From the IMG/VR virus record IMGVR_UViG_3300045988_074608: a stretch of 64,000 nucleotides of DNA; one strand, given 5' to 3'. A model generated the notes under the pieces. That model was given only the letters and a program-made list of their open reading frames with translations, had not been told where the DNA came from and did no database searches. The translations under genes were made by a program, and so were the position numbers. Shown here piece after piece: positions 1 through 64,000 of the stretch. Positions within the stretch are counted from its first letter, which is position 1. Each line of letters starts with the position of its first letter. Source of the stretch: a virus.

Positions 1-2550
1 ATTCATTTTATATATCTCGTCGATAACCATTCTAACAACAGGACTTTTTGCATCAGAAAATAAACCACAAATACGTTCAAAAGAATTCGTATCTCCAAAA
101 TCATATTGTGCAGATACCCATTTTTTAATATTTACAGTTAATCGTTTTTTCATGTCATCCGTAAGCTCTGAAGATTCTTGAGATTCAATCTTCTCTTTAA
201 TCCAAAAATCAAGCATGTGTTCTTGTGCAACACGTTTCATATTTTGAATATATGTAAGCTTTTTTCGTAAATCTAAATCTGAAATAAGACGGCTTATCTC
301 GTCTATAACAGGATTAGAACCAGGTTGTATTACAACCAGCATTCTTTCAATATTAGACAACAGATTATCATAGAAACCGCAAATATCTTTTGTTATATAT
401 TGAATCTCGTCAAAAGAAAAAGGCTGAGTTTGTTTAGTATTAGTAGCTGTAGCGGCAGTAATAGAATTACCATTTGTATCCTAATAAACTCTATTACCAA
501 AATTATCAATATTATAATAAACCATATCATAGTTATTATCTTTAGCATTGATAAGCATTGCTAATATATTATTGATATCTGTATCAGCACGCTCTACAAA
601 CTATAGTACACCTTCTGCAAAAGCAGTCATAACTTCATCAGCACTCTTAGATTCAATTGCTTCAGCTATGGTCTAATGTTGCATCTAAACTTCACGAACA
701 GCGTTCTGATTAAATGCAATCTGTTTTTCATCACCATATATAGAAGATGTCTCTGAGAATTTAGATTTGTATGATTTATCTTTACTTAACGTTGAATTTT
801 CTATACTTTCAAACAAATCCTATATTGTACGTTCTTCTTTAGTTCTGATTTTATTTATTGAAAATCTCTAATCTTTTGCAGCTCGTATCTTTCTTCTAGC
901 CTCTTTAAATCTATCTATATAAGATTGTTTATTAAACCATAACCTGTTAAATTGCCAATTATTGTCTATATTTTCTCCAAGTTCTAAACCAACTTGTTTA
1001 CTATATGAAGCCTATACAAAAATATCTACAAGTTCTTTATATGCTGTGTTGTCATATTGTATACCGATACTTTGTAAGTATCTACTTATGAGTCTAGATA
1101 TAAAACTCTTAATCTTATCCAACCATGTTTGTTTAGTATCATACTGAACCTGTTTTAATTTGTTTATAAATTCATCGTTACTAAGTTCAGCAACCATTTC
1201 ATAAACATTTTGTAAACCTTGTATAGATGGATCATTATTAAATTGTTCTTTGAGTTTAGATAGTAATTTTTCAGCTTTTGCGCGTAATATTTTAGATCTT
1301 TGCAACGCTTCAACAGTAATTACATGAATCATTTCATGGGTTAATGTCTACACTAATGCATTTTTAAAATTATTCTCATTACCGAATGATTTTGCGACAT
1401 TTATAATAATAGTTCTTGTATTAGAATCATATTTAGCAGAATAATTACCAGTACGATCAGCAACTCGTCTAATATTGACACTATTGAACAAACCTGGACT
1501 TGTTTTATTAATGTCTTTTAATATTGAGAGGATAAATGAGAAATTATGATTATCCTCACCTCTTGTTTGTTTTATAATGTATTGTAGAAGATCTTGGGCA
1601 GTGTTTAAAGATTTCTTATTTAAAAACCGATTTAAATTACCCATTGATTCATATTCTTTAGTTTTAATCTAAACTTCAAGTCTTGGATCTTTTTTACCAA
1701 TACGTACTCCTGCATATTTAACTCTTAATCCAGGATCCATATTTTCTATATACTATCTCCAAATATCTTCTTTAACTTTAGCCTTTAATGTAACTTCGAA
1801 TCTTGTTTCATATGTATCATGTACGAGATTATCTATTGCATATCCTTGGTCTTTAATGTACTTTACAGCACGTTCTCTACTATATAGATGACTATCTCTA
1901 TCTTCACCATGTCTTTTGTATATATTATCGTTTATTCTAGAGAATGTTCCTACATTGTCTGTAGCAGATTTAATTTGATTAGGATTAATAGTCAATAATT
2001 CATAATACCCAAAAGTCTTATGATAAACCATACCCCCATCATATTCTTTTGGAAGTTTATCATATTTATTTCCAGTTCCATAATCTGTTATATAAGCCCT
2101 TTCTTCTAAAGAAGGAGAATCTTTTCTAAATAGATTTTTTATATTAAGAAATAACGATATTTTATCATTAGATGTACCAAAATATGGGTTTTCTAGATAA
2201 TTCTATTCTTGAGTTTGTTTTTCAGATCTAAATAATATAGGTTCTCCATTTTCATCAAATACATCTTTATACTATTCTTGTATTTCAAATCCATCTTGAA
2301 ACCATTTACCGTATGTATCTGTGAAATCAGATGTGAAAAGCTGAGCTTTTTTCTACTCAGCTTTATTTACATCTCCTTTATAATACTCTAATAAATCATT
2401 ATAGAGTTTTGATGATTTTCCTTCTTTTGTTTTATCAAGAGTATAACCATTGTTACAACACAGAACAGCATAGGCTCTTTTATAAGAGCCTAATACTTCT
2501 GTTAAGTGATTTAATTCTTCTTCGTATTTACTTTTTATTAAACATACCAT
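1..2550 (-). CDS. Large virion-module protein, C-terminal part cut by the window edge (at least 850 codons, TAG read as sense)
   Basis: ATG at 2550 lies 6 nt downstream of the tandem TAA TAA (2557-2562) that ends the giant ORF. Track ORFs 2353..2550, 1753..2031, 1348..1644 and 1012..1332 share this frame. Every gap codon I checked down to position 1 is sense or TAG, never TAA or TGA. No family recognised. Confidence 0.7.
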
Positions 2551-2559
2551 AATAATTTA

Positions 2560-5500
2560 TTATTTACATTGTTCATCTATTTCATCTGCTAATGTATCAA
2601 GAGCTTCGTTTGTAGGATAATCTTTTAAAGATTTCTCAATAAATTCCTATCTAGCTTCCAGATTCTATTTCAACTATTCAACAGTAATACCAACAGATTC
2701 TGCTAACTTAGTAAGTACAGACTAATCATTAAATAATTTAAGCTAATTTTCATCTATAATGTGTTTTTCGCCATATAATGCTTTATTTATAGTACTTCCT
2801 ATTTCAGCATTACCGTCCTCCGTGGTCATCTTATACAAGAATTCCCCTAAATTATAACATTCGAATACGTTTGCAAAATCCTAGTTCTAACTATCTTTCT
2901 ACATGATAGCTGGTATTTTTTTCAAAAGATTAATTACGTTAAATACCGCTTTACTTTTAACAACCATTGATTTTTTAGACTTATCATAATATATTACATT
3001 TTTATCTATATCTTCATAAGACAAACCTTCATAATCATGAACAGCTTCTTTAAAATCATTTATTATTTCGGAAATAAACCCTTGCTTGAAATCAGAATAC
3101 TTGATATATTGAGTGGTTTTGTCAGAATCTTCGCCTAATACATCCTCAGTCACAAATGAACTAATATTCTACATTATTATTTTTAGATCTTTTACAGAGA
3201 CTCCTTTTATAGGTTTGCTATTATAGTAATAATACTTTTTATTTACAGATTTCTATTCTGTTTTCTATAATCCAGAATCTGTAAACCTGTTTTTCTTCAG
3301 TGTTCCATCTTCATTATAATAATTTAACATTTTATCACCATTATGGTGAGCATAACAATATACACAAGAAGATGCACAATTACTATTATATTTTAACAAA
3401 TCGGTTTTTCCACCATAACAAGAACACAACTATCTAAATCTATTATTCTCGGTTAGTTTATTAGGTATTTGTGTACCAAGCATTTTATTAATAGCATCTA
3501 CACTTAAACAACCTTCTATACTTATACCATCCATTCTACAAGGTTCTGCGCATGTTGACAAGTCTAAATTATATTTTTTAGCAATATTTAACATCTTTTC
3601 AGCTATACCTTTTATAACATCCATTCTGGCATGAGTAAAATAAAATCCGGAATCATTCTTATCGAAGTATTTAGAATAATCATATCCTAATTCTTCCATA
3701 AATTTAGAAGTGGTTTTATAATAATCTAACACTGAAAATCTTACATGTTTTACACCTAATTCACTAGCTCGTTTCATCAATTTATCCACTTCAGATATTT
3801 TAGTAACGCCTGGTATAATAGGATCTATTCGTAATGTAACATATTCTGGATCTAATCCTTGTTTTATAAAGTCACCTATTCTCTCAATCATGTCTTGCCA
3901 TTTCATAACACCAGGCTCCCATTTAGTATTGCCTAAAGTAGTAACGCTGAAATGAATTATTTTAGGTTTGTTTATCTATAACAATTCTCTCATTGGTAAA
4001 CCATCGTGTTTTGTTATCAAATATAATGCGTCTATATCCTCATATCGAATAGGGTTCTTACTATAATCTAAAAATGTATGATTTCCTTTAGCCCAATCTT
4101 GTATCATTTTTGAGAAGAATACTGGATCAGTGTGTTCTGACGCAACTGCAATTCTTGGTCTAGTATCATCTCCAGTAAACGGTTTTATAGCAAGTATTTC
4201 ATCATTAGTTAATATTGTCTTATCGGAATTCAACGTTTTAACTTGTTCCAAATAAGTTCCGAATCTATCCTCATCATTCGCATCTATACTATCCTGCGTA
4301 TCTATACTGTTATCTGGTTCAATAACATAACCTTCTTTTTCCTATAATCTAGTTCTTATTTTGGTTAATATATTTGCGAATCGTGATTCTCCTGTAGGTT
4401 CACCTTTTTCCATAATTTCATCAAGGATTTCTCCTTTTCGATTAATATGTGTGAATTTTACATTTCCTGTATTAATTAACAATTGTTTAGCTTCTTCATT
4501 TTCTACAAATGACTAATACATGAGAGCAGACAATATACTGTTACTAACTTTTCTCCAGATATTTAACCCTTCGCCAAGATTAACACTAGCACCTTTAGCT
4601 TTTGCTATTTTAGGATCTTGTTCTGTTATTATAGAATTAAATATTCTAATCTTATCATCAGTTGACAATGCAGTAGAATATAAAACCTTAATAGCCTAGA
4701 ATGCATTTTCAACAGTATTCGCGGAATGTTTTACAATAGATTTAATCTTATCAATATCTTTAATATATGATAATTCCTCTCCAGACAATACATTAAATAC
4801 ATCTGTTATATGACGTGTTGCAAAGTTAGACAACATTAGATTATCACCACGTTCATAATGTATATTTATAGAATCTTGTTTCTTATAAAGACCTTCGATG
4901 GCAGTTATAAATGCATTTGGAACTTTATTGTTATTAATCAGATCATCTTTTGTTATAAATCCAGACTGTCGTATTGCGTTTTCAATAGATCCTCTCTGTT
5001 TATTTACATAATCTATTACACTTTGTAATTGTGTATCAAATGTCTATTGAGCAGATTGTACAGTTGGAACAATTTTATTACCCTGCTTATCAAATTTGTC
5101 AAAATACGTCTTATCGTAATCGTCATCTATTTCACATGAATAGAATTGATATGTCTAAGAACCTATTTTCATACGTAAACCTTTTGGATTTACAATTTTA
5201 TATATAGGGTATTCGAGACTAGTTCCATATTGTGATATTGATCCGACTCCAACTAATTTATATAATAAAAATCTATCGTTATCTGCATATGTTGTACCAT
5301 TTCTAAATGTTTTTATAAACGGTGGGAATTGTCCATTTTTATTTTTAGATATAGGTGAAGAATATTTATTATTGTAATATGATAATCCTATTATTGTCCT
5401 AGGTTCTGTTCTTAATGTAACAGTACCATCATATCCTACCTATTTATATGTAAAATTAGATGTTATAAATCTACTATAACCTTTTTCAGTCTTTGTATTA

Positions 5501-8500
5501 GTAGTCGGTATTATATTATTATCTGATGCAAAGTTTAATAACAACTCGTCTATGTTTATGCTATAATCTCTATTGGATTCAAGATTACCTTTATAATAAT
5601 CAGAAGCTTCTTTTATATATTTACAATATCCAAAATCTTTTCTCCACTGTAATGGTACATATTTAAAGAACTTAACAAATCCTTTACTGTCTGCAGAAGA
5701 CATAAATGCATATATTGCCAAATCATTTGCAATACCTCGCATAGCTTCTTGTAGTTTAGGATTCTTATCGTTTGTATAATTAAGCATATCTTTCCAAGCT
5801 TCTATATAATCATTACTTACAGCTGAATCATCTTCTGAAGTATATGTCATAGAAATTATATCATAATGAGGTTTACCTTCTTCTGCAAAATAATGTACAG
5901 AATGTAGTTTTTCGATAAGTGGATTTATTATAGTTCCATTTTGAGTAAACTGTTTTAACTAACCAGACTCATCTGATCGTAACAATCTCTATAACATTGT
6001 TATACGTTTAGCTAACGTACGATTGCCAACAATTAGTTGCTTCCAATACGAATATATCGTATGATTTGTACCGTGTTTTTTGTTATATTTATCAACATAA
6101 TCCTAAAAAGCATAATTAAACGCTTTCTATTTTATGTAACACATCATCGCATTATTAACTGCTGTTCTAGTAGCTTTAGATTTATTATTCAATATACTTA
6201 AAATCTCATCTCGTTGTTGTTCAAATGATTTTTGCATATGAATCATCTAATCTCCCAAAACCATATGTATGAATTCTGTACCATAATAAGTTTTATCGTC
6301 AATATAAGAATCATTTAACATCTATTCAATATTACTATTAAATAATGTACTCTATTTAAGATTATTATATTTCGCTAAATACTACTGCTAATCTTGATAA
6401 TTTATACCTTGTTTCTTAGTATCAATTTTAGTATATTGTACAAGATCTGACAGACCCTGTGCATATTTCTCAAACTCTTTCGAAGCGATGTATATCATTT
6501 GTTGGATTTCAGATACTTTTATATTTTTATCGCGAATCTTAATAGTTTTATCTAAATCTAAACTTGAAACAGAATTTCCAGCTTTCTTATAATAATTTCT
6601 ATCCGTTGCGAGTATTTGTAAAATAGTCTTTTTTACTGTTTTACCATTTTCATTAACTTCTACTCTAAAACCATCATTGCGCATAGGGTCTCCAAATATA
6701 TCTACAATAGTAGACATTACATCATGTGCAAGCTAATCTTTATCAGATAGAGAACCATTTGCATATATTGCAGCAATACTTTTTGTACCAAAAGTCTTAT
6801 TTATATATTTTTTTTCAGCCTCTTCTTTTCTCTATTGTGGAGATAAACCTGGATTATCAACTATCTAACCATCGCATTCATTATAAATCTATGCTAAATC
6901 TCTAATCACAGGATTATTTAAGAAATAAAATGCATGTCTACCAAAACCTAATCTTATTAACAATGAACTTATATTATAAGTAGCTTTATTGATATTCATT
7001 CTCAAAACATAAGGATCTTTAGCAACATCTACGTGACCATTGATAAGTGCTGATATCCAAGATAATATAAATGATCCATCACAGTCAACACTTCTTGCTA
7101 AAGATAAAGCTCCTAAATTACTTAATATTCCACCATCTGATATAAATCCAACATCATATAATTGTGTCAAGATATGGTTATTATTGTTCAAAGCGTAAGG
7201 TCCGATACCAGTTTTACCTGTTGCGAAAGAACCTCTTGTTTCTACCTAAGTACTAAGCATTTCAAATTGATATGGTTCGTATGGTTTTGCAACAACTCCA
7301 CTCTCAAGTTCTTTCAATACATTTTTAACAAGAGATGTATCCTAGTCAATAGATCTTCTTAAAAGATGTGCATATCTTCCACCTTGTAATTCACCATTTT
7401 TATCAAGTGTTCCACAATCCTTTAATAGTGATATATATGTACGTAAAAGATCATTAGTTAACTATTTCTTCTTATCGGAAAGATTTTCAGAAGTTGCTGT
7501 ATAACGGGATTTTCTTCTAATCTGACCTTCTTTATCAATAAAATCAACATCGTGTTTTACAAGTTCGTAGAATAATGTAGACATGTATAATTTATCAATA
7601 TCGAAGTCAGAACCTGTTTGAGCTGTAAATTCTTTAGGTAAGACAATAGTATCTCTAACAATAGGTAATACATCTACAAATCGTAAAGCTCCAATTGAAG
7701 ATGTAGCCTGTGTAGGAATACGATATGACATAGTATTGGCTTCAGCATTATGCCACTCAGTTTCTCCAGTTTTTACACCAGATATTATATCATTATCGAT
7801 CAGCCATTGTTTAGCCTTTTTAAAGTTATTCTACAATCCTTTTGGAATGATATCCATAAAATAGTCTATAGATACTACAGCATCCATTGAACCTTCTTCA
7901 TTGATCATACGTAAAGGTTTTCCACCGTTCAGTTTACTTTCAATATTTTCAGAACTAATAACCTTATACGGACTATCCATTCCAAAAACAGTTCTCTGAT
8001 AAAATGCATTACCTTTAGTACGAATATCGATGACATCAGTTCCTACTTTAGATGACAATATACTTTCAACCCAAGCCATATTTGAAACGCTGTTCAAATC
8101 TACATTAAAACCATCTCCGGCTTCATTTAATTCTAAAGCTTCTAATATATTTTCATCAGCATTTCTATCTCGTAACTACTGTACTAAAAATTGTTGTAGA
8201 TTTTTAAAGTTTACAGTACCGTCCTAGTTTGTAAATTTATTTTTCAGTTCATCCCAACTAAGTTTAGCAATCTCACGCATCGTGGACATTATCTTATCAC
8301 GAACCTCGTTTGCGGACATTTCTTTTACTGTACCATCTGATTGACGTATATTATAAGTATCACCATCACGTAATGTACCCATACAAACCTTTAAAACCTG
8401 TGTACCTGCAGCCATTATTTCATCTACACGTGGATCTGTGTTCAACTGTCTACGAATCCATTTATATTTCTATGTATAAATATGACCTGCGAAAGAAAAT

Positions 8501-11500
8501 TTATTTATATCTTCAGCAGACATGTCTGGGTCAAACCTCTAAGCTCCTTGAGAGCCTGCTTTTACAGCAGACTACATCATACACATATCAACTCCATTTT
8601 TAGGATCGTTCATCTTATCATAAAGATGTTTTAAGAATCCGTATGATATACCTTTGAATATTGGGAACAATGCAAACTTATTATAAAAATGGACAGGTGT
8701 TCCATTTTGCATTCTATAACCAAAAGCAGAATATTTCTAAGTAGATATAAGAGCATTGTGTACAATTTCATAAGCTTTTGCATCTGATAAATAACTATTA
8801 TTTTTACCACGTAATATATCAAAAGCCTCTTTAACATTTTCTGTAAATGCACCGCGTTGTTTCAACAAGTTTTCAGCCATCTTGTCGGTTATGAAAGCAG
8901 TACCATCAGTAACATTAACACCTTCCAAATGTTTAGAATCATCGTATACATAACTATTTGTTTCGGATTGAACTTTCTTATCGATGATTTCCAAAATACC
9001 AGCTTCTTTTAACAACTCTTTCTGTTTTTCAACATCCATGTTGTTTACAATCTTGTATATTTCAGCTTTTTCAGCTTTGGATATATCTCGACCTTCGTAT
9101 TCTTGTTTACTTAATAGTATGTTAACACAAGCTTCTCTATATTCACCTCTTTGGAATACTGTTTTTAAAGAATTTACCATTTCACTGGTAATCTACCAGT
9201 CATTTATTTCCGCAATTCTATATTCACTAGGTATTCCAGGTATATCTTCTCTATTGTTAGATCCAGTAGAACCAACACCTCCATAACGTTTAGTTTCATC
9301 AACACCAAATGTTACAAGCTATCCTTTATCATTGTAATTAGTCTTGAAGAATTGTGGCATTCCTGTTACAAATCTTCTACCCTCTTCCATAGACATTAAC
9401 TGTTTGCACATTGTGTCAAATACATAAGCTACTATAGCCTAACCTTCTATTTCTGCTTCACTCTTTAATGAATTATAACGCCTCTCTGTATTACCTATTC
9501 TAGAATTTCTATATGCGTTGGCAATAAGTGCTATTTTATTAACATCTAAGTAGTTATTTTTGTAGTTGAAATATTTAGCATTTTCAGCAGCACTTGACGT
9601 ATTTGTCTATACTTCTATAATACCAAGATCTACAAGATGTTTTAACTCGTCGTCTAATCTATGTCTCAATATATCAGCCACTATTTTTCGTTTTTCCTCA
9701 ATAGGTCGACTAAAATATTTTTCAACTGCTTTATTATAAGATTCGAGTATTCCGTTAGTTGGTGTACGATGTTTTTTTGCATCATCTGTAGATACATCAT
9801 CTTGAAAATTGAATGATATGAAATTATCACCTTCATAAATACCTGCCAATGATGTAAACCTTGCTCCGTTTTTACTACCTGTATGATAGTTTTTAATCAT
9901 TTGTTCGGCAGGAAGTTTATCTTGCTCGCCATTTGGACCATAACCTAATTCACGAATAGTTTTCTCAACATTCCTACGTTCGCATTCGAAATACTCTATA
10001 AATTGATCTAATACATCGTTTTGTTGATATCCTTTGCTTAAATCCTCTAAGTTAAAGAATATCTAACCTGTAAAATGATTAAACATAGGCAGTTTTCCAA
10101 ATGCTGATATCTAATCATCAGTCATTTGACTACTTACTTTAATATTATAGTCAAATCCTGGTAATTTAAATCCTCGTACAGACATGTATGTAGATTTATC
10201 AGACAATGTTGGCATTATTATAAGACCATCAGATAGTTTCTACATTCTTGATATTTGATCTTCACGTTTTCCCATTTCTGAGAATTTAACGCTATCCGAA
10301 CTATACTTAGATCCAGCATCGGTATCAATAGATATTTCGTCTTTTACTTCTTTATTTAATAACTGCTTAGCTATAACAGATCCTCTTTTCTAACCGTCTT
10401 CATCTTCAAATACAACATACTCGACATCTTTCATATCATCCAAAATAGAACCTTTTCTAATCGAACCATCTGATTCAAAAGAAGTGTTCAAATCATCTAC
10501 AACATCTGATACTGTATTGTTTTGAGCATACATATACATTTTAGTATTTCCAGCACCCAATGTCATCATTTCTGATGTTGCCATTTTATATTCAGATGTT
10601 GCTTCTGCAAGCATTGTTATAAATTGATTTTTAGCATATAAGAACGCTCCTGAATATTTACCGTCTTTATTAGAATCTCTTGTAAATACATTTAAATCAC
10701 CTGATTTTACAGCATTATTTAATTTGTCAAGAACTCCGTCTTTTGATATAAGTGCATATATACTAACACCTCCACTTTTACTACTTGTCATCATTTCACG
10801 TAATGATTCTATATAATCAGTACTGTCTGGATTTAATTTGTGCAGTAAATGATAAAATGCAGGTTTTGTAATCATTACACCTATAGAATTAAATGCGTTA
10901 ATTATATTACTAACAATGAAATCAAAATTAGCAACATCATTTATATCATATATTTTACCATTTATATCAATCTTAGTACTATCTCCAATTAAACCTTTTC
11001 TTATTTGATTCAATGTTGTAGCACAATCTGCAAATGTCGTATAATTTCTGTTTATATTGTCATCTTTATTATATAATCCGGTCAAACCAGACCTTACATA
11101 ATCAAACCATGCGATTGGATATTGTCTAGAACTCTAATTAGTATTTGTCTATCTATATCTATATTCGTATCCTTTTTTATTACCTTCTGATTCATTTATA
11201 AACAAGAAGTTAAAGTTAAGTTTTTGTGATTTAATACTCTAAAACAATAACGTAGTAAGTGTCTAATTGTTCTGATTCTATGCGTAAGTAGCACCTTGTA
11301 ATATATCACCTGCTTTACATATAACTTTTCCGTTTTTACCAACAAGGTCTTTAACAAGACGTACTTCAGTAGGATACATAGCTTGTTCACTTCTATCTTC
11401 TGTATTACTTATATAATACTCTGGTTTTACAATAGCTCCATGATAATATACTTTTGGAAAACCTGCATATTTTTCATATTGTTTTTCTGTAAAACGTAGA

Positions 11501-14500
11501 TAAGATTGATAACGTAATCTATACAAAGATTGGGCTATTCTTTCGAACATGTAATCGTTTTCTCCAAGTCTCCTTAATTGATTATATAAATCAGATACAT
11601 TTTTAACATCGTGTAATTCTGATAACAATCTCTGATGTACTGATTTGAAAGATAAAAATACAGGTCTACCCATAGAGTTTACTGTCTAAGGTATTGTTGC
11701 ACGTTTTGGCTTACCATTTTCTTTGACAACTTTTCCATCTTTATCTAAAACGTACATACTTTTAACTACACCAGATGCTACATCTTCTTGTGTTACATAT
11801 CTAAGATTAGGTATAGTACTCAACATCCATTGTATAGGAGCTGCAACATCATCAGACATAGAATGAGAATAGAATTCGTCTGCGTGTCCTTGAATATCAT
11901 CAGAAACAGCACTTGTTATATCACTATCAAGATCTTCTTTTCTTTGCGCGTCTCTGTCTTTTCTTTTGCGAATACCCATCTATTGCAATTTAGATTCCAA
12001 TAATGGTTGAGCTATCTACCAATTCTAGAATAATTCACGTATAATTAATGCATTATCTCGTGTCAATGCAGGTAATTTACCATCTTGTACAAGTTTATCA
12101 AGTTGTTCTTTTGTAGCAGAACCTCCTGTAATCTAAACATACCATTTAGCAAATGGTGAATCTTTTGCTAAAAGTGTCTATCTATCAAATTTAAGCTTTT
12201 CTATATTATTACCGAGAATATCAATACCTTGTTTTTGAACAATTACTGGTAATAATGTTTCAACAACTTCATTTAATTGTTTCTAAGTATATATGTATTG
12301 TAATTGATGATCTTTACCTTCATTGTCCTATATTGTCATGTTAAGACCTTTTGGGAACAATCTGTTAAAACGTTCCATATTTTCTTTCGAAGCTTTACGA
12401 GAAGAGAATTTACCGTGATCTATTGCTCTAAACGTACATGCCATCTTAAGATTACGTGTTCTTATAAAAGCGTTCAATGTATTATACAACCAAGCAAACA
12501 TTCTTAATATTTTATTTTTAGGTTGCCAGTTGTATTTAGAATATGCATAGAACATATCAGCAAGACCTTCAGCAATCTACTCTTCTGATAAATCTTTATT
12601 TTTACGCTTTTTCTTATACCAATTATAAAGAACGTTTCTTTCTTCTTCACTCATTAACATTTCAACAACGTAGTGAAATGATTCATGATATTGTGCATTA
12701 TTTTCAGCTTCGTACGATAATTTAATAGCGGCACTCATACAACGTCCAACAACATCACCATGCTATGTTTTTTCTATAATATCTTTTACTGGAAGTATTT
12801 TAACACTGTCTCCGCATATTCTACGCACATCTTCTGTCGCTTTTTTCAGCCCTTCTTCATCTTTTATAGGATGTTTAGCTTTTTCACGTTGTACCATATT
12901 CCAACCGTCATCACCAAACATATCATCTTGAGCAGATAACATATCATCAATAGATACATCTTGACCATCTATGTCATCTAATACAGTTTCATCAGATTGA
13001 GGTGTTTCAGGTTGCGTGTTTATCCAATCATCGATTGCAGTTTGCATTTGGGCAGATTGTTCTATAATTGCACTAGGTGTTGTATCATCTACAGAAATAG
13101 CTTCAAAATCAGATGTACTTACCAAAGCATCGGTTATTCCAGAATATTCTGACTAGAACCAATTATTTTTAATCATCCACGCAATACCACTTATGTTATT
13201 TTCAACATCGTCTCTTGTTATTACGAATTCATCTGAATATCTGATAGATTGTACATTTGGGTTTTTATCAAACCATTCTTTAACACCATTAAACAATCTA
13301 CTAACCTTTGAATTTTTAAAGTTATCACGTATTAATAATGTATTCTGCACATTCAAATATCCATTTGTTGACAATTCCTGACGAAGTTTTTGCAAATCCT
13401 GATCATTTTTAAGATTATATATTGTTTTAGTGTTACCTCCATCGTAACTCATATATACTTTATTACGATCAAGATTACCATCTTCATCTTTTACATAATC
13501 AAATTGGAATTTACTGTCTGTTGCGACAGCTCCACCTCCGAATCTTATAAGATAATGTAACAATTTAGAATTATCTATAGGACCTTGTATTTGATTGCCA
13601 TCTTGGTCAATTACATTAGCTTTTGATTGTTTCTTTCCTGATATATTTGTTAGAATATCAACAATAAGATCTGCTGCAGATTGTGACATTTTACCAGGTG
13701 TCAATGCTATTAATGCTGTATGAGGTACAGCACCCTGTTCAGAATCTTCAGCGTAATCCAATGGTTTCTGAATATATACAATACCTGGTCTTGACAAATT
13801 CTCATCATTTACAGCTTCTCGTTGAGATGTTCCAGATCCAACCTTATAATCATCACTATCTAATCGTCTTAAAGTACCCTATGAATCCGATATCAATAAC
13901 ATTGGTTCCCCGTTTTTATAATCTAACAAACCATTTATCTAATCGTCTGTTAAATCCAAACGTTCTTTTACATTGCCAGGTTTATTATTATACTGATATT
14001 TACCATTTGTCCTACTAAGTCCTTTTAATACAACTTTTATTTTTCCAGATTTTATATCATCTTTATTCTTTTGATAAAAATCTATAAGTTTATTTCTAAA
14101 ATCTTGTTCAACTGCGTATATAAAAGATATTTCTGCAGTAGCTTCTTTTGAAAGAATTTGTCCATTATATGATATTTCTTTAAATTTCAAATATGCACCA
14201 CATGTAGCAGCAGTATCTGAAAATTTTGAAGCTTCAAAATCTATTACAAATTGTACATTTTTAATAAAATCTTTTTTAGTAGTCCAATCTTTAAATACTT
14301 GTAATGCTTTCCTTTGTGCAGGAGTTATTTGACTTCTATCTTTAGCAAGTCTGTTATAATGTTTTACATATTTATTATTATATACTCTAGGATTTGGATG
14401 AAATTTACCTTGACCAGGACCATTACCTTTGTTAGTTTTATCTGCTAAATGTTGTTCTACAATTGTTTTAAATCTTGTCAAAATATTTTTTTCTCCTTCT

Positions 14501-17500
14501 ACCCATTCTAAAGCTTGTTTAAGAACAGATAATGTATTATATCGATCGATATTTTGTTCGAATTTAGTTACAGCATCGATGTGTGCATTATATTGTTGAC
14601 TAATTGTTGCATCTTTAACATTCTACATTAATGTATCAAGAGCATCTAATTGATGTTTTAATTGTGCAAAACTTAGTTTTACATTTTCTCTAGCTTCATC
14701 TATTTGCTGTTGTATATCATGTAATTGTTCAACATATGTAGTATGTACATATTTAGGGTCCTATATTGCCAAATCGACCATTTGTATAGGTTGTACGTCA
14801 GTTATAGCAAGCAATTCACTCCAGTTATCACGTGGACTTTTAGTAGTTACGGTAATACCCATTAATTGTAAATTACAAACGCTACTACCAGTACATTCCT
14901 AAATCATTTGTGCATATGCATTTAACTAATTTGTATATACTTCTCTAGCAGTGTGTTGTTGACGTCTTCCGAATGCTGAGGTTTTACCATAATCCTTATC
15001 AAGAGCCTCTCTTTTCTTTTCTGTCTAAATATTTCCTCCAACAGTACCACTAACTATTACATCTTGTAATTCAAATGAGTATTTAGATGTTTTAAAATCT
15101 ATAAGAGTTATATTACCATCTGGCGCTATTGCTAAAAGGTCAGGTTCACCAGCTATTTTAACTTTAGTTCCATCTGGATTAGTTTTTTCATAATATAAAC
15201 AAGTTGGTCTTGTATATAAAACATAACCCAAAGTCTCCATTTTATCCTTGAATTTCTTAAGATCATCTACGAGTTTATCAAAAACTTCTTCAGGAATTCT
15301 TTGATCCACATCTTCATAATTCAAGGTTTTACCTGCTAATATATCACGAGCTATTCCATCTATTATAGAACCAGATATTACAGAAGCACCAGGTAAGAAT
15401 AAATTTGTATCCGTATGTGCAAATAATTTAGCGATAGAATTTATAGTTTCATCGCTCTTTAATATATCGTCAGTTTGAAAATAACCCTCAGGATTTATCT
15501 TACATCTCTCTGCTAATTCTGAATCAGTACCATATAAACGAACAGCTGTATTATAATAATCATCAGCCATTTGATTTATGGCTTTTATGTATTCATTTTT
15601 GTAACCTTCTATAACATTTGTACTATCATTCCTCTTAATAGAATCTAACCATGCATCTCTTAGTTTTTGTAATGTATTGGTATTTTTCTTTATAGCATCT
15701 TCCTATTCTTTTGTATTACGGAACTGAGGTTCCATCATACTATGAAGACGACTATACATTTCAATCCTACCATTTGTTTCAATGAAATAGTTATTTCCTG
15801 TACGCCATTCGTAATGATATTTACTATTAGACGCAGAATATTCATCTAATACTTTTATAGTTTTAGATTGATCTTGTGTTATTACAACATTACCATATTT
15901 TATATTAGTTTCTGGCGCAACATACGGAGTTTTAGGCTGTTGTGCAGGTTGCACAGGTTGTACTATAGGTTTTGCAGGAGTTGGATTTAATAACTTCTTA
16001 TAATACCTTGCATAATTATACTCACTTATTGTTATTTCCTAATCATTTAAGAAATATTTAAACTTACCATTTTTCTATTTTCTTTTTTCTAATTTTGCAC
16101 CGTTATTTAACAAATTGACGATTCGCATTTCTTTAGTACGATAACCATCATCACTTATAGCTCCAAGATTAGTTACTAACTAATCAAATTTCTTTTGATT
16201 ATATTTTCTGCTATTTGCATAATCCGCTAATCTCTAAATAGAACCTTTATAATCAGATGTTAAACCAGGAGCCTTAGCTGCAGCACTTTCATAAGATTCT
16301 CTATCCATCCATTCTTTTTGAAAATCTTCGAAAAGCTTCATACTAGAACTTCTATAATTATCAAGTCTATTACGTTCTTCGTCAGTAAGTTTATCAAGTT
16401 CAGAATCGTTTAATGCTACATAATCATCGTATTGATCTTTTGTCTTTTTCAAACTTTTACCACGATCATCATATTCATTTCTAGAATCAAACCATTCTGC
16501 CTTATCAAACTATTTGTTAGTTTTGATTAATTTATCATTTTCAGAATCATACTCATAAACTCTACGTATACCATCTATGTCATCACGTACAACATATGTC
16601 TTACCATTTCTAGTATACGTATTATTATCATCGGTTATTACTGCAGAATCTAATTTCTGTCTATCTAACTCGTCGTTATAGAAATCATCTTCAACACTCT
16701 GACGTAACAATTCATCTTCTTTTTTATTTTTCAAATATGCTTCAACAGAACTCTTAGCAAATTTTGGATCTTTTACTAATTTGTTAAGCATTTCATTATT
16801 GAATTGTAACTGTATCGAAGCATCAGAAAGATCGCGTTCTGCTGCAACATAATCATCGTCTATATGGAATCCTTTGCTTTCTGCAAACTTTTTCACATCT
16901 TCTTCGGTGTCTAATGCAATGTTATCACCATATACCTCGTGAATACGATCTTTGGTTTTTTGGACGTCATAATCAACTTTAGCTTTTACAGATTTTCCAC
17001 CTTTCAACTCTTTGATTTTTTGCATATCATTCAACAATTGTTGAGTCTACATTTTACCAATAAGTTGATGTATTGTTATAAGATTACTATTATTTGCTTC
17101 ATAAGCACGCTGTAAATCATCAAACATGTTTACAAACTTAGCATCATCTTTATATTTATCTGCAAGTTTATATCTACCGTCTTCCCCTTTTTCTATTTTA
17201 AACTGTAACTAATTTATTCTAGGATCACTTGCTCTATTTGCATCTAAGTAATCTTCAAATGACTATGTTACATTTAAACCGATAAGATTATTTAATTTTT
17301 CTTTATAAAATTGATCAGCTTCTGCAATAGAATTTTGTCTACCTGCTAATACTGCAATGTATGTATCAAAGTTTTTCTACATCACAGAACGTTCATTTGT
17401 CTTCTTTATAGAAAGATTATCTTTTATTTTCTATTTCCATGATTTATTTTCATCTTTCTCTAAAAATCCAGCACTTGTTGCGGTTTTACGTACATCTTCA

Positions 17501-20394
17501 TTTTGTTGTAATATTCCGACTGTATTTACAAGTTTTCTAAGGTTAGCAACATGATCCGACGGTATTCCATAACTAATATTATCTTTATTACGCTCTTTCA
17601 TATCAGATGTGATACCTTCGTACTAATCTAACATCGCTTTAATTTTAGAATAATTACCTTTACGTAATTCTTTAGCAAATATAGACGCTTTCGCAAGATA
17701 ATCTTTATCTGAAATATCGTCAGCTAATAAATTATTTAATATAAGATGATCGAGTTTAAACTGTTGATATGTATTAGCTGCACCTCGTACAGCTATATTA
17801 GGACCACCTTGTATCAAAGCTCCTAAAATACCACCATGCATTTGTTCCCATATATCACGTTCTTGTGCTGTAGCTTGTTCAGGATCTTTAAATAGAAAAC
17901 TAGACCATAATTTAGCACCATCCAATACGGTCATAGGAAGCTGATTTAAAACATTATAATAAGCATTAGACATCTCTTCTACACGCTCATATTGTTGTTG
18001 TTGCTGTAAACCTTCTTCAGCACCTTCGGAATACATACTTGCTCCAGCTCTCCATCCGAAATCTTTAGCAACCTTACCAGCAGTACCTAAATATCTTCTA
18101 TATCGTAATACTCTTTCTGGTATAGCAGTAGCCATATCTATAACATTTGCAGAATGCTGCAATGATTTTTCTGCCATTTTTGCTAAAGCTTTGTCTATTT
18201 TACCTTGTGCAAAATTTCCTACTTTTTGCATCAAGACAGGTATTCCAGATTCTTCTATAAGATCTTTTGTAATACCTCTTACAAAATTAGCAGGTGCATT
18301 TAAAGTTGTTCTAATACCATTTACAGCATTTGTAACAGCTGCATCTCCACCTTCTGATAATAATTGTTGAACTGCCTTTCTAAGCGATGTTTTACTACCA
18401 TCTGCATATTTGCGTAAAGCCATTTTAAACGCTAACCTGTCTCCTTTTGCAGCTAATTTATCAGTTAGAAATCCAACCTTAGAATTTTTCGCAATACCTC
18501 CCATAGGCATACAAGACACAATAGCATCTGTTAAAGAATCAAGAGTATTAACACCCATTCCTTGATAATATTGTTTTGCAGAACCTGCGGTAGCATCTAA
18601 TAAAGTCTGTCTTATTTTAAAATCATTTGGAACATATTTACCGATATAGAAAGCATGTAATATATCATCAACAGTAGCACCTTCTCCAAGCTCTTTTCTA
18701 CCTTCGTTTACAAATTTATCAAATTGATCATTTTCAATAAGAAGTTTTTTAGCTAATACATCTGTAGCATCTGATACGTTTGCAAAGTTCTCATCTGCTC
18801 CAGCAGCCATAGAAGATGCAAAAGAAACAGCTCCAGATGCAAGTGCTATAGAAGCACCTGCAGTTTCAGGTGCTAATATTGAACCGAGTAAAGCTGTAGC
18901 ACCGGCTCCCATTGAAATTAAAGTTTTCTCTGGAGAAGACATTGATGAAGCGAGAAGACTTGGTGCCATCCACATTTTTGCAGGATTATACCATGCTAAT
19001 GAATTAGCAGCAGCTTCTCGTTTTCTATAATAATTCGAAACTTCATATCCTTTTTGATATTTCTCCAAATCTTTTTTATCAATCTCATAATCATTTCGCC
19101 ACAAAGCTTTCATTTGTTCAGCTCTACTATTGAATTGTTTATATATATTATCCAACTATGTACGAGCTTGTTTTGCTGCAGCAACATCTCCTTTCTCAAG
19201 AGCCGCTTTATACTTTGTGATATTTGCACCAAATCCATGTAGTTTTGAACCAACGCCAGTTCCGAAATCCAAATATCCAATATCGTGTAACAAAGACTGT
19301 GCATCAGAAACTAAATCTCCAGCCCACGTATGATTTTCAAAAGATATTAAATCTTTAAATACGTTTTCTTGTTTTTCTTTCTTTTGTTGGAGTTGATTTA
19401 TTTTTTCTTTAAGATTGTCCCAATTAAGACTCTCTTCCTTACTGATACCTTTTCCGCTAACATAACGATTTCTAATATCTTCAAACTATGCCTAAGTATT
19501 TTTAAGTTCAGTTACAGTTTTTTGATATTCATCTAATGCTTCTGGATTTACCATGTTTTGTTGCTACATTAATGTATTCATTTTACCAAGACTTGTAGCC
19601 ATCTAGGTTTCGTTTTTAGAAATACCAAAAACATGATATGCATCTTGCAACAAAGAATTTTTTCTATTTTTATCGATATTATCTGCAATTTTTTTACCAC
19701 TCCATAATAAAAAAGGAGCTGCTATCGGATTCTAAATACTTTGTAATACAGCATTAGCTATAGGTAACATGCTATCATAATAACCTTTTGGAGCTGTATC
19801 ACCATCGTCCTATTTAAAATCCTCTGGATGCATTGTTTGATACCAACGTACTGTTTTATCAATTTCGTAATCCAATGCTTTTGCCTAACTTCTCAATTGA
19901 GCAGCTGCTTTAGGATTAGATTTTTCAATACTTGTAGCTGCGTCATTATAAGAATCTCTATCTTCCATAAGTCTTCGTACTCTACTTCTGGAAGCTCTTT
20001 TATCTAAATTTTTATTTTGTTCCCGTTGTCTATTTTCAGCATCTCTCTGTTCTTTTGTGAACACTTTTCTTCCAGGAAAAGACCATTTATATTTAGATAG
20101 ATTCGGATTTTGTGGTATCAGAGAAGTAAAATCGGTATTATTATTTTGCTGATTGTTATTCTGCCGATTATTATCCTACTAATCATTTGTATCTGATGAC
20201 AATTCTTTATTTTTACGATCAGCATCTCTTTTCAAACGTTCGTTTAATTGTCTCTCAGCTTCTTCATCTTCTCTCTGTTTTCTTAAAATATCCTATCTTT
20301 TTCGCTCTTCTGATTTTCTCAGACGCTCCATATATTTCGCACGTTCGTCATCACGAACTCGGTACGAACCTCTTATTAAGCTATTTATATCCAT
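2560..20394 (-). CDS. Giant virion protein (about 5,944 codons) containing the crAss-type virion RNA polymerase motif plus nuclease-like and DUF1848-like domains; TAG read as sense
   Basis: ATG at 20394 lies 2 nt after the TAA (20397-20399) of the upstream gene, and the nearest upstream in-frame stop is TAA at 20434-20436. All 23 track ORFs from 17623..19155 down to 2899..3153 are in this one frame. My codon-by-codon check of every gap found only TAG (about 95 by hand count) and no TAA or TGA until the tandem TAA TAA at 2557-2562. Confidence 0.75.
3340..4155 (-). other. DUF1848-like (putative Fe-S, TIM-barrel-like) domain inside the giant ORF
   Basis: The translation runs from IAVASEHTDPVFF to LRIDPIIPG to CAEPCRMDGISIEGC to RFR(TAG)LCSCYGGKTDLLKYNSNCASSCVYCYAHHN. 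This matches my recollection of the DUF1848 layout (N-terminal S-x-R/H-T-D-P-x-F-Y/F, C-terminal CxC...C...CxYCYA cysteine cluster). It is a motif-level call only. Confidence 0.45.
7594..7608 (-). other. DxDxD (DFDID) putative catalytic metal-binding motif of the crAss-type virion RNA polymerase
   Basis: Track ORF 7462..7731 reads ...TAQTGSDFDIDKLYMSTLF. The five codons GAC TTC GAT ATT GAT map to 7608..7594. A DxDxD loop in a very large virion protein is the signature described for crAss-like virion RNAPs. Confidence 0.55.
14914..15141 (-). other. PD-(D/E)xK (RecB/Cas4-like) nuclease motif set inside the giant ORF
   Basis: GEPDLLAIAPDGNITLIDFKTSK supplies D...DxK (D codon 15139-15141, K codon 15091-15093). 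It is followed by REVYTN(TAG)LNAYAQMI. If the TAG at 14926-14928 is read as Gln, this gives the family QxxxY motif exactly (Q-L-N-A-Y). Confidence 0.5.
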
Positions 20395-20396
20395 AA

Positions 20397-22160
20397 TTAA
20401 TATATCATTGATGCCGACCCCTTGTCGGTTGTTTTAATATGATAACTATCTCTCAGATTAGCTTCTTGATAATCTATATTAGGTGCATAAGCTCCACTTG
20501 TAACATATGTATTACGGTCAGCCTTACCGTCTTTAGCTGCAATAGATGTATAATTAAACGGCATATAAACTGTACCAACGTTCACAGCTCTATTGTTTTC
20601 ATCTCTTACATACAATGTTCCCACTGTAGCTTGTACAACTTGTCCATTTCGTTTAACAGTTGTTGCAACATTATTACCTGTTCTAGGTACAAATACAAGG
20701 TGTCTATTAGCTCCAAGAACTCTATCAGACTTACCATGTTCATTCAATTTTCTACTTATATCTCTATGTAATGGAATATGTCTTTGCATTATATGATGTG
20801 AACCACTTGTTTCTGCTGCCCATCTATCACCATCTATTAATCTAGACGCCTCTTGTTTACTAATAGTAAATCCATCTACTATTGAAGTTTTAATAACATC
20901 TTTATCACTACTTTTTCCTACTTTTGCCACCACATTTAATTTATATTTTCCAGCATCTCCAGCTTTTCTTTGATGTCCAAATCGTTTATAAGTAACTTCA
21001 AACGGTTCACCGTGTGTGATTGTAGCACCTTGTACTTTTGCAGAATATATTTTCGATTGTTTACTATCTTTTATTGTTTTTCCAGTATATGGTATTTTAC
21101 TAACGGTTTTCTCTAATACTTTTTTAGCTTCTGATGTAGCTTCTGCGAATGGTAATAATAAACCATTAGCTTTGTATTCATCGATATTTAATCCAATCAA
21201 AGCACCCAAACCTCTTAATAATTGCGTCTAATGATAATTGAGATTAATATCTTGTTTTTCTTTTGCAGCAGCTTTCTAACTTTCATATTGTTGTGCTTGC
21301 TTTTGTTTAGCCATATCATGCTGGAATCTTATATTTTCAAGAGCATATTCATTAACCTTCTTCTCTTCTCTAAGATAATCACTGTTTCTATTTACAATAT
21401 CATCTGTAAGATACTGCATGGCTAATTTATCAATATCTGCTTCAGAAGCTTGCGGGTTCACAGCTCTTACTTTATCTTTAGCTTGCGAATAATAATATTT
21501 ACCGTAATCACTACTTAAGAAATCATTAATATTACTTTTAAGCACGCCACGTATATCATTTTCGTCAACTGTGTAATAATCATAACCGTCTTTTTTCTAA
21601 TTGGTTAATTTCTCATTGAACTTTTTATCAAGATGTTTAAACCAATCATCTGTTAGATCATGCAAATTTTTATATTCTATAGGCGATACTCTATCAAACA
21701 AACCATTTTTTAATGTATCCCAATCTTTAAATTTATGTTTCTGAAAGAAATCTTCCATCTACTAACTGTATAAACCCTTAGACTGTAACTGTGCCATTGC
21801 TTGAAGATAAGCTTGTCCTGTTTTCGATGATTGTATAATTTGATTTATTTTATCTCTAGGTGTAGTTCTTATAACTTTAGCTATCATGGCACGACCCTCT
21901 GCTGTTCGCAGAGGATCTATACCCATTGCTTCCATGTTATCTATCGCATCATTTAATCTACCATATGTTAACTTATCATAATTTTCAACATCTTGTTGAA
22001 AAGGAGATGTAAAATCACTGTATTTAGACAGATATTCATCCATTCTTTTTTCTCCAGATTCATACTGATCTTTTACAGCATTTAAATAAGCATTCATAAT
22101 ACCAGTATCATATAGCTCTGGGATAGGCATATCTACTGGCTAATCATATCTATATATCAT
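20397..22160 (-). CDS. Virion/cargo-module protein (587 aa), unknown function
   Basis: Track ORFs 21762..22130, 21276..21545 and 20397..21209 share a frame and are separated only by TAG. ATG at 22160 follows the in-frame TAA at 22173-22175. The stop is TAA at 20397-20399. Confidence 0.65.
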
Positions 22161-22165
22161 AATAA

Positions 22166-24268
22166 TTATTGTTTATACGGATTAATAAATGGAATTGGTT
22201 GAGGAATATTTACTAATGATTTAGCTAAATCCATAAAGTTCGGCTAGAATGGTTTATACGGATTTATAAACGTTACGTTTTGAGGAACATGTACCAACTA
22301 TTTAGCAAGATCCGTAAGATATTTTTCATTTGGCATAGATACAGGTGGATTACTAAACAATCTATTAATTCGATTTTTACGTCCTGCTTTACTCATTAAA
22401 TCTTTACGTTTTATATCTAAATCATCTTGATATAATTTAACAGTATCACGCCATCTACTATCATCTACGCGTTTCTTATCCCATCTGTAGATATTCTCCA
22501 TAAAGTCTTTTCTAGCTTGGTTAGCCATTGCCAATTTAGCAGCATGTGCTTTTTCAAACGCATCTTGATCGTATCTCATAGCATTTGTTCTATTCTCTCT
22601 ATCAGCTTCACCTGCACGCATTAAAGCGTCGTAATATTGCTGCTTATATTTATTATTCTACTCGTCAGCTATTCCATAAAGCTTTGCAACATTATTTATA
22701 TAACTATTATAAAGATCATTTCTAGCAATATATTTCTAACCTGCAGTAAGACCTCCTGTTTGGTCTATATTATATTTATTCTATCTAAGACTATCTCTAT
22801 ACTCTTTAAGTTGAGGATATATATTATATCTAAGACCAGCTAAACCATTTAATGCTCTATTAGCGTATTGGTTTTGACTATATGTATTATACTTAGGAAT
22901 ACTTTGTTTATTGATATTTGACAATCTAGAAAGTGCTTCTGTAACTCCTAAAAGTGATGGAAGTCCAATCTGAAGTTCATTCTACCAATCTTTACCAATT
23001 GCATATTGTCTTCTGTAATTATTCATTTGTCCTTCTATATTATGTTGTTTTGCCTATTGTTGTGCGAGATCTTTGAGCTTATTAAAAGATTCTTGTTTTG
23101 ACTGTTGTATATTTTTATTATACAAATCACTTGTAGCTTTAGATAAAGAACTCAATTTACCATATCGTCCAACTTTGTTCTAAGCTTCATTCATACTTTG
23201 AATCTGCATAGTATACGGTGCAGCTTGCCTTGCGAACGTATCACCAGTTCTCCAATCAATATCATTACCAAGTATTACATTACTATCATCTTCTCTTACA
23301 GACGATGGTTGGTTATCAACACCAACTGTACCTTTGTCAACAATAGTTGCACTACTATTATTAAAATCTATAATAGATTCTCCTTTACCAACATTACTTT
23401 CGTGTGGTCCATTTATAACACCGTATGGAGAATATACTTGTTTATAATTACCTTCGGATTTACCATTATTATAACACTTAGAATCTTTTCCTCTATTAGC
23501 TACTAATATTCCACCTTTAGTATTTCCATAATCCTACAAATAATCCTATTGTAATCCTGTGGTTTGAGCACCTGCTTTATTAAACGTAGTGATAGCGTTT
23601 GCTTTCTGTTGTGCAACAGCCATTCTGTGTTTTAGAATTCTTTTCTTACGTCTAGCAGCAGCTCCTCCAAATATACCTCCTATAAGAGATCCTACAGCAG
23701 CTCCAATACCGGATCCAATTGGACCACCTATCATACCTATCGCAGCACCTGCTCCAGCACCACTTCCAATAGATTTCATTGTATTTCCAGATGTTTGTGC
23801 TTTAAGGTTTGCAAGTTCTGCATCTTCATCAATACCATTTTGAATATCATAACCAATTCCATTTATCATACCTTGTGAGGTACCTGCGTTCGATAACAGT
23901 TGTGACTAATTTGCAACAGGTTGTTTATAAGCATCTATAAGATTTCCTGCAAAAGCAATTCCTTGCTGAACCATTGCACCATAGTTAGCGTTTTTAAGAT
24001 TTGTTTTAAAAGCACTAGGACCTTTTGGACCTTTTTCTTGAGGACCTTGAGGACCTTGTGGAGTTTGTTGAACTGGTGTTTGTGAATAAGAATTGTTGTT
24101 ATATGCATTTTTCCAATCCCAACCACTATTTATTTCATCTCTAATATCTTTCAACTATCCCCACTGCGGTGGTTTAGGTGGTATATAACCTTGTGATGAA
24201 TTATCATCTACACCGAATACAAAATTTGGTTTCTAATTACGTATATATTTAAAAGCTGTTAAATCCAT
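22166..24268 (-). CDS. Virion/cargo-module protein (700 aa) with a Gly/Ala-rich hydrophobic segment
   Basis: ATG at 24268 follows the in-frame TAA at 24281-24283. Track ORFs 23906..24154, 23546..23869 and 22298..22621 share the frame, and all gap codons I checked contain TAG only. The stop is TAA at 22166-22168. It contains GSGAGAGAAIGMIGGPIGSGIGAAVGSLIGGIFGG. Confidence 0.65.
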
Positions 24269-27200
24269 GATTTTCTAAATTTATTTATTATATAAGAAAT
24301 CGAAGCGTTCTTTAAATTATCTATCTCACAAATCATATATTTACCACGTTGTCTATTTCCATATTCAACGTTGCCATATCTTGGTATAGAATATCTAAAA
24401 TTACCTTCTCTATTTGTAATACCAATTTCACTTCCAGATTTCTATACTTCTGAATTTAAATTTGTAGACCATTTAAATATACAGTTGTTATAAGAATAAT
24501 CTTTTGTTAATTGATCGTTTGTTATTATTTCTTGATTATCAAATACTTTTGTTTCAGTAGGTGATGCATTTACTACATATTTTATAATAGTATTTGGATA
24601 TAATGTACCATTTTTAGTATTCCATTTGTTTACAACTAATTTACCATCTTCACAAGACATTAAGTATATATCGTTGTCAAATGTAATACTTTCTTCGAAA
24701 TCAACTGTATATACAGATGTAAATGCTCGTAATAAGCTACTAAACGCTAGAGATTGTTCTTCTCCGTTTTTCAACAATACTTTTGAAACAAGTTCATCAT
24801 AACGTTTATCATAGAATAATTTTGGATGTTTTATACCACATCTCTCATGCATTATATTTTGTGTACCAAACATCTTATTCATTGCAACGCTACCGTCTGA
24901 TGTCAGCTATTTCAATTCATTATTATGTGAATCAAACCAGAATAGAGCTGTAGAAGATTGTGCATCACAGTATTGTTCTCTATGCATTCCTGTTTTTGTA
25001 TCCAAATAATCATATCTTGATAAAACACCTCCAGTTCCTAATACAAGTGGTTTTCCAGAATCATCTGTTATCTGAGATCTTTCATTCACGCTAAATTGAC
25101 CAAATGCGTGTTCCTACCAAAAGAACAATTGATTATTAAATGTTCTAAGGTTTGTTATTTCACCATATCTGTCATCTACATCTAAGAAGTTTGCAGGTTT
25201 GAATACACACCACGAATCACTATTTTCATTATTAGTCTTCTTATCTGAATAATAACATCTGTAATCTACGCTTGTGAGTGTATTTGAATCTTTTGATAAA
25301 TCTGTAGATTCTATTGATTTAATCTGAGGTTGTATAGAATATGCAGAATTGTACTCATATTGTGGTTTTTCCTAAGCCCATATTGAATTAACCTGTGCAG
25401 GATCTTCTTGTATATTGGAAGCTTTACCATCTGTCTATGCACTAAACTCTACTCCTGATGTATATGCGAGATTTATGCTTGTTTCAACAGGTATTGAATA
25501 AACAAGACATGCAGTTACAGACATTCCTACATTCTTATCATAATATTTATGACATGATACATATTCAAATGGTTGTATGTAACAATCACCATCAAACACA
25601 TTTGCTACTTTCTAATCTGCAGCAAATACATCTCCATAAGATACGTATGTATTCAAACATCTTGCTGAATAATCATATCCTCCATAAGGTGTAGTTCTTT
25701 GTCGTAAATTACACAAATATGTTCCAGATATACTACTTCTATATATATTTACAATATTTCCATCTGCACCCTTGATATAATCTATATACGAACTATTCTA
25801 TCTATCCTCTACAGAAAGAGTTGATTTGAATATTTTATTACTATCTTTGTTTGCACCAGGTATTACTTCAAAATCACCTGTTGTAAATTTATCTGGAACT
25901 TTATAATCATCATCTGTAAAACCTGTAGCTTGTACTGTAGTCGTATTCGTATGAGGTTTCTATATAACATTTGTGCAAATATTTTTATAAAATATATTAT
26001 TTGCGTTTTCTAATTTCAACAAGATACAAGATCCTCCAGTACCCATTAATGCAGAACGTCCATCACAATCATCAAGTCTATTACGGTATTTATCATCAGA
26101 TACAAATATACCAAAATCATTATCAGTACTCAGTACTTTATTAGTATTATTAAACGTACCGCTATCTACAACATTACAGTATTGTAAATTACCAATTGTA
26201 ACTGTATTATTTGTGTATTTTGCAGAATATGTTGTAGTTTTATCTACAGTTTTAGAATCGAACAAACCATTCCATGGTATTTGTGAAACAACGTTACAAG
26301 CCTATATTTTATAAGAATATCTGTTCATTTTCAGATTGATAGTATCATAATACGTATCATCTCCGTATTTTGTTTTAACACCTGCCGACTCATATTTTCT
26401 GTTAAATACAGTATTACTCTATTCGTATAACTTTGTATACCCAAACTGATTGTAATTATATATGTTATCAAGACCGCCAGCTTTTCCAAATCCACGTATA
26501 TTGCATGTATTATCTGTATCACCTATTGTTTGATATGAAATAAATGATGGTGTTTTACCAACTGTCCTAAAAACATATTGTTCACCTCTATAGCTATCAA
26601 GTCTATGTTCATTTAAACAAGCAGGGTATGCCTAATAATATGAAGGGTTTGTTCTACCGTATGGTTGACATATAAACATTGACTACAAACCACTTATCAG
26701 CTTCTCTTCATTACTGTTCTCATCATCAGATTTATATACTCTATATGTAGATAATTTGTTTTCTGTACCATTGGATAATCGTCCATATAAATCTTTATAT
26801 ATTATTTTATTATTCTCGGTGACAGCTTTTGGAGGTAGTGCTAAATTATGACCACATACAGAAGATCCTATATAATCATACTTTAAAGACGTACTTAAAT
26901 TCAAATTTGGATTAATAACATCTGCAGAAGCTTTCCACGGACAATCAAAATTACGCATTTTTTGTGGATATGTTAATTCATTCGTATTAGCATGATGTCC
27001 GAACAAATAACTAACACTATTTAAATATGTCTAAGTATTATTTACAACCTATTTAATGTAATCTGTATTATATACAGCTTCTGGACATATAAACTAATAT
27101 AGATCATGATTATCAAAATTATCAGCTTCTGGTAAACCAACCAAATTATCATTTGTTGAATCGAACTAAGGACTTCTTGCAATCCATATAGAACCTGTCC

Positions 27201-29385
27201 AGAATTGTTGTGTAGTTAATGTACCTGTAGGAGTGTATACATTGTCAATATTTGTATCGTGATCATCTTTGTGTTTGTTTCTACAAATAGGTCTTGCTAA
27301 CACACCTTGCGCTATATTTTGAATATCGTTTACAGATCTATGACATCTTACAATTTCATACGAAGTAATCTTATATTTTTCATACTCATTATCACCGTAT
27401 ATCTGTTTCAATTTCTAATTGAACGAATTGATATCTACTTCAAATTGTATTCCTAACGGATAAACTGTTAATTCTGTATTATCGTCTTCTAAAACACCTT
27501 CATCATTATAATGTTGTCCATTTGCACAAAATGTTTCAAAACCAGGATCATTTATAGAAGGAGTTCTAATATCATCTATCCATAAAGCAGAACTACTTTC
27601 TCCTTTACCATTATATAGTACAATTGCAAATCTATATAATTCATCCCTTCTTAAAGATTTCAAACCGTATGAAATACAAGGGTTCGCGTATGTACCATTA
27701 TTATTATTAGGTATATATTTATCTTTTAAGTTTATTCTACCCAAACTTTCAAGTTGTACTTCCCTATCATTTGTAACCAGATCATAGTGTTCTTTTACAA
27801 CATTTACAATTGGTACATTAGTACATTTTGACCATTTTCTAGAATCATCGTTAAAACCATCTGGATATTCTATTCTAATACCTGATACTCTGGAACCAAT
27901 CTATTTTGGATAAGATCTCGTATAATCACCTATAACTGATGTTATAATAAACTACCAGGATATATATTTTCCGCTACCTCCGTATATATGATAATATTCA
28001 TTAGGAGTTTTAAACTTTTTATACTTACAAAGATTTTCAGATATAATAAATGATCTTGTTACATCGTTATAATCATTAAAGAAATCACACTTATCATATT
28101 CAAGACGCTCTTCTGTAGACATAGCGTCTCGTTCTTTCATGAATTCAGAATATTCTTTATCTTCATATATACCATATGATTTTCTAAATTTTACGTGGTT
28201 TTTATTGTCAACTCTAAATGCACGAGCATCAAATTCTTTAGCAATATCATCTAATTCTGACTAATTATCTTTTATATTAGCTGCGAATAATATATCATCT
28301 TTAGCTTCTATAGTCTTAGGTATTACATATACACCTGATAAATTATTAAATTCACTTAATGGTATTATTTGTAAAGCTTCTTGACCACTGTCTGTATACT
28401 ACATAAATTTAGTAACCTCACCAGCATCATCCTCTTCTGAAGATTCTATTATTGATCTATCATATATAAGAGATATTTCAGGTTCTTGACCATTTTGTTT
28501 ATAAAATATTCTATAAATATATACATGGTCAAATAAACTCTAATCACTTTCTAAAGGTATTCTAAGTGATACTCCACAATTTATAGTATCTTTCTCTAAA
28601 CCACCTTTTGATTTTTTACTTATGATGTCATCATCAGTATAACCATATCCTAAATATATAGGTTTTGTAGGTGCTGATAACGGAGATACGTTACCACGCT
28701 TTTTATAAAATCTATAAGCATATTGTACAGTACCTGCTTTCAAACTACCATATACCAAATCACAGAATATAAAAGGTTTTATAACTACATTTGGAAACTA
28801 ATCATACAACTATACATTTCCAAAGTTATTAGCATTAATTTTATCATCAGCTTCTGCAACATTTATAATTTTCATAAAATGTTCACCATCAGCTATGTAA
28901 AGTTTAATATTATCTTCAGTTTCCCATGTTAATACAGTACTTACTTTATCACCGGATAACTGATTTTTTAATTCTGTATTTTTGGTTAAGTTTAAGTCTT
29001 TTGAACAGAATATAAGTTTGCAATATTCTATGTCATTTTCAGCACTATTTTGTTTTATTCTAATAACAGCCCAGTTTTTATGTTCATCTTCGGCTACGAT
29101 TATTCCAATATTACGTGTACTACAAGCTGATAATATTTTATTTACATTAAATGTAAATGTACTAGATAATACAAAGTTTACTTTAGCTATATTTTTAAAT
29201 CCTTCTATAGCACGAATTTCACCATATGAATTAGTTGCATCTGTTTTATTATCGCCATTATATGAACTTACACGTATATTTTCACCATAAAGATACTATC
29301 CTTCTTGTATATTACTGTACGAAACATCTGTATTCATTCCTTTATTAAAGGATGTTATAGATATATTGTTGTTATTAGTAGCCAT
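24259..29385 (-). CDS. Very large tail structural protein (1,708 aa; tail hub/muzzle-like by position only)
   Basis: ATG at 29385 follows the in-frame TAA at 29404-29406. Eight track ORFs (28540..28758 down to 24442..24882) share the frame, and every gap codon I checked contains TAG only. The stop TAA at 24259-24261 overlaps the next start. The N-terminus is MATNNNNISITSFNKGMNTDVSYSNIQEG. Confidence 0.7.
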
Positions 29386-30232
29386 AATAGTAATCGTTAT
29401 AATTTAATTGTTTTCTACCAACATTTTTGAAGAATGTATCATCTCCATCCCATTCTGGGACAAGTTTATTCCATTCATTTTTAATACTACGCATATCTGT
29501 TTCTGTAGGCATCATAGCTTCTGCATAAGCTTGAGCTCTAAAGAAATTCCATTGTTGTTGTAGATAATAGTAAACATTTGCAGAATTTCTTACACTACCA
29601 CCAAGAGAACCTTTCAGATATTTATTGAACGACAACTTCCACATTACATACCAGTATATTGCTTCTTGGTATGATGCTGAGTCTGGTATCAAAGGGTATC
29701 CTCGTTCATCTGTAGCTATTGCTTTGTATGCGAGTTTTATATAACCTTCTGGTTTATTAAATACAAACCAACCTGGTTTTGTAAAATATGTAACATCTTC
29801 ATCTGAATTAAGCTTATCTTCTGCATATTTTACAAGGTTGTTACCATAAAACTAAGACTATGCTGTAGGTAATTTATATCTCATTGGTTGTTCTGGTTCA
29901 TGATGTGTAAATTTATGTTTAACAGGTTCTTTAAAAGTAGCTATTTCAGATCTAACAGGGACCCATGGACCATTTGGATTATTTGAATAAGCTATACCAT
30001 TTAAATCATGCATATCATCCGGTATAGGGACTTGATTTTCATGTATTTTTAATATGGGACACCCTTCTTGTCCTGACTCTTTCTATATATACTACATCGG
30101 TGCCCCAATGTGTTCTATAGCTTCAAATATCCATTCTCTTATGTCGGTTATTCTCATATTTTTCTCCGACATATCTGAATCTGCAAGTATTTTAGCTATA
30201 ACAGATTCACATTTTGTATATTTGTATATCAT
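29375..30232 (-). CDS. Tail-module protein (285 aa), unknown function
   Basis: ATG at 30232 follows the in-frame TAA at 30239-30241. The frame is continuous with track ORF 29375..29692, interrupted by TAG only. The stop TAA at 29375-29377 overlaps the start of the next gene by 11 nt. Confidence 0.65.
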
Positions 30233-30287
30233 CTATATTTATATAATCGTGTTTGTTAAATATAAGCTGTGCCAATGCTCGTTTATT

Positions 30288-30659
30288 CTACCTTACTAGA
30301 TTTAAACTATATTTGTACATATCTGGGAATGTTTTTTTCTGTTTTGACCAGAATAACCTGTATTTATAGCCGTCAGAATGTTCATTTAAATGATAAATAC
30401 GTTTACCATATTCTGCAGAAGCTTTATAATCTACAGATAGGCTCTTATCAGTAAACGTTTTAGGTTTGTATTTACATATACATATGATACCTAATCCAAA
30501 AGGCATTTTAAACACTTCTGAGCGGTTTAAAATTATATCTAGTATACTCTTATTACATTCGTCTAATATGCGCTTAAAACGAACGTAAGGCACGTCTTTG
30601 TTAATCTTATGATATGTTTTATACATATCACGTATAGTGTATGAATTTTTATTTCTCAT
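30288..30659 (-). CDS. Small basic protein, tentatively HU/IHF-like DNA-binding
   Basis: This is an intact track ORF of 123 aa. The motif FKMPFGLGIICICKYKPK resembles the beta-arm region of HU/IHF-like proteins that crAss-like phages carry in the tail module. It ends at TAG; read-through would extend it to TGA at 30207-30209. Confidence 0.5.
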   Translation of the reverse strand: MRNKNSYTIRDMYKTYHKINKDVPYVRFKRILDECNKSILDIILNRSEVFKMPFGLGIICICKYKPKTFTDKSLSVDYKASAEYGKRIYHLNEHSDGYKYRLFWSKQKKTFPDMYKYSLNLVR

Positions 30660-31332
30660 CTTGCTGTGGACCCTTAGGTTTCACACTTGCTAATGTGCTA
30701 TTGTTATCATCATCGCTAGGCATATTTAATATAAATGCTAATTCGTTCTTCATTATCATAGCTTTTATATCTGGTATCATCCATCCTGGAATCTTTATAT
30801 CATCTTCATCACCGTCTTCATCAGAATCTGTAAAAGCACCAGTAACCCATATAAACCTAAGTCTATTCAAATCCGTAAGACCTTCAAGATATATATATTC
30901 GTTTTCATACCACCATCCTAACTCTCCGAATGTGTATTTTCTAAAAAAGTGAAAATGTCTACGTTTCTCATTCATTTTCTGTATAGGACAACCTTCCTGA
31001 TCCTGTACACTAGTTATACAGCTGTCACTAGAACCAGATAATTCTGGTAATTTATCCTTAGTTCTTTTTCTATATAGACATGTATCATCTAATGGTTGTT
31101 CATCAATTAACTCTATAGGACCTATTGTCTTAAGTATATCATCATCGTCCTCTTCATCTTCTTTACCATCTTCTTTATCTTTTTCTTGTTTCTTTTTCAA
31201 AATGGCAGCTTTATATGCGAGAATCCATAATGCTATCTAAGCTCTTGAGAAATCTTCACTTTCACTTACATTATTGTTTCTAATCATGAGTAGAACATCG
31301 TCTATCACACTACGTAATGTAAATAATTTCAT
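30649..31332 (-). CDS. Structural-module protein (227 aa) with acidic tracts
   Basis: ATG at 31332. One in-frame TAG joins it to track ORF 30649..31200. The stop is TAA at 30649-30651. It has D/E-rich stretches (KEDEEDDDD, DSDEDGDEDD). Confidence 0.6.
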
Positions 31333-31333
31333 A

Positions 31334-31765
31334 TTATTCAGATTCTATTATTCTAACATCTTCTCCTTTTAATAAATCGTTTGTATTTACAATTTTATAT
31401 TTATATCGTACAACCTTTTTAAAATCTAATGTAAACAAACGTTTAAAGAAGTTCTTTTTGTTTTTATACTCTTTTTTCTTGTATATGTATAAATACTAAG
31501 TATTACGTACATCTAATTTTATAGATATACTATCTTTACCTATACTGTAATATACATTTGTAAGGTCATTGTATTTAATACTATCTGTAAATATAGTATC
31601 TTTAATAACTGTAACCTAACCCCCTACCCCCTTACTAGTACTAACGTTTAATACCTAGGTTTGGGTTGCTGCTGTAGTTAAACCTTTTGAAGAAATTTTA
31701 TTTTCTTTACGTACACTGTCTATTTGTTGTATTAATTTATCATTAGATTCTTTCAATTTAGACAT
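31334..31765 (-). CDS. Hypothetical protein (143 aa)
   Basis: ATG at 31765, three in-frame TAG codons, and stop TAA at 31334-31336 immediately before the next ATG (TAATATG). Confidence 0.5.
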
Positions 31766-31785
31766 GTCTAGCTATAAAACATTAC

Positions 31786-31824
31786 AAGCCTACTAAGAGT
31801 TGTTCAACAACCCCTAATAGGCTT
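31786..31824 (-). promoter_or_regulatory. Long imperfect stem-loop in the 181-nt gap between the holin and the next gene
   Basis: The sequence is AAGCCTACTAAGAGTTGTTCAACAACCCCTAATAGGCTT. It has an outer 7-bp stem (AAGCCTA/TAGGCTT) and an inner GTTG/CAAC stem. It lies 21 nt upstream of the ATG at 31765. Confidence 0.4.
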
Positions 31825-31946
31825 CAATGTTATTTTGAGCTGTTTCCAAGCGTTCTGAGAGCTTCTAATTCTATTTATGCATAGTTATACCAAACGAAAT
31901 AGATAAAGCTACACAGAGGCTTAAAAAGGCTTCTACAGCGATTCTT

Positions 31947-32459
31947 TTATGACTTAACATCCACGTTATTATCGACTGTATCATTTTTATCATTTATATT
32001 CATTCCTGTATATTCATCACCCTTTTTTCTTAAAAACACGCCTATAGACTTCCATGGACCATTTGGGTCCAATGTATTCAAGTTTTCAAGTATAGACCAC
32101 ATTTCTGTCAAACAGATTATAACAGTAGCACCTCCTGTAAGAACTAAAGGTACACCATCGTTTAATACTGTATATTCCAACAAATGTGCTAATAATAATA
32201 TGGTGAATTCATCTTTTATTTTCTAGAGTGTACCACGCCAATTTTTCTTACTAGTGATTTTTTGTCCAAGCTTTTTTGCAACTTTGATACCGTAAATCAT
32301 ATCTATTACAGTAAATGCAAAACAAGCGACTAATAATCCAACTACAGGGACAATATATGCTGTGAGCAACGCACTTACTCCTAACCATATCTTAGCCCAT
32401 TGGCTTTGTCCACATATAGAATTGAACATATATCCAATCTAAGTAAGTATATTATTCAT
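31947..32459 (-). CDS. Holin (Phage_holin_4_1-like)
   Basis: Track ORFs 32223..32429 and 31947..32183 share a frame and are joined by TAG. There are hydrophobic helices (WLGVSALLTAYIVPVVGLLVACFAFTVIDMIYG), and the motif TEMWSILENL resembles the E-x-x-S-I-x-E-N signature of that holin family. It lies directly downstream of the endolysin. Alternative start at 32429. Confidence 0.65.
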
Positions 32460-32460
32460 A

Positions 32461-32892
32461 TTAGCTTCTCCACATGCTACACTCCCACTATCTTCTTTTA
32501 ACTAATCCTGGTAGTACTCTACCGCCACCTCTAGTCCAACGCATAAACTGATTGCAAATCATATCATCTGATTTACCTTGTTTGATGTATTTGAACAACG
32601 TTGATTTCTAAAAATTACCAACTCCTAAATTGAATATGAAACTAACTAAAGCTCCGAATTGTCCTTGTGTCTTGCACACGCCAAGCTTATTTAAGTATGA
32701 TACTATAGGCTATACATCCTATTTCAAGTATTCTACAGCTTGCTCTTTTGTTATCTTCTATCCTTTTTTAACACCTTTAGTATGTCCATATCCTATTGTC
32801 CAAACACCTGCTGGGCATTTATATGCAGTAAGTACTAAACCTTCAAAATTACATATCCCTTTGATAGTGGTATTGTCAATATTAAATATCAT
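32461..32892 (-). CDS. Endolysin, GH24 (T4/P22 lysozyme-like) muramidase, five in-frame TAG codons
   Basis: My translation gives NFEGLVLTAYKCPAGVWTIGYGHTKGV...QGQFGALVSFIFNLGVGNF...GGGRVLPGLVKRR(TAG)WE. The ATG at 32892 overlaps the upstream TGA (ATGA). The stop is TAA at 32461-32463. Confidence 0.8.
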
Positions 32893-34007
32893 ACAACGTC
32901 CTCAAAATATATACGGAATCCGTTAGAACCTATATCTGAAGTTAGTTTATAAAGTTTACCTCCTGAGAAAACATAAGATCCAGCTTTTACAACTGATGGT
33001 GAAAAGAATCCAACCGATCTAATATTTCCTCCAATATATTCCGGAACAGTATCTTTATTATACCAAGATGATGCTGGAACATTATGTATATTATATACAT
33101 TATTTGTATTAATTCTTTCTGGCTTTATAAGACATGGGAATCCAGCTTCAATATTAGTAGTAGTATCAAAATAAATCTTTTTTTCATCACTACCAGATAC
33201 ATAATAAATTTCAGTATTAGCTCCCCATATTTCTGATATTTGCTACTAAGTCATCGCAAAAGGTAGACACAGAGAATTCTCTTGTCCTGTTTTCAATGCA
33301 CGCTTTAATGTTACATTTGAATTTTTTGCCAACAATATAGGTTTTATATACTATTTAGTTTCGTCCAAAACAACCTCATCATTTGGAAACTCATATGAGT
33401 GTACTGTTCCCCAATATCTATCATGTGAATATTGAACATTTATCTCATAGTGTTTGTTTGCTTCAATTACTGGTTCTACGTTCCACGTTATCTCTTTGGG
33501 GAAGGTTATCGTTGGAATAGATGCTCCGATGTTTATTGAACATAAATATTCATTATTCGTTGTTTTATCAGAAGGTTCTGCTAACATTAATGTTAATGTG
33601 CTATCGACAGTAATATCATATTTTTTGTTAGGTTGTAAAGTTACAACTGTGTCGGTAGAAGTTATAATAGGAGTAATATCAGCTTTTCCATTCATTATTT
33701 CCTATACACTTTTTATATTAGAACCTCCTTTCCCAGAAATGATCACAGAACCGTCTCCTTTTACTTCTAACGCGTTCTTTCTCTCGCCCTTTGTACCATA
33801 TCCAACAGAAAATAAAGTAGCCTTAGGATCGCCTACAACGCCTTCTGGACTATTTGGATTATCACCCTTGGTAGATTTATTCAATATACCAGTAGCAATC
33901 TCCCCATAGTTCGTAGTCTCTGTAGCATAACCTGCCGCGATAGAATTTGCATTACCACACTTGGTACCGAAAAACTAAGTTTCTTGTTTTTTATTATTAT
34001 TTAACAT
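32889..34007 (-). CDS. Tail fiber/spike-like protein (372 aa)
   Basis: ATG at 34007 follows the in-frame TAA at 34020-34022. Track ORFs 33702..33884 and 33351..33695 share the frame, with TAG only in between. The stop TGA at 32889-32891 forms an ATGA overlap with the endolysin. Confidence 0.6.
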
Positions 34008-34009
34008 AA

Positions 34010-34507
34010 TTAAAATAAATTAAAGTAATGTCTCACCCATCGTGGTCGATCAGCATCTTTAAGCTGAGCAACAGACATATCATAACAAGCAATAATATAA
34101 GCATTATTATCATTGTTTACCAATTTAGATATAATATCACCTTGATCTGAAGCGAATTTACACATCGTTACATACAATGCATATTTATTATAATAAGGAG
34201 CATAATCAACACACTTATTATTATGTTCTAATTCGTCGATCACAGAAAAATTAAAAGGTGCTCCAGAGCTACCATCGTAGTTTTTAAAATCTTTTAGAAT
34301 ATTCCTAGCTTCTTTTTCTGTTAAAAAGTTATTATATTTGTATAAACCTTCGGTGCAATTTAATAACTCTTCTATTACATTCGTATCACATTCCGATAAA
34401 TATGACATTACTGTTTTTACTATTGCGCACCTTATTTCAGAATTACTATGCTCATCAATAATAGATGAGATTCTTTCAATATGTGTTTTTATTTTAGACT
34501 TGTCCAT
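34010..34507 (-). CDS. Hypothetical protein (165 aa), no TAG
   Basis: Intact track ORF with ATG start and TAA stop. It is tightly packed between its neighbours. Confidence 0.6.
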   Translation of the reverse strand: MDKSKIKTHIERISSIIDEHSNSEIRCAIVKTVMSYLSECDTNVIEELLNCTEGLYKYNNFLTEKEARNILKDFKNYDGSSGAPFNFSVIDELEHNNKCVDYAPYYNKYALYVTMCKFASDQGDIISKLVNNDNNAYIIACYDMSVAQLKDADRPRWVRHYFNLF

Positions 34508-34979
34508 TGTTATTAGTATTTATAGTGTTTGAAAGATTTGAAATCATATTTTTAATATCCTCGACAGAAGATTCTAACTTAGAGAATCTTTGTTCTGTTT
34601 CTTTCTTCTCCTTAAACACTGGATTAAACTCGGACAATATTTTATTACATTTCTCTACTGTTGTTTTATGTAGATCAATTTGGTTAAGAACTTGTTCAGA
34701 TTGATCTTTGATAGATTCCACCTCACGTAATATAACTTCTCTATTTGGAGATATCACAAGATTTTCAGCATACCCTATCTCAGTATTATCTTTGAATGTG
34801 TATGTTTTTATATTATCCCCTACTTTAATAGTTATGTCGGTTACCATCTGGCTTGTAGTATTATGTAATATGTCAAAATGAGGTAACCCTTTGTTTACAA
34901 CTTTACCTTCTTTAACAGATACTTCTGCTTTATCAAAGATAAATATTGGATAATTAGGATTCAAATCTTTAAACAACAT
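34494..34979 (-). CDS. Hypothetical coiled-coil protein (161 aa), no TAG
   Basis: This is track ORF 34494..35003. I prefer the ATG at 34979 (MLFKDLNP) over the TTG at 35003, which would fall inside the upstream terminator. Confidence 0.55.
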   Translation of the reverse strand: MLFKDLNPNYPIFIFDKAEVSVKEGKVVNKGLPHFDILHNTTSQMVTDITIKVGDNIKTYTFKDNTEIGYAENLVISPNREVILREVESIKDQSEQVLNQIDLHKTTVEKCNKILSEFNPVFKEKKETEQRFSKLESSVEDIKNMISNLSNTINTNNNGQV

Positions 34980-34993
34980 AGTTTGTAAATTTA

Positions 34994-35032
34994 AATAAAA
35001 CAAAAAAGGGAAAGGGATACTGTCCCTCTCCC
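34994..35032 (-). terminator. Rho-independent terminator
   Basis: The minus strand reads GGGAGAGGGA-CAG-TCCCTTTCCC, followed by TTTTTTGTTTTATTT. It lies 14 nt after the TAA of the gene ending at 35046. Confidence 0.75.
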
Positions 35033-35045
35033 TTCGTTAACCATT

Positions 35046-35882
35046 TTATGCACCAGCTGCAGGTGTTGTTTTGAGTGCTGCTATTAAAGTAGCGTTCTGA
35101 CGTTGCTGACTGAGCTCTAATCTAGCATCGTTATACCTTTGCTGTAAATCAGAATTCCAATGATTATTCAACGTATCTATAATGCGCTGAGTGTTATCTT
35201 GATTTGCACGAATTATATCGCACTTATCTTTGGCATTTTGGAAACTTGATGCAGAGAATCCTCGTTCAACGCCTGTTGCAACGTACTGGATTGCATTCTG
35301 CAAAATATTCGTCTGATTACATGTTGCAAGCTGCTGCTCATAACCCATCTTGATAATGTTCTGTTGGGTCTGGCAGCAACAATCTTTAAGTGATTGAATA
35401 ATATTCATATCACCTAAGTTTGCCGCATTGATGACTCTCTCGGCGCTATATCCAATTTTACCTCCAACCTGTTCAATTGCTGAACGAACTGCACAAACAG
35501 AGTTTTGCAATTGATTAAAATCGCAATTGAGATTAGAAGCAAGAGTTTTAAGATCACAGTTATTACCCTAAATAGCTCCCATAAGAAGGTTACTATTCTG
35601 GTTATCTGCCATCTAGCTGCGTAAAGAATCAAGTTGTGATTGGATTTCGGCTCCCTGGAGACCATTTCTGTTGCCCCAGAAACCCCCATTTCCAAACATC
35701 ATGAGGAATACCAAATAAATAAAAGGATTATTCATCCACTAGTTGTTATTCATCATTGATGCCATTGCCAACGGATCTTCATTATTGCGTCCTGCCATAG
35801 CTGCTATAGCAAGAGCATCGTGGTTATTGTATGCGCTCGGATGATCGTAACAATAAACCTTCTCAGTTATCTTATCTTCCAT
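35046..35882 (-). CDS. Cys- and Gln/Asn-rich protein (278 aa) in a GC-enriched island
   Basis: ATG at 35882 follows the in-frame TAA at 35931-35933. Three TAG codons join it to track ORF 35046..35510. It has a hydrophobic N-terminal segment (PFIYLVFLMMFGNGGFWGN) and motifs DCCCQTQQN and NNCDLKTLASNLNCDF. No family recognised. Confidence 0.6.
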
Positions 35883-35960
35883 AGTAAAAAGAATTAAAGG
35901 ATTAATAAAATGGTGTTCGAAATACGAACCTTAATAAAATAACTTGCAAGTTAATAGGCA

Positions 35961-35986
35961 GATTTAGGTGCACCACCACCTAAATC
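35961..35986. repeat. Perfect 10-bp inverted repeat (hairpin) in an intergenic region
   Basis: GATTTAGGTG-caccac-CACCTAAATC. The 12-nt palindrome AACTTGCAAGTT (35941-35952) and the hairpin GTTCG-aaata-CGAAC (35915-35929) lie in the same 190-nt gap. Confidence 0.6.
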
Positions 35987-36071
35987 CAAGTAGAAAAGTC
36001 TACTATTTATATCCGTAACGGATATTTTGATAATCATGGTTGCACAAAAAATGCTAAATTTTGATAATTTA

Positions 36072-36800
36072 TTACATATGAGTGAATATATATGTACCAT
36101 TTTGAGGGTATGGACCTAGATCTACAACCCAAGAACCGCTTTGACCAGCTGTAAGACACATGTTATCAAACGAATAATACGACCCTTTTTTAAGCACAAA
36201 CTGTCTTGCGGAACTGTCTTTATTTGTAGCTGTTATACGCCATTGAGTACGTCCATCAACCATATGTACGTTTTTCTCAACCTTTGTGATATAATTAGAC
36301 GAATCAATAAAAGGAGTTATGCTGTTGATAGTAGAAGAAATATTAGGATATAATTCAACCCATTGTGGAGTTGCTTTATAAATATCATTCAACTCTATTA
36401 AATTTTTAACGTCATCGTTGTAAATATACAGTTTACCTGTTGTTTTATCTTTATATATTACATTATTATATGGAATTTGTCCAATGATTCTTTTAACATT
36501 GGATATCATTGCTGTATTAATACCACTTCCATATACAGTATCGTTGTTACATACATATAAGTGATTTGGTACTGAATTATTTGCCCATGCCTAACTCATG
36601 CTTACAAAACCACCACAAAAATCACTATTGTTATATGTGAGTCTTAAAAAATACACATATGATTTAAGCGTTGCTGAAGTTGCCTAGTGTGGATAACCGT
36701 AATTTAATTCAATTATGCCATCAAACTCTACAATTATATTCTGCTCTTTAACTTTATCAACCAGAGTTGTAAGCCCTTCATAATTTAAATATTTAACCAT
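36072..36800 (-). CDS. Fiber-like protein (242 aa)
   Basis: ATG at 36800 follows the in-frame TAA at 36810-36812. Two TAG codons join it to track ORF 36072..36509. The N-terminus MVKYLNYEGLTTLVDKVKE resembles that of the next gene upstream. Confidence 0.6.
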
Positions 36801-36820
36801 GATTATAATTTATTTATATT

Positions 36821-37681
36821 TTATTTGAATAAGTTCTAAATTTCAGTATCTGTGATTGCTTCAAACGATGAAAGTGCTCCCAATTGACTTTCTACAGTAT
36901 CCAATCTACTTTCTATATCTGTAATACTACTATCAATATTATCAAACTTAGTAGTGAACGGCATAGATGCAGCGCTGGCACTATCTGATGTTTTATATGA
37001 ATGTGCGTATTCTGCTTCAGTTGGTTTTCCTATAGTAATTGTTCTAGTATTACCGCTATCAGAAGACGTTGCATTCATATATTGAGATGAAATTACAACA
37101 TCTTTCCAAGGTACGTTTACATAAGCTTTCTCATTCTCAAGCTTCAGGCCGTATTTTCTATTATTAGGTGAATCAGTATAACCAATCTAAATACCACCAC
37201 GAACACCAGAAGCTGCTAATGGAAGTGAATATGCAGATGGTGTCTGATATACGTGTTTTGTACCATTCCAATACAGATAACCTGCAGATGGAGTAAGACC
37301 CTTAATTGTTTTTCTACCAGAACCAACCACAACATGTTCGGCTGTGATATCAGCAGTTGCTGTAACAGCACCATTAATATTAGCCTGTACAACTGCCCAT
37401 GTTACAGAAGGGGTTGGTGTTGAAGTAACAGTCTGTGCAATAATCATATCACCAGACTCAACGGTCTGTCCGCCTACAGAGAAAGCACCTTTACTTGTAT
37501 CTGCAATATATACATCACCTACTTTTGCAGTAGCAGTATTCAAACTATTAGCACTATTAGCAACTCCTCTGAATACAAGTGCTTGTGAAAGAGCGCTGAC
37601 AGTATCTTTTGTAGCATATTTACCATTAATCTATTTAACAAGTTCTGTAAGACCTATTAGATTTAAATATTTATTTGTCAT
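36821..37681 (-). CDS. Fiber-like protein (286 aa)
   Basis: ATG at 37681. Track ORFs 37187..37543 and 36836..37078 share the frame. The TAG at 36836 is followed four codons later by TAA at 36821-36823. The N-terminus is MTNKYLNLIGLTELVK(TAG)INGKYATKD. Confidence 0.6.
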
Positions 37682-37683
37682 AA

Positions 37684-38028
37684 TTAAAATAAGTTTTTAA
37701 TTTCTTCAACTGAAATATCATTTATATCAGTTTCAAATTTTTTCCAACCTGATGCAGATCGTCTATTAGCCCAATTTTCGAGCATATAATAACAATCTTC
37801 ATCTTTTACATACCACATCTAACCTATTGCAGTATCTCCAGTAGTATCATTGTTCTATTTTAACTACCAATCAAATACTTTCTAATTTTCACCAGTAGCA
37901 ATCAAATCGTTAAATGTGTCTACACGTCTATGTCCAATAACTTCATCAGCATATACAATACCGTAACCGGTATTAGAGAAGTTATTAGTACGCATCGTTC
38001 CAGATTTTATCTGTCCTTCTTTTGCCAT
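37684..38028 (-). CDS. Hypothetical protein (114 aa)
   Basis: ATG at 38028 is preceded by AAGGAGG. There are four in-frame TAG codons. The stop is TAA at 37684-37686. Confidence 0.5.
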
Positions 38029-38039
38029 AATAAACCTCC

Positions 38040-39590
38040 TTATTTTATTTCTAATGAGTTATTATTAAATGCTCCTTTATTCATACTGACATACACATAG
38101 TAGTTCTAAGCAGCTCCTGTGCTATTCTATATAGATACCTATATCGGTTCTTTAAAGTTACCAAGAATCGGATCTGAACCATCTGCAATAATCGTAGATA
38201 ACTTACCCATATTAGCAGGGTAAGCGTAACAGAAGTACTGAGAATTATCAGTAGTTACTGTTATCGTAGATGTTCTATTATCTGCGAGTTTGCTATTCAA
38301 TGATGTTATATCTGAAGCAGTTAAATTCTAAGTAAGAACGTTACCCCAATATATATAATCACTAAATTTACAAGATACTGACACAGATGCTGTATCCATA
38401 CCAGATGCAGATACTATCTTAGAACCATTCAACATTAATCCTTTTTTAGGAGCTGCTACAGTGACACTAAATGTTTTAGTTCCTCTTGTAGCACTTGTAA
38501 ATGTCTAAACATCACACTCTTGACTAAGTACGCCTGATTCTGGTAGAATAAATCCCCATAATGTTGTAGTACAAGTAGTAGGATCTTTATAACCATCTGC
38601 CCTAGTCCATTTCCACTATCCTTTATAAGTAACTGTAGAACCAACAGGTACTATTATTGAAGTGGCGGTACTTGTAGCAGGTGGTTGTTGAAATCTAGTA
38701 TATATCCATTGATTTACCGCAATTTGCGGATATATGACAGGTTTATCTCCATTTAATATAGCATCAAGATCATCTCTATTTTCTCTATAATGAGCATCAC
38801 AATACTATTTATCTGCAAAATATTTCTTTAATTCACCTGTATATGTAGACAAGCCTGTATCATCTAACAATGGTTTTAGAACATCTGTAGTAGGATCTAA
38901 TACATATGGTATAAATGTATCTTTTGCTATATATATAGTCTATTCAAATGGTTTTCTAATTCCTACTGGAAGTGGAGCATTTGCATTTACGCCGATATTA
39001 TCTAAAAGATTATCTGCTGTAGCTATATAGTATTTATTTTCATACTAAATCATAAAACCTTTCTTATCAGTACTATATACCACTCGTCTTCCATCTATCG
39101 CTCCAATACTCTATTCTTGTGGATTTGGAAGTACTGTTGTAATATATTGATCAAAGAATAGAATGCTGCCAACACCAACTGTAGAAAGGGTATCAAGTTT
39201 ACGCTTATCCTAAGCGGTCATGAGACCCGCATGTTCAGAATTTGCACCTGTAATAATCACAGCTGTTTTTATAGGATTCTAAGAATTACCACCATTTGAT
39301 GTTCCTATTTCAACACTATTTTCTGAATAGTTCAGAACACCTTGTTCATTTGTAACAAGACCATTCTTGATAAGTTTTAGGTAATTGAGAACTTCTCTAT
39401 CTTCTGCAGAAATGGTTTCGTTCTTTAAATCAATCTGTTCTTTCAAATAGTTATTTATAACATTCTAAAATGCCCCAGCTCCCTGATTCCAATCATAATC
39501 CTTAACCTATTCAGCACTAGCAATTACACCAGACTGACTACCATTAACAAGTCTTGAAAAGAATTTTATATCGTCTTCTAAATAATTCAT
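38040..39590 (-). CDS. Tail fiber-like protein (516 aa)
   Basis: I checked the frame line by line and found TAG only between the ATG at 39590 and the TAA at 38040-38042. It contains GANSEHAGLMTA(TAG)DKRKLDTL, which resembles the GLMS-x-x-DK-x-KLD motif common in phage fibers. Confidence 0.6.
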
Positions 39591-40471
39591 GATATTGTAA
39601 ATTTAAAGGTTGTCTAATCTAGTTTCTAATACGACCTATAACAATATTTATAATCAGGTCTTGTAAACTGTTTCATAGGTTGTTCCTGACCAGCTATAGT
39701 AAGACTATTTATCTCAGTATTACTAAATATCCATAAATATGCCCAATCACCAGTTATATTTGCTATAGAATGTTCTCCAATAAGTGTAGTTTCATTGTCA
39801 AGTAAAAATGTATCTACATCTTGTACTTCTTCTACAGCTTGAAATCCAATACAATGATTAGATGTATCTTGTGTTTCTCCAAGATTTATTATAATATTAC
39901 CACTATCTGAATCAGAATCTTCCGACAATTCAAATATTGTACCATAATCTATTGTATAAGTATGTAGATTTTTCTTACACCATCCGTCTTCATATGTTGT
40001 CATAACAACAATCATTTTATAAATACCACATTTCTATTGACAAGCTGGGAAATATGCAGCTATTTGATTCTGTTCTTTTTCTATTGTAAATGGAGCCATG
40101 TATTCTTTACATTCATGCTCACAACAACAATGACAACAATCGTCAAACTTTTTAGGATTTATACCAAATCCATTGTAATTAGGCCAGATATGATAATCAT
40201 GAAAATTACCCATACATACAGCATATTCACATTTGTTATATGACGGATTTACATTATATTCAAATTTACCACAACCATGTACTGTATATTTAGTAGGCTC
40301 ATAAAACTATGGAAACGGTTCTTTTGGAAAACGTTTTACACAACAATGTGTTTTAGAAGAATTATTTACAAAATACACACGCAACTGTTTCATATTGACA
40401 GTGTCTGTAGAGGCAGGACCCTTAATTGTAAATATGACTTTAATATCGTTTCCTGTTCTTATTTTTTTCAT
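39587..40471 (-). CDS. Cys-rich structural-module protein (294 aa)
   Basis: ATG at 40471 follows the in-frame TAA at 40490-40492. The frame is continuous with track ORF 39626..40015. After two further TAG codons it ends at TGA 39587-39589, forming an ATGA overlap with the next gene. Confidence 0.6.
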
Positions 40472-40484
40472 AATAGTGTGTATT

Positions 40485-40516
40485 AAACATTAAAAGGGGC
40501 TCTTAAAAAGAGTCCC
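40485..40516 (-). terminator. Terminator-like hairpin with T-tract
   Basis: The minus strand reads GGGACTCT-TTTTA-AGAGCCCC (one A/C mismatch), followed by TTTTAATGTTT. It lies 20 nt after the TAA of 40536..41582. Confidence 0.5.
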
Positions 40517-40535
40517 AAGTAATGTAAGTTAATAA

Positions 40536-41582
40536 TTAAGCTGTAATACCCTCTGCTGTAATATTACCAAGAGCTGTTTCGATTGCTTCAAGGTCGTTTG
40601 AACCAGTTACACCATAAATCTCAACACACTCCTTTGTACGACGAATCTGATCATCAGCAGCGTGATAATGATTTTCAAACATGATTGTAATACCATCGTA
40701 ATTCTTTGTGATATCTGTAACCATATCTGGTTTAATAACTGGCCATGTACCTTCACCACGGTTCAAAATACCCTGGTAACCCATAGCCTGTGCTTCACGA
40801 TCGCGTACAAGTTTAGCATCAGTTGTGCACCACTTACCTGGAATCTTTTTGATTGCAAGGCCTGTAATAGAATACTTGTTCTTAGAAGCAAATGCTGGAG
40901 CCGTAGGATCTGTATAATATGCATTTACACTGAAACGCACCTTATTAGCCCAGTTCAAGCTATCATTTACGTTATCGTCATCATAAGCCATAGCCTTGAG
41001 TGTCACAACACCAGCCGCAGCAGTAGCATAAACACGAGCTCTCTTATACTGAACGTTGATTTGCTTCTTAATAGCCTCTGCAATAGTGTCAGCAGTATCA
41101 CCTGGCTTAGTTATATACTCATAAGACTCCGTCCACTTGCGATAACGAGTAGGCATATCTTTAAATGTAATACGTATAACGATACGACGTTCCCCTTTAG
41201 CAAATTCGCTGATAACTGCAGAATCTACTTTACTAAAATCAATAGTAACGGTATCTTCACTATTATTAAAGTGTGTCCGTTTAACCATTGATATAATATC
41301 ATCACGCTTAATTGTATTTGACCACTTAATAACAGGAACATAAGTAACATCTCCATCCTTTGTACGATGCGCTACATTCTTGCTAGTTATAAATCCAATA
41401 CGGAACTTTTTAGTGTTTGTATTAACCGTATAAAGATCTGACTCTGCAACACCATCCATATTCATCATTATAAACTTACCAGCGTCAGTGCTAGGTGTAT
41501 TCTTATCTGTTGGAGCTGTAGGCTTTGCTGCACATACTCCTGCTCCAGTACCTACAAGTACTGTATTTACATATGTAATCAT
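40536..41582 (-). CDS. Abundant-looking structural protein (348 aa), GC-enriched, no TAG
   Basis: Intact track ORF with ATG start and TAA stop, followed by a terminator-like hairpin. No family recognised; the structural role is inferred from position and codon composition. Confidence 0.65.
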   Translation of the reverse strand: MITYVNTVLVGTGAGVCAAKPTAPTDKNTPSTDAGKFIMMNMDGVAESDLYTVNTNTKKFRIGFITSKNVAHRTKDGDVTYVPVIKWSNTIKRDDIISMVKRTHFNNSEDTVTIDFSKVDSAVISEFAKGERRIVIRITFKDMPTRYRKWTESYEYITKPGDTADTIAEAIKKQINVQYKRARVYATAAAGVVTLKAMAYDDDNVNDSLNWANKVRFSVNAYYTDPTAPAFASKNKYSITGLAIKKIPGKWCTTDAKLVRDREAQAMGYQGILNRGEGTWPVIKPDMVTDITKNYDGITIMFENHYHAADDQIRRTKECVEIYGVTGSNDLEAIETALGNITAEGITA

Positions 41583-41660
41583 AATTTATATATTTAATTT
41601 TTTCTACTCCCTCTATTTATATAATACTAGACCTAACTAGCTGAGGTTTCCACGTTAAAA

Positions 41661-42356
41661 TTATTCTTGAGTATTCACTTCATTTGTAATGGTTTCATAA
41701 CGTTTATCTTGCTGATTTTCGATATACATCTATGCAGCAATCTTAATTATTTCATACATTACATTATCATTGAAATCCGTATACTCAACAACCGGATTTT
41801 CAAGAGAAATCTTATTAGGGGTTCTTAAATAACCTATCTTATAAGATTGTATTTTATATTTCTTATCTGTTAATAACTAACAACCGTCGACAATTCTAAT
41901 TCTAAGAGGTCTTGCTTTATGTCGTGTATAATGAAAATCTGTCAAAGAATTATTTATTCTATGCATATAACTATCTCTAGTACATTCGAATACATGAGTG
42001 TTCATTAAATGCTCATTTGACAAATTTGAAATAACAACATCTTCATTTAAAATGTATAAAAAATCTGACGGATAATTCACCTAATATGAATCATAATCTG
42101 GATTAGAATTTGAAGTTAAAAAATCATCTTTTCCATATTCTCGTTCTTTATACAGATTAATAAGATCCTCTCTTCGTTTTTCAGTTTGTTCAAAAGATGT
42201 TTTATGTATTAAGTCTCCATTAAATCTAAGCTTTACAAACTTAGAAACAGCCTGGTTCAACCAATACATAGAATCGTCTGTGTTTGGCTTATTAACAGCA
42301 TCGTTTATCTTATTTATCTCTGTTTCAAAAGAAACTAATATATTTAATGGTGTCAT
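41661..42356 (-). CDS. Head-tail connector region protein (231 aa)
   Basis: Track ORFs 42081..42356 and 41877..42080 share a frame and are joined by TAG. By hand, the frame continues to TAA at 41661-41663. The ATG at 42356 forms an ATGA overlap with the upstream gene. Confidence 0.55.
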
Positions 42357-43141
42357 TGTTCAGTCTGTTCTTGTTGTTTTTGCTATTGTGGTTGTTTCTT
42401 ATTACCACCAAGCAATAAAAATTTATATTGACTTATATACATCTAAACAGCTCCATCTACAATATCATTAAAAGCAGAAAACGGCAATGAACAAGTACTA
42501 TGTATAGCACCTTCTGACATGTCTTCATCATTGTAATTCTATAGATTGAATCTATAAGGGTACGCATAATACACTAAATCTACTGATTTTATAACTGTAT
42601 AATTATCGTGTATTATTTTTATACAAGAATCATTATTTATAGTACTTTCAAATACTACAAAAGGATATCTTAAAATATTACCACTATTAACATAAGAAGT
42701 CATAATACTAGCAACATCTTCCTACTTTATCAATTGATTTGGTGCAGTATTGGTAGATGGTTTTATAACACCACTTGTTCTAGGATTCTTATAATTATAA
42801 GGCATAGAACTAGTAGATCTGATATATCTGTAATAATCAGATGGTTTTTGAATCGTTGTACAAATATCCATACTATCCAAATCTGATATATTACTTGTAT
42901 ATATATTCTTATGTCTAACTAATGATTTTAACATTTCCACTGCTTTGATCGCAGGTCCTGTTCCGTTTTCTAATTTATCTTTTGCGAGAATCAAACCGTC
43001 GACATATTTTAATACATATTCACTTAAAAATGAATATATTGTATCTGTATCCAACTTTTCTTCATTTGCAAAAGATGGATATATTTCTATTATTCGCCTT
43101 TCGAATTCTATGGCGAGTTGTCTTGTCTATTCTCGTGTCAT
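42353..43141 (-). CDS. Head-tail connector region protein (262 aa)
   Basis: The ATG at 43141 overlaps the upstream TGA (ATGA). The frame is continuous with track ORF 42722..43054 through TAG codons to TGA at 42353-42355 (ATGA again). Confidence 0.6.
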
Positions 43142-43803
43142 GATTCAAAACTGTTTAATGAAGCTTTCGTAGAAAGTCTTGGCGATTCAACTATTTCTGC
43201 AGACATTATGATTGCCATATTTATAACTTCTTCAGCAACATGGTCTGGCAGTTCAAATAAAGTATCATCTGTATTACCTACAAACTTCTCAGGCTTTTTA
43301 ATATAAGTACATCTGAATTCTTTTAAATCATCTAAAGTATGCATATACGGATCGAATAATAAATGTATTTTCTAACCTCTTATGTATATAACTGGATTCG
43401 GGATCCAAGGTACATTTGTAGAAGTTTGTTTAAATTTACGAGCAATATCGTTACTTACAAGTTGTACCATTTCTCTAGTATCTGGGGATACAAGTTGTTC
43501 TCCTTGAATGAAAAACAACATAGATGGTGGAATATTGTAAGTAACTTCATTAAAGTCTTTCGGACCTACTCTGTTCAAAGCATCTGTCTATATCAAAGCT
43601 CTGATATCTTCAATTGCTTTATTATCGCCCTCAAAACCAACTTTTCTCGTATTATTACCAGTAAACTTATTTGAAACAACAGCTAAATACGCTTTGTCTA
43701 AAATTGTTAGTATTTCATAATCAGTAAGCGACGGATATGACGATGTAGTGGTCATCTTGTCATATTCTATCAAAAATTTAGTTTTTATATCACCATGCGT
43801 CAT
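43138..43803 (-). CDS. Head-tail connector region protein (221 aa)
   Basis: Track ORFs 43588..43803, 43372..43578 and 43138..43344 share one frame and are joined by TAG. The stop is TGA at 43138-43140. Confidence 0.65.
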
Positions 43804-43819
43804 ACGTCGTATTATTTAA

Positions 43820-44572
43820 TTATTTACTTTCTACTTGGTTTATAATCGAAAGTTTAAGGTCTTGATTTTTCTTTGCATCAAGATAAGCAATAGCATCTTG
43901 TTTAGAATCTGCAAACAACTCACTACCATAATAATAATGAGTTTTATCTTTGCGGATAACACCTTTTGCAATAGCACTCTCAAGCAAGAATTCTGTTTCC
44001 TTTGATTTATTGTTTACCCAAACGTCAAAGAACTTCTTAGGATTCTTATCAACAAGACCAAACAACGTAGATTCAACAAGCTCATTTGATAATGTATCTG
44101 ACTTAAGACCAAACAAACGCAAACATTTACGCATCTGATCCAATGACAGTTTGTCGAATTCTTTGATAGCATCTCTACGCATCTTATTAATCTTGTTCTG
44201 CTCAATAGCCTCTGCCTGCTTATTGATTAAGAGATAATCCTTACTAGCTGCAAGTTTATCCAAAGATGTAGCAACACGCTTATGACCTGTCAAGAACTTA
44301 ATAATCATCTCCTGTCTAGGATATGTATCATCAAGCAACAATGGTCTAGAACCAATCTTTACTACAAAGTTCTCCCAATAAGGACTGCTCTTAGCAAGAG
44401 TTCCTTCCGCAAGACCTAGAACTTTCTCATAATGTTTCTCATCTTCTGGGGTGAGACCCGTATATATCGACCCGGAACGAGTAAGGTAGGGTGCAATATA
44501 GTCAAAACATGACTTATATTTAATTAAACCCGCCCAGGGATTTTTCTTCATTATTTTTAATTCAACTACCAT
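43820..44572 (-). CDS. Head-module protein (250 aa), no TAG
   Basis: Intact track ORF directly downstream of the MCP, with a TAA stop. Confidence 0.65.
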   Translation of the reverse strand: MVVELKIMKKNPWAGLIKYKSCFDYIAPYLTRSGSIYTGLTPEDEKHYEKVLGLAEGTLAKSSPYWENFVVKIGSRPLLLDDTYPRQEMIIKFLTGHKRVATSLDKLAASKDYLLINKQAEAIEQNKINKMRRDAIKEFDKLSLDQMRKCLRLFGLKSDTLSNELVESTLFGLVDKNPKKFFDVWVNNKSKETEFLLESAIAKGVIRKDKTHYYYGSELFADSKQDAIAYLDAKKNQDLKLSIINQVESK

Positions 44573-44593
44573 AATTTAAAATTAGTATGTTGT

Positions 44594-44632
44594 AACGTCG
44601 GACATTGGGGATAAATCCCCAACTCGATCGTT
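44594..44632 (-). terminator. Strong stem-loop after the MCP gene (terminator or processing site)
   Basis: The core is TTGGGG-ataaat-CCCCAA, flanked by additional pairing (AACG...CGTT). It lies 19 nt after the MCP TAA, and TTTT follows about 12 nt downstream. Confidence 0.45.
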
Positions 44633-44650
44633 AATTATTATATATTGTTA

Positions 44651-46450
44651 TTAGGCTGCTACGTTATAAGCACCTTTATTCGTAATGTCTGTATCCTCAG
44701 CATCACAGTACAGAATACCACAAGACAGCGGATTACGAAGCATAATACCCTCCTCACCGAGGAAGTGAACCTGGTAACCATCACGGCTGTTAGAACGTAC
44801 TGTATTAATACTATTGCTATATCCAGCTGGAGTTACAGAACCTGCTGTACACCACTGTACAAACTCACGACCCTTACGACAAACCTTAACAACGTTTGCC
44901 TGACCATCACGCTGACCAAGATCAACAAACAAGAATGTGTATGACATCAATGGTTTACCTGTAACCGGATGCAACTGACGGAACATTTCCATATTATCAA
45001 ACAGAGCACAACGCTTAACTGTAAGCTCAATACCGTTAGTCATCTTATATGTAGTAAACTGACCACCGAGTGTCAACTCCTGACCAGAACCAGTGATAAA
45101 CTTAGTATCAGTAAGCTGGAATCCAGCTGCCTTCTCACGAAGTACACGGTCAAATTCTCTAATCATTTATGTTTAGTTCATATCGTTAATACAAACCGGT
45201 TTTTATTGACCAAATAAAAACCCTCATATTTTCATATGAGATCAGACTATATCTTCAACCTATAAAAAGGTTGTCCACCATTTCGATTTCACTTGAAACC
45301 TACTCCTTTCGGATAGTCGTTGAACGTTCTTAACTAAATAAGTTAAGCTTCGCTGCTGATTGCCTCCAACTTAATGGTAAGGTTTTCCAGCAATTAGATG
45401 GATTTTCAAGTAACATTACTGCTACAGGGAGCTATGTTGTTAACCCATTTCTCCTGTCAAAGCGATAAACTTACGCTCCTGTGTACCGAGAATATTATAA
45501 CACAGATCGAACAGATAATCCTCAAGCAGCTCAGCTGTCAAATGTGTATAATAACGTACATTAGCAGGACTAATCTGCTCAAACAAACCTGCAGAGATTG
45601 GCACAGGTCTTCCATTTTTACCTCTAAGAGCATATGTACCATCAGCATTACGGTTAGAACGAGAGAACAGAAGGAACTTCTCCTCACGACGTTTCCACTC
45701 ACGAAGAGCCAACCAATACTGATAATCAGACCACAAATAAGAAGTCTTACCTGTCTCAGGATCCTTCAATGCGATAGCAAGTACTGTAGAATAAGCATCA
45801 CCTGTAATATCGTAAGAAAGACGAAGAGTTGTAAGGTTATTACGCATCTTAAATGGAGTCTGATAGCTGATGATATCTGCCTCATCACTGTACTCCTCGT
45901 ATGCAGAACCAATACGGCTTACCTGACGACCAGGAAGAAGGAACTCACCAGGAATATATGCTCCTGCGAAACCATCTGCTACATAGCATTCATATACCCA
46001 TGTAGAACCATCCTGATAAGGTACACCATTTACACGTACCTGATAGTTTACATTATCGAAAGCAAGTACAGCACCAGGACCGAAAGCTTTTTCCTCAAGT
46101 CCAATGTAGATAGGAGCTCCATTCAAACCTGGAGTAACAGTATTCGCATTGTTAGAAGTAATCTCTGCACCATCAGCCTTAGCCCAACGAATATTTACAG
46201 CCTTCTCCTGGTCAACCATTACTGACCACTCGTACTCACGATTCTCAATAGTCATAGTCTTACCGAGACCACCAGTAATCATGTCGATAGCAGTAGATAC
46301 ACCATCATCCTTAGTACCAAATACCAAAGAAAGAAGACCACTAATCTCATGAGGTCTTGTAAGAAGTGCGTTTGAAATCATGTTCTCATCAACCAAATCA
46401 GAGAATTTACGACCTCTGTAAAGCTGAAGATTATTTAAAAGTGTATTCAT
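44651..46450 (-). CDS. Major capsid protein, two exons (46450..45443 and 45163..44651) joined across a group I intron; 506 aa, no TAG
   Basis: Track ORFs 45440..46450 and 44651..45166 are in the same frame and are separated by 279 nt of ribozyme-like sequence. The predicted junction is ...LTGEMG/IREFDRV... It is a GC-enriched gene placed after the scaffold-like gene, as in crAss-like head modules. Confidence 0.75.
45164..45442 (-). mobile_element. Group I intron (IA2, T4 td-like), ORF-less, 279 nt
   Basis: The canonical P, Q, R and S elements occur in order on the minus strand: AATTGCTGGAAAACC, CAATCAGCAGC, GTTCAACGACTATCC, GAAGATATAGTCTGATC. The 5' exon ends in GGU, followed by UAA. The intron ends in ...AACAUAAAUG. 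Several stretches (AACGACUAUCC...GGAGUAGG...CAAGUGA...UCGAAA...GACAAC...AGAUAUAGUCUG) match my recollection of the T4 td intron. Confidence 0.85.
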
Positions 46451-46478
46451 AAATTATTTATTATTTGATTAATTGTTA

Positions 46479-47621
46479 TTATAGCCACCTTGACGCAATG
46501 TCAGCTACTGAACGTTTCTTGTCATCTATATTAAAACTACTATGATTCTTAGTCTAATATCTTAACATTTTTCTAAGTTTTTCTGCAGCAGTCGTTTGAC
46601 CAGTGCGCTTGGCTTCTCCAATGAGGGCGTCGCCTTTCATAGTGAAGTACGCAGACTCTATGAGATTTTCTATCAAGTTTTTCTGGAAATCTCTTTGATA
46701 CTGAGTGATTCCTTCTGAATCAACTTTTGTAATGTAATCAAACAATGCTTTTCTATCTTGTTTTGGAATAGCGACACCTCTGATATTGTCTAGAGATGAA
46801 ATAGTATTGTTCAAATCTGTTACAAATTGTCTAGCTTGCTCTTGTTGTGCCATTTGCTGCTGTTGCTGAAGCTGTTGCTGTTGTTGCAACTATTCTTCTT
46901 GATATATTTTCAATCTTTCAACAGCGTCGTTAGCCTCATCTTCAAGCATATCAGCATCTTCATATCTTTCTATCTTCTTATTAATCTACTCATCGGAGTA
47001 ACCGGATAGTTTTAAATAATCACGAACTGCCATCTTTTGATTAGATTCATCCTCCATATCCATATTATCATATTCAATAGTTTGAGACATTCCATTATAG
47101 AAATCTTCAAACTTTCCACCATTCTTAACATATGCGTCAAGTTGTGCTATACGATCGTCTGCATATTGAGGTTTGGAATTCTCAGCAACCGTATCTTCGA
47201 TATAGTTGATAAGACCTTCCATTGAATCTGGTTTTTCATCGTCTGCTACATCCCATCCTAATTCTTCAGCGAACGCGTCAAAGAACAATCTAACATTCTG
47301 TGTTTCAAGCTGATCTGCCTCATTATCTGTTTGATCATCCTGTCCATCTGAAATATCATCAGGATTATTATTCAAATCATCCTGATTTGGAATAGGAGTA
47401 GTATCATTATTGTCTGGATCAATTACTTGATCATCGTCTGATCCACCAACGTTGTTGGGATCATTATTGTCGTCTAAGTCGTCAATATCATCATAGATTG
47501 GCGTATCTTGTATAGTTTGGTCATCATCCATGTTAGATACAGGATCTGTTACATCGTTATCATAACCAAGCTTACTTAAAGCATTATCAAATGTTGATAG
47601 ACTGTTTTTCTTTCTTGCCAT
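46479..47621 (-). CDS. Scaffold-like protein (380 aa): acidic N-terminus, poly-Gln coiled coil
   Basis: Track ORFs 46986..47621 and 46554..46889 share a frame, with TAG in between. The TAG at 46554 is read through to TAA at 46479-46481. It has D/N/E-rich tracts and QQQQQLQQQQQMAQQEQ. It lies immediately upstream of the MCP. Confidence 0.6.
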
Positions 47622-47664
47622 AATTATATATAATAATTAGTTAAATTAAATTAAAATTTAAATT

Positions 47665-47748
47665 GCTGCTCAATGTGCGAAATTTCTCGCAAAATTGGCA
47701 CGTTTGCGTAATGTTGAGCTATATTTTCCTTTGGGTGCGCTCAACACC
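47665..47748 (-). promoter_or_regulatory. GC-rich structured intergenic element with mutually exclusive helices
   Basis: On the plus strand the segments are GCTCAAT (47668), TGCGA (47676), TCGCAAA (47687), TTTGCG (47703), GTTGAGC (47713) and GCTCAAC (47739). TCGCAAA can pair with either TGCGA or TTTGCG. GTTGAGC can pair with either GCTCAAT or GCTCAAC. Confidence 0.45.
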
Positions 47749-50012
47749 TGTCTAGCAAACTCCTAGACACCCATGTTATGCTCATTAGCGGCTTCAGTAA
47801 ATTTACCTCTATTTGCCTTCTTTATATGTATATCTTTTCCAGAGTTGTGATTTTGTGATTGTTGTAATCCCAAATCTCTCCATTTATTAGGAATATGTAT
47901 ATCCGCACCTTTTACAAGATTACCTAATGTACCATATGGTTCTTGTGTCATATGACCATATATAGCCATGATTTGTTCGTTAGTCGCATCCGGGAACATC
48001 TGTCTTATTATAGACGCACCATACGGTCCATGACCATCTCCTGTCCATAGTTTACCTGTATCATGCATTAATGTTGGAAACAATGCTTCATCTGGATAAC
48101 CAAACTTTAATGCTCTTCGATAAGCATCTCTACTATGTAAAAATGTATTCCAGTCGGTTTTATGCCATTTCGTATTTTCTAATCTATGTTGAGGTGTATA
48201 CCCATTAGGTATGTTTTTCAAAGCTTCTCTGTATACTTCTTTCAACTTATCTACATTGATACTTTTATCTTTGTTTATAATATCTGAAATATTAAAATGA
48301 CGTCCTGTATACATTTGATAAGTTGGTTCGTTAAATTGCATACGTGGTTGTTTAGTATACTATTTACCTAAAAGTTGTATTTTCTAATTTAAATCAATAC
48401 GTTTATCTGGTAACACAACACCTTCATAACTATATCTTCCATTTGGAAGTTGTTCAAACCACGAAAGATTATCTGTTGGCATTTCTCCAGTTTTAAATCC
48501 TATTCGCTAACCGGCACGTAATTTGTTAATGGGCTTTGTTATATAAAAACTGCGGTCTATTCCGGTTGGTACTTCTACACCAACTCCACCTTCTAATACA
48601 CCTATGTGTCCTATCCCAGATGTAGACGTTCCTCCATCCCATAACGTACCGTACCCAGCCTATGTTCTATTACCATGAGAAGATCCTTGTTTTCTTTTAA
48701 GTTTAGTTATTTTTTCCTCCTAGTTTAATTTTTTATACCAATAACCATCTTTAGACCAAATTTTGTTTTCCATAGCATTGCGTCTCCATGCATCAGGAGT
48801 TCCGCTGACCAACGAATTTTTAGAATCTTCTGTTGTTATATTCATACCGTACCTTCTTAAAGATTGTATTTCAGGCGTTTCTGACCATCTATACCAGTTA
48901 TACGGAGAATTAAAATATTCTGGCCCAACTGTACCATCCCAAGCTTTTACATTTTTATTTAAGGTGTTAGACAATGCTTTATTGCGCAACCAATTTCCAA
49001 CTTTTGTATAACTAAAATCTTTAACAAAATCATTCACCAATTGTTTACCTGCCTATCCAACACCTTTAAACAAAGGATAACCTGCAGCTGTTTCTACAAT
49101 CATTTCTCCAACAGGATCTACTGGAGAAACTGGTATTATCTTCATTTGCCGATGTTCTTTTCCAGATCTATCTATCCAATTATAAAACTCGGATTCTGGT
49201 GTATTCTAACTGTATAATTGTTTTAACTGATCATCAGAGTATTTTGTCGTATATAACTTGCCCGAATCATCAATAAAATCCCATGTAGATTTATCATTTG
49301 GGAGTCGTTGTATATATGGAGTTACTTTAGTTGTCGCAGCGTTTATATTTGGACCTGCAAAATACTAATCACCATCTTGATAAATCATTTGCTATCCATC
49401 ATCAGTTCCTATATCAAAACAATCCTTACCTCTTTTGTATCTTTTAGGTTTTACGATAACTTGAGGTAACTATCCTTCGTATCTAGTACCATCGTCCATC
49501 CATAGCGGTTTGTTATCAAACGTTCTAAGTTGTACACCATTATCTTCACCATCTATTATATAATTAATACGATCATCCATTGATATAGGTGTTTCTTTAG
49601 GAGAAATATACTTATGATCACTTACCCAATGGCCACCTTTCAACCCTTTCGGATTAAATCTTGGATCTATTTTACCAGAATATATAGAAAGATCACTAAA
49701 TGTAGGATGATATACTGTTTTATAAGTATCATCAAAATGTGCTCTAGGATCGTCATTTAGAAAACGATACGCATTCTCTGGATTAGAATTATACCACCCT
49801 TCATAATCAAAAGTGTTATCTTCGTCAATTTTTAAATTTTTATATTTGGCTGCTTTTGTTTTCCAATCCTAATAAGACATATCCTTACCATCATCAAAAG
49901 ACTATAATATTCGTTTACCCTTTCTGCGTAAACCTCTTATCGTTTTCTTGCGCACATAGTCTTTCTTTTTCTACCATGTTCTCTTAGGCTTCTGTATAGT
50001 CATCATATCCAT
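47670..50012 (-). CDS. Large post-portal protein (up to 780 aa) with a C-terminal HD-domain-like motif
   Basis: I followed the frame codon by codon from the ATG at 50012 through track ORFs 48720..49040 and 47763..48341, finding TAG only. The C-terminal region reads LMHDTGKLWTGDGHGPYG...IYGHM (H...HD...H pattern). The TAG at 47763 may be the real stop; read-through adds 31 codons to TGA at 47670-47672. Confidence 0.55.
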
Positions 50013-50784
50013 AATCTTTTAAAGTTGTCATCTATAAAGGCATCTGTCCATTAACCATAGCATTATATGCCGTCATAATATCTGGCAAATTAGATTTATA
50101 CTGTGTAACTTCACTCTCTTCTGGTTGAGGTGTTACGTATGCATGAGGTATTTTATCTGGGACAATCTGAGGTTTTTGAACATTTGTATTATCTGCAGGA
50201 ATAGTTTGTTTCTAAGACTGTTCTACTTGTGGACCAAAATCAGATAATTTCATAAGAGGATCTTTATAGAACATCTATTGATTCTTTATCTCATCATTGA
50301 TCCACTTATCAGCCTGTTTCATCTAACCTAACATACTTATATAATGATCTGGAGAATCACTATAATATCCATGTTTACCTAATGTACGAGCATAGTTTGA
50401 AGTATTAGCTATACCTAATGCACCCATCTTGTTTATAAGATTTACATATGCTTTATAGAAAGCCTCATCATCTGCAAATGTAGTATATGTTTTACCATTA
50501 TAACCATAACCACCATAATTATGTTGTTTTAAAGCTATATTAGATCTTCCATAGTTAGACTCATATGCTAACTAACGAACCATATTATCCAATGCAGCTA
50601 ATGGTAAATTATGTGCTTTCAAATACCTATATAAACCTCTACGATGCGTTTTTACAAACTCTTGATACGGATTCTTACCTCTTTTAAAATCTGGAAGTGG
50701 ATTCCCGATCATATCCCAATAAGACTCGCCAGTTTGTTTTTGTCTGGCGAGTAATTCTGATGGTTTATTATAATTATGTATCAT
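49984..50784 (-). CDS. Peptidoglycan hydrolase-like protein (glucosaminidase/FlgJ-like domain), 266 aa
   Basis: The ATG at 50784 lies 2 nt after the portal TAA. The translation ...LAYESNYGRSNIALKQHNYGGYGYNGKTYTTFADDEAFYKAYVNLI... resembles the mannosyl-glycoprotein endo-beta-N-acetylglucosaminidase fold motif (E-S-x-x-G...N-N-x-F-G). There are four TAG codons. The stop is TAA at 49984-49986. Confidence 0.5.
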
Positions 50785-50786
50785 AA

Positions 50787-53267
50787 TTATTTTTCTCCTG
50801 TTACTTTATTCTTTAATGCCGTTCTTGCTTTCAATTGCTCACGCTCCATTGCAGCATCATCTTTCTATTTTTGTAACTTTGATTCATGCTACATTTGCTC
50901 TTTAGCAAGTTTTATTTTCTGATCCTCTATATCACGTTTCTGTTTAATCTCGTAATCTTTTGTATATTGATCAGCACGAATCTTCATCTCGGCTGTCGCA
51001 TTTTTTGCGATTTCCATAGGATCTGGAATATTATTCATATTAGCATCCTTATTTTCTGTACCACGGTATGCACTAATTTCAGCTACTGCAATTTTAGTAG
51101 CATTATCTTGATCAATCTGATAACGTGTAAGATCCATCTGAGCTTCTTGAAGCATGAGTTCTTGCTCTTTAGCTTGATTCTGCATTTCTTGAATCTTCTG
51201 TTCTTGTTCTGCTTGAGCTTGTTGCTGCTGCTGTGCTTGTTGTTCTTGACGAGTCTGCATATCTTTGAGCTTCTATTTAATGATATTAAAGTTATCATTT
51301 GTAAGAATCTCTGCTGCTTCTAACAACGATGCACCATTTTGCATAGCTGGTTGTATAAGTTGTTGTAATTTCTATATGTTTTCAAGATCTTTAGATGTAT
51401 CTGATACAAACACATCCATATCTTCATAATAGAATTTCTGTGTCACATTCAAAAAGGCACGTTCTCCATTATCAAATATATATTGTAACTTATCTTTACC
51501 TGTAGCTTGCCATGCACCTTTTGCTGTATTTAACAACATATTCAATACATGTCTTTTAACCTAAGCATGTACCCAGAATAAAGGTTCTGTAATATGTGAA
51601 GATTGTGTAACACTGCGTTCTACATTACCTACAAGTTCTGATGTACTTATTGCACCCTAACGCTGTTCTGTAATACCTGATATAGTTCCGGCAAGTTGTT
51701 CTATCTTATCCATAAGCTGTATATATTCAGCTATTACATTTGACATTGTAAGATCAAGAGCTGTTATCTGATTAAACTGCGCAGGTTTACCACCTTCACG
51801 ACCTGGGACATTCCATTGTGTATCATATGGGTTTATAAAATTAACACCAACACTTGACAAATAATGCATCCATTTATCAACTGTAATACCCATAGATTTA
51901 GGTATCTGTGTAACGTCCATATTTACAACCTTACCTTTATCTCTAGCTATTGCAAGTTCTAGTCTATACCATAATACAATATACATATATTGCAAAGGTT
52001 TAAGAATACTTACAAGAGATCTCGGTCTACTATTTGTATTACTATATACAGCACCACAATAAGGTAGTTTCTAACTATTAGGATTATCAATACTTACATG
52101 TTGGTACTCAATAGGTTGTATACCAAAATATAAATCATTACTGCATCTATAACCCTCCCAAACTTCGATAACCCAATCTGGTTCTATAGATATTTCATTT
52201 CCTGTAGGTTGATATGTTTCATCAACAATGTCTACCTACATCTAACCCTATTCGTCTTGTGTTGTCACATAGTTTATTTTCTTAAAAGATTTCCAACAAC
52301 AGTGCCATACGTTTACATTATGATTACCTTTTTCATCATATATAGGATTATCATAAAAATGTAACTAAATACCTCTGAAATCATCACGAATACCGTGTTC
52401 TCCTAGATTATTTGCAGGTACAGCGTTTATTAACTCTTCAAGCTTAATAAGATCTTTTTCTGTAAACTTATCATAATATCTATCATAAACCTCTGTAATA
52501 GGTAAACGCATTCTTCTACAACACCATGCTCCATCTTCTATAAATTCCAAATCAGGACTTTTATCATAAGAAAAATACATAGGGTTCACTCTTTCCATAT
52601 AAGGCTCTGAATTTAAAACACCAACATAATATACTTCCTAGCCGCTAATGAGTGCATCTTTCCAGCCTTTGATAAACTCGTTATCGATGCCTAATTTTTC
52701 ACGCAAATATGTAAGTGTATGATATGCAGTGTTTTCTACAACATCCTTATAATCTTTGTCCATGTATTTAGCAATCTATTCTGGAGGCATTATCTCTCCA
52801 TTTTGAAGCTGCTCCTAAAACTATTGCTATTCTTCAGGACCCATTTGTGCCATTACTGCAGCTTGCATGTATTGCATTAATAGCTATTTCTAAGTTTCCA
52901 TTAATTCGGAAGTAGCTTCTTGTGATGTACGAACTACTCTAAAATTCAATGGTCTCTTAGTTTCCTCTCCGATTAGAAGATCTATTTTTGGTCTAATGAT
53001 ATTAAAATCCTAAGGTGTTGCAGGAAAACCTTCTTCTACCTTAAACGGATTAGTTATTTTCTTAAAATCTTTTTCATCGAAGATACTGTTATACAGATTA
53101 TAATAAGTCTGTATCTCTCCATGTGCAGTATGCGTCTATCCCCCTGAAACGATATTGCCTTCGCCAATAATATAATTTACGCAATCATGCTGCCATTTCT
53201 CATTTTTCTTCGATAGCGGTAATTTCTGCTAAGGGAATCTCGAATTATATAAATTATCTTCTACCAT
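50787..53267 (-). CDS. Portal protein (826 aa), Gln/Glu-rich C-terminal tail
   Basis: The ATG at 53267 lies 3 nt after the TerL TAA. Track ORFs 52365..52598, 51657..51995 and 50889..51260 share the frame, and the gaps I checked contain TAG only. The stop is TAA at 50787-50789. The position after TerL and the size fit a crAss-like portal. Confidence 0.7.
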
Positions 53268-53270
53268 TTG

Positions 53271-56200
53271 TTAAAAATTAAATATTGACGAATCTTCTTC
53301 CTAAGGACCGTCGTCCCACCATTGACTACTAAACAATGGTTTTTCAAAGAGTTCGACTTGTTTATTCTGTTCTTTAGCACTAGATACTTTTACTTGATAT
53401 AATTCTTCTCTATAAATCATAACCATGCATAGTGCTATAACACGGTCTACATTACGAACCTAATCATCCATTATTAATTCTTCTATTAAAGGTTCGCTAA
53501 ATATTCTTTCTATATTTGGATGTCCTGGTTCATATTCTTCCATCATCCATTCTAGTATTAAACCTTCGCCATATGCTCTTATTTGTTTTGTCATATGACA
53601 ACCTTTTCTACGCTATACTGTAGAGTTTTTAAACAATTCACTAATTACTTTATCAGGCTAATCAGCTAATAAGTAATCGCAATGTTTATTTGTAAAATAT
53701 GGGTATATACCTTTACGTTCGTTCTCAAATAATAACCTAGCGTTATAAAATAATAACAACTTACGAACGTTTTCATAATACTCTTCTGCTGTATCTGGTC
53801 TACCAGAATATTCGGCTACTATTACATCTGTCCAAGCTTCTCCTGCTTGTACACGTTTAAATATAAATGTAGACCCTAATGAATTTGTAAAAGATTCATC
53901 ATGGTCATAAGGGTCACATCCTCCTATATATAATCCAAACGGAGGATCCTTTACTGGGTACTCCCATATAACAACTGATCCTGCAGGTTTCTAATCTTTC
54001 TTTAGTGGATAATTAGTAATATCTCCAGTTTTCTTTTCTATTGCTATAACTCCACCGTCACCATCCCATTGCAAATCAACTATGTGTTTCATACTCTATA
54101 ATTTTTTATTAGTACGAATTCTTGTAAGTTGATCCATTAATAGTTTGCGCGGAAATATGTTTTTACCAAGCTCTAATATAGCTTCTTGTGGTTTTATCGG
54201 ACGTTCTGATATAAATCTATCTATGGATTGCTAACTAGCACCACCATCTTTAATAATGTTACGTTGTTTTATAAGTTCCTCAATTGTTTTTTCACGAAGA
54301 CTGTTTCCATCTTCATCCATATAGATATATTTACCATCATCGTCAAACGATTCAAGATTACTCCATGCAGGTACGAAAAAACCACATTCTGTTTGTTCTG
54401 CATTATCATCCCATATATTTGGAAATGATAGAACATTATAAGCTTTTGGTTTATAAAATAATGCTTTCAAACCATCGAACGACGCACCTTCTGTTCCGCC
54501 TGTGTTATGTGTAACAATACCGTTGCATATATAGTTATGTTGTTCGTCTGCTGTAAGATTATATATATCTTGTTCACCAATATCTTCAATATTTACAATT
54601 TTTTCAGCATGTACCCCAAGTACGTATTTATGATATTGAGCAACATGTTCTTGTGTGTATAACATCATCAAATCTAATGCTGATTGTTTATATGTAACAG
54701 CACACGATATACATTTTGCGAAATTTCCAATACTTGTTATATCATTAATTGTCAATCTCCAGTGTCCTGGTCCATCTTTTATAACTTTACCATTAGAAAC
54801 GTGCTTTCGATATTTAGTTTTAATAAAGCGTATGCTACAATGAACACCGAAATGTATCAACACTTCCTCAATCTATCGTAATAATGGTTCCTAACACTAT
54901 GTTAATGTTATACGAGGTTTTCCGGATTTATCAATTTGTATATATCCGTCGGTGTCAAACAAACCACCTATTAATTCCGCTAAAGATTCTTGATCATATT
55001 GATGTATATTTACTGGTAATCGTTTCTTATCTTTTACCTGACCATAAATACCGAGTTCTCGTAATTTTGGACAAATTCCTTTTATGCGAGTTTCTTTATA
55101 AATTTTACCATCTTTAGTAATACGAACTGGTCTATCTAACGAAGTATTAAAATGTGTTTCTATGTATTCATTTATTTCGTTATCACAATTTGACAACCTT
55201 GGCGTTTTATCAAAACCATAACTACCATCGCCAATTAACCAACCAACAACTCTAGGTTCCCACATTTTTTTAGTTCCAAAGAACGGAATGTTGTCGATAA
55301 CGCCGACCTATTCACCAATTTTACATTTCGAAGCTTCATGCCACTTCCATTGTTTCATTGTTTGATTTTCTTTACGTTTTCCAGGAACTCTTTTTGTCAA
55401 ACCGGCATGTGACCATAAAATCGGGTGGTCCGTACTACATTCTAATATTCTTCCAGTGTTTGTGGTTATTCTAACACATGGTTTTTTAGCCGGTGGATTG
55501 AAATGTGATATATGTTGCTAAACAGCCTAATAAGTATCCCAACCTAAAATACCATCCTCTTTATGTAAATCTTCAATATTAACACAATTTCCAGAAGAAG
55601 TCCATACTTTTGTACCTTTACATACACATCCAAAGGATATCATCAATCCAAATGCAACACCATCATCCGTTTCTACAGCAGGTTGTTCAACACGCCAAGC
55701 ATCTAATAAACTTGGGAATTTACCACTTTCTTCCCACAATACTAATCTACCACGAGTACCACGAATACGTTCAGGATCGTTTTTCAATGTAATACCTGTA
55801 ATACTTGATAGATAACCCTATTCTGTCTATTTACCAAATTCGTCAGTAACTTTGTAACCAGATACTCGTTCCATTCTTGTAGATGTCAAACGTTGTTTTG
55901 CCCATGCTGTATTCTTATCTATAAAATCCATGATCTGCCATGCTTTTGTAAGCAATCCATCTCCGATTAAGAATTTTTGTTCTGATGCAACTGCAAAATT
56001 TTTAGAACCTGGTATGAGTTCGTAATTACGAACTAACATTGAAGCACCTTTAAAGCTATATCCACGTTGTCTACATTTTAACACTGCCATGTGTTTACCG
56101 ACTGTTTCTGCTTCTTCTACAGCATTAAAATAATAATAATCATAATCCCAAAATTTAGGGAAGTCAAATATACGCTCTCTTCTTTTTCTTGTATCACCAT

Positions 56201-56453
56201 TTCTATCAACATATTCTGTTTCTATTAATCGCATAATTGGACAATAGTTTAAATAAAAATAATGATAACCTGTAATCTAATCTCCATCTGGAGCAGTATA
56301 CCCATTTAAACATCTATCTGTTTCTCGCTCCCAATATTTAACATAATCTGTAGTACCTCTGGGAGCTAAGGTATAACATTTATGCACTTTAAAGAATTCT
56401 GCAGCTTCACAGAATTTTTTTGTGTTTTTTATATGCTAATTAAAATCAACCAT
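53271..56453 (-). CDS. terL: Terminase large subunit precursor (1,060 aa; about 685 aa after intein removal)
   Basis: The ATG at 56453 overlaps the upstream TAA (TAATG). Track ORFs 55827..56234, 55527..55787, 54897..55265 and 54231..54863 share the frame. I translated from 54231 to 53271 by hand and found TAG only, ending at TAA 53271-53273. The nuclease motif is GLYIGGCDPYDHDES. Confidence 0.85.
54504..55628 (-). mobile_element. Intein (375 aa) with a LAGLIDADG homing endonuclease domain, inserted in TerL
   Basis: The N-terminal splice junction is ISFG/CVCKGTKVWTSSG, a Cys-1 block A-like sequence. The C-terminal junction is NGIVTHN/TGGTEG, an HN followed by Thr+1. The two LAGLIDADG motifs are VVGWLIGDGSYG and ELIGGLFDTDGYI. 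Its length is divisible by 3. It contains six in-frame TAG codons (55527, 55518, 55308, 54897, 54891, 54873). Confidence 0.85.
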
Positions 56454-56650
56454 TACAAATCCAATTTATTTTCGTTGGAAATTATTATTCTGTCTCCGTC
56501 ATCATTTGTAAACAAATAATGATACATTTCGTCATGCAATACAACATTTTCTTCTCCCACTTTTGTTATATTTCCAACTGTTTTCCAATCTGCAGAAAGT
56601 GACAATTCTTTATATTTATTGTCATTTTTTCCTTTTATACTTACATTCAT
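56453..56650 (-). CDS. Small protein upstream of TerL (65 aa)
   Basis: Intact track ORF whose TAA overlaps the TerL ATG. Confidence 0.5.
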   Translation of the reverse strand: MNVSIKGKNDNKYKELSLSADWKTVGNITKVGEENVVLHDEMYHYLFTNDDGDRIIISNENKLDL

Positions 56651-56652
56651 AA

Positions 56653-57171
56653 TTATTTAGGACTTTCATAAAGACCTATAATACCACCACCTTTTACACG
56701 ACCAGTTTCAGCTTGTTCAGCCTTCGCTTGTTTCATAGCGAGATCTAAGGATTTAATAATACCGCTTATGTCTTTCAACAGTTTCGATACTTTAGTAGCA
56801 GTGTCTATATCAAGGTCTTCTTGTGAATAATCGTTCATTACATTCATTATCGCCTCAGCAGCATGTTTTGAAGACGTTAACAATCGTGTCATAGGTGTTT
56901 CTTGAAACTCGTTGAAACGTTTAGCTAATTCTTTAATTTCAGCTGTTGGTTCATAATGTTCATCTTTAAAAACATCTTTTGCAACTCTCCAAGTTCTTTC
57001 TTTTTCTGGATAAGCCTCATAAGGTGTATTCCATTTATAACGCCATATTATAAATTCTATTTCTTTTAAAGCCTATGCTTTATCTTTAGCCTTATTATAA
57101 TAATCTTTAAATGGAGGTATTGCAAGTTCGTCTGTTTTTAATATAATTTTATTTCCTTGTATATCAAACAT
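56653..57171 (-). CDS. Hypothetical protein (172 aa); first gene downstream of the tRNA that contains an in-frame TAG
   Basis: The ATG at 57171 is in frame with track ORF 56653..56892. There is a single TAG at 57073-57075. The stop is TAA at 56653-56655. Confidence 0.55.
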
Positions 57172-57246
57172 ATTTGTATATATGTATAAACACGATAAGG
57201 GGGTACCCAAGTGGATACTCCCTTATCAATGCAGTTGTATAATTAA

Positions 57247-57780
57247 TTACGCATCCGCCTCAGCTACAGACGACTCTGTAACCGCCGCTTGAGTCTTTAC
57301 TTCGTCGTCACGAGTAGGTTGCTCTGCGCTAATATTGTCATTTTTTGTACCTGTGGAACCATAACCTTTATCACCACGCTCTGTTTCACTTAATTCAGAT
57401 GCTTCTACTACTGTAATATCCGGAATTGGGACAATTACCAATTGGCAAAATCTCTCACCTTCTTGATACACTGCAGGGATAACATCAGTTGTATTTCTGA
57501 ATATAGCCTTGATTTCTCCACGATAATTGCTGTCAATAACACCTACACAATTCGATTGTATCAAAGATGTTTTAAACACACTACTACGTGGAAACAAAAG
57601 ACCTACATGTCCTTCTGGAATCTCTACAGCAAGTCCTGTATGATACTCCAAAAGAAGTTGATTACAACTATTACGTACAGGTATGATTTCTGTACATGTT
57701 AAATCTAAACCGGCGTCGCCTTTGTAATTTTTGATTGGCATAATAGCCTTATCGTTCAATCTTTTAAATTTCAGTTCCAT
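57247..57780 (-). CDS. dut: dUTP diphosphatase (trimeric dUTPase) with a C-terminal acidic extension
   Basis: All five dUTPase motifs are present: GDAGLDL, PRSS, GVIDSNYRGE, RFCQLVI and RGDKGYGSTG. I prefer the ATG at 57780 (MELKFKRL) over the track start at 57846. Confidence 0.9.
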   Translation of the reverse strand: MELKFKRLNDKAIMPIKNYKGDAGLDLTCTEIIPVRNSCNQLLLEYHTGLAVEIPEGHVGLLFPRSSVFKTSLIQSNCVGVIDSNYRGEIKAIFRNTTDVIPAVYQEGERFCQLVIVPIPDITVVEASELSETERGDKGYGSTGTKNDNISAEQPTRDDEVKTQAAVTESSVAEADA

Positions 57781-57920
57781 ATATGCTTTTTTTATTATTT
57801 TTAATAGCGCAGTATTTACGAATCGAACGTAAATCTCTGTATTCATTCCATACAGCGAAATTCCATTATTCCAATACCGCTGGTAGCCCCACTAGGATTC
57901 GAACCCAGACTAAAAGGGTT

Positions 57921-58907
57921 CAGTAAACTCGACTGTTGCATCCAATCCTAAGATCAGTCTTCTCGTTCAGTCTGTCACGCTGCTTTCGCTTGCGCCTCGT
58001 CAACATTGTCTTCCGAGTCAATTAGAGAAGATTCTAATAACGGATTATTTATTATCCCGCTATCATCCAATATTTTCCAATGACTGTTCAACCAAAAATT
58101 ATCTTTGTTGTACATGATAGTTCTAGTACATGTTTTCACACGTTTTGTTTTAACTTCATTATTCTCTATTAAAGCTTTTGCAGCTTCTACAAGAGAACCA
58201 TATCTTGCTAACTCATTCCAATTTTCATCATACCTTATTATATATTTTTGATTGGAATGTTTTTGACCAGATTCGTTAACTATTTTTGTAACAACACATC
58301 TACGTATTCCAAGAATTGATGATACTTTTTTAACATTTTTAACTTCGTTATATTTTTTTTCAACTATGTTTCTTATTTCTTCCGAAATATCATATTTAGA
58401 ATTATTAAGTTGTTGATTTCTACTACCATATGTAGAAGTCTGACTATGACAATTAGGACATAGAAATCTAAGATTCTCTAATCTATTGTCATTATTTATT
58501 CCGTTTATATGATCAAGTTCTAAACTTAACGTTTTCCCTTGCCATTCGGTACATCCACATATTGCACATTTATATGGTATTAAGTTGTTTTTAATTATGT
58601 ATCTTCTCAATACTGTACGTTGATGTTTACAATTTTCTTTTAGTATATCTTCTTTCTTTACATTGTTTAGCTTGGTAGTTTTTATAATAGCAGATCTCCC
58701 TTTGAATATAGAATGGTCTAAATTCAGATCATCCATTCTTCTTTTTACTTGAGAATATCCCCAAGAGTTTCCTTTAACTGTATAACCAAGTTTAAACAAC
58801 ACTTCAGATATTGTTGAACTTTTCTTGAGTAACTCAACAAACTGTTCGTCTGAGAGTTTATATATTTTATTTTCCATTATTATATATTCAATTATTCATT
58901 GGACAAA
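57921..58907 (-). mobile_element. Intron in the tRNA anticodon loop (between nt 35 and 36), probably group I, carrying an HNH homing endonuclease ORF
   Basis: The 5' exon ends in U and the intron ends in G, and this is the only junction that gives a 7-nt loop. There are only 30 nt upstream and 54 nt downstream of the ORF. The GC-rich 3' end contains weak P/Q/R/S-like strings (AGCGGGAT, AATCCGTT, GACAGACTGAACG, ACAGTCGAG) and a GC-GAAA-GC tetraloop hairpin. I could not find a convincing P1/IGS pairing by hand. Confidence 0.5.
57975..58877 (-). CDS. HNH homing endonuclease (300 aa), no TAG
   Basis: Intact track ORF. The HNH motif is CAICGCTEWQGKTLSLELDHINGINNDNRLENLRFLCPNCH. A helix-turn-helix-like segment (VKKVSSILGIRRCVVTKIV) follows. 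It lies entirely inside the tRNA intron. Confidence 0.85.
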   Translation of the reverse strand: MENKIYKLSDEQFVELLKKSSTISEVLFKLGYTVKGNSWGYSQVKRRMDDLNLDHSIFKGRSAIIKTTKLNNVKKEDILKENCKHQRTVLRRYIIKNNLIPYKCAICGCTEWQGKTLSLELDHINGINNDNRLENLRFLCPNCHSQTSTYGSRNQQLNNSKYDISEEIRNIVEKKYNEVKNVKKVSSILGIRRCVVTKIVNESGQKHSNQKYIIRYDENWNELARYGSLVEAAKALIENNEVKTKRVKTCTRTIMYNKDNFWLNSHWKILDDSGIINNPLLESSLIDSEDNVDEAQAKAA

Positions 58908-59009
58908 AGAGCCTTCTGTGCTAACCGTTACACCATAGGGCAATATGAGGCATTTTAACGTCGGAGCCTCTCGACGGTTTATACAATGAAAGTTTTCAAT
59001 AGCTTATTG

Positions 59010-59058
59010 TAGTAATTCGGGAATCGAACCCGAGATTTGATATCCTCCAAGATTACTT
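59010..59058 (-). other. tRNA-like minihelix (acceptor stem plus T arm only), a possible tRNA remnant
   Basis: The minus strand reads AAGTAAT-CTTGGAGGATATCAAATC-TCGGG-TTCGATT-CCCGA-ATTACTA. It has a canonical T arm and a 6-7 bp acceptor-like stem, but no D arm or normal anticodon arm. Confidence 0.35.
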
Positions 59059-59065
59059 GTTATTG

Positions 59066-59395
59066 TTACTTCTTACGAGTAACCCAATTCCAAAATCTCT
59101 TAAAGATATTTGGTTTCTTTTTGCAAATACATTCTTCACAAGGATCCTCAAGTTGTATTTTATTATTCTCAAGGTCTGCCATGTAATCCGCCATAGCACT
59201 ATTGATTTCATCTGCAACTTGTGCAAAATATGCATTTACTGCATAATCACGTATAATATTCATTTCAACATCGCGCATCGCATTAAACTTAGCGAGAACT
59301 ACACACTTATACGGATCTGTAACTTGTGTAATTTTTGTAAGATCTATAACGATCTTCTTACTTTTATCGTTTTTCTTCATCTTCTTCGTATTCAT
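59066..59395 (-). CDS. Hypothetical protein (109 aa), no TAG
   Basis: Intact track ORF with ATG start and TAA stop. Confidence 0.55.
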   Translation of the reverse strand: MNTKKMKKNDKSKKIVIDLTKITQVTDPYKCVVLAKFNAMRDVEMNIIRDYAVNAYFAQVADEINSAMADYMADLENNKIQLEDPCEECICKKKPNIFKRFWNWVTRKK

Positions 59396-59398
59396 AAT

Positions 59399-59539
59399 TC
59401 AATTATGCGAACAATATTTTAAAGTTTTATTGTTTTTATATCGACGTTTTAGTTTAAATTTAAATAATTCGTTTAATAGAATATCATAATTGAAATCTAA
59501 ATCTTTCATTTTATCAACTATATCCTTAAATTGAAACAT
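59399..59539 (-). CDS. Small hypothetical protein (46 aa)
   Basis: Hand-found ORF with ATG at 59539 and TGA at 59399-59401. It fills the gap between neighbouring genes. Confidence 0.3.
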   Translation of the reverse strand: MFQFKDIVDKMKDLDFNYDILLNELFKFKLKRRYKNNKTLKYCSHN

Positions 59540-59603
59540 TATTATTTGATGTACAATCTATTCGTCTTCATTTAAATTTAAACTTACTTGTTTGCATACA
59601 GTA

Positions 59604-60002
59604 TCAATTGTTGACTACGGCTACAACATCATAAATGCATACGATTTGTGTATCTTTTACTAAATCGAAATACTGTGCAGCTCTATTTGGGTAGGCTATC
59701 GTATCTCCGACTTTGATATCTGTATCTTTATACTGATGTGGTACTTTTAACACTATTCCTTCTCTATAATCACAATCAACTTCTCTAGTCTCAGTTTTTG
59801 TACCTTCGAAATCAATTGCCTCAACACCGTCTTTATCTTTCTTCGGTTTCTTATCGACCGGAATAGGAACGACGAACTCTTTCTTTACTTTCTTGAGAGG
59901 TAGAGGTTTTACGAGAAATTTAGTAAGTGTTTCGTATTTAATGTGATCACTCACACTTTCAGCAACTTTTGTCTGATCTGTAACTTTAACTGTATTCATC
60001 AC
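59604..60002 (-). CDS. Hypothetical protein (132 aa), no TAG
   Basis: Intact track ORF whose ATG forms an ATGA overlap with the upstream gene. The C-terminal beta-rich segment (REGIVLKVP...IKVGDTIAY...YDVVAVV) is faintly GroES-like, but I am not confident of that. Confidence 0.55.
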   Translation of the reverse strand: MMNTVKVTDQTKVAESVSDHIKYETLTKFLVKPLPLKKVKKEFVVPIPVDKKPKKDKDGVEAIDFEGTKTETREVDCDYREGIVLKVPHQYKDTDIKVGDTIAYPNRAAQYFDLVKDTQIVCIYDVVAVVNN

Positions 60003-60397
60003 TTCTTAAGAGATCTAAGGTAAGAAACTGTTTTAATAAGATTTCGAAGAACTGTCTCTTTCTCAATCTTTACACAAGCTGGAAGATTTTTCATATCCTC
60101 ATCAAGATTATCAAGATCGGCATGATAAGTCTCCAACATTGAATCCATTGTATCAAATACATTACAAAACTTATCAACTGGCTCAGAAAGATAACCATCT
60201 TCAATTAAAGCTTTTGCAAAATCTGGTGATATTGAATACACTGTTGTAGCTTTACTTGTAATGTCATTATTCTTACATACTGAGTTATATTCAGTTGTGT
60301 GTGTATTTGTATACATCTTTCCGTCTTCGGAGAGCTCAAACGTTTCGCCGGGCTCCATCCAACCATACGGCTTAATAACTGTTAATGTTTTATTCAT
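59999..60397 (-). CDS. Hypothetical protein (132 aa), first gene of the minus-strand transcription unit
   Basis: Intact track ORF with ATG at 60397, next to the divergent intergenic region. Confidence 0.55.
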   Translation of the reverse strand: MNKTLTVIKPYGWMEPGETFELSEDGKMYTNTHTTEYNSVCKNNDITSKATTVYSISPDFAKALIEDGYLSEPVDKFCNVFDTMDSMLETYHADLDNLDEDMKNLPACVKIEKETVLRNLIKTVSYLRSLKK

Positions 60398-60713
60398 ATT
60401 TTTTAATTTTATATTTTAACAAAATCCTCACTACTCACATATCATTTTCGTGGTATCTGCATCTGTAACGGAATTTTTTATGCAAAAGGTTGCAACAACA
60501 TAAAATTTTTTATAAAAATGCAACTTTTTTATGTTTTTTACGTTATATGTATGTAAAAAGAAGGAGAAGAAGGGGGACTATAGGGGGTTATTAAGGTAGT
60601 TTAAGCTGAGCTATATAAGTAATCTAGTAATATTGTAATCTATGTAATATTATAACCCTATAGTACTATATAACCTTTTATTGTGTAGAGTAATATATAA
60701 ATATATACAACAT
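60398..60713. promoter_or_regulatory. Divergent intergenic control region (316 nt)
   Basis: It lies between oppositely oriented first genes. It contains repeated TGCAAC and TTTTTTATG strings, the inverted repeat ACTATAGGGGGTTAT (60577-60591) / ATAACCCTATAGT (60652-60664), and a tandem direct repeat. Confidence 0.5.
60619..60651 (+). repeat. Tandem direct repeat, 16 + 17 nt
   Basis: GTAATCTAGTAATATT (60619-60634) is followed immediately by GTAATCTATGTAATATT (60635-60651). The pair is enclosed by the inverted repeat noted above. Confidence 0.7.
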
Positions 60714-60983
60714 ATGGATAGAATAAACCCTAAGTATTATAAAGAACACCCTAGTGGTGTAGAATGTATAGATATAGCTAGACATTATTGTTTCAGTATA
60801 GGTAATGCTATAAAATATCTATGGAGAGCTGGTCTAAAACAAGAAAACGGTATGGACGATATTACAAAAGAAATAGAAGATCTTAATAAAGCCGTTTGGT
60901 ATATACAAGATAGAATAAAACAACTTAAAGAGATACAAAAACAATCTGTCGATGAAAAAGAAACAAAAGAAGATAATAGATAA
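60714..60983 (+). CDS. DUF3310-family protein
   Basis: The translation MDRINPKYYKEHPSGVECIDIARHYCFSIGNAIKYLWRAGLK...DLNKAVWYIQ matches the DUF3310 pattern (NPxHY...E-x-I...GNaiKYl-x-R...K-A-x-WY). I prefer the ATG at 60714 over the track TTG at 60681. Confidence 0.65.
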   Translation: MDRINPKYYKEHPSGVECIDIARHYCFSIGNAIKYLWRAGLKQENGMDDITKEIEDLNKAVWYIQDRIKQLKEIQKQSVDEKETKEDNR

Positions 60984-61350
60984 ATATGATCCTGTGATAT
61001 ATCCAAGATTATTATATGTTTGTAAGAACTGTACACTAAAGGATTTACGAGATCGTTTTACTACAAGAAACTATACAGAAATATCTGATAAATGGGATCC
61101 TTCAAGTGAAACATTTACATTATATGCTATTGATAAGAAAACTAAAGATTATGTAATTGTAGTTTGTATAGATTATGAAAATAATAGTATGGAAGATTAT
61201 ATATCTGATATCTGTCATGAAGCAGAACATGTAAAACAATCAATCTTTGAGGATATAGGATTACCTACAACAGTAGATTCACAAGAAGCAGATGCCTACT
61301 TAGTAGGATGGGCTGCAAAATGTATATACACAACTTTTATAAAGAAATAA
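60952..61350 (+). CDS. Hypothetical protein with an HExxH motif (possible small metallopeptidase)
   Basis: Intact track ORF. The motif is CHEAEHV. It overlaps the previous gene by 32 nt. Confidence 0.45.
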   Translation: MKKKQKKIIDKYDPVIYPRLLYVCKNCTLKDLRDRFTTRNYTEISDKWDPSSETFTLYAIDKKTKDYVIVVCIDYENNSMEDYISDICHEAEHVKQSIFEDIGLPTTVDSQEADAYLVGWAAKCIYTTFIKK

Positions 61351-61351
61351 T

Positions 61352-61990
61352 ATGAAATTAGCATCACACAATAGTTTAAGTTTTGTAAAACCAAAGAAAT
61401 GGTGGGAGAAACTTATAAATTTTACAGCAAAATGTCAATCACATGATATACAAACACAATACACAAACGGTGTACGTTTATTCGATATAAGATTACGTAG
61501 AGATTGGATTTCTTGTTATTCGCGTGAATACGATGCAATAGCTGCTCATGGATTGATAGAATATAGAGATATTATTATTCCAGATGTATTGGATTATCTC
61601 AATGAAAAATCAACAAAAGATGATCCTATATATGTACAACTAAATCTTGAAAATCTCAAATATGATGGTGGTAAAGATTATGTATGGTTTAAAGAATTAT
61701 TTAAAAATTGTACAGAAACTTACAAAAATTTAATATTCTGTGGTGGTTATGTAAAATACCCTTGGCATAAAATTATAGATTGTGAAGATCCTTCTATATG
61801 TCAAAAGAATTGGGAATTTTTTAATTATAAAGATCAACCTACTACACGAAAAAAGATAAAGTGTTTCTTTTCAAATTTATTACACTTTACCCCAGAATAT
61901 TGGGCTAAAAAGAATAACCAAAAATATAAATCTGATGGTACGTCTGCTGATTTCTTAATGTTAGATTTTGTACAATATGGGGACATTTGA
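61352..61990 (+). CDS. PLC-like phosphodiesterase (PI-PLC X-domain-like)
   Basis: Intact track ORF. ASHNS near the N-terminus and QTQYTNGVRLFDIRL match the H-N-S ... G-V-R-x-F-D-I-R catalytic-barrel motifs of PI-PLC-like enzymes. Confidence 0.45.
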   Translation: MKLASHNSLSFVKPKKWWEKLINFTAKCQSHDIQTQYTNGVRLFDIRLRRDWISCYSREYDAIAAHGLIEYRDIIIPDVLDYLNEKSTKDDPIYVQLNLENLKYDGGKDYVWFKELFKNCTETYKNLIFCGGYVKYPWHKIIDCEDPSICQKNWEFFNYKDQPTTRKKIKCFFSNLLHFTPEYWAKKNNQKYKSDGTSADFLMLDFVQYGDI

Positions 61991-62510
61991 TTTCTTAAAA
62001 GCTGTAAGTTTGAATGCTGTGTTATATTACGCAGATTACTTAAGTTTATATTATACTTCTATACCTGTAACAGATACATGTAAATATTTTATAATTTATG
62101 GGACACCAGTGAATGCTGCATATATGGATGGACATTCTCCAATATATGATGAAAATAATCAATATTATAAACAAGCATTAGATGAATTATACAAAATTCA
62201 AAATAAAACAGGTAGATCTGGTATGATTTCATTCTTACAGAATTTATGCAATGTATTTGCTAGAGGGTGTGTGAATGGAGAACAAATGTTAGACTGTATA
62301 TTGTATTATAAATCAAAGCGTGAAAAGAAAGATGCTAGGGCTAAATATAAAAACTATATGTCTAATATACGATATGAGCTACAACGAGAAGAAGACGGAG
62401 AATTGTACACCGTAGAATGTACAAAATATTTAAAACATAACGGTATCAAACCTAATTACGATGACTGCGAAAAGATTAATAGACTATTTAAAGAATCCTT
62501 AGATGATTAA
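61968..62510 (+). CDS. Panacea (DUF4065/SocA)-like domain protein
   Basis: Intact track ORF. LNAVLYYADYLSLYYTSIPVTDTCKYFIIYGTPVNAAY resembles the Panacea consensus (K-L-x-K-L-L-Y-Y-A...P-l...A-W-x-y-G-P-V...Y). Confidence 0.35.
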   Translation: MYNMGTFDFLKAVSLNAVLYYADYLSLYYTSIPVTDTCKYFIIYGTPVNAAYMDGHSPIYDENNQYYKQALDELYKIQNKTGRSGMISFLQNLCNVFARGCVNGEQMLDCILYYKSKREKKDARAKYKNYMSNIRYELQREEDGELYTVECTKYLKHNGIKPNYDDCEKINRLFKESLDD

Positions 62511-62521
62511 AGCAATAAAAG

Positions 62522-62743
62522 ATGCAACCGAAAGAGAAAATAAACGTTATAGATCAGGAGACTACAACATCTCTGATTACACGGGACAAAGTGGTGAGAT
62601 ATGATTTCCAAGGTTGGCCAGAATACCAAATAAGGGTTGTAGATCTCTTAAAAGTATTAAACATCCCAATAGATAATATATCTAAAGATATATTAGAAAA
62701 ACACATAGAAATACTCGAAGATGATGGGATGGGCTATGCATAG
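62522..62743 (+). CDS. Hypothetical protein (73 aa; 93 aa if the terminal TAG is read through)
   Basis: Intact track ORF ending at TAG 62741-62743. Read-through runs 19 more codons to TGA at 62801-62803, which forms an ATGA overlap with the thyX ATG at 62800. Confidence 0.5.
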   Translation: MQPKEKINVIDQETTTSLITRDKVVRYDFQGWPEYQIRVVDLLKVLNIPIDNISKDILEKHIEILEDDGMGYA

Positions 62744-62799
62744 AAGACGTATAAAGCTGTAGATTGCGGAGTAGATAATGATAAAATAAATATTTGGAT

Positions 62800-63699
62800 A
62801 TGAGACTTATAAAATCTAATGTAGAACAAATAAAACAGAAAAAAGGTTTGTCCGGTATTAAAAAACAGATAGAAATAGCTGGTAGAACATGTTATAAATC
62901 TGAAGATAAAATAACAAATAAAAGCTGTGAAGAGTTTGTACAACGTATGATAAATTCTGGTCATACTGCAATGTTAGAGCATGGAACAGTATATTTAACT
63001 GTACCTGCAGAAGATGCAAATAATGGTTATAAATATTCATTTAATAAGTATTCTAAAATTAATTTCGATCCTACAGGTAAAGATACCAACATATACGTAA
63101 CAACAAACTATAGAGTTATAACTGAAAATAAGTGGGAAGATGACCTTAAATACCTTACAGAACCTACAAAAAACCACGAAAAGCGTCTGACTTTTAGGTT
63201 TATATGTGACCGTGGTGTTTCGCATGAATTAGTAAGACATAGAGTATTATCATTCGCACAAGAATCTACAAGATATTGTAATTATGTCAAAGATAAATTT
63301 AATGGTGAGATAACTTATGTAATCCCAACATGGTTAGAAGATAAATTACCAGAAGGTCAATATGTAGAATGGGATGGTGATTGGTGTGATATTGAAAAAT
63401 TTACAATACAACATCATATTGATAACAGTATTGAAAATGAATTTGTACAAACATTACAAAATTTAGAGTATTCATACATGTATTTCATAGAAAGCGGATG
63501 GAAACCACAGCAAGCACGTAGTGTTCTCCCAAATGCATTAAAAACAGAGATAATTGTAACAGGATTTATATCAGATTGGCTTAGATTTATAGCTATGAGA
63601 ACAGCTCCAAATGCTCATCCTGATATACAAAAATTAGCAAATATGCTATTGACAGATAAAGAGATTAAAAAGTATATAATAACAGACAAAAAGAAGTAA
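62800..63699 (+). CDS. thyX: FAD-dependent thymidylate synthase ThyX
   Basis: The ThyX signature is SHELVRHRVLSFAQESTRY (RHRxxS), and the N-terminal region has TAMLEHG. I prefer the ATG at 62800 over the TTG at 62794. Confidence 0.85.
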   Translation: MRLIKSNVEQIKQKKGLSGIKKQIEIAGRTCYKSEDKITNKSCEEFVQRMINSGHTAMLEHGTVYLTVPAEDANNGYKYSFNKYSKINFDPTGKDTNIYVTTNYRVITENKWEDDLKYLTEPTKNHEKRLTFRFICDRGVSHELVRHRVLSFAQESTRYCNYVKDKFNGEITYVIPTWLEDKLPEGQYVEWDGDWCDIEKFTIQHHIDNSIENEFVQTLQNLEYSYMYFIESGWKPQQARSVLPNALKTEIIVTGFISDWLRFIAMRTAPNAHPDIQKLANMLLTDKEIKKYIITDKKK

Positions 63700-63700
63700 T

Positions 63701-63790
63701 ATGGGAGCAATAATTATAACAATAGTAAGTTGTATAGTAGCATTTACAGTAGGTTATTTTATAGGCTATTGTGATGGTGTAAGATATTGA
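63701..63790 (+). CDS. Small hydrophobic peptide (29 aa)
   Basis: The ATG lies 1 nt after the thyX TAA. MGAIIITIVSCIVAFTVGYFIGYCDGVRY forms a single predicted TM helix. Confidence 0.3.
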   Translation: MGAIIITIVSCIVAFTVGYFIGYCDGVRY

Positions 63791-63793
63791 ATT

Positions 63794-63871
63794 ATGATAG
63801 AGAGTACATTCCTCCTAGTAGGAGTTTTTATAGGGTATTATGTATGTTTGGTGTTACATAAAGATAAATAA
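63794..63871 (+). CDS. Small hydrophobic peptide (25 aa)
   Basis: The ATG lies 3 nt after the previous TGA. MIESTFLLVGVFIGYYVCLVLHKDK forms a single predicted TM helix. Confidence 0.3.
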   Translation: MIESTFLLVGVFIGYYVCLVLHKDK

Positions 63872-63880
63872 TATATGATC

Positions 63881-63926
63881 ATCGGGGTTGACTTTGTCGA
63901 TCTCGATTTTTTTTTTATTTTTTTTT
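63881..63926 (+). terminator. Rho-independent terminator of the plus-strand block
   Basis: The 12-bp stem is ATCGGGGTTGAC-ttt-GTCGATCTCGAT (three G-U pairs). It is followed by T10-A-T9. Confidence 0.8.
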
Positions 63927-64000
63927 ATTATAAGTATATATAAACGCAAGACTAGGATTTTATATTATGAGTGTAAAAATGAGAGACAGCTAGATTCGAC

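Follow-up and report, generated by a model that had tools for sequence, protein, structure and literature searches.

A crAss-like phage with TAG-to-Gln recoding in its late genes and an intron in the anticodon of its putative suppressor tRNA

Introduction

Crass-like phages of the delta group read TAG as Gln in their late genes and carry introns in the major capsid protein (MCP) gene and inteins in the large terminase (TerL) (PMC7886860). Lysis genes are recoded preferentially (bioRxiv 10.1101/2021.08.26.457843), and mass spectrometry of two crAss-like phages has identified Gln at TAG positions (PMC9523058). Surveys also report recoded phages that have no detectable suppressor tRNA (PMC7886860, PMC12386605). 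The tRNA introns of Lak megaphages have been termed "enigmatic", and none was reported in suppressor tRNAs (bioRxiv 10.1101/356790).

Two bacterial systems provide a reference for the tRNA gene described below. The amber suppressor supE (glnV) of E. coli, a tRNA-Gln whose anticodon is CUA, places Gln at UAG. Group I introns are found in the anticodon loops of bacterial tRNAs, as in cyanobacterial tRNA-Leu(UAA), tRNA-fMet, and proteobacterial tRNA-Ile and tRNA-Arg.

Here we analyze a 64,000-nucleotide stretch of viral DNA (IMG/VR record IMGVR_UViG_3300045988_074608), referred to as the window. We put at roughly 90% the probability that it derives from a gut crAss-like phage whose late genes are translated in code 15 through its own Gln-type CUA suppressor, the gene of which is split by an intron.

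Results

The window and its relatives

Comparison of its proteins places the window within Crassvirales, Suoliviridae/Oafivirinae ("delta" group). Both MCP exons match Pfam Crass_capsid (E=5e-141 and 9e-62), and the amino acid identity of TerL, portal and MCP to Oafivirinae RefSeq genomes is 75-85%. The window is 100% identical to an ENA contig and represents about two thirds of a phage genome of ~96 kb, with ~32 kb lying outside. The gene order is that of cr272_1 (NC_055903), cr273_1 (NC_055904) and cr130_1 (NC_055901), whose annotated CDSs already contain in-frame TAG and in which a tRNA labelled tRNA-Gln, anticodon CTA, lies beside the dUTPase. In contrast to the window, these relatives have no intron in the suppressor tRNA, no intein in TerL and no intron in MCP, and they are poorer in TAG (e.g. 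4 in the portal versus 21). The coordinates of the features discussed are collected in Table 1.

Table 1. Features of the window (positions from its first nucleotide).
Feature	Position	Strand	Remarks
Late module (packaging, virion, lysis)	1..57171	-	33 genes, 27 with in-frame TAG, 281 TAGs
Giant virion-associated protein	2560..20394	-	5944 aa, 96 in-frame TAGs
Membrane-anchored spanin-like lysis protein	31334-31993	-	9 TAGs, 64% of Gln positions
Holin	31947-32459	-	Pfam Phage_holin_4_1
GH24 endolysin	32461..32892	-	5 TAGs, half of Gln positions
MCP	44651..46450	-	exon 1 46450-45443, exon 2 45163-44651, no TAG
MCP group I intron	45442-45164	-	Rfam group I model, 108 bits
Portal protein	50787..53267	-	826 aa, 21 TAGs
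TerL	53271..56453	-	1060 aa, 17 TAGs
TerL LAGLIDADG intein	54504..55628	-	375 aa, TerL aa 276-650, 6 TAGs of its own
tRNA-like element	57807..57880	-	abuts suppressor tRNA; ARAGORN call Ile(AAU)
Suppressor tRNA 3' exon	57881..57920	-	A36 through encoded CCA
tRNA intron	57921..58907	-	987 nt, between U35 and A36
HNH ORF in tRNA intron	57975-58877	-	no TAG
Suppressor tRNA 5' exon	58908..58942	-	ends ...GAAGG-CU-CU, after anticodon U35
Small conserved gene	59399..59632	-	upstream of tRNA; codon 25 (59558-59560) is an in-frame TAG

TAG is a sense codon in the late genes

TAG is read as sense in the late genes. With this reading, 33 minus-strand genes tile 98.1% of positions 1-57171. Their 18,714 codons include 281 in-frame TAGs and not a single in-frame TAA or TGA, whereas TAA and TGA together account for 4.9% and 12.3% of codons in the other two frames of the same genes. 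When only TAA and TGA were used as stops, the minus strand yielded an ORF of 5957 codons (2560-20433) with 96 TAGs, followed by ORFs of 1714, 1064, 827 and 782 codons; no ORF exceeds 510 aa when the standard code is applied. Taking TGA or TAA as sense instead of TAG did not give a comparable ORF tiling. The 38 complete minus-strand genes of the window end in TAA (28) or TGA (10), none in TAG.

These results agree with the main points of an earlier sequence-only reading, which held that the minus-strand late genes continue through TAG and that every delimited gene terminates in TAA or TGA; the ATGA or TAATG junctions it listed (56453, 43141/43138, 42356/42353, 39590/39587 and 32892/32889) were all found. 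Its statement that TerL, portal and endolysin reach full length only by read-through is borne out by the Pfam and RefSeq matches. The endolysin match to Pfam Phage_lysozyme spans 2-125 of 125 positions, and portal and TerL are 75-81% identical to RefSeq relatives over their full length. The segment absent from TerL of the sister phage L023 is exactly the intein, and the giant virion-associated protein has homologues in cr272_1 gp23 and cr130_1 gp79.

The use of TAG is uneven. It occupies 29% of the Gln positions of the late module and is richest in lysis genes and some tail genes, and the most abundant structural proteins avoid it. The proposal that TAG is sense throughout 1-57171 is right for the module as a whole, but 6 late ORFs, both MCP exons among them, have no TAG. 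The proposed range was also too short. In the gene at 59399-59632 the TAG is opposite E or D in relatives, so recoding reaches beyond 57171, to at least 59558. Apart from this gene, the early and replication genes in the 57.2-64 kb part of the window and in a sister contig (L149) have no in-frame TAG. The exception sits on the upstream side of the tRNA, which blurs the early/late boundary.

Could TAG be a true stop after all, with the module made up of fragmented pseudogenes, assembly errors or leaky read-through products? The standard-code record of a relative, Dulem virus 42 (PP511876), does have portal, terminase and MCP in pieces. However, in-frame homology to relatives runs on across every TAG, and the codon alignments place no TAA or TGA of a relative opposite a window TAG site. 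Independent assemblies of several ENA and Logan samples contain the identical sequence, and the matches listed from public data (8,000 scored hits) include over 100 portals that are full length and nearly identical. A stop at TAG, to which we assign practically no probability, is refuted by the frame-specific absence of TAA/TGA and by the conservation across TAG sites.

TAG corresponds to glutamine

Which amino acid does TAG specify? A first set of codon alignments compared 160 window TAG sites with cr272_1, cr273_1 and cr130_1. In 316 codon pairs the partners were Q in 78, TAG in 31, T in 30 and E in 28, and the log-likelihood was -753.7 for Q, as compared with -908.3 for E, -918.4 for N and -925.9 for K. 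A second, independent set of six more distant Suoliviridae gave Q in 41, E in 24 and TAG in 21 of 191 codon pairs, with a log-likelihood of -434.2 for Gln versus -520.1 for Glu. In this tabulation by residue, which the sequence-only reading had suggested, Gln is the best-fitting residue in both sets and leads the next-best one by 155 and 86 log-likelihood units over nine relatives in total. The commonest partner codons are CAA and CAG, the latter a single transition from TAG, and in the reverse direction TAGs of the relatives pair mostly with TAG, CAA and CAG in the window. These comparisons indicate that TAG encodes Gln in the late genes of the window, as had been proposed.

The two protein-level arguments first offered for Gln fared less well. 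Lysozymes had been said to carry E or Q at the endolysin TAG sites, but in five solved GH24 lysozymes these sites are occupied by D/A, N/H/F, T/A/L, A/K/N/S/G and E/A, with Q at none. The TAG at the Q of a QxxxY nuclease motif (14926-14928) is indeed in frame; the protein found no support as a nuclease in Pfam and PDB comparisons, and a search for a counterpart of its gene in the relatives found none. The endolysin sites might be taken to favor some other amino acid (e.g. Glu, Lys, Tyr, Trp, Leu or pyrrolysine), as might the E, K or T opposite many TAG sites in relatives and the label "Pyl" that ARAGORN gives to CUA tRNAs by default. We regard this as very improbable, since the substitution profile of TAG fits Gln codons and those of no other residue, the suppressor tRNA resembles a phage tRNA-Gln(UUG), and Gln was identified by mass spectrometry in related phages (PMC9523058).

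A CUA suppressor tRNA gene in two pieces

The putative suppressor tRNA gene (57881-58942) heads a long array of leftward genes, a short way upstream of the dUTPase and TerL. Joining its exons produces the anticodon loop CU-CUA-AC and a tRNA identical at 73/73 bases to the intron-less tRNA(CUA) of a 97%-identical sister phage, which upholds the earlier claim that the window encodes a CUA tRNA. Default tRNA finders miss the gene on account of the mobile intron in its anticodon. Several traits are those of a tRNA-Gln. The variable loop and T arm (24 nt) are identical to those of cr130_1 tRNA-Gln(UUG), suggesting a tRNA-Gln-related body; U35 is present; and the acceptor end has U1·U72, a mismatched 1:72 pair, with U1 shared by all Suoliviridae CUA tRNAs examined. 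The discriminator is A73 as opposed to the E. coli-type G73, a rule that may not be that of the Bacteroidales host, and a CUA anticodon dictates A36 in place of the G36 of E. coli tRNA-Gln. The tRNA body alone, judged against a biased comparison set, fails to separate Gln from Val or Ile.

Like E. coli supE, the gene pairs a CUA anticodon with what appears to be a tRNA-Gln body. Unlike supE, which is chromosomal and of low efficiency, it is phage-encoded and would be obligatory for hundreds of codons.

The tRNA-like element next to the 3' exon has a G3:U70 pair and no U33. It gave no Rfam match and is absent from sister phages.

The intron belongs to a structured family

Compared with the intron-less allele, the exon-intron junction, ...CUCU|UUUG...ACUG|AAC, allows no sliding at either boundary and is thus unambiguous. 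The last base of the 5' exon is U and that of the intron is G, as they are in four further tRNA hosts (five independent hosts in total); at least four other IMG/VR phage contigs have CUA tRNAs interrupted at this position by related introns. A group-I-type core (P2-P8) occupies the 3' end of the intron, and the HNH ORF extends into it. Core helices P3-P8 pair in 98.5% of cells over 75 family members, as compared with 34-48% in slid controls; compensatory changes occur in 20/30 core pairs, the core includes a P3/P7 pseudoknot, and none of 500 shuffles matched the observed values. By these covariation data the intron is of group I type with a structured core. It resembles the bacterial tRNA group I introns in its insertion in the anticodon loop, the U before the 5' splice site, the terminal G, the structured core and the P3/P7 pseudoknot. 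It differs from them in its host gene, an amber-suppressor tRNA of a recoded phage, in the HNH ORF running into the ribozyme core, and in being invisible to Rfam RF00028, which returned nothing at E<=10 for the window intron and recognized 0/9 family members at the gathering score. The family of intron-split CUA tRNAs is likely real, and no description of it was found in the literature searched.

A split tRNA gene may also be a dead allele left by the insertion of a homing endonuclease, the function being supplied by another suppressor in the ~32 kb outside the window, which could hold an intact copy, or by the host. The failure of Rfam to see a group I signature is in keeping with such an allele, as is the outcome of a search for the P1 guide, in which five aligned introns showed no conserved complement of GGCUCU. 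Recoded phages without a detectable suppressor have, moreover, been reported in surveys (PMC7886860, PMC12386605). Yet both exons are intact and match a functional-looking intron-less allele base for base, the U/G rules and the core with its abundant compensatory changes are conserved, homologous introns occupy the same site in at least four other distinct CUA tRNAs, and loss of the suppressor would be intolerable with at least 281 essential TAG codons. Nor was a second CUA tRNA seen in 9 kb of a sister contig beyond the window. We consider a dead allele unlikely, and an intron-split suppressor that is functional after splicing remains our preferred reading.

Discussion

The TAG-to-Gln recoding seen here is real and already known, since RefSeq relatives are annotated with in-frame TAG and tRNA-Gln(CUA) and code 15 has been demonstrated by mass spectrometry in crAss-like phages; the sequence-only reading was right that it is not new. 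The window shares with the published code-15 delta-group phages (Yutin et al. 2021, PMC7886860; Borges et al. 2021/2022; Peters et al. 2022, PMC9523058) the in-frame TAGs in TerL, portal and giant virion protein, recoding mainly in late genes, a phage CUA suppressor, the MCP group I intron, the TAG-containing TerL intein, the strongest recoding in lysis genes and an MCP without TAG. The recoding itself shows no essential difference and in concept adds nothing to Yutin 2021, Borges 2022 and Peters 2022. What differs is the intron-split suppressor tRNA, as these papers describe no such split.

How might the two halves of the genome be translated in turn? Early genes, in which TAG serves neither as an internal codon nor as a terminator, would be readable by the unmodified host ribosome. 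The phage would then provide a CUA amber suppressor derived from tRNA-Gln. As this tRNA accumulates, a host enzyme (GlnRS) would presumably charge it with glutamine; UAG would be read as Gln, and the packaging, virion and lysis proteins would become translatable, amounting to a temporal switch from early to late expression. With an intron lodged between U35 and A36 of its gene, a functional suppressor needs RNA splicing first. The intron would presumably splice itself; a search for its P1 internal guide sequence found none. As the only suppressor seen is in two pieces, the late proteins would depend on ribozyme activity. That the code switch is gated by RNA splicing, and that the intron lineage homes to the suppressor anticodon CU|A in recoded phages, is a tentative proposal to which we give somewhat less than an even chance. 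We consider it much less likely than the existence of the intron family that splicing has a regulatory role and the intron is more than tolerated selfish DNA.

The window has to be translated with table 15, or TerL, portal, the giant virion protein and the lysis genes fall into fragments. The GenBank entry for Dulem virus 42, annotated with the standard code, is an example. Two side findings are of modest value: a widespread and well-structured group-I-type intron family is invisible to the Rfam model, and suppressors hidden by an anticodon intron bear on the repeated reports of recoded phages "without" a suppressor. If true, an anticodon-homing intron lineage could account for part of the "missing suppressor tRNAs" of recoded phages.

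Codon usage and gene content of the late module

When only TAA and TGA are counted as stops, the minus strand of the window from 1 to about 57.2 kb consists of long ORFs almost without gaps. The largest has 5957 codons (2560-20433, with 96 TAGs), and the next-longest have 1714, 1064, 827 and 782 codons. When the standard code is applied, no ORF in the window exceeds 510 aa, and reading TGA or TAA as the sense codon instead of TAG did not recover the long ORFs. Cutting the ORFs back to the first ATG yielded 33 genes that account for 98.1% of 1-57171. These late genes hold 281 in-frame TAGs in 18,714 codons (15 per thousand) and no in-frame TAA or TGA; in their two other frames these stops together reach 4.9% and 12.3% of codons. 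All 38 complete minus-strand genes of the window terminate in TAA (28) or TGA (10), none in TAG, and every ATGA or TAATG overlap listed in the sequence-only reading was found. This pattern cannot be chance.

By megablast, the window groups with crAss-like phages of the Suoliviridae/Oafivirinae. The closest records are the RefSeq relatives cr272_1, cr273_1 and cr130_1 and Dulem virus 42 (PP511876), whose TerL-portal-MCP block (large terminase, portal, major capsid protein) matches at about 76% nucleotide identity. The ENA contig ERZ27229359 k115_191848 (96,440 bp) is 100% identical to the window across the 22.5 kb compared, and an IMG/VR contig of 95,113 bp, the sister phage (L023 and L149), is about 97% identical. 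Pfam confirmed a crAss capsid protein spread over two exons, a holin, a dUTPase, a LAGLIDADG intein within TerL and an HNH ORF, and it matched the GH24 lysozyme at full length only if TAG was read through. In the sister phage, a TAA/TGA-free ORF of 2992 codons (L149, 6146-15124, plus strand) holds the gene that leaves the left end of the window. The start of this ORF lies about 2.6 kb further upstream than the window's gene start predicts, so the boundary with the giant protein may differ between strains.

The reading of the window with code 15, in which TAG is Gln, is correct and needed for annotation, yet it is not new, as had already been recognized: the model is published, and the annotated CDSs of the RefSeq relatives contain in-frame TAG. 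Each of these relatives also has a gene annotated as tRNA-Gln with anticodon CTA adjoining the dUTPase. In the deposited record of Dulem virus 42 the genes were called with the standard code, which leaves the portal in 2 pieces, the terminase in 4 and the MCP in 3 plus two 'endonuclease' ORFs, a live case of the mis-annotation that TAG recoding warns of.

Assignment of TAG to glutamine

All window proteins, with TAG masked as X, were compared by tblastn with the genomes of cr272_1, cr273_1 and cr130_1, and the subject codon opposite each window codon was read. The 160 aligned TAG sites gave 316 codon pairs, in which the top partners of window TAG were CAA (48), TAG (31), CAG (30), GAA (22) and AAA (18); TAA and TGA never occurred opposite these sites. 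In the reverse view, the relatives' TAG codons were most often opposite window TAG, CAA and CAG. When these alignments were also used to derive a substitution spectrum for each of the 20 sense amino acids, the TAG spectrum had its best log-likelihood for Gln (-753.7), followed by Glu (-908.3) and Asn (-918.4). A second, independent set was drawn from other Suoliviridae subfamilies (cr124_1, cr56_1, cr125_1, cr6_1, and cr55_1 and Azobacteroides phage ProJPt-Bp1, the aligned genes of the last two being without TAG). Here the partners were Q (41), E (24) and TAG (21; n=191), and the log-likelihood was -434.2 for Gln versus -520.1 for Glu. By this comparative evidence TAG encodes Gln; on this assignment, 29% of late-gene Gln positions are written as TAG.

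Other sources were less informative. Endolysin TAG sites had been offered as evidence for Gln, which is weak: they are variable surface positions at which solved GH24 lysozyme structures show D, N, H, T, A and E, not Q. For a proposed QxxxY nuclease, reading the codon bore out the in-frame TAG at 14926-14928. The argument from the nuclease is weak, the segment being a motif string only (...PDLL...IDFK...QLNAY) with no match in Pfam or PDB searches and no homologue in cr272_1 or cr130_1. The 826-aa portal of the window phage is already in a public protein collection with Q at TAG sites, and a search of a large protein database returned only near-identical portals pre-translated in the same way, so the portal search gives no independent evidence.

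The D arm of the suppressor tRNA and a 24-nt stretch of its variable loop and T arm recur in cr130_1 tRNA-Gln(UUG). The first base of the suppressor, U1, faces U72, and U1 with a weak or mismatched 1:72 pair was present in every Suoliviridae CUA tRNA examined. U1 with a weak 1:72 pair is a tRNA-Gln trait. Ranking the spliced tRNA against 147 phage tRNAs, a set biased by the collection method, left Gln (32) and Val (31) unseparated; since similarity of the tRNA body fails to split the two, it is the codon alignments that carry the residue assignment. Scanning IMG/VR with a D-arm pattern was discarded as an isotype test because the pattern is not isotype-specific; the scan surfaced the intron-less allele of L023.

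The split suppressor tRNA and its intron

No CUA tRNA was found on the window by default ARAGORN or by Rfam, which detected no tRNA in either the whole window or 57800-58300. Once introns were permitted, ARAGORN reported a minus-strand tRNA in two parts at 57881-58942. Its Ser(UGA) label was rejected, as the junction was misplaced and reading of the exons gives CUA: the 5' exon ends in ...GAAGG-CUCU, the 3' exon starts with AAC-CCUUU, and the spliced anticodon loop is CU-CUA-AC. The joined exons are identical at 73/73 bases to the uninterrupted tRNA(CUA) of L023, which substantiates the spliced CUA anticodon claimed earlier. Neither exon/intron boundary can move relative to the L023 allele, thus placing the intron insertion between U35 and A36. 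IMG/VR holds four intron-less alleles of this tRNA and one that bears the intron.

Features of the window (all coordinates on the minus strand)
Feature	Position	Size	Remarks
TerL LAGLIDADG intein	54504-55628	375 aa	bounded by C...HN/T; 6 TAG codons
Suppressor tRNA intron	58907 to 57921	987 nt	starts U, ends ...ACUG
HNH endonuclease ORF in tRNA intron	57975-58877	300 aa	no TAG
Structured core, 3' end of tRNA intron	57921-58067		large intron family, loci L029-L148
tRNA-like element	57807-57880	74 nt	ARAGORN Ile(AAU); abuts CCA end of suppressor tRNA
MCP group I intron	45164-45442		Rfam RF00028, 108 bits; between codons 337 and 338
Both MCP exons			no in-frame TAG
Late ORF	43820-44572		no in-frame TAG
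Late ORF	40536-41582		no in-frame TAG
Late ORF	34494-34979		no in-frame TAG
Late ORF	34010-34507		no in-frame TAG
Late gene, highest TAG share	37684-38028		TAG share of Gln positions 0.8
Membrane-anchored lysis protein	31334-31993		TAG share of Gln positions 0.64
TAG-rich late gene	38040-39590		TAG share of Gln positions 0.54
Endolysin			TAG share of Gln positions 0.5

The Rfam group I model did not match the intron in scans of the whole window and 57800-58300, and nine loci of the intron family were likewise negative. The 18-mer GCGCAAGCGAAAGCAGCG from the 3' part of the intron, flanked by regions that resemble group I R and S elements, is present in at least 120 IMG/VR contigs from very different phages, some with two core copies per contig (L051, L054, L117, L139). 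RNAalifold, run on 75 aligned non-redundant members, recovered P3, P4, P5, P6, P8 and P9. Once P7 was included as a pseudoknot, pairing across the core was seen in 98.5% of cells versus 34-48% with slid partners; compensatory changes were seen at 20/30 pairs, and the observed values were reached by 0/500 shuffles. The covariation of P3-P9 is strong, yet RF00028 misses the family at its gathering score. A P1 guide sequence was sought in the tRNA intron and not found; we therefore name the intron group-I-type and putatively self-splicing.

Homologous introns with the same HNH ORF (about 70% nucleotide identity) split other CUA tRNAs at the identical CU/A position. At least five different tRNA sequences, the window's included, carry such an intron; the other four lie in IMG/VR contigs in which both exons were read (L039, L068 of the group L068/L080/L099, L133 and L147). 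Judged from the 3' half alone, L066/L102, L104/L112 and L131 are probably further cases. In L034, L040, L070 and L089, the intron is followed by AACCC... and then by sequence that is not tRNA-like.

The tRNA-like element beside the suppressor gene has the alanine identity pair G3:U70 in its acceptor stem and an anticodon loop, GGAAUGA, without U33. It was missed by the Rfam tRNA model; the sister phages L023 and L133 lack it, and no exact copy turned up in IMG/VR. In the loci of cr56_1, cr125_1 and cr6_1 (L154, L155 and L156), an intact CUA tRNA is directly followed by a free-standing homing/HNH endonuclease gene unrelated to the window's HNH. Homing endonucleases seem to settle repeatedly at the suppressor-tRNA locus.

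An intron and an intein also interrupt late genes. The MCP group I intron, of a kind already known for delta-group crAss-like phages, follows exon 1 ending in ...GGU and itself ends in ...AUG; the spliced MCP of 507 aa is collinear with that of cr272_1. The TerL intein is exactly the segment that L023 is missing, and is thus a presence/absence polymorphism.

Distribution of TAG among genes

TAG is entirely absent from the most abundant structural genes (MCP, 43820-44572, 40536-41582 and 34010-34979). For the MCP taken as a whole, having no TAG at all has a Poisson probability of 5e-4. All of its Gln codons (17/17; 44651-46450, minus strand) are CAG, whereas CAA is about three times as frequent as CAG in late genes overall, and the 44-46 kb stretch has a raised GC content of 39%. 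Together these features suggest selection for efficient, suppressor-independent translation. The TAG-rich lysis and tail genes of the window agree with the preferential recoding of such genes described by Borges et al.

In-frame TAG is absent from the plus-strand early genes (60.6-64 kb), the HNH ORF, the dUTPase and the replication genes of L149, all of which end in TAA or TGA. One exception blurs the early/late boundary: 59399-59632, a conserved small gene upstream of the tRNA, has TAG at codon 25, opposite E or D in relatives. On the early strand just upstream of thyX, codon 75 of the plus-strand ORF 62519-62803 is its only TAG. Read as a stop, this codon would be the window's sole TAG terminator and would give a 74-aa protein; read through, it would give a 93-aa product overlapping thyX. 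The relatives offer no homologue of the ORF by which to choose between stop and sense.

The best-supported model for the window is the published recoding model. Early genes would be readable under both codes; the phage suppressor tRNA, charged with Gln, would then turn UAG into a sense codon and so make the late genes translatable. Recoding has been proved by mass spectrometry in two other crAss-like phages (PMC9523058). Recoded phages without a detectable suppressor have been noted (PMC7886860, PMC12386605). The 'enigmatic' tRNA introns of Lak megaphages are in other isotypes (bioRxiv 10.1101/356790). Our literature search found no paper on intron-split suppressor tRNAs, and a suppressor gene whose anticodon is split by a mobile group-I-type intron is the sole element absent from the literature searched. 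The intron makes splicing part of the code switch, and it conceals the tRNA from default tools.

Follow-up and report, generated by a model that had tools for sequence, protein, structure and literature searches.

Positions 2560 to 20394 of a viral DNA of 64,000 nucleotides (IMG/VR record IMGVR_UViG_3300045988_074608; the whole stretch analysed is called the window) had been described as one uninterrupted reading frame rich in TAG codons. This raises the question of whether the interval encodes a single giant protein, and whether such a protein is cleaved or partly terminated at TAG. With a probability of roughly 85%, the interval is a single late gene in a crAss-like gut phage, translated with genetic code 15 into a 678-kDa multidomain cargo protein that would act by the mechanism described below. 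The predicted order from the N to the C terminus is a helix-rich part with a hydrophobic patch, a nuclease, a zincin-like domain, a linker, an RNA polymerase, NADAR, DUF1848 and a Cys-Lys tail.

An open frame read through TAG

On the minus strand, a single frame extends over 2560-20433 for 5,957 codons, with 96 TAG (about 95 in the original prediction) and neither TAA nor TGA inside. Between 20436 and 2557 (5,960 codons) there are three TAA, one upstream at 20434-20436 and the tandem pair at 2562-2557, and no TGA; this codon count confirms the uninterrupted frame of about 5,944 codons that had been placed between these stops. The earliest ATG, at 20394, gives a product of 5,944 residues. In the remaining five frames, each with 270-890 stops over the same span, TAA and TGA together amount to about 5% per codon, and because of this frequency the open run cannot be due to chance, as had been argued. 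The ORFs of the interval had also been said to share one frame, and this holds for all 13 standard-code minus-strand ORFs of at least 100 aa. The interval has 111 promoter-like sites where 112 would be expected, and its one same-strand terminator is weak; by these counts, it has no internal transcription units.

Sequence comparison shows that TAG is glutamine in this gene. It encodes the Gln of the nuclease QxxxY motif, in an alignment column that is also Gln in standard-code relatives, and lies within conserved cores at aa 3975 and aa 4383. An independent 95-kb IMG/VR contig carries the giant gene at 96.7% identity over 13.7 kb, and at 12 of the 17 positions where only one of the two genes has TAG, the other has CAG or CAA. 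Opposite TAG, standard-code relatives have Gln in 23.5% of cases, compared with a background of 4.2% and with 32% opposite CAA/CAG. In crAss-like phages, this decoding has been demonstrated by metaproteomics (PMC9523058). The window also follows the published pattern for code-15 gut phages, in which late and structural genes contain TAG and early ones have little of it: its late/structural genes use TAG as a sense codon, while TAG is absent or rare in its early/replication genes (60-64 kb). Unlike those phages, it has no suppressor tRNA(CTA) detectable with ARAGORN or Rfam in its 64 kb, which are about two thirds of a genome of ~95 kb. The sole ARAGORN call in the window, tRNA-Ile(aat), lacks Rfam support.

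In the 96.7%-identical contig the start codon and N terminus are the same and the frame is open, with only three gap columns, all in-frame; the frame is therefore no accident of sequencing or assembly. Compared with this contig, dN/dS is 0.06-0.16 in each 400-aa bin across aa 1-5200, so the gene is under purifying selection along this length.

Organisation of the giant protein

The coordinates of the gene and its parts are collected in Table 1.

Table 1. Features of the giant gene in window coordinates, all on the minus strand
Feature	Residues	Position	Remarks
Whole gene	1-5944	2560..20394 (-)	ATG 20394-20392 to TAA 2562-2560, second TAA 2559-2557; 96 TAG as Gln
Charged, low-complexity, helix-prone N-terminal region	1-470	18985..20394 (-)	Conserved in L036-L038; dN/dS about 0.07-0.12
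Gly/Ala/Ser-rich, moderately hydrophobic segments	474-533	18796..18975 (-)	Kyte-Doolittle maxima 1.3-1.45
Conserved, mainly helical region	534-1500	15895..18795 (-)	Matches close relatives only
PD-(D/E)xK nuclease, RecB/Cas4 style	1640-1880	14755..15477 (-)	Homologous to crAss001 gp47 aa ~1583-1882
TAG codon for invariant Gln (nuclease QxxxY motif)	1823	14926..14928 (-)	Q in 20/20 aligned sequences
Zincin-like (gluzincin) metalloprotease motif region	2500-2700	12295..12897 (-)	Homologous to crAss001 gp47 aa ~2099-2301
Charged linker	2805-2850	11845..11982 (-)	Low-complexity; inferred gp47-like/gp50-RNAP-like junction
Virion RNA polymerase module	3040-4954	5533..11277 (-)	Collinear with cr130_1 gp79 aa 3038-4853
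DFDID catalytic motif	4263-4267	7594..7608 (-)	Invariant alignment columns in 18 sequences
NADAR (DUF1768)	5160-5360	4315..4917 (-)	Putative hydrolase of ADP-ribosylated nucleic-acid bases
Strain-variable C-terminal cassette	5361-5919	2638..4314 (-)	Breakpoints from blastn: window 4312, 2638
DUF1848	5445-5682	3349..4062 (-)	Pfam PF08902 E=1.8e-23, 84 bits vs 30.5 cut-off
Conserved C-terminal tail ...DYPTNEALDTLADEIDEQCK	5919-5944	2563..2640 (-)	Cys5943 penultimate, ends Cys-Lys

The N-terminal 1,500 residues have no fold assigned by Pfam, PHROG, tblastn or an AlphaFold model of aa 414-923, which is unusable (pLDDT 37.7). For aa 1-470, no match was found in Pfam, in PHROG or with tblastn in the phage collection. 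The Gly/Ala-rich hydrophobic segments that had been noted at 18800-19000 are found at aa 474-533, the one place in the N-terminal third with such hydropathy. They align with cr130_1 gp79 aa 386-495 and are directly followed by a GADENFANV motif that is invariant in four homologues; this patch is possibly membrane-active at ejection.

The nuclease had been recognised correctly. Its motif lies at aa 1749-1768, and the residues G1749, D1752, D1766, K1768, Q1823 and Y1827 are invariant in 20 sequences. The region matches crAss001 gp47 (blastp E=1.6e-10), and the best PDB matches of its profile are all nucleases, at weak scores (E 0.05-0.2). The zincin motif consists of YHESFH at aa 2569-2574 and E2609; across 34 sequences, conservation of H2570, E2571, H2574 and E2609 is 97%, and none of the four varies in alignment A3. 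This region has no match in the PDB or Pfam; a zincin-like domain is suggested by the conservation of its motif and by published descriptions of its orthologues as zincin-like proteases. The earlier reading had overlooked this HExxH...E motif (aa 2570-2609), as well as the NADAR domain (aa ~5160-5360), and the former bears directly on the question of processing. The N-terminal part, the nuclease and the zincin-like domain correspond to crAss001 gp47, and the zincin-like domain links the chain to phi14:2 gp65. The junction with the polymerase half was placed in the linker from blastp offsets to crAss001 gp47 and gp50.

The polymerase module matches cr130_1 gp79 (blastp E=0, 30.6% identity) and, with tblastn, 47 crAss-like records. 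Its two-barrel core, aa ~3800-4520, matches the solved structure of Cellulophaga phage phi14:2 gp66 (PDB 6VR4_A, E=3.7e-45) in two stretches, gp66 964-1506 and 1539-1673, which span the barrel region and the bridge helix/trigger loop; this bears out the original prediction of a TAG-recoded giant virion-RNAP fusion of crAss-like type. The DFDID motif was rightly identified, and alignment columns G462, D464, F465, D466, D468 and K469 are invariant.

Since public phage records already hold such genes, some of them larger, the giant gene adds a further example to a known kind. In its major capsid protein the phage shares 85% identity with cr272_1, and it is probably a member of the Crassvirales, Suoliviridae/Oafivirinae-like. 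Collinear single CDSs in RefSeq Suoliviridae are cr130_1 gp79 (YP_010113266; 5,801 aa, 75 TAG), cr272_1 gp23 (YP_010113476; 6,386 aa) and cr113_1 gp38 (4,328 aa), so nearly 6,000 residues is not the extreme end that it had been taken for. The window protein resembles the giant transcription-block proteins of the delta-group crAss-like phages (Suoliviridae): it is a single TAG-recoded CDS, comes after three virion/cargo genes and before another giant gene (in the relatives examined, one of ~1,400-2,300 aa), and has collinear homology in the hydrophobic patch, zincin region, polymerase and NADAR. It differs from them in that polymerase identity is only ~31-34%, and the first 1,500 residues have little or no similarity.

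Proposed role as virion cargo, and the questions of termination and cleavage

The polymerase of phi14:2, gp66, resides in the virion and transcribes early genes; its activity needs every Asp of DFDID. It is a separate protein of 2,180 residues, with neighbours gp65 (zincin-like) and gp67, whereas in the window the polymerase occupies aa ~3000-5000 of the chain. In both, a zincin-bearing partner accompanies the polymerase, adjoining in phi14:2 and fused in the window, where the chain adds the gp65-like part and extra enzymes. In Bacteroides phage crAss001, the counterparts of the nuclease and zincin regions (gp47) and of the polymerase core (gp50) have both been detected in virions by mass spectrometry (PMC10172136). 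They are two standard-code genes on opposite strands, without a NADAR or DUF1848 tail, so fusion is dispensable for function, which is still compatible with cleavage of the fused form. The giant protein also resembles polyvalent proteins from phages and conjugative elements (Iyer et al. 2017), such as the zincin-bearing N4 virion RNAP: a very large, presumably injected chain unites numerous unrelated enzymatic domains, a zincin-like peptidase forms the hub, and effector domains are rapidly reshuffled. The N4 polymerase, however, is T7-like, while that of the window is of the two-barrel crAss/QDE-1 type, and crAssphage, NADAR and DUF1848 go unmentioned by Iyer et al.

By analogy with phi14:2 and crAss001, the gene would be expressed late, when TAG is readable, and copies of the protein would be packaged into the capsid. 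At infection, the chains would be extruded through the tail, partly unfolded, before or alongside the DNA, and the polymerase module would transcribe early genes without need of host RNAP. The nuclease, NADAR and DUF1848 would be delivered at the same time, with nucleic acids or host defences as probable targets. The zincin-like domain may split the chain into functional pieces or activate the polymerase.

It is very improbable that some of the 96 TAG codons, or all of them, still act as stops and that the interval yields short separate genes or a series of truncated products. The standard code does break the interval into many ORFs, a suppressor tRNA was not detected in the window, and in the published code-switch model TAG probably terminates early in infection. 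Against this, the fragments all lie in one frame, most lack starts and whole domains, and TAG stands within catalytic motifs and conserved cores and is exchanged with CAG/CAA in the close relative. Standard-code IMG/VR relatives make the same proteins as ORFs of 4,000-4,700 aa with no TAG at all, and since the first TAG is codon 34, termination there would leave a useless peptide as the sole product. The earlier suggestion of products partly terminated at TAG thus finds no support. Less probable still is an artefact, whether from chimeric assembly of the metagenome or from a pseudogene in decay. Chimeras of the region do exist, since a public contig of 1.25 kb (P0004) joins 112 aa of the giant protein to a bacterial M23 peptidase. 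The independent contig with the same start and open frame, the uniform purifying selection, the collinearity with RefSeq genomes with the same neighbours, and a run of 5,957 codons without TAA or TGA all speak against an artefact.

The chance that the giant chain is merely a precursor, cut into a gp47-like protein, an RNA polymerase and free C-terminal enzymes, is put somewhat below even. The cutter would be its own zincin-like domain or a head-maturation protease, acting before packaging, within the capsid or after injection. Strict conservation of HExxH...E between nuclease and polymerase in 34 homologues favours such processing, as do the charged low-complexity linker where the gp47-like and gp50-like homologies meet, which might conceivably be a cleavage site, and the existence of the two halves as separate crAss001 proteins. 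A "single huge polyprotein" that includes a zincin-like protease is already mentioned in the literature on crAss phages, and cleavage has been hypothesized for these polyproteins and for zincin domains of polyvalent proteins. However, the N4 virion RNAP is packaged unprocessed despite its zincin-like domain, the protease might instead act on targets in the host or on peptidoglycan, and no conserved cleavage motif was identified in the giant protein.

The C-terminal cassette and tail

The NADAR region scores 24.4 bits in Pfam, under the cut-off of 35.1 that its relatives exceed; it matches phrog_1017 (E=9.4e-12), and a profile of the segment with eight relatives matches PDB 2B3W (YbiA, E=1.4e-12) and 8BAU (NADAR, 1.2e-7). 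The DUF1848-like Cys-cluster domain of the original prediction is above its Pfam cut-off, and its C-terminal cluster comprises C5615, C5619, C5629, C5657, C5659, C5673, C5677 and C5680. Modelling of a homologue with 59% identity gives DUF1848 an alpha/beta barrel-like fold (pLDDT 80-98). The most confident Foldseek matches in the PDB are spore photoproduct lyase (probability 1.00; TM 0.29/0.40), a weak likeness because a generic TIM-barrel match has the lowest E-value.

Each relative has its own set of C-terminal modules: the window has NADAR and DUF1848, while cr130_1 has SLOG-like, NADAR and DUF7831 modules, and cr272_1 has NADAR, DUF7831, DUF1848 and DprA-like modules. In the 96.7%-identical contig, the cassette is replaced by an unrelated module of ~220 aa with a DprA/SLOG-like sequence motif and no Pfam match, and the tail behind it is 99% identical in nucleotides despite this exchange. 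A post-polymerase tail that serves as a swappable enzyme cassette, with DUF1848 here and a DprA/SLOG-like module in a near-identical relative, may be new. The same may be true of the near-terminal Cys: 27 of 29 RNAP-bearing giants have Cys in the last six residues, compared with 0.25% Cys overall, and crAss001 gp47 and gp50 also have one.

Reading frame and the meaning of TAG

The giant gene runs on the minus strand as the single open frame that the original prediction described. From the TAA at 20434-20436 to the tandem TAA TAA at 2562-2557, TAA and TGA are absent, and the in-frame TAG codons number 96, close to the 95 or so first estimated. The other five frames over the same span contain 270-890 stops each. 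Since TAA and TGA together occur there at about 5% per codon, a run of 5,957 codons with neither is far beyond chance. The first ATG, at 20394, lies two bases past the upstream gene's stop codon and opens a product of 5,944 aa and 678 kDa. Standard-code gene calling shreds such genes badly, cutting the giant gene into at least 13 pieces; the minus strand of the interval has 13 standard-code ORFs of 100 aa or more, and every one of them lies in the giant frame. A sigma-70 and terminator scan, a poor model for Bacteroidota promoters, shows no excess of promoter-like or terminator-like sites within the gene. The contig IMGVR_UViG_3300045988_062669 (loci L006 and L036, the close relative below) shares 96.7% identity with gene nt 2401-16083, begins at the same start codon with the same N-terminus, and has a 5,610-aa ORF with 83 TAG. 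Between the two genes, dN/dS is 0.06-0.16 in every 400-aa bin of aa 1-5200, the domain-less N-terminal quarter included.

Nearly all other minus-strand genes from 20.4 to 57 kb are likewise open only with TAG as a sense codon, and the neighbouring late genes also carry in-frame TAG and keep TAA and TGA as stops. In the plus-strand genes at 61-64 kb, TAG is almost absent. Both GC and AT skew reverse near 60 kb (at about 59000-61000), where the genes switch from the minus to the plus strand and TAG ceases to be used; this point is probably the boundary between a late recoded block and an early/replication block. TAG is common to the giant gene and its close relative at 61 aligned codons; at 17 more, TAG in one genome is aligned with a different codon in the other, which is CAG or CAA in 12. 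In standard-code relatives, 23.5% of TAG-aligned residues are Gln, against a background of 4.2% (5.6-fold) and against 32% for the CAA/CAG columns. The codon for Gln1823 (window 14926-14928, minus strand) is itself TAG. This residue is the Q of the nuclease QxxxY and is invariant in 20 of 20 aligned homologues, standard-code relatives among them. The alignments show that TAG in the giant gene is read as glutamine, and it accounts for 30% of the Gln codons there. TAG-to-Gln recoding has been described in the delta group (Yutin et al. 2021), and metaproteomics has shown TAG to be Gln in crAss-like phages (PMC9523058).

No suppressor tRNA with anticodon CTA is found in the 64-kb window, which is about two thirds of the genome, or in the partial loci of the relatives; recoded crAss-like phages that lack a detectable one have already been reported. 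ARAGORN reports a tRNA-Ile with an unusual anticodon (AAT) at 57807-57880 (minus), inside ORF 57247-57966, which adjoins an HNH endonuclease gene (57978-58895). This call is probably false, since the Rfam tRNA model has zero matches over the window. A TAG-free stretch of 511 codons, at aa 414-923, is only marginally unusual (permutation P=0.036).

Relatives and domain order

Collinear TAG-recoded single CDSs are present in RefSeq: cr130_1 gp79 (17,406 nt, 5,801 aa, 75 TAG) and the homologous cr272_1 gp23 (19,161 nt, 6,386 aa) and cr113_1 gp38 (4,328 aa). These Suoliviridae CDSs are preceded by three virion/cargo genes and followed by a second giant of about 1,400-2,300 aa, an order that the window matches exactly. 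In seven recoded IMG/VR relatives, the frame stays open for more than 4,600-5,800 codons and continues past the locus ends, and some twenty environmental relatives have standard-code ORFs of 3,100-4,700 aa, most above 4,000, with zero TAG. A crAss transcription block of large multidomain proteins, some with a PDDEXK domain, was reported by Yutin et al. 2021. Giant virion-RNAP polyproteins with TAG recoding are already on record for crAss-like phages, and the window gene is a further, divergent example. The core of the original interpretation stands, but the protein is not at the extreme end in size, since cr272_1 gp23 is larger.

Features of the giant protein (aa positions; window positions on the minus strand)
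Feature	aa	Window	Details
N-terminal region	1-470		charged, low-complexity
Gly/Ala-rich patch	474-533		moderately hydrophobic
Following region	534-1500		conservation limited to close relatives
PD-(D/E)xK nuclease	1640-1880		D1752, D1766, K1768, Q1823, Y1827 invariant in 20 sequences
Zincin-like motif	2500-2700		YHESFH + E2609
gp47-like/gp50-like junction	near 2805-2850		charged linker
Virion RNA polymerase	~3040-4954		profile match to phi14:2 gp66
DFDID motif	4263-4267		invariant in 18-sequence alignment
NADAR (PF08719)	~5160-5360		below cut-off in Pfam alone, 24.4 vs 35.1 bits
DUF1848 (PF08902)	5445-5682		Pfam E=1.8e-23, 84.1 bits vs 30.5 cut-off, profile 39-262/262
Cys cluster of DUF1848	5615-5680		eight Cys
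C-terminal tail	5919-5944	2563-2640	...DEQCK

The hydrophobic patch, the nuclease, the polymerase motif and the Cys-cluster domain named in the original prediction are all present (see table). The N-terminal 1,500 aa have no match in phage tblastn and no hit in Pfam or PHROG, and a model of the TAG-free segment aa 414-923 from a 4-sequence alignment is unusable (pLDDT 37.7). In a public 386-aa protein (P0004), 112 residues with 96% identity to aa ~646-757 are fused to a bacterial M23 peptidase; this architecture was set aside, since its source, a 1,251-bp ENA contig, is most probably a short chimeric assembly. The nuclease, whose catalytic residues are invariant, contains the D...(D/E)xK triad with a RecB/Cas4-style QxxxY, and the top matches of its profile in the PDB are all nucleases, though weak (E 0.05-0.2). 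Farther along the chain, H2570, E2571, H2574 and E2609 are invariant in A3, the alignment that holds the HExxH...E region, and are 97% conserved among 34 homologues. This arrangement, an HExxH with a downstream Glu as third zinc ligand, is the signature of a putative gluzincin protease of zincin fold (three-stranded sheet with active-site helices); the profile of the region has no match in the PDB, and Pfam scans of 17 members return no peptidase family. In nine environmental standard-code loci (L019, L020, L023-L028 and L030), one ORF of 3,100-4,700 aa holds both the zincin region and the polymerase, and the PD-(D/E)xK nuclease is in a downstream gene, whereas the giant gene has it upstream of the zincin in the same chain. 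Domain order across Crassvirales is variable.

The polymerase module has the DFD(I/V)D pattern of phi14:2 gp66-type polymerases. A profile of its core (A1, aa 3800-4520 with 17 standard-code relatives) matches 6VR4_A in the PDB, the solved structure of the phi14:2 gp66 virion RNAP, with E=3.7e-45, DFDID falling on DFDID, and the matched stretches cover phi14:2 gp66 964-1506 and 1539-1673. The bridge helix of gp66 is placed in the literature at 1529-1559 and its trigger loop at 1598-1636; the homology spans the double-psi barrel and the bridge-helix/trigger-loop regions. Profiles are needed to reach PDB structures, as a single-sequence phmmer search of aa 2901-5944 against the PDB gives no match.

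With tblastn, the DFDID region matches only crAss-like phages, at about 34% identity at best, and the best matches are cr124_1, cr130_1, cr131_1 and cr272_1, all Suoliviridae/Oafivirinae. These matches, together with a capsid protein 85% identical to that of cr272_1, place the phage in a Suoliviridae/Oafivirinae-like family. Its polymerase is about 31-34% identical to that of any deposited phage. Megablast of the whole giant gene against 50,697 phage records returns nothing, and relatives surface only in protein-level searches. The transcription proteins of this phage have diverged very fast, in line with the literature.

In L012 (9037-9992), L013 and cr131_1 (L004, 16925-17720), an insert splits the polymerase gene right within the codons for DFDID, after GSDFD. 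It is about 0.9 kb long and consists of a 219-aa ORF, which has a LAGLIDADG-like motif, between two halves that resemble a group I intron (43 and 31 bits, under the Rfam cut-off); the giant gene of the window lacks it. The major capsid protein gene of the window (44654-46453, minus) is split by a group I intron (RF00028, 108 bits, 45223-45452). Its exons, 45443-46453 and 44654-45166, correspond to positions 1-334 and 335-492 of phrog_11589 (major-head-protein), and this split gene sits on a local GC peak (44-46 kb).

Proposed working and the question of cleavage

The counterpart of the nuclease and zincin regions is crAss001 gp47, and that of the polymerase is gp50; crAss001 encodes them as two genes on opposite strands, whereas in the window they form one chain. 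Both gp47 and gp50 have been detected in virions by mass spectrometry (PMC10172136). Presence in the virion and transcription of early genes are established for phi14:2 gp66 and crAss001 gp50, and by homology the same would be expected of the window protein. Injected polyvalent proteins built round a zincin-like peptidase, the N4 virion RNAP included, were described by Iyer et al. 2017; the domain make-up of the window protein fits such a polyvalent protein, and we infer that it is delivered with the DNA. The scheme that follows starts from the observed frame, code 15, selection, domain identities and virion-cargo homology, and its steps are modelled on phi14:2, crAss001 and N4. The giant gene would be expressed late, once TAG can be decoded, and several copies of the protein would be packaged in the capsid. 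At infection, the protein would be extruded through the tail, partly unfolded; the DFDID module would then transcribe the early genes without host RNAP, and the nuclease, NADAR and DUF1848 activities would be delivered at the same time.

Whether so long a chain, of about 680 kDa, stays whole is a real question, already posed in the literature. The zincin-like domain may cut it: the conserved HExxH...E motif, the charged linker at the gp47-like/gp50-like junction and the split two-gene arrangement in crAss001 all favour cleavage. The N4 virion RNAP, which has a comparable zincin-like domain and is packaged uncut, argues against taking it for granted. We put cleavage at slightly short of even odds.

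The C-terminal cassette and the terminal cysteine

Beyond the polymerase, the chain carries two recognizable domains. A profile of the NADAR segment with 8 relatives matches 2B3W (1.4e-12) and 8BAU (1.2e-7) in the PDB, which assigns it to the family. According to the literature, NADAR enzymes undo DarT-type ADP-ribosylation of DNA bases, and phages deploy orphan NADARs against DarTG1, so that a counter-defence role is plausible. The DUF1848 domain scores above the Pfam gathering threshold, and a model of a 59%-identical homologue has pLDDT 80-98 over the domain. Since a fold search with this model gives weak matches only (spore photoproduct lyase, TM 0.29/0.40, and generic TIM barrels), no enzymatic function is claimed for it.

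The tail modules of the relatives occur in differing combinations of NADAR, DUF1848, cpYpsA-type SLOG, DprA/SLOG-like, SF1 helicase, DUF7831 and RNase H. Identity between the window and its close relative ends at aa 5361, with sharp breakpoints (window 2638-4312 vs L006 13693-14356). The 559 aa that bear DUF1848 in the window are replaced in the close relative by an unrelated module of about 220 aa, with a DprA/SLOG-like motif and no Pfam hit; past the swapped module, 99% identity is regained over the final 26 codons and into the beginning of the gene that follows. The DUF1848 region of the window matches that of L011, another relative, with a phmmer E of 5e-118 although their polymerase cores are merely 44% identical, which points to module exchange; its best database homologues are 53-66% identical. 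By these comparisons, the post-polymerase tail is a shuffled cassette.

C-terminal tails are otherwise unalignable between groups of giants, but a Cys lies within the last 4 residues in 25 of 29 RNAP-bearing giants, recoded and standard-code, and within the last 6 in 27, a count over kin sequences (the window and the giant ORFs of L001-L035 and L039) that is not to be read as a probability. Cys makes up just 0.25% of residues in these giants, and a control window contains no Cys. Near-terminal Cys residues are also present in crAss001 gp47 (at -3) and gp50 (at -9), and the pattern is absent from the adjacent cargo genes and from the genes downstream. A literature search for a terminal cysteine in crassvirus cargo proteins found nothing relevant. 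As a tentative reading, to which we give a probability of roughly 0.3, the post-polymerase part would be a fast-swapping, co-injected cassette of counter-defence or DNA-care enzymes, and the conserved Cys-ending tail would be a handle for packaging or ejection. The swappable tail and the terminal Cys may be worth more than the length of the ORF. The window and its close relative form a natural pair in which the C-terminal module, DUF1848 in one and DprA/SLOG-like in the other, is almost the sole difference, and which is suited to asking if such modules are injected anti-defence tools.

The next giant gene begins with an ATG two codons past the tandem TAA TAA, in the same frame (window 2545-2562, minus), so that the double stop alone parts the two products; some other crAss-like phages reportedly have both fused. 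Near the start of this next gene, the close relative has about 2.9 kb of extra sequence (L006 14765-17655 vs window 2229-1985).

Follow-up and report, generated by a model that had tools for sequence, protein, structure and literature searches.

The question raised by this locus is whether a giant phage virion protein carries a working nuclease whose active site includes an amino acid encoded by TAG. The stretch of DNA that was analyzed (the window) comprises 64,000 nucleotides of IMG/VR record IMGVR_UViG_3300045988_074608. Its source is a crAss-like (Crassvirales) gut phage, of a lineage in which the virion RNA polymerase (RNAP) is fused to a protein resembling gp47 of phage PhiCrAss001. A sequence-only reading of the window had proposed a PD-(D/E)xK module inside the giant protein, with TAG at the position of the conserved Gln of the QxxxY motif. 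The module was recovered with Pfam, PHROG 298, a family profile and a Foldseek search using the AF2 model of a homologue. We assign a probability of about 0.85 to the prediction that region 14779-15816 specifies a metal-dependent DNA nuclease domain of the RecB/AddA branch whose catalytic site is intact, with TAG1836 read as Gln.

Neither the nuclease domain nor the recoding is new for crAss-like phages, and this phage is a further case. The accessible part of Yutin et al. 2021 (PMC7886860) describes a PDDEXK domain in a large protein of the transcription block, as well as TAG-to-Gln recoding of late genes, i.e. the same feature at the family level. Relative to that part of the paper, the position of a TAG codon on the QxxxY Gln, the residue-level analysis and the codon census at the DNA level are new.

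Organization of the giant gene

The features distinguished within the window are summarized in Table 1. The giant gene occupies a single frame across 17.9 kb, in which TAG is the sole type of in-frame stop before the TAA terminator (2560-2562); the first ATG of the minus strand is located at 20392-20394. The encoded protein is composed of a gp47-like part (with the nuclease and an HExxH motif), a gp50-like RNA polymerase, and NADAR and DUF1848 modules. The nuclease domain lies in the gp47-like third of the 5,957-residue product. The RNAP region was identified on the basis of the DFDID motif and of tblastn matches, in which 628 aa around this motif share 30-40% identity with RNAP regions of Crassvirales genomes; a sequence search with this region gave no PDB match. 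When 1,200-aa slices of the protein were screened against Pfam and PHROGs, only DUF1848, NADAR and phrog_1017 were found, all of them C-terminal. The nuclease domain was missed in these slices and was detected by Pfam and PHROGs only with a piece of about 500 aa.

Table 1. Positions of the distinguished features within the window
Feature	Position	Strand	Details
Giant ORF, TAG read through	2560..20433	-	5,957 codons, 96 in-frame TAG, 0 TAA/TGA before terminator
DFDID, catalytic Asp triad of crAss-type virion RNA polymerase	7594..7608	-	aa 4276-4280 (10.1101/2020.03.07.982082)
HESFH, zincin-like HExxH	12673..12687	-	aa 2583-2587; aligned to HEAFH 2157 of PhiCrAss001 gp47
Predicted RecB-family PD-(D/E)xK nuclease domain	14779..15816	-	aa about 1540-1885
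Motif IV QxxxY, TAG1836-L-N-A-Y1840	14914..14928	-	TAG at 14926-14928; Gln 75/79, Tyr 75/79 in homologues
Motif III, D1779-F-K1781 in LIDFKTS	15091..15099	-	D 84/84, K 83/84
Motif II Asp, D1765 in AGEPDLL	15139..15141	-	84/84 homologues
First core helix, GSIIDGIAR	15346..15372	-	G1688 invariant; D1692 25/26, R1696 25/26
Motif I, R1562-L-H1564 in YSRLHS	15742..15750	-	R invariant, H 25/26 in family
ORF upstream of the giant gene	24259..29403	-	1,714 codons; homologous to PhiCrAss001 gp44 (tail stabilisation/muzzle protein)

The same nuclease domain is present in PhiCrAss001 gp47 (AXQ62690.1) and in its Steigviridae orthologues from cr85_1 (QOR59483.1) and cr128_1 (QOR59701.1). BLASTP of the giant protein against gp47 gave E=1.5e-10 for the nuclease region and 5e-5 for the HExxH region. 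All motifs of the window domain have counterparts in gp47 (YKRVHS 1627, AGEVDIL 1782, DVKTS 1800 and QLSAY 1840), and in both proteins the nuclease is found at a like depth, about 1,600-1,850 residues in, with HExxH further downstream (by about 750 residues in the window protein and about 320 in gp47). The upstream neighbors gp44-46 are also shared: the gp44-45-46-47 gene order is kept as the gp44-like ORF, two intervening ORFs and the giant gene. In contrast to the window protein, gp47 (2,341 aa) is the product of its own gene, separate from that of the RNAP, and gp49 and gp50 are encoded on the opposite strand.

The nuclease domain and its relatives

Two peptides had drawn attention to this region. 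Both are real, but their gene is on the minus strand: GEPDLLAIAPDGNITLIDFKTSK corresponds to aa 1762-1784 of the giant ORF (window 15150-15082) and VYTN-TAG-LNAY to aa 1832-1840 (window 14940-14914). The former provides the D...(D/E)xK core, as had been proposed, through D1765 and D1779-x-K1781. The spacing between core and QxxxY motif, estimated at about 55 residues, is exactly 55 when counted from K1781 to TAG1836. The span originally delimited, 14900-15330, contains the catalytic core, while the whole domain is larger (Table 1). The in-frame stops within that span, codons 1803, 1836 and 1845, are all TAG. The peptide EVYTNQLNAYAQMIQECTGSSVCNLQLMGITVTTK carries two TAG positions.

The predicted active site consists of H1564, D1765, D1779, K1781, Q1836 and Y1840. 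Conservation was counted in 84 aligned homologues for D1765, D1779 and K1781, and in 79 for the Gln and Tyr columns; two of those aligned, P0039 and P0060, have lost the Lys or QxxxY. In a family set of 26 sequences with a mean identity of 31%, the R, G, D, D, K, T, Q and Y columns are invariant. H1564, next to the invariant Arg, resembles FLHS (His956) of Escherichia coli RecB by sequence.

Family assignment was supported by several profile searches. PHROG 298 ("exonuclease") matched the window piece at 7.9e-10. Pfam PDDEXK_1 (PF12705) matched it with E=4.3e-4, at 20.7 bits against a gathering cutoff of 22; 22 of the 26 family members match this profile (best E 7.1e-9), and the closest homologue scores 22.9 bits. 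A profile of 26 homologues, from which the window sequence was left out, gave the window domain a score of 230 bits when the TAG positions were set to X and of 240 bits when they were set to Q, and aligned TAG1836 to the invariant Q column. Together with the column counts, this agreement greatly exceeds what chance would produce. No matches came from a word-indexed search of proteins that used the domain with Q at the TAGs, and phmmer of the domain against PDB sequences gave noise only. The family profile found a single marginal match among PDB sequences, the Cas4-family ACE1 structure 9iab (E=0.033). Alignment with E. coli RecB alone by hhalign was not significant (E=0.23); motifs II and III were nonetheless correctly aligned, D1765 being paired with RecB D1067 and D1779-x-K1781 with D1080-x-K1082.

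The fold was assessed on P0001, the closest homologue, so that the structural evidence is that of P0001. It is 49% identical to the window domain over the 225 aa free of TAG (window 15028-15702, minus strand) that were the query of the HMMER search. The AF2 model of P0001 (pLDDT 83.8, pTM 0.84) shows the element order alpha-beta-beta-beta-alpha-beta, as in the PD-(D/E)xK core: helix 145-162, strands 210-217, 223-231 and 242-250, helix 291-310 and strand 314-329. The Q and Y of QxxxY are located on helix 291-310, after the DxK strand. The best PDB matches of this model in Foldseek are the nuclease domains of AddA/AddB, Cas4 SSO0001, AdnAB, ACE1, EXO5 and RecB, with a probability of 1.0 for that of AddA; large insertions, helical in the model, keep the TM-scores low (0.2-0.3). 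Single-sequence AF2 of another homologue, P0004, gave an unusable model (pLDDT 33).

RecB, AddA and AdnA (PF12705), the best structural matches, share with the phage domain both the fold and the motif order (His, Asp, DxK, QxxxY), which in E. coli RecB reads FLHS, GFIDL, LLDYK and LQYQLY. The phage domain differs in being embedded in a virion protein with no attached helicase, in having about 100 helical residues inserted after motif I, ahead of the first core helix, and in a K-to-Q spacing of 55 residues versus 27 in RecB. Cas4, AddB and EXO5 also share the fold and QxxxY. Unlike them, the phage family has no conserved Cys (no column of the 26-sequence alignment contains Cys in at least 5 sequences), and it should therefore have no 4Fe-4S cluster; a Cas4-like Fe-S nuclease was ruled out on these grounds.

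Reading of TAG at the motif glutamine

In relatives using the standard code, the residue at the TAG1836 column is Gln and not another amino acid: the codon is CAG in cr85_1 and bajarodcaudo virus, and CAA in cr128_1. The gp47 group uses the standard genetic code, and its motif Gln is CAA or CAG, against TAG in the window. Among 80 IMG/VR loci, 73 have CAA or CAG at this column and one has TAG, while the other six, missed by the regular expression, were inspected by eye and read Q. Fifty-three of the loci are standard-code relatives with CAA or CAG; TAG at the motif Gln recurs in one TAG-recoded relative besides the window phage. In locus L011 the sequence is TAG-TAG where its relatives show CAG-TAG or CAG-CAG.

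The earlier suggestion that the identity of the recoded residue can be argued from the sequence holds true, but the site is not especially rare: TAG also falls on columns where homologues strongly conserve Gln, at aa 3899, 3988, 4396 and 4682. Thirteen columns have at least 70% Gln in homologues, and the window codons at these are TAG (5), CAA (3), CAG (4) and AAT for Asn (1). Bulk statistics over all 96 TAGs independently give Gln. Where the window has TAG, homologues show much the same residues as where it has CAA/CAG (Q 16% versus 19%; background 4.7%), and maximum-likelihood decoding over all TAG sites favors Gln by 201 lnL units over the next-best residue, Glu. The phage thus decodes TAG as Gln in this gene block, and codon 1836 supplies the Gln of QxxxY; the motif is complete provided that TAG stands for Gln, a reading supported by the codon census, the likelihood and the CAG/TAG alternation among related loci.

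TAG density is 8-41 per 1000 codons in most neighboring minus-strand ORFs, and several ORFs in the window contain no TAG. In crAss-like and Lak phages with genetic code 15, TAG is likewise dense in the structural/virion gene block, and here, as there, Gln was deduced from alignments. Unlike in those phages, no suppressor tRNA (anticodon CUA) was identified in the window or in the 8 kb past its right end (72 kb of the 96.4-kb source contig); there is only a tRNA-Gln(UUG), about 3 kb beyond the window. Some recoded crAss-like phages have been reported to have no suppressor tRNA (review PMC10136315).

Two other readings were considered. TAG1836 could be a true stop in a fragmented gene or pseudogene, or encode another amino acid, and indeed ORF calling under the standard code splits the region into pieces and the 72 kb examined yielded no suppressor tRNA. 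We consider this highly improbable and rejected it, since 17.9 kb contain 96 TAGs but neither TAA nor TGA, with homology unbroken across every TAG, the likelihood clearly favors Gln, CAG and TAG alternate at codon 1836 among related loci, and TAG-to-Gln has been confirmed by metaproteomics in a crAss-like phage of the Suoliviridae (review PMC10136315). Moreover, decoding must be efficient with 96 TAGs, as 95% read-through per codon would leave under 1% full-length product. It is also unlikely, though less so, that the domain has lost catalysis and survives only as a structural or DNA-binding module of the cargo protein. The large helical insertions would fit such a relic, and the losses in P0039 and P0060 indicate that some lineages tolerate them. 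Against this, the catalytic residues are invariant or nearly so in 84 sequences sharing only 20-30% identity overall, which is expected only under selection for catalysis. We therefore retain the predicted intact nuclease with TAG1836 as Gln. The site offers a clean sequence-only confirmation of TAG as Gln, with a near-invariant Gln of a catalytic motif written TAG here and CAA/CAG in relatives, and sites of this kind should be useful as internal controls in the annotation of recoded phage genomes.

Probable virion delivery and possible roles in infection

Mass spectrometry has placed PhiCrAss001 gp47 in virions, as part of the capsid cargo (PMC10172136). A virion location of the giant protein is deduced from its homology to gp47, with which it shares only about 22% identity; it would reside inside the capsid and enter the host together with the ejected polymerase. 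The proposal that a nuclease travels with the virion RNAP protein is thus supported by homology, and the kept gp44-to-gp47 gene order agrees with it. crAss-like phages would accordingly bring a RecB-type nuclease, apparently active, into the host together with their RNA polymerase. A 2023 review (PMC10136315) describes the function of this nuclease as unclear, and cultured PhiCrAss001, with gp47, is a system in which it is testable.

The nuclease may process DNA ends at the very start of infection. The tentatively favored role is 5′-to-3′ resection of the entering linear phage genome, which would make single-stranded template available to the polymerase, or uncover terminal repeats that could then anneal; the fusion of the nuclease-bearing protein to the RNAP in this lineage supports such a role, as does the in vitro preference of a related virion RNAP for single-stranded DNA (see below). 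About equally likely is an attack on host DNA (chromosome, plasmids, or DNA-based defense or repair intermediates), by which the protein could serve as an immediate host-shutoff or counter-defense effector needing no phage gene expression. The evidence for nuclease identity and cargo delivery is common to both explanations. The NADAR-like and DUF1848 end of the giant protein suggests several accessory enzymatic modules beyond transcription, and the domain's patchy occurrence in crAss-like phages (PMC7886860) fits an accessory role in host interaction. However, RecB-family nucleases without a helicase need DNA ends, of which an intact circular chromosome has few, the estimated number of copies per virion is only about six for each cargo protein (PMC10172136), and both the RNAP fusion and the conserved linkage with the RNAP block suggest that the function is tied to the phage genome.

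The virion RNAP of phage phi14:2 is efficient in vitro on single-stranded DNA and not on double-stranded DNA (10.1101/2020.03.07.982082). It is conceivable, albeit doubtful, that the packaged nuclease is the missing factor allowing crAss-type virion RNAPs to start on a double-stranded genome. The nuclease is unlikely to be indispensable for transcription by the virion polymerase, since the domain is found in "some" crAss-like phages only (PMC7886860), these phages encode further PDDEXK nucleases, and P0039 and P0060 show losses. If it were such a factor, the nuclease, ejected together with the polymerase and covalently fused to it in this lineage, would resect the 5′-ending strand from the end of the entering genome and leave the 3′-ending strand single-stranded. 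The latter would be the template strand for inward-pointing early genes, and the same 3′ tail could later anneal at terminal repeats.

Read-through of TAG and the giant open reading frame

The nuclease-bearing gene is located on the minus strand of the window. Under the standard code this region is split into ORFs of approximately 200-500 codons; read-through of TAG yields one ORF of 5,957 codons (window 2560-20433), with 96 in-frame TAG codons and neither TAA nor TGA before the terminal TAA. Read-through of TGA in the same region brought no gain in ORF continuity. With 96 TAGs in one ORF, highly efficient decoding would be needed for any full-length protein. Most ORFs that surround the giant ORF on the minus strand, between position 1 and ~57 kb, contain 8-41 TAG per 1000 codons. 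Since TAG-free ORFs occur beside TAG-rich ones (see table), recoding is uneven over the window, which fits its reported limitation to late genes. The source DNA is a 96.4-kb ENA contig, whose existing gene calls already read through TAG.

The giant protein joins parts that are encoded by separate genes in the cultured crAss-like phage PhiCrAss001. Its stretch with the nuclease, as well as the HExxH motif further downstream (aa 2583), corresponds to gp47 of this phage, and the part around DFDID (aa 4276) to its RNA polymerase (RNAP), gp50. An upstream ORF of 1,714 codons matches gp44, thus the gp44-45-46-47 order is kept. Compared with Crassvirales genomes, the DFDID segment shows 30-40% identity, with the best matches in Suoliviridae, e.g. 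cr124_1 (NC_055899.1). In the public annotation of cr124_1, which is likewise recoded, the giant gene is missing, and the homologous nuclease region (7400-9200, 17 in-frame TAGs) is left unannotated. In several records, features underlying the RNAP match bear evidently unrelated names ("DNA helicase", "nuclear pore complex protein-like").

Features of the giant ORF and of the surrounding DNA (fractions refer to homologues)
Feature	Giant ORF (aa/codon)	Window position	Strand	Remarks
GEPDLLAIAPDGNITLIDFKTSK	1762-1784	15150-15082	minus	peptide of the D...(D/E)xK core
D1765	1765			84/84 (84-sequence alignment)
D1779	1779			84/84 (84-sequence alignment)
K1781	1781			83/84 (84-sequence alignment)
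VYTN-TAG-LNAY	1832-1840	14940-14914	minus	TAG codon 1836 at 14926-14928
TAG column	1836			Gln 75/79 (84-sequence alignment)
Y1840	1840			75/79 (84-sequence alignment)
HESFH zincin-like motif	2583-2587	12673-12687	minus	conserved with HEAFH 2157 of PhiCrAss001 gp47
TAG codon, RNAP part	3899	8738 (first base)	minus	Gln 16/19
TAG codon, RNAP part	3988	8471 (first base)	minus	Gln 14/18
TAG codon, RNAP part	4396	7247 (first base)	minus	Gln 13/13
TAG codon, RNAP part	4682	6389 (first base)	minus	Gln 13/13
NADAR-like region and DUF1848 domain	5233-5695	3349-4737	minus	C-terminus of giant protein
TAG-free ORFs		40536-41585, 43820-44575, 45440-46453, 57975-58895	minus	by TAG count per ORF
Intein-containing gene		53271-56465	minus	1,064 codons, 17 TAG, within the recoded block; Intein_splicing and LAGLIDADG_3 (Pfam) in source-contig calls
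tRNA-Ile(AAU)		57807-57880	minus	adjoins dUTPase gene
TAG-free genes		from ~59 kb onward	plus	by TAG count
tRNA-Gln(UUG)		~3 kb past right end		15793-15864 in the coordinates of locus L086

A RecB-type nuclease domain in the gp47-like part

The sequence-only reading had proposed a PD-(D/E)xK nuclease with TAG in place of the Gln of the QxxxY motif. Both peptides on which it was based are present, and their spacing is exact (55 residues from K1781 to TAG 1836). A 513-aa piece of the window was matched by Pfam PDDEXK_1 slightly under the 22-bit cutoff (20.7 bits, E = 4.3e-4) and by the "exonuclease" family PHROG 298 (7.9e-10). With a 225-aa TAG-free piece as query, HMMER retrieved 81 relatives, mostly of 2,000-5,800 residues, from all 1.84 billion proteins of a representative set. 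In a family alignment of 26 full-domain sequences (mean identity 31%), 22 members matched PDDEXK_1 (best E 7.1e-9). The profile of this alignment, built without the window sequence, recognized the window domain (TAGs as X) with 230 bits, placing the TAG on the invariant Q.

The closest homologue, P0001, which shares 49% identity with the window in the TAG-free piece, was modelled on this alignment with AlphaFold2 (pLDDT 83.8, pTM 0.84). In the model, the secondary-structure elements follow the canonical alpha-beta-beta-beta-alpha-beta order, with both Asp and the Lys on strands 2-3 and Q/Y on the next helix. Foldseek ranked the AddA and AddB nuclease domains first in the PDB (3u44, 4cej; probability 1.0), followed by Cas4 SSO0001, AdnAB, Cas4-family ACE1, human EXO5 and RecB; the best-matching viral models were crAss-like "structural proteins" and, from other crAss-like phages, PD-(D/E)XK proteins.

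In the E. coli RecB nuclease domain the four motifs recur in identical order (as FLHS, GFIDL, LLDYK and LQYQLY), and its His956, Asp1067, Asp1080 and Lys1082 have established roles. In the 26-sequence alignment, the Arg of the N-terminal YxRVHS motif is invariant (R1562 in the window) and the His is present in 25 sequences (H1564); a G-x3-D-x3-R helix is also visible (G1688, D1692, R1696). None of the family-alignment columns contains a conserved Cys, which indicates a RecB/AddA-type domain, in contrast to the iron-sulfur Cas4/AddB type. PhiCrAss001 gp47 has the same domain with all motifs (YKRVHS 1627, AGEVDIL 1782, DVKTS 1800, QLSAY 1840). The gp47-like part of the giant protein contains a RecB-type active site that is predicted to be intact and is subject to strong purifying selection. 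In two giant homologues, P0039 and P0060, QxxxY is replaced (SSRVMSVQ and YSQRMSLK), and P0039 also has DxR for DxK; these are apparently nuclease-dead versions found in some lineages.

Identity of the residue encoded by TAG

Standard-code relatives carry Gln at the TAG column (CAG in cr85_1 and bajarodcaudo virus 1, CAA in cr128_1), and in cr85_1 TAG serves as a true stop of the nuclease-bearing gene. This comparison, which could have refuted the sequence-only reading, came out in its favour. Among 80 IMG/VR loci the column is CAA/CAG in 73 and TAG in one (L011), the other six, missed by the regular expression, being Q on visual inspection. Every one of the 53 loci that lack in-frame TAG has CAA or CAG. 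In the cr124_1-like group, the adjacent codon pair at this site is TAG-TAG, CAG-TAG or CAG-CAG in related genomes, variants that are single C/T changes. The motif Gln is thus shown to be encoded by TAG 1836; the earlier observation is confirmed and its interpretation supported.

Across the giant ORF, residues opposite TAG and opposite CAA/CAG have the same profile (Gln 16% vs 19%, background 4.7%). The maximum-likelihood decoding is Gln, 201 lnL units over Glu, with aligned pairs that are not independent. In the 13 columns with at least 70% Gln in homologues, the window has TAG in five, CAG in four, CAA in three and AAT (Asn) in one; overall, TAG constitutes 96 of 320 Gln-type codons. The nuclease TAG, regarded initially as one of few informative sites, is rather the best supported of several, since at four codons of the RNAP part (see table) the alignment alone suffices to read the recoded residue. 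A search for a suppressor tRNA(CUA) over 72 kb found none, so the tRNAs detected do not account for TAG decoding in the phage.

Yutin et al. (PMC7886860) describe both a PDDEXK domain, for a large protein of the transcription block, and TAG-to-glutamine reassignment, mainly in late genes, for 243 crAss-like phages; the reassignment was confirmed by metaproteomics in a Suoliviridae phage (PMC10136315). As domain and recoding have already been described, the present finding is a correct and well-supported case of a known feature, to which this analysis adds detail at the level of single residues and a census of codons in the DNA. The nuclease TAG can usefully serve as an internal control when genomes are annotated with code 15, and the site draws attention to an unstudied virion enzyme that is amenable to experiment.

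Probable virion delivery and possible role

Mass spectrometry detected gp47, gp49 and gp50 in PhiCrAss001 virions, where they were assigned to the capsid cargo zone; that paper makes no mention of a nuclease (PMC10172136). By homology, the giant protein would be carried inside the capsid and be ejected into the host either before the DNA or together with it, which supports the suggestion that a nuclease travels with the virion RNAP.

We slightly favour the entering phage genome as the nuclease target, with host DNA about equally likely. The ejected enzyme could resect the linear genome 5'-to-3' from one end and so lay bare the strand that serves as template for early genes pointing inward. In favour are the linkage of the nuclease protein with the RNAP block across the whole order, its fusion to RNAP in this phage, and the in vitro behaviour of the phi14:2 virion RNAP, which transcribes ssDNA but not dsDNA (10.1101/2020.03.07.982082). 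The patchy domain distribution (PMC7886860) and the loss of K/QxxxY in a few homologues argue against resection. Alternatively, the nuclease may attack the DNA of the host, giving the phage an immediate means of takeover or counter-defence.

The HESFH motif may mark a metallopeptidase module ~750 residues past the nuclease, with a possible bearing on how the giant protein is processed. Accessory enzyme-like modules are also located at the C-terminus of this presumably ejected protein: the DUF1848 match is clear (E = 4e-24) and contains a CASSCVYC motif at aa 5686, the NADAR match (E = 1.4e-5, 25.9 bits) is under the 35.1-bit cutoff, and PHROG 1017 likewise matches this region.

Follow-up and report, generated by a model that had tools for sequence, protein, structure and literature searches.

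Group I introns in the major capsid protein (MCP) gene of crAss-like phages have already been described. Yutin et al. (2021; PMC7886860) reported them in the Delta group (Suoliviridae), where MCP introns together with an intein in the terminase large subunit (TerL) are the published norm and where the elements were detected through their endonuclease domains. A 2023 review (PMC10136315) repeats the MCP introns for Suoliviridae, and the RefSeq entry of phage cr131_1 is annotated in the order MCP, HNH endonuclease, MCP. In other phages, the capsid-gene group I(-like) intron of mycobacteriophage LittleE was found by RT-PCR and N-terminal sequencing to splice efficiently (PMC3706429), and a passage of that article cites the capsid-gene group I intron of lactococcal phage Tuc2009 as one that has been shown to splice.

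The locus described here resembles the published Delta-group introns in phage group, interrupted gene, class of element, presence of a TerL intein and recoding of a stop codon, but differs from them in being a 279-nt form without an ORF, which an endonuclease screen misses. It also differs in position from the cr131_1 interruption, as the cr131_1 MCP is broken at about residue 130 whereas the present one is broken at Gly336|Ile337. With LittleE and Tuc2009 it shares an interrupted major capsid gene and an intron that needs efficient late removal; their sequences, however, are unrelated to the present one, and the LittleE intron contains an HNH gene and has been proven to splice, whereas splicing of the present intron is predicted. 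Because the phenomenon has already been published for crAss-like phages, current understanding is unchanged. The novelty is confined to the 279-nt form without an ORF, to where exactly it sits and to how it relates to its HNH-bearing siblings.

The capsid gene and the position of the insert

The window (the whole 64-kb stretch of DNA analyzed here) comes from a TAG-recoded, crAss-like phage whose nearest relatives belong to the Suoliviridae, subfamily Oafivirinae. ORFs of 200 codons or more in the window total 18,722 aa when TAG is read as sense, compared with 4,635 aa under the standard code; the MCP gene itself is free of TAG codons. It lies on the minus strand in two pieces. Exon 1 (46450..45443) comprises codons 1-336 and ends in ...ALTGEMG, its last codon being GGU and its last nucleotide U, while exon 2 (45163..44651) comprises codons 337-506 plus the stop codon and begins AUU AGA GAA, encoding IRE (IREFDRV...). 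Exon 2 is in frame with exon 1, the insert between them measures 279 nt (93 x 3), and a UAA at 45442..45440 directly adjoins the GGU codon. A sequence-only reading of this DNA had placed a T4 td-like group I intron here, and the coordinates, length, shared frame, opening UAA, end sequences and 506-aa product that it gave are all correct on the minus strand.

Translation with the 279 nt taken out yields a joined protein of 506 aa without frameshift or stop. This protein matched PF23898 (Crass_capsid, Crassvirus major capsid protein) in one stretch with 699.7 bits, residues 2-491 aligning to positions 1-495 of the 496-position model, and also matched phrog_11589. We compared it with the MCPs of cr272_1, cr130_1 and cr7_1, Suoliviridae/Oafivirinae phages in which the MCP is annotated as uninterrupted, and found 81-84% identity and an alignment free of gaps over the junction. 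The motif at the insertion point, ALTGEMG|IREFDR (ALTGEMGIREFDR), is invariant in these comparisons. At the DNA level, the 120-nt joined junction aligned to 74 related loci with 0 gaps, and ATGGGT|AT is read at the site in 71 of the 74 intronless loci. Moving both splice sites by one base leaves the protein unchanged, but only in the register used here does the 5′ exon end in U and the intron in G. A look-up of the exact 506-aa spliced product in a collection of 15 billion proteins, used as a possible proxy for spliced cDNA from transcriptome assemblies, returned no match.

The same region can be read differently. Gene callers treat the pieces as two genes, as does one public TPA record, public assemblies list exon 2 as a 171-aa "Crass_capsid" gene of its own, and an AUG formed by the last three bases of the insert (45166..45164) supplies the start codon that gene callers assign to exon 2. 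The two pieces would then be true separate genes, encoding capsid polypeptides of 336 and 171 aa, and the spacer between them would merely look like an intron. We find this scarcely credible, since the interruption lies within a motif that is invariant and belongs to a single Pfam domain, intronless alleles with about 97% DNA identity and 99% protein identity are single 506-aa genes, and the spacer has the features of a full-length, high-scoring ribozyme under structural selection (see below). Moreover, the spacer ends in ACG rather than AUG in 7 of 11 aligned introns, and thus there is no conserved start codon at this position.

Fold and subgroup of the 279-nt intron

The evidence that the insert (45442..45164, minus strand) is an intron extends to its internal sequence, which ends in ...AAACAUAAAUG with the omega-G at 45164. 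The Rfam group I model RF00028 matched 45452..45223(-) over model positions 1-253 of 253, with a score of 108.5 bits (E 3.1e-27) against a gathering threshold of 50 bits, and across the 64 kb Rfam gave no other match, even at E<=1. When the same model was applied to the three experimentally characterized introns of Twort orf142, the scores were 100.9, 97.4 and 63.6 bits, all below that of the window intron. The MFE z-score of the intron was -4.5, with 0 of 200 shuffles folding equally well. The core elements named in the sequence-only reading are present in the order P (AAUUGCUGGAAAA), Q (AAUCAGCAGC), R (GUUCAACGACUA) and S (AAGAUAUAGUCU), and its statement that the intron is ORF-less agrees with our finding that sense-strand stretches from start to stop reach 28 codons at most, even with TAG as sense.

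The predicted helices supply the hallmarks of a group I intron, all on the minus strand. In P1 (45446..45429), the exon sequence GGGU and the first intron bases UA (45446..45441) would pair with the guide UAGCUC (45434..45429), and both the Rfam alignment and the fold place a U·G wobble at the 5′ splice site. P2 (45425..45410) is a hairpin closed by a GUAA (GNRA) loop. The two strands of P3, UCCAUC (45402..45397) and GGUGGA (45279..45274), are supported by Rfam, the fold and covariation. P4 pairs UGCUGG, the P element (45392..45387), with UCAGCA, the Q element (45359..45354), and encloses a short P5/P5a hairpin (45382..45363). It is followed by a 3-bp P6 and a P6a hairpin of 7 bp (together 45353..45324), the place where the siblings described below hold the body of an HNH ORF. 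P7 consists of GACUAU, the R element (45318..45313), and AUAGUC, the S element (45250..45245). P7.1 (45312..45305) and P7.2 (45300..45285) follow the 5′ strand of P7, and P8 (45272..45257) follows the 3′ strand of P3. Downstream of the core lie P9 with a GAAA loop (45240..45223), a 10-bp P9.1 (45222..45198) and P9.2 (45197..45175), after which only the tail remains. The penultimate AU, just before the terminal G (45164), is predicted to pair with J7/9 as a 2-bp P9.0. When we read the sequence for P10, in which the 3′ exon would pair with the guide, no more than 2 bp could be formed, in the wrong register and without conservation in homologues. Many group I introns can dispense with P10, and its lack therefore does not exclude membership of this group.

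In the definition attributed to Michel & Westhof (1990), introns of subgroup IA2 are reportedly marked by the extra helices P7.1/P7.2 between the 5′ strand of P7 and the 3′ strand of P3, together with P9.1/P9.2. All four helices are present here, and P7.2, P9.1 and P9.2 covary among homologues. Taken together, the RF00028 match, the colinear MCP that is restored when the insert is removed, the homology to the td and Twort introns and the covariation among 11 homologues indicate that the insert is a genuine ORF-less, phage-type IA2 group I intron in the MCP gene, much as the sequence-only reading had claimed.

The closest known relatives bear on how far the label "td-like" should be taken. BLAST against phage genomes returned 256 records, among which introns of Twort-like staphylococcal phages were best; the Twort orf142 introns showed 72.5% identity over 196 nt (intron nt 22-217; E 2e-14). 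The Twort orf142 intron is a group I intron of subgroup IA2, and the crystal structure of its ribozyme is known. The Twort introns are similar to the window intron in being small and ORF-less, in interrupting a late structural gene and in their Rfam scores, but Twort belongs to the Herelleviridae, infects a host of another phylum, and has a different gene interrupted, with three introns in that one gene. The real T4 td intron contains AACGACTATCC, GGAGTAGG, CAAGTGA and AGATATAGTCTG in the same order, so that four of the strings named in the sequence-only reading stand, but it ends in GAACAUAAUG and not, as given there, in AACAUAAAUG. A 3′ block of the td intron of about 159 nt, from P7 to the 3′ end, aligns to the window intron (aligned blocks AACGACUAUCC, GGAGUAGG, CAAGUGA, AGAUAUAGUCUG, UUAACGA and AACAUAA) and takes in the 3′ part of the catalytic core at 45318..45245(-); local alignment of the td 5′ half to the window intron gave no match. 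The two introns are also alike in following a 5′ exon that ends ...GGGU, in beginning with UAA and in having P7.1/P7.2 and P9.1/P9.2. In contrast, the td intron is 1017 nt long, contains the GIY-YIG ORF of I-TevI, interrupts an early nucleotide-metabolism gene and has the 3′ end ...AACAUAAUG. "Td-like" thus appears right at the level of the subgroup (IA2), with Twort being the closer reference.

Same-site introns, covariation and intron polymorphism

We searched IMG/VR with the P7.1-P7.2 core motif and then with the protein encoded by the siblings' intron ORF. At least 12 crAss-like contigs were found to have a homologous intron of 972-992 nt at the same MCP codon boundary (sibling introns L196, L197, L117, L132, L212-L216, L218 and L220). 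The core-motif scan returned at least 120 viral contigs, and among the matches listed, five had a crAss-type MCP broken at 336|337; given that it is so widespread, the motif AACGACTATCC...GGAGTAGG...TCAAGTGA was rejected as a lineage marker. The exact 27-nt pattern of the 5′ junction had no match in the scanned IMG/VR set, which was without the window's own lineage. The best 80 IMG/VR MCP loci were all intronless, as expected from a ranking that prefers contiguous matches.

All 12 of the extracted same-site introns lie directly 3′ of ATGGGT and have G as their last base. Among the 11 distinct ones, UAA comes first in seven and UGA in two, and one (L215) begins UUU UGA; an in-frame stop is immediate in nine to ten of the 11 and is the second codon in L215. 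The siblings share with the window intron the site itself (ATGGGT|...G|ATH MGN GAR TTY), the P1 guide, P7.1/P7.2, P9-P9.2 and P9.0, with 68-76% identity in the shared parts. They differ from it in that each has an ORF of about 235 aa with a Pfam HNH_3 domain (29.8 bits), which runs from an extended P5 through the 3′ strand of P4 and P6 into the P6 loop, whereas the window intron has only a short P5 and the 7-bp P6a hairpin. The window intron is thus the endonuclease-free form of an intron family that targets this capsid-gene site. Neither a homologue of the sibling HNH nor a second copy of the intron family was found within the 64-kb window.

A second ORF-less variant, 270 nt in length and likewise ending in G, is present on eight contigs, with host MCP DNA that is 89.6% identical. 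Compared with the 279-nt form it has 29 substitutions and 9 indel columns, with one difference in the first 97 nt. The others lie in P6a, P7.2, P8, P9.1 and P9.2, where most of them leave pairing intact; P9.2 is wholly rebuilt.

We used the 11 distinct same-site introns to assess covariation, after cutting out the P5 extension and the ORF by hand. A first MAFFT run on ORF-deleted introns misplaced the short P5 of the window, and the introns were re-aligned without the P5 extension. The structure tested consisted of 68 pairs (P1-P4 and P6-P9.2) taken from the window sequence. Standard pairs occupied 97.6% of the 722 pair cells of these 11 introns and 68 pairs, changes on both sides (compensatory) were seen in 33 of the 68 pairs, and 0 of 500 shuffles did as well on any of the five measures used. 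Pairing fell to 35-43% when the 3′ partners were moved by 1-3 columns, a comparison in which the zero-slide register is somewhat favored by the hand-trimmed alignment and the window-derived structure. Compensatory change was found nearly throughout P2 (at all six of its pairs), P8, P9, P9.1 and P9.2 (six pairs in each of the last three), and the third pair of P6 occurs in G-C, U-A, A-U and C-G forms. The P1 pairs U·G, U-A and G-C are invariant over the 11 homologues; P4 and P7 are invariant and hence uninformative for covariation. The P9.0 pair is A-U in four introns and G-C in seven, and each of the 11 has GNRA tetraloops at both L2 and L9. These patterns of substitution indicate that the structure of the intron is under selection.

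Intron presence is polymorphic among near-identical phages. The exact exon-1 product is encoded on six contigs, which come from independent samples and include a near-complete genome of 96.4 kb, and the intron is 100% identical in the three contigs inspected; as these are independent assemblies, an assembly artefact is excluded. Five intronless alleles on full-length contigs (L004, L251, L252, L254 and L255) have an MCP CDS that is 96.7-97.4% identical. A single 90%-identity protein cluster contains MCPs in 506-aa, 336+171-aa and 130/131+386-aa forms, and further MCP intron sites were seen in relatives near residues 120-131, where that of cr131_1 also lies, and near residue 287.

These data also speak to the condition of the intron. 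In the homing cycle, degeneration of an intron is expected to begin with the loss of its endonuclease ORF, and the present intron could be a decayed, non-splicing relic. In that case the phage would be defective and its MCP gene a pseudogene, or the assembly would be chimeric. We judge this highly improbable, considering that the same allele recurs without a single difference in independent assemblies, the 96.4-kb contig included, that the diverged ORF-less sister retains every helix via compensatory changes, and that the Rfam score is above those of introns with proven activity. In addition, the exons are intact and the MCP is indispensable.

The exon flanks were compared among alleles with and without the intron. 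Exon 2 opens with the 15 nt ATTAGAGAATTTGAC, as it does in the intron-bearing L197 and L220; the nearest intronless alleles read ATCCGTGAATTCGAC, with four synonymous differences, and the ATTAGAGAATTTGAC variant also occurs in a few intronless alleles. Exon mismatches relative to the nearest intronless alleles are enriched from -307 to +92, in small numbers. This flank pattern is suggestive of co-conversion but not conclusive. The patchy distribution of the intron may reflect gain by homing or recombination, or loss, the mode of spread being something that we infer.

Predicted splicing and its place in the phage

We consider it very likely that the insert is a functional group I ribozyme, which the usual two-step, guanosine-initiated pathway would remove from the late MCP transcript; from its sequence we infer catalytic activity, splicing efficiency and any helper requirement. 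The late transcript would consist of exon 1, intron and exon 2, and the intron would fold from P1 to P9.2. With GGGU|UA paired to UAGCUC at the attack site, exogenous guanosine would attack 3′ of the exon-1 U in the U·G wobble, and P9.0 and the terminal G would dock the 3′ splice site. The ligated exons would read ...GAA AUG GGU|AUU AGA GAA... (...GAAAUGGGU|AUUAGAGAA...) and would give the 506-aa capsid protein, so that capsid production would depend on self-splicing, as the sequence-only reading proposed; the junction expected in spliced reads is ...GGAGAAAUGGGU|AUUAGAGAAUUUGAC.... On unspliced RNA, ribosomes would halt at the in-frame UAA formed by intron bases 1-3.

The phage has two further interrupted genes. 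TerL (56453..53271, minus strand) contains an intein of 375 aa with a LAGLIDADG domain (55628..54504, minus strand), and the protein obtained by joining the exteins matches phrog_6681 (terminase large subunit) in one stretch, in keeping with the intein named in the sequence-only reading. That reading also proposed a tRNA intron. A tRNA with the anticodon CUA, an amber suppressor (locus 58942..57881), does have its anticodon loop split by a 987-nt insert with an HNH ORF, and the joined halves form a clean cloverleaf; the insertion is therefore real, but Rfam gave no group I match on it. This null result is uninformative, because in control runs Rfam likewise missed the T4 introns td and nrdB, both with ORFs, and also the MCP intron of cr131_1.

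The fold may be real and splicing in the cell may still need a helper in trans, such as an RNA chaperone, the ribosome or a phage or host protein, in which case capsid output would be conditionally gated instead of constitutively self-spliced. This is compatible with the main explanation. It would fit the weak or absent P10, the interruption of the amber-suppressor tRNA and TerL in the same genome, and the in-frame UAA/UGA stop kept at the start of the intron, as expected from a coupling of translation and folding, which Semrad & Schroeder (1998) reportedly established for T4 td. We nevertheless think a helper rather unlikely to be required: the core helices, GNRA loops and P9.0 are all intact, the closely related Twort introns self-splice in vitro, and no feature of the sequence requires a maturase, nor is one encoded in the intron.

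There are two further ideas, to which we give only a small chance. The mini-intron may still move by means of the siblings' HNH acting in trans, and the three interruptions might gate late expression. If so, the intron would spread between co-infecting crAss-like phages, with the sibling HNH recognizing the same capsid-gene site, and the gate would be made up of the MCP intron, the TerL intein and the 987-nt insert in the amber-suppressor tRNA, on which every TAG-containing late gene would depend. Alternatively, the three interruptions may be merely selfish passengers.

The finding has consequences for the annotation of crAss-like phages, a very common group of gut phages. In the output of gene callers and in at least one public record, the capsid gene is given as two "genes" of 336 and 171 aa, and because ORF-less introns escape endonuclease-based screens of these phages, MCP phylogenies and abundance markers can be corrupted. 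With this intron, the known group I intron families of Bacteroidota phages gain a clean member that lacks an endonuclease and has ORF-bearing siblings at its own site; together with its relatives, the intron provides a natural intron-plus, intron-minus and ORF-plus series for study of the homing cycle. If the intron splices as predicted, a phage of this type would tolerate a ribozyme in the late gene that it expresses most highly.

Mosaic conservation and further insertions in the capsid gene

The two ORF-less variants of the group I intron in the major capsid protein (MCP) gene, that of the window (45164..45442) and that of a second crAss-like locus (L249, 3509-3778), were compared along their length. 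We found a single difference in the first 97 nt (window 45346..45442) and 37 differing columns in the other 182 nt (window 45164..45345), while the MCP coding DNA flanking the two introns has an identity of only 89.6%. Taken together, this mosaic conservation and the flank identity suggest a recent swap of the intron 5′ half between phage lineages, or alternatively recombination within the intron.

Elsewhere in related Suoliviridae, extra MCP insertions were detected near residues 120-131 and near residue 287, at 5809-6642 in the RefSeq cr131_1 locus (L210), 6742-7571 in L132 and 381-1229 in L212/L220; some MCP genes thus have two introns. The cr131_1 insertion in the residue 120-131 region is annotated as an HNH endonuclease. 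With the Rfam group I intron model (RF00028) at its gathering threshold, td and nrdB in T4 (L084, T4 134000-146000) and the MCP intron of cr131_1 (L210) all went undetected. As all three introns bear ORFs, such phage introns are under-counted by Rfam-based screens, and the blind spot of endonuclease-based screens is for ORF-less introns.

TAG as a sense codon

TAG is a sense codon across window 2560..56465 on the minus strand, where the summed length of ORFs of at least 200 codons is 18,722 aa with TAG read as sense vs. 4,635 aa with the standard code; one of the ORFs under the TAG-sense reading spans 5,957 codons (2560..20433, minus strand). The terminase large subunit (TerL) gene (53271..56453, minus strand) has 17 in-frame TAGs and the MCP gene has none. 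TerL holds a 375-aa intein (54504..55628, minus strand; Pfam Intein_splicing and LAGLIDADG_3) with six TAG codons, bordered by ...MISFG|CVCKG and ...IVTHN|TGGTEG, and the joined exteins (685 aa) match phrog_6681 (terminase large subunit) in a single stretch.

An in-frame TAG is also codon 4 (ATG-NNN-NNN-TAG) of the HNH ORF in three longer introns at the same MCP site, L197 (691-1681), L117 (290-1280) and L132 (5099-6090, minus strand of the locus), so that endonuclease synthesis would depend on a suppressor tRNA. Such dependence parallels the late gating proposed for a recoded intron endonuclease (Borges et al., bioRxiv 10.1101/2021.08.26.457843).

A split amber-suppressor tRNA

A 987-nt insert (57921..58907, minus strand) separates anticodon positions 35 and 36 of an amber-suppressor tRNA with anticodon CUA and a tRNA-Gln-like body (57881..58942, minus strand), whose joined halves fold into a clean cloverleaf (ARAGORN). 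The insert is preceded by U, ends in G and encodes a 300-aa HNH endonuclease (58877..57975, minus strand), so that its non-coding sequence is limited to about 30 nt before the ORF and about 54 nt after it. Rfam detected no group I core in it, with a model that also misses the ORF-bearing T4 td and nrdB introns. ARAGORN also called a tRNA-Ile (57807..57880, minus strand), its anticodon AAU being unusual, that directly adjoins the 3′ end of the split tRNA. Just upstream of the latter lies an isolated tRNA-like T-arm, UCGGGUUCGAUUCCCGA (59016..59033, minus strand), at which no complete tRNA was called.

Because TAG is sense in this phage, most late genes would require the suppressor tRNA, and its processing could therefore be a rate-limiting step. 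The split tRNA may be of greater interest than the MCP intron.

Follow-up and report, generated by a model that had tools for sequence, protein, structure and literature searches.

The window analysed here is a 64,000-nucleotide stretch of IMG/VR virus record IMGVR_UViG_3300045988_074608, which belongs to a TAG-recoded gut crAss-like phage (Crassvirales) whose nearest named relatives are the Suoliviridae/Oafivirinae of the ‘Delta group’. Its gene for the terminase large subunit (TerL) contains a 375-codon in-frame insertion, as had been proposed from the letters and open reading frames alone (hereafter the sequence-only reading), and the reverse-complement frame is open across 1060 codons. The span given by that reading, 54504-55628, and the features described in it stand, with the gene lying on the minus strand; the plus-strand translation of the span is full of stops. 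The locus is organised as follows.

53271..56453, minus strand: TerL precursor ORF of 1060 codons, 17 of them TAG, closed by a TAA; no internal TAA or TGA
55629..56453, minus strand: N-extein, 275 codons, 4 TAG; Walker-A-like KCRQRGYS, Walker-B strand LVLWEE, C-terminal end ...GLMISFG
54504..55628, minus strand: intein of 375 codons, 6 of them TAG and none TAA or TGA; a LAGLIDADG endonuclease between Hint-N and Hint-C
53271..54503, minus strand: C-extein of 410 codons (7 TAG) and the stop; nuclease domain with GGCDPYDHD (D472 invariant)

From base composition, the probability of meeting no TAA or TGA is 2e-11 over the 375 codons of the insert and 9e-31 over the whole 1060 codons, and 18 and 39 such codons occur in the two alternative frames of the insert; the freedom of this frame from TAA and TGA is therefore not due to chance. 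The identity of the interrupted gene, also as first proposed, is supported by both sequence and predicted structure. The spliced 685-aa protein matches the PHROG family phrog_6681, terminase large subunit (E 2e-144), and its AlphaFold2 (AF2) model (pLDDT 87.5) retrieves with Foldseek the terminases of T4 (gp17, E 3.5e-14), T7, Sf6, P74-26, HK97 and D6E. It combines the two domains of a large terminase, an N-terminal ASCE ATPase and a C-terminal RNase-H-like nuclease, and the portal gene lies directly downstream. A Pfam search with the extein gave no match, and comparison of the spliced sequence with PDB chains gave only chance HLA matches (E ~0.06).

Only with TAG specifying an amino acid can the precursor of 1060 residues be made. 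Throughout the window, ORFs of at least 150 aa cover 61.3 kb when TAG is taken as sense and 23.2 kb otherwise, so that long ORFs appear only with TAG as sense, in line with the earlier proposal that the intein is written in the phage's own code. The six in-frame TAG codons announced for the intein were found on the minus strand at the following positions.

55527..55529, minus strand: intein TAG codon 34, CAG in the nearest relative (L010)
55518..55520, minus strand: intein TAG codon 37, CAA in L010
55308..55310, minus strand: intein TAG codon 107, CAA in L010
54897-9, 54891-3 and 54873-5, minus strand: intein TAG codons 244, 246 and 252, all CAA in L010

Since all six are CAA or CAG in L010 (and Gln in P0001), TAG most likely encodes Gln, which is also the commonest residue aligned to TAG columns, both in the extein (99/194) and in the intein (31/63).

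The insert has the anatomy of a class-1 intein that houses a LAGLIDADG homing endonuclease, and its ends are those predicted by the sequence-only reading, starting with CVCKGTKVW (Cys1) and finishing with NGIVTHN followed by Thr.

55602..55628, minus strand: block A, CVCKGTKVW; begins with the N-terminal nucleophile Cys1, kept by at least 90% of the family
55413..55442, minus strand: block B, ECSTDHPILW; Ser65 replaces the usual Thr, His68 invariant
55215..55250, minus strand: LAGLIDADG motif 1, VVGWLIGDGSYG; G133-D134-G135 invariant
54939..54983, minus strand: LAGLIDADG motif 2, LAELIGGLFDTDGYI; D225, D227 and G228 invariant
54504..54566, minus strand: blocks F and G, IYNLTADEQHNY-ICNGIVTHN; penultimate His374, terminal Asn375
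54501..54503, minus strand: Thr+1 (ACA), C-extein nucleophile; corresponds to T276, invariant in the FGTGG motif of TerL

Both the Pfam intein profile (Intein_splicing PF14890, 42.2 bits, threshold 35.8) and the LAGLIDADG profile (LAGLIDADG_3 PF14528, 38.4 bits, threshold 22.5) score above their curated cut-offs. The acidic catalytic residues of the two LAGLIDADG motifs, WLIGDGSYG (D134) and LIGGLFDTDGYI (D225/D227), are invariant in the intein family, and the last 53 residues of the insert can be aligned with the DnaB intein, of solved structure (E 5e-5), as can blocks F/G with the solved gp41-1 intein. Catalytic positions are kept among family members that share 24-89% identity, including the junction residues C1 and, in at least 90% of members, Asn375. 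Many class-1 inteins carry Asp in block F, and Thr is usual in block B. Here, these positions are occupied by Asn (IYNL) and by a Ser three residues before the His, respectively; because both are found family-wide, these departures from the textbook motif are probably tolerated. The intein looks active.

Structure prediction agrees with this assignment. An AF2 model of the unspliced protein, built on the database precursor P0128, reached a pLDDT of 83, with confidence falling at the two junctions only, and its top PDB matches are TliVMA, PI-SceI and PI-PfuI (E 2e-17 to 2e-14) and PI-TkoII, followed by TerL ATPase domains; it also matches I-Tsp061I and I-OnuI. Against solved class-1 inteins, Foldseek E-values range from 2e-17 to 1e-8 and target-normalised TM scores from 0.42 to 0.68, with sequence identity of only 12-16%. 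TliVMA/PhoVMA (7qsu, 7qst), PI-SceI (1vde, 1ef0), PI-PfuI (1dq3) and PI-TkoII (2cw7) resemble our intein in that a LAGLIDADG endonuclease with two motifs divides the Hint domain, and in having Cys1 and a terminal His-Asn. The hosts of these solved inteins are V-ATPase, RNR and polymerase, whereas the intein in the window occupies TerL and has Thr+1, Ser in block B, Asn in block F and TAG sense codons. LAGLIDADG ORFs are also common in introns, and group I introns occur in this genome, one in the MCP gene (45223-45452) and another, predicted, in a tRNA gene (see below), which would fit an intron of group I or II with a LAGLIDADG ORF that is removed from the mRNA. However, the TerL insert keeps the reading frame exactly and neither junction has a stop, Hint blocks A, B, F and G are present together with the Cys1, His-Asn and Thr+1 junctions, its modelled Hint fold is that of solved inteins, and Rfam at the gathering threshold finds no intron there. 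We rejected an intron at this site, to which we attach a very small probability.

Comparison with intein-less alleles places the insertion point precisely. In four contigs of the same species (L013-L016, about 97% nucleotide identity in the flanks), 56453-55629 aligns and the alignment then passes straight to 54503-50779. Exactly 1125 nt are missing, which fixes the boundaries at single-nucleotide resolution. Removal of the intein joins ...GLMISFG to TGGTEGASFDG in frame, the junction originally proposed, and the intein-less relatives cr124_1 and cr130_1 read AFGLMIAFG/TGGTEG (the slash marks the insertion point) and are colinear across the site. Homologous sequence spanning the whole interval in related TerL proteins, which would speak against an insertion, is thus precisely absent from these relatives.

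Empty-allele site: ...TTGATGATATCCTTTGGA/ACAGGCGGAACAGAAGGT..., predicted target of the intein endonuclease

The intein falls between G275 and T276 (FG/TGG), both invariant in 47 diverse TerL sequences. In the model of the spliced protein, the insertion site lies at the end of a beta-strand (270-275) that follows the Walker-B strand (237-241). Its spacing from Walker B and the predicted structure hint that FGTGG may be ATPase motif III, as does a 44-column local match at the C-motif of T4 gp17 obtained by hhalign with the 47-sequence crAss TerL profile, although at a low probability of 12%.

The empty alleles also reveal a polymorphism that the sequence-only reading had overlooked. Three types of TerL allele occur in this one species, namely empty, with this intein (intein-a), and with a second intein inserted six codons downstream (intein-a'), and they coexist at ~95-98% nucleotide identity in TerL and its flanks. 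Many genomes of the species have no intein and the occupied allele is present on many near-complete contigs of 95-98 kb, so that the intein is not fixed. More widely, 57 of 150 TerL family representatives have large insertions. The precise empty alleles of the same species bear the mark of a mobile element and not of a fixed domain, which makes it highly unlikely that the insert is a domesticated, splicing-dead Hint/LAGLIDADG region that stays in the mature terminase. The non-textbook Ser and Asn of blocks B and F could be read in favour of such a dead element, but it would interrupt an invariant ATPase motif where a core beta-strand ends, and the nucleophiles and terminal His-Asn are conserved.

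Several properties suggest that the intein has a long history in recoded genomes. TAG density (intein 1.60%, extein 1.61%), GC content (.330 and.334), GC3 (.203 and.190) and identity to L010 (78.8% for the intein and 77-79% for TerL) all match those of the host gene, which supports the long residence claimed by the sequence-only reading. The individual TAG codons, by contrast, are young and turn over fast. L010 has none of the six, and TAG positions vary among seven homologous inteins, all of them found in TAG-containing TerL genes. The claim of long residence accordingly holds for the element but not for each of its TAG codons, and Gln codons and TAG interchange within the intein at the same rate as in TerL. 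Within the species, the intein of contig L017 keeps the same six TAG and differs by 18 synonymous and 3 non-synonymous substitutions, and between species the intein dN/dS is at most about 0.1, a pattern that indicates maintained function. Inteins do move horizontally: L008 and L009 are 95.2% identical in the intein and only 84.6% and 85.8% in the exteins, with sharp edges, which we interpret as a recent intein-sized transfer. Together with the many intein-free genomes of the species, such mobility could suggest that the insert arrived recently from a standard-code genome and that its TAG are damage or true stops in a TerL pseudogene. Nevertheless, the composition and TAG density equal to those of the exteins, the L010 divergence typical of TerL, the absence of TAA and TGA over 375 codons, the retained TAG and mostly synonymous changes in L017, the TAG-containing hosts of all seven homologues and the many near-complete genomes with the occupied allele already contradict such a recent arrival, and we consider it very improbable.

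Within the species, the endonuclease domain has accumulated 14 synonymous substitutions and 1 non-synonymous one (dN/dS 0.017) and is under strong purifying selection. An intein that still splices but, having lost its endonuclease activity, persists by descent only might explain why its divergence from L010 resembles vertical descent and why junction SNPs in this species, searched for a co-conversion tract separating occupied from empty alleles, revealed no clear tract, the pattern being uninformative. Against such a dead endonuclease, which we regard as unlikely, stand the scarcity of non-synonymous changes, the invariance of both acidic catalytic motifs, the L008/L009 transfer and the coexistence of occupied and empty alleles.

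We therefore consider, with high confidence, that 55628..54504 on the minus strand is a canonical class-1 intein with a LAGLIDADG homing endonuclease in the TerL of a TAG-recoded crAss-like phage, predicted to excise itself and to home. To yield the 1060-residue precursor, TAG would be decoded, most likely as Gln and presumably by the phage tRNA(CUA). As the intein separates the invariant G275 and T276 of FGTGG, at the end of the beta-strand after Walker B, the packaging ATPase should be inactive until excision. Splicing would proceed through an N-S acyl shift at Cys1, attack by Thr+1, cyclisation of Asn375 and ligation of ...SFG-TGG.... The earlier suggestion that packaging would need both TAG suppression and protein splicing is reasonable. 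During co-infection, the endonuclease would cleave the empty TerL allele and repair would copy the intein in, a cycle that could account for the presence of empty and occupied alleles in a single species.

A TAG-containing TerL intein is not new in this phage group, a precedent that the sequence-only reading had missed. Yutin et al. (2021, Nat Commun 12:1044, PMC7886860) described TerL inteins with TAG codons in Delta-group crAss-like phages, and the example in their Fig. 7b (cMAG OBYQ01000140) involves the same phage group, host gene and kind of intein (‘Hint-Hop’, an intein plus homing endonuclease). That TerL has two inteins, whereas the one in the window has a single intein and its second site, near D472, is empty. 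The insertion-site anatomy, the analysis of TAG turnover and the within-species polymorphism given here are not part of that study; new is the coexistence of the empty allele, this intein and the second intein six codons downstream. Phage inteins invade no protein more often than TerL, which has 293 of ~800 in a 2025 survey (bioRxiv 10.1101/2025.01.02.630785). The TerL inteins of actinobacteriophages (Kelley et al. 2016; 10.1101/2025.01.02.630785) resemble ours in targeting nucleotide-binding ATPase sites, in being patchy among close relatives and in occupying several independent sites, but they are standard-code elements of phages of Actinobacteria, in an unrelated TerL, with sites in ATPase alpha-helices instead of the loop after a core beta-strand.

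The tRNA that presumably decodes the TAG codons of TerL and its intein, the phage's own amber-suppressor tRNA(CUA), is itself encoded by an interrupted gene in this genome.

58908..58942, minus strand: tRNA(CUA) 5' half, nt 1-35, ending ...CUCU (U35)
57921..58907, minus strand: 987-nt insert within the tRNA anticodon, with an HNH ORF and a group-I-like core, ending in G
58877..57975, minus strand: HNH endonuclease ORF in the tRNA insert, close to its 5' end
about 58070..57921, minus strand: group-I-like RNA core, conserved, overlapping the tail of the HNH ORF
57881..57920, minus strand: tRNA(CUA) 3' half, nt 36-75, AACCC...GGGGCUACCA

Joining the halves in silico restores a tRNA(CUA), the halves covary, and an intact tRNA(CUA) is present in the same-species contig L017. 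Covariation supports a group-I-like core: with the helix order P3-P4-P6 / P7-P3'-P8-P7', 98.8% of cells are paired, versus 34-47% when slid, and 16 pairs show compensatory change. The insert follows U35 and its last base is G. Rfam RF00028 matched nothing in the tRNA/HNH region of the window or of eight relatives, and inspection by eye for P1 and an internal guide sequence gave no convincing candidate; contig L013 has a 189-nt insert at the same tRNA position with a weak RF00028 match (26.6 bits, E 1e-4). Next to the 3' half, ARAGORN reports a ‘tRNA-Ile(aat)’ at 57807-57880, an isotype call that we do not accept (its anticodon loop has 9 nt). Cyanobacterial tRNA-Leu(UAA) genes have a group I intron in the anticodon loop. 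Like these and the tRNA introns of Lak megaphages (Devoto et al. 2019, PMC6784885), the insert in the window lies within the anticodon, after a U, ends in G, has the P3-P8 order with covariation and coexists with intron-free alleles; it differs in its host, the amber-suppressor tRNA of a recoded crAss-like phage, in the HNH ORF near its 5' end and in a core that Rfam misses.

Because the tRNA(CUA) gene is interrupted, TAG decoding in this genome would depend on a predicted RNA splicing step. Packaging may then rest on three nested self-splicing steps, in which removal of the anticodon intron allows the 17 TAG (six of them in the intein) to be read and intein splicing restores the ATPase motif. 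Intron-split tRNA(CUA) genes, missed by ARAGORN and Rfam, occur in at least 20 crAss-sized contigs, and they could explain some of the recoded phages without a detected suppressor tRNA noted by Yutin et al. (2021, PMC7886860). We lean slightly towards this combined scenario. It is the split suppressor tRNA that deserves further work, as it concerns how and when TAG decoding turns on in recoded phages and why suppressor tRNAs are sometimes ‘missing’.

The TerL intein matters little as a finding in itself, TerL inteins being the commonest phage inteins and TAG-bearing ones already known in this group, but its alleles (empty, intein-a and intein-a') offer a natural example of the homing cycle in an abundant gut phage species, and the codon comparison measures directly that TAG and CAR interchange as fast in this selfish element as they do in TerL. 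Its practical value lies in annotation. TerL is the usual phylogenetic marker for Crassvirales, and standard gene callers shred this one: the Dulem virus 42 record splits the gene into about 12 ‘genes’, and the RefSeq TerL is truncated in cr131_1 and cr7_1.

The sequence-only reading of an in-frame intein interrupting the TerL gene at 54504-55628 stands in all its particulars (375 codons beginning CVCKGTKVW and ending NGIVTHN, a Thr at +1, two LAGLIDADG-type motifs, six in-frame TAG codons and an in silico excision that fuses ...GLMISFG to TGGTEGASFDG) except for the strand: plus-strand translation of this interval is riddled with stops, and the intein runs on the minus strand, from 55628 down to 54504. 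The host frame (56453..53271, minus strand) comprises 1060 codons, with 17 TAG and no TAA or TGA before its terminal TAA. Given the local base composition, a run of 375 codons would lack TAA and TGA with probability 2e-11 and one of 1060 codons with probability 9e-31; 18 and 39 such codons occur in the insert's two other frames. The six TAG codons of the insert are close to the 8.4 predicted by composition, and the off-frames have similar numbers (7 and 6); TAG is therefore not avoided.

This is an ordinary class-1 intein of the LAGLIDADG type, probably active, situated at a TerL hot-spot motif. The Pfam profiles Intein_splicing (42.2 bits, curated cut-off 35.8) and LAGLIDADG_3 (38.4 bits, curated cut-off 22.5) both matched the insert alone and, together with the conserved residues, the identity of the spliced product and the matches of the precursor model, they bear out the initial identification. 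In an alignment of the intein family covering 24-89% identity, Cys1, Ser65, Asp67 and Asn375 showed at least 90% conservation, and His68, G133-D134-G135, D225, D227 and G228 were invariant; the C-terminal blocks F and G could be aligned with those of the solved DnaB and gp41-1 inteins. Two differences from the textbook pattern, a Ser instead of the usual Thr in block B and an Asn in block F where Asp is common, are family-wide. The spliced product (685 residues) matched PHROG 6681 (terminase large subunit, E 2e-144), and its AF2 model (pLDDT 87.5) matched T4 gp17 (E 3.5e-14) and also resembled the T7, Sf6, P74-26, HK97 and D6E terminases. In a model of the whole precursor (pLDDT 83), made from P0128, a database copy of the window allele, the only drops in confidence were at the two junctions (residues 275-280 and 651-658); its best PDB matches were endonuclease-containing inteins (TliVMA, 2e-17, then PI-SceI, PI-PfuI, PhoVMA and PI-TkoII), with TerL ATPase domains ranking after them.

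The insertion point proposed from the sequence proved exact when compared with intein-less TerL. Same-species contigs aligned with window positions 56453-55629 and then went straight to 54503-50779, with exactly 54504-55628 missing and 95.8-97.6% nucleotide identity over the aligned flanks and TerL; at the junction, the window and one of these contigs (L013) are identical for 21 nt on the upstream side and 41 nt on the downstream side. The intein-less crAss-like relatives cr124_1 and cr130_1 read gaplessly across the site (AFGLMIAFG/TGGTEG, the slash marking the insertion point). Among 47 diverse intein-less crAss-like TerLs (33-83% identical to that of the window), the flanking residues G275 and T276 were invariant, and G277 and G278 were at least 90% conserved. 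In the TerL model, the strand following the Walker-B strand (237-241, LVLWEE) spans residues 270-275 and stops exactly at the insertion site, and a weak profile alignment with T4 gp17 (probability 12%) placed RLVLWEE opposite AMIYIDE (250-256) and FG/TGG within a few residues of TTT 285-287, the gp17 C-motif. This anatomy strongly suggests an ATPase coupling motif divided by the intein, so that unspliced TerL would be unable to package DNA.

Homologous inteins were found at the same site in seven TerL genes (the window, Dulem virus 42, four IMG/VR contigs and the Logan contig L010), all of them TAG-containing. In alignment columns with any TAG, CAA/CAG was the commonest alternative, with 31 of 63 for the intein and 99 of 194 for the exteins, and the six TAGs of the window intein correspond to CAA/CAG in L010 (6/6) and to Gln in the database protein P0001; TAG most likely encodes Gln. 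Intein and exteins are alike in TAG density (1.60% and 1.61%), TAG share of Gln codons (0.33 and 0.39), GC (.330 and.334) and GC3 (.203 and.190), nucleotide identity to L010 is uniform along the gene (N-extein 77.2%, intein 78.8%, C-extein 79.2%), and, with between-species dS saturated, dN/dS is at most ~0.1 in both. This matched codon use and composition, together with the co-divergence, upholds the earlier proposal of a long residence in recoded genomes, and the intein has fully adopted the TAG=Gln code. The individual TAG positions are young: none of the six is common to L010, positions vary among all homologues, and all six are common to the same-species contig L017.

The intein is polymorphic and not fixed within the species, with the homing cycle apparently in view. 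A search with spliced TerL retrieved dozens of distinct, ~100% identical intein-less proteins of 685 residues, one of which (P0071) occurs on 176 contigs, and also the occupied 1060-residue allele (P0128), whose cluster comprises 71 members, with contigs reaching 98 kb. The species has a third allele (P0138, 1048 residues; contig L019, 3001-6147), which carries a different LAGLIDADG intein (363 residues, 35% identical, 8 TAG) six codons downstream (TGGTEG/C...HN/S), followed by the Ser needed at +1, where the empty allele has Ala. Within the species, the intein is 98.1% and the exteins 97.3-98.1% identical in nucleotide sequence; intein changes are 18 synonymous versus 3 non-synonymous, and those of the endonuclease domain 14 versus 1 (dN/dS 0.017). 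Two IMG/VR contigs, L008 and L009, share 95.2% nucleotide identity in the intein versus 84.6% and 85.8% in the exteins, with sharp edges, a pattern indicative of a recent transfer of the intein, or a gene conversion, involving two TAG-recoded phages. Purifying selection, allele variety and this transfer together argue for an active endonuclease.

Of this family's 150 best TerL representatives, taken from 50%-identity clusters, 57 have one or more insertions of at least 100 residues.

Insertion clusters in the TerL family, by extein position
~130: 14 cases, at the Walker-A-like R128/G131/S133
~240: 7 cases, at Walker-B E242
~270-280: 19 cases, at the motif of the window intein, with three micro-sites
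~470: 7 cases, at nuclease D472

The three micro-sites lie next to each other in the FGTGGxxG motif. The distant TerL P0046 carries the window's intein family at the identical HN/TGG site, and the proteins P0011-P0027 carry it (CVCAGT...THN, 35-42% identity) in a different Gly/Ala-rich phage protein (...GPWG/intein/T/S/C...). In the relatives cr131_1 (L002 ~2911-4204) and cr7_1 (L003 ~2530-3841), an intein interrupts the nuclease motif (GG/CLTPGEKV...NILTHN/CDP), and a few codons past it comes a ~370-nt frame-changing stretch, probably an adjacent intron, before ...DDHDDSFTN resumes; their RefSeq TerLs are annotated as truncated (833-845 aa). In Dulem virus 42 (L001, PP511876, 1-3200), GenBank breaks the TAG-recoded, intein-containing TerL into ~12 small CDSs ('terminase' four times, 'LAGLIDADG-like domain protein' and hypotheticals), an artefact of annotation with the standard code. 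Close relatives have, within the portal gene, a ~1.07 kb insert that matches Hom_end_hint/Hom_end (L010 10604-11679, L017 8668-9737), a predicted portal intein that the window portal gene (53267..50787; comparison site 51782-51786, minus strand) lacks.

The nearest named TerL relatives (cr131_1, cr124_1, cr130_1, cr7_1, cr272_1 and cr273_1; 80-83% amino-acid identity) belong to the Crassvirales, Suoliviridae, Oafivirinae, the 'Delta group' of Yutin et al. TerL is the most invaded protein in actinobacteriophages (2025 survey, bioRxiv 10.1101/2025.01.02.630785), and in Delta-group phages 'TerL typically contains an intein' (Yutin et al. 2021, PMC7886860), so that a TerL intein with TAG codons in this group is already published in kind. 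With TAG as sense, 61.3 kb of the 64-kb window lies in ORFs of 150 codons or more, versus 23.2 kb under the standard code. TAG-containing genes are all minus-strand genes located from 2.5 to 57.2 kb, and the genes from 57.2 to 64 kb are TAG-free, matching the 'late genes only' pattern described for crAss-like phages (Yutin 2021, PMC7886860). A single open frame (2560-20394, minus strand) has 5,944 codons and 96 in-frame TAG (1.6%). The major capsid protein gene (46450..45440 and 45166..44651) is divided by an ORF-less group I intron (45223-45452, minus strand; Rfam RF00028, 108.5 bits), and its exons have zero TAG codons, versus 1-4% in adjacent late genes.

ARAGORN and Rfam detected no suppressor tRNA in the window. 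The same-species contig L017 encodes an intact tRNA(CUA) (ARAGORN; Rfam tRNA, 56 bits) that matches the window at ~57.9-58.9 kb, in two halves 987 nt apart.

Split suppressor tRNA and its insert
58942..58908, minus strand: tRNA(CUA), nt 1-35
58877..57975, minus strand: HNH endonuclease ORF (Pfam HNH, E 1.8e-4)
~58070..57921, minus strand: group-I-like RNA core, last ~150 nt of the insert
57920..57881, minus strand: tRNA(CUA), nt 36-75

The insert lies within the anticodon, after U35, its final base being G. At the same position, L013-L015 have a different 189-nt insert with a weak but full-length Rfam group I match (26.6 bits, E 1e-4). The HNH protein has 28 relatives (55-93% identity) in crAss-sized contigs, and in silico deletion of the insert regained an ARAGORN tRNA(CUA) in 20 of 29 loci. 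The halves pair in 97% of cells, versus 86% when shuffled and 48-57% when slid, with compensatory changes at 10 pairs, three in the acceptor stem and three in the anticodon stem, both helices spanning the insert. The core is a conserved RNA with group I helix order (P2, P3, P4-P6, P7, P3', P8, P7') and 16 pairs with compensatory changes; it pairs in 98.8% of cells versus 34-47% when slid, a comparison somewhat inflated by a structure derived partly from the same alignment. Rfam did not recognise the core in the window or eight relatives, and no P1 was found. With moderate confidence, the insert probably represents a group I intron of the suppressor tRNA that splices itself and bears the HNH ORF; if so, TerL production would take RNA splicing, followed by TAG decoding and finally protein splicing, a dependence of which we found no report in the literature. 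'Enigmatic' tRNA introns are known from Lak megaphages (Devoto et al. 2019, PMC6784885), and recoded genomes without detectable suppressors have been noted (Yutin et al. 2021, PMC7886860). The split tRNA is a more novel lead than the TerL intein.

Directly 3' of this tRNA (57807-57880, minus strand) is a well-formed cloverleaf, called 'tRNA-Ile(aat)' by ARAGORN, with a 9-nt anticodon loop (UGGAAUGAA); L013, L015 and L017 conserve this cloverleaf. A further small presence/absence polymorphism of the early region is found at 59404/59405, where ~390 nt (a 125-codon ORF) present in same-species contigs (L013 1662-2051) are missing. At 59016-59200 (minus strand), a minihelix resembling the T-arm and acceptor of a tRNA (CUCGGGUUCGAUUCCCGA) weakly matches the 3' portion of tmRNA (14 bits, E 0.003); L013 and L017 conserve it.
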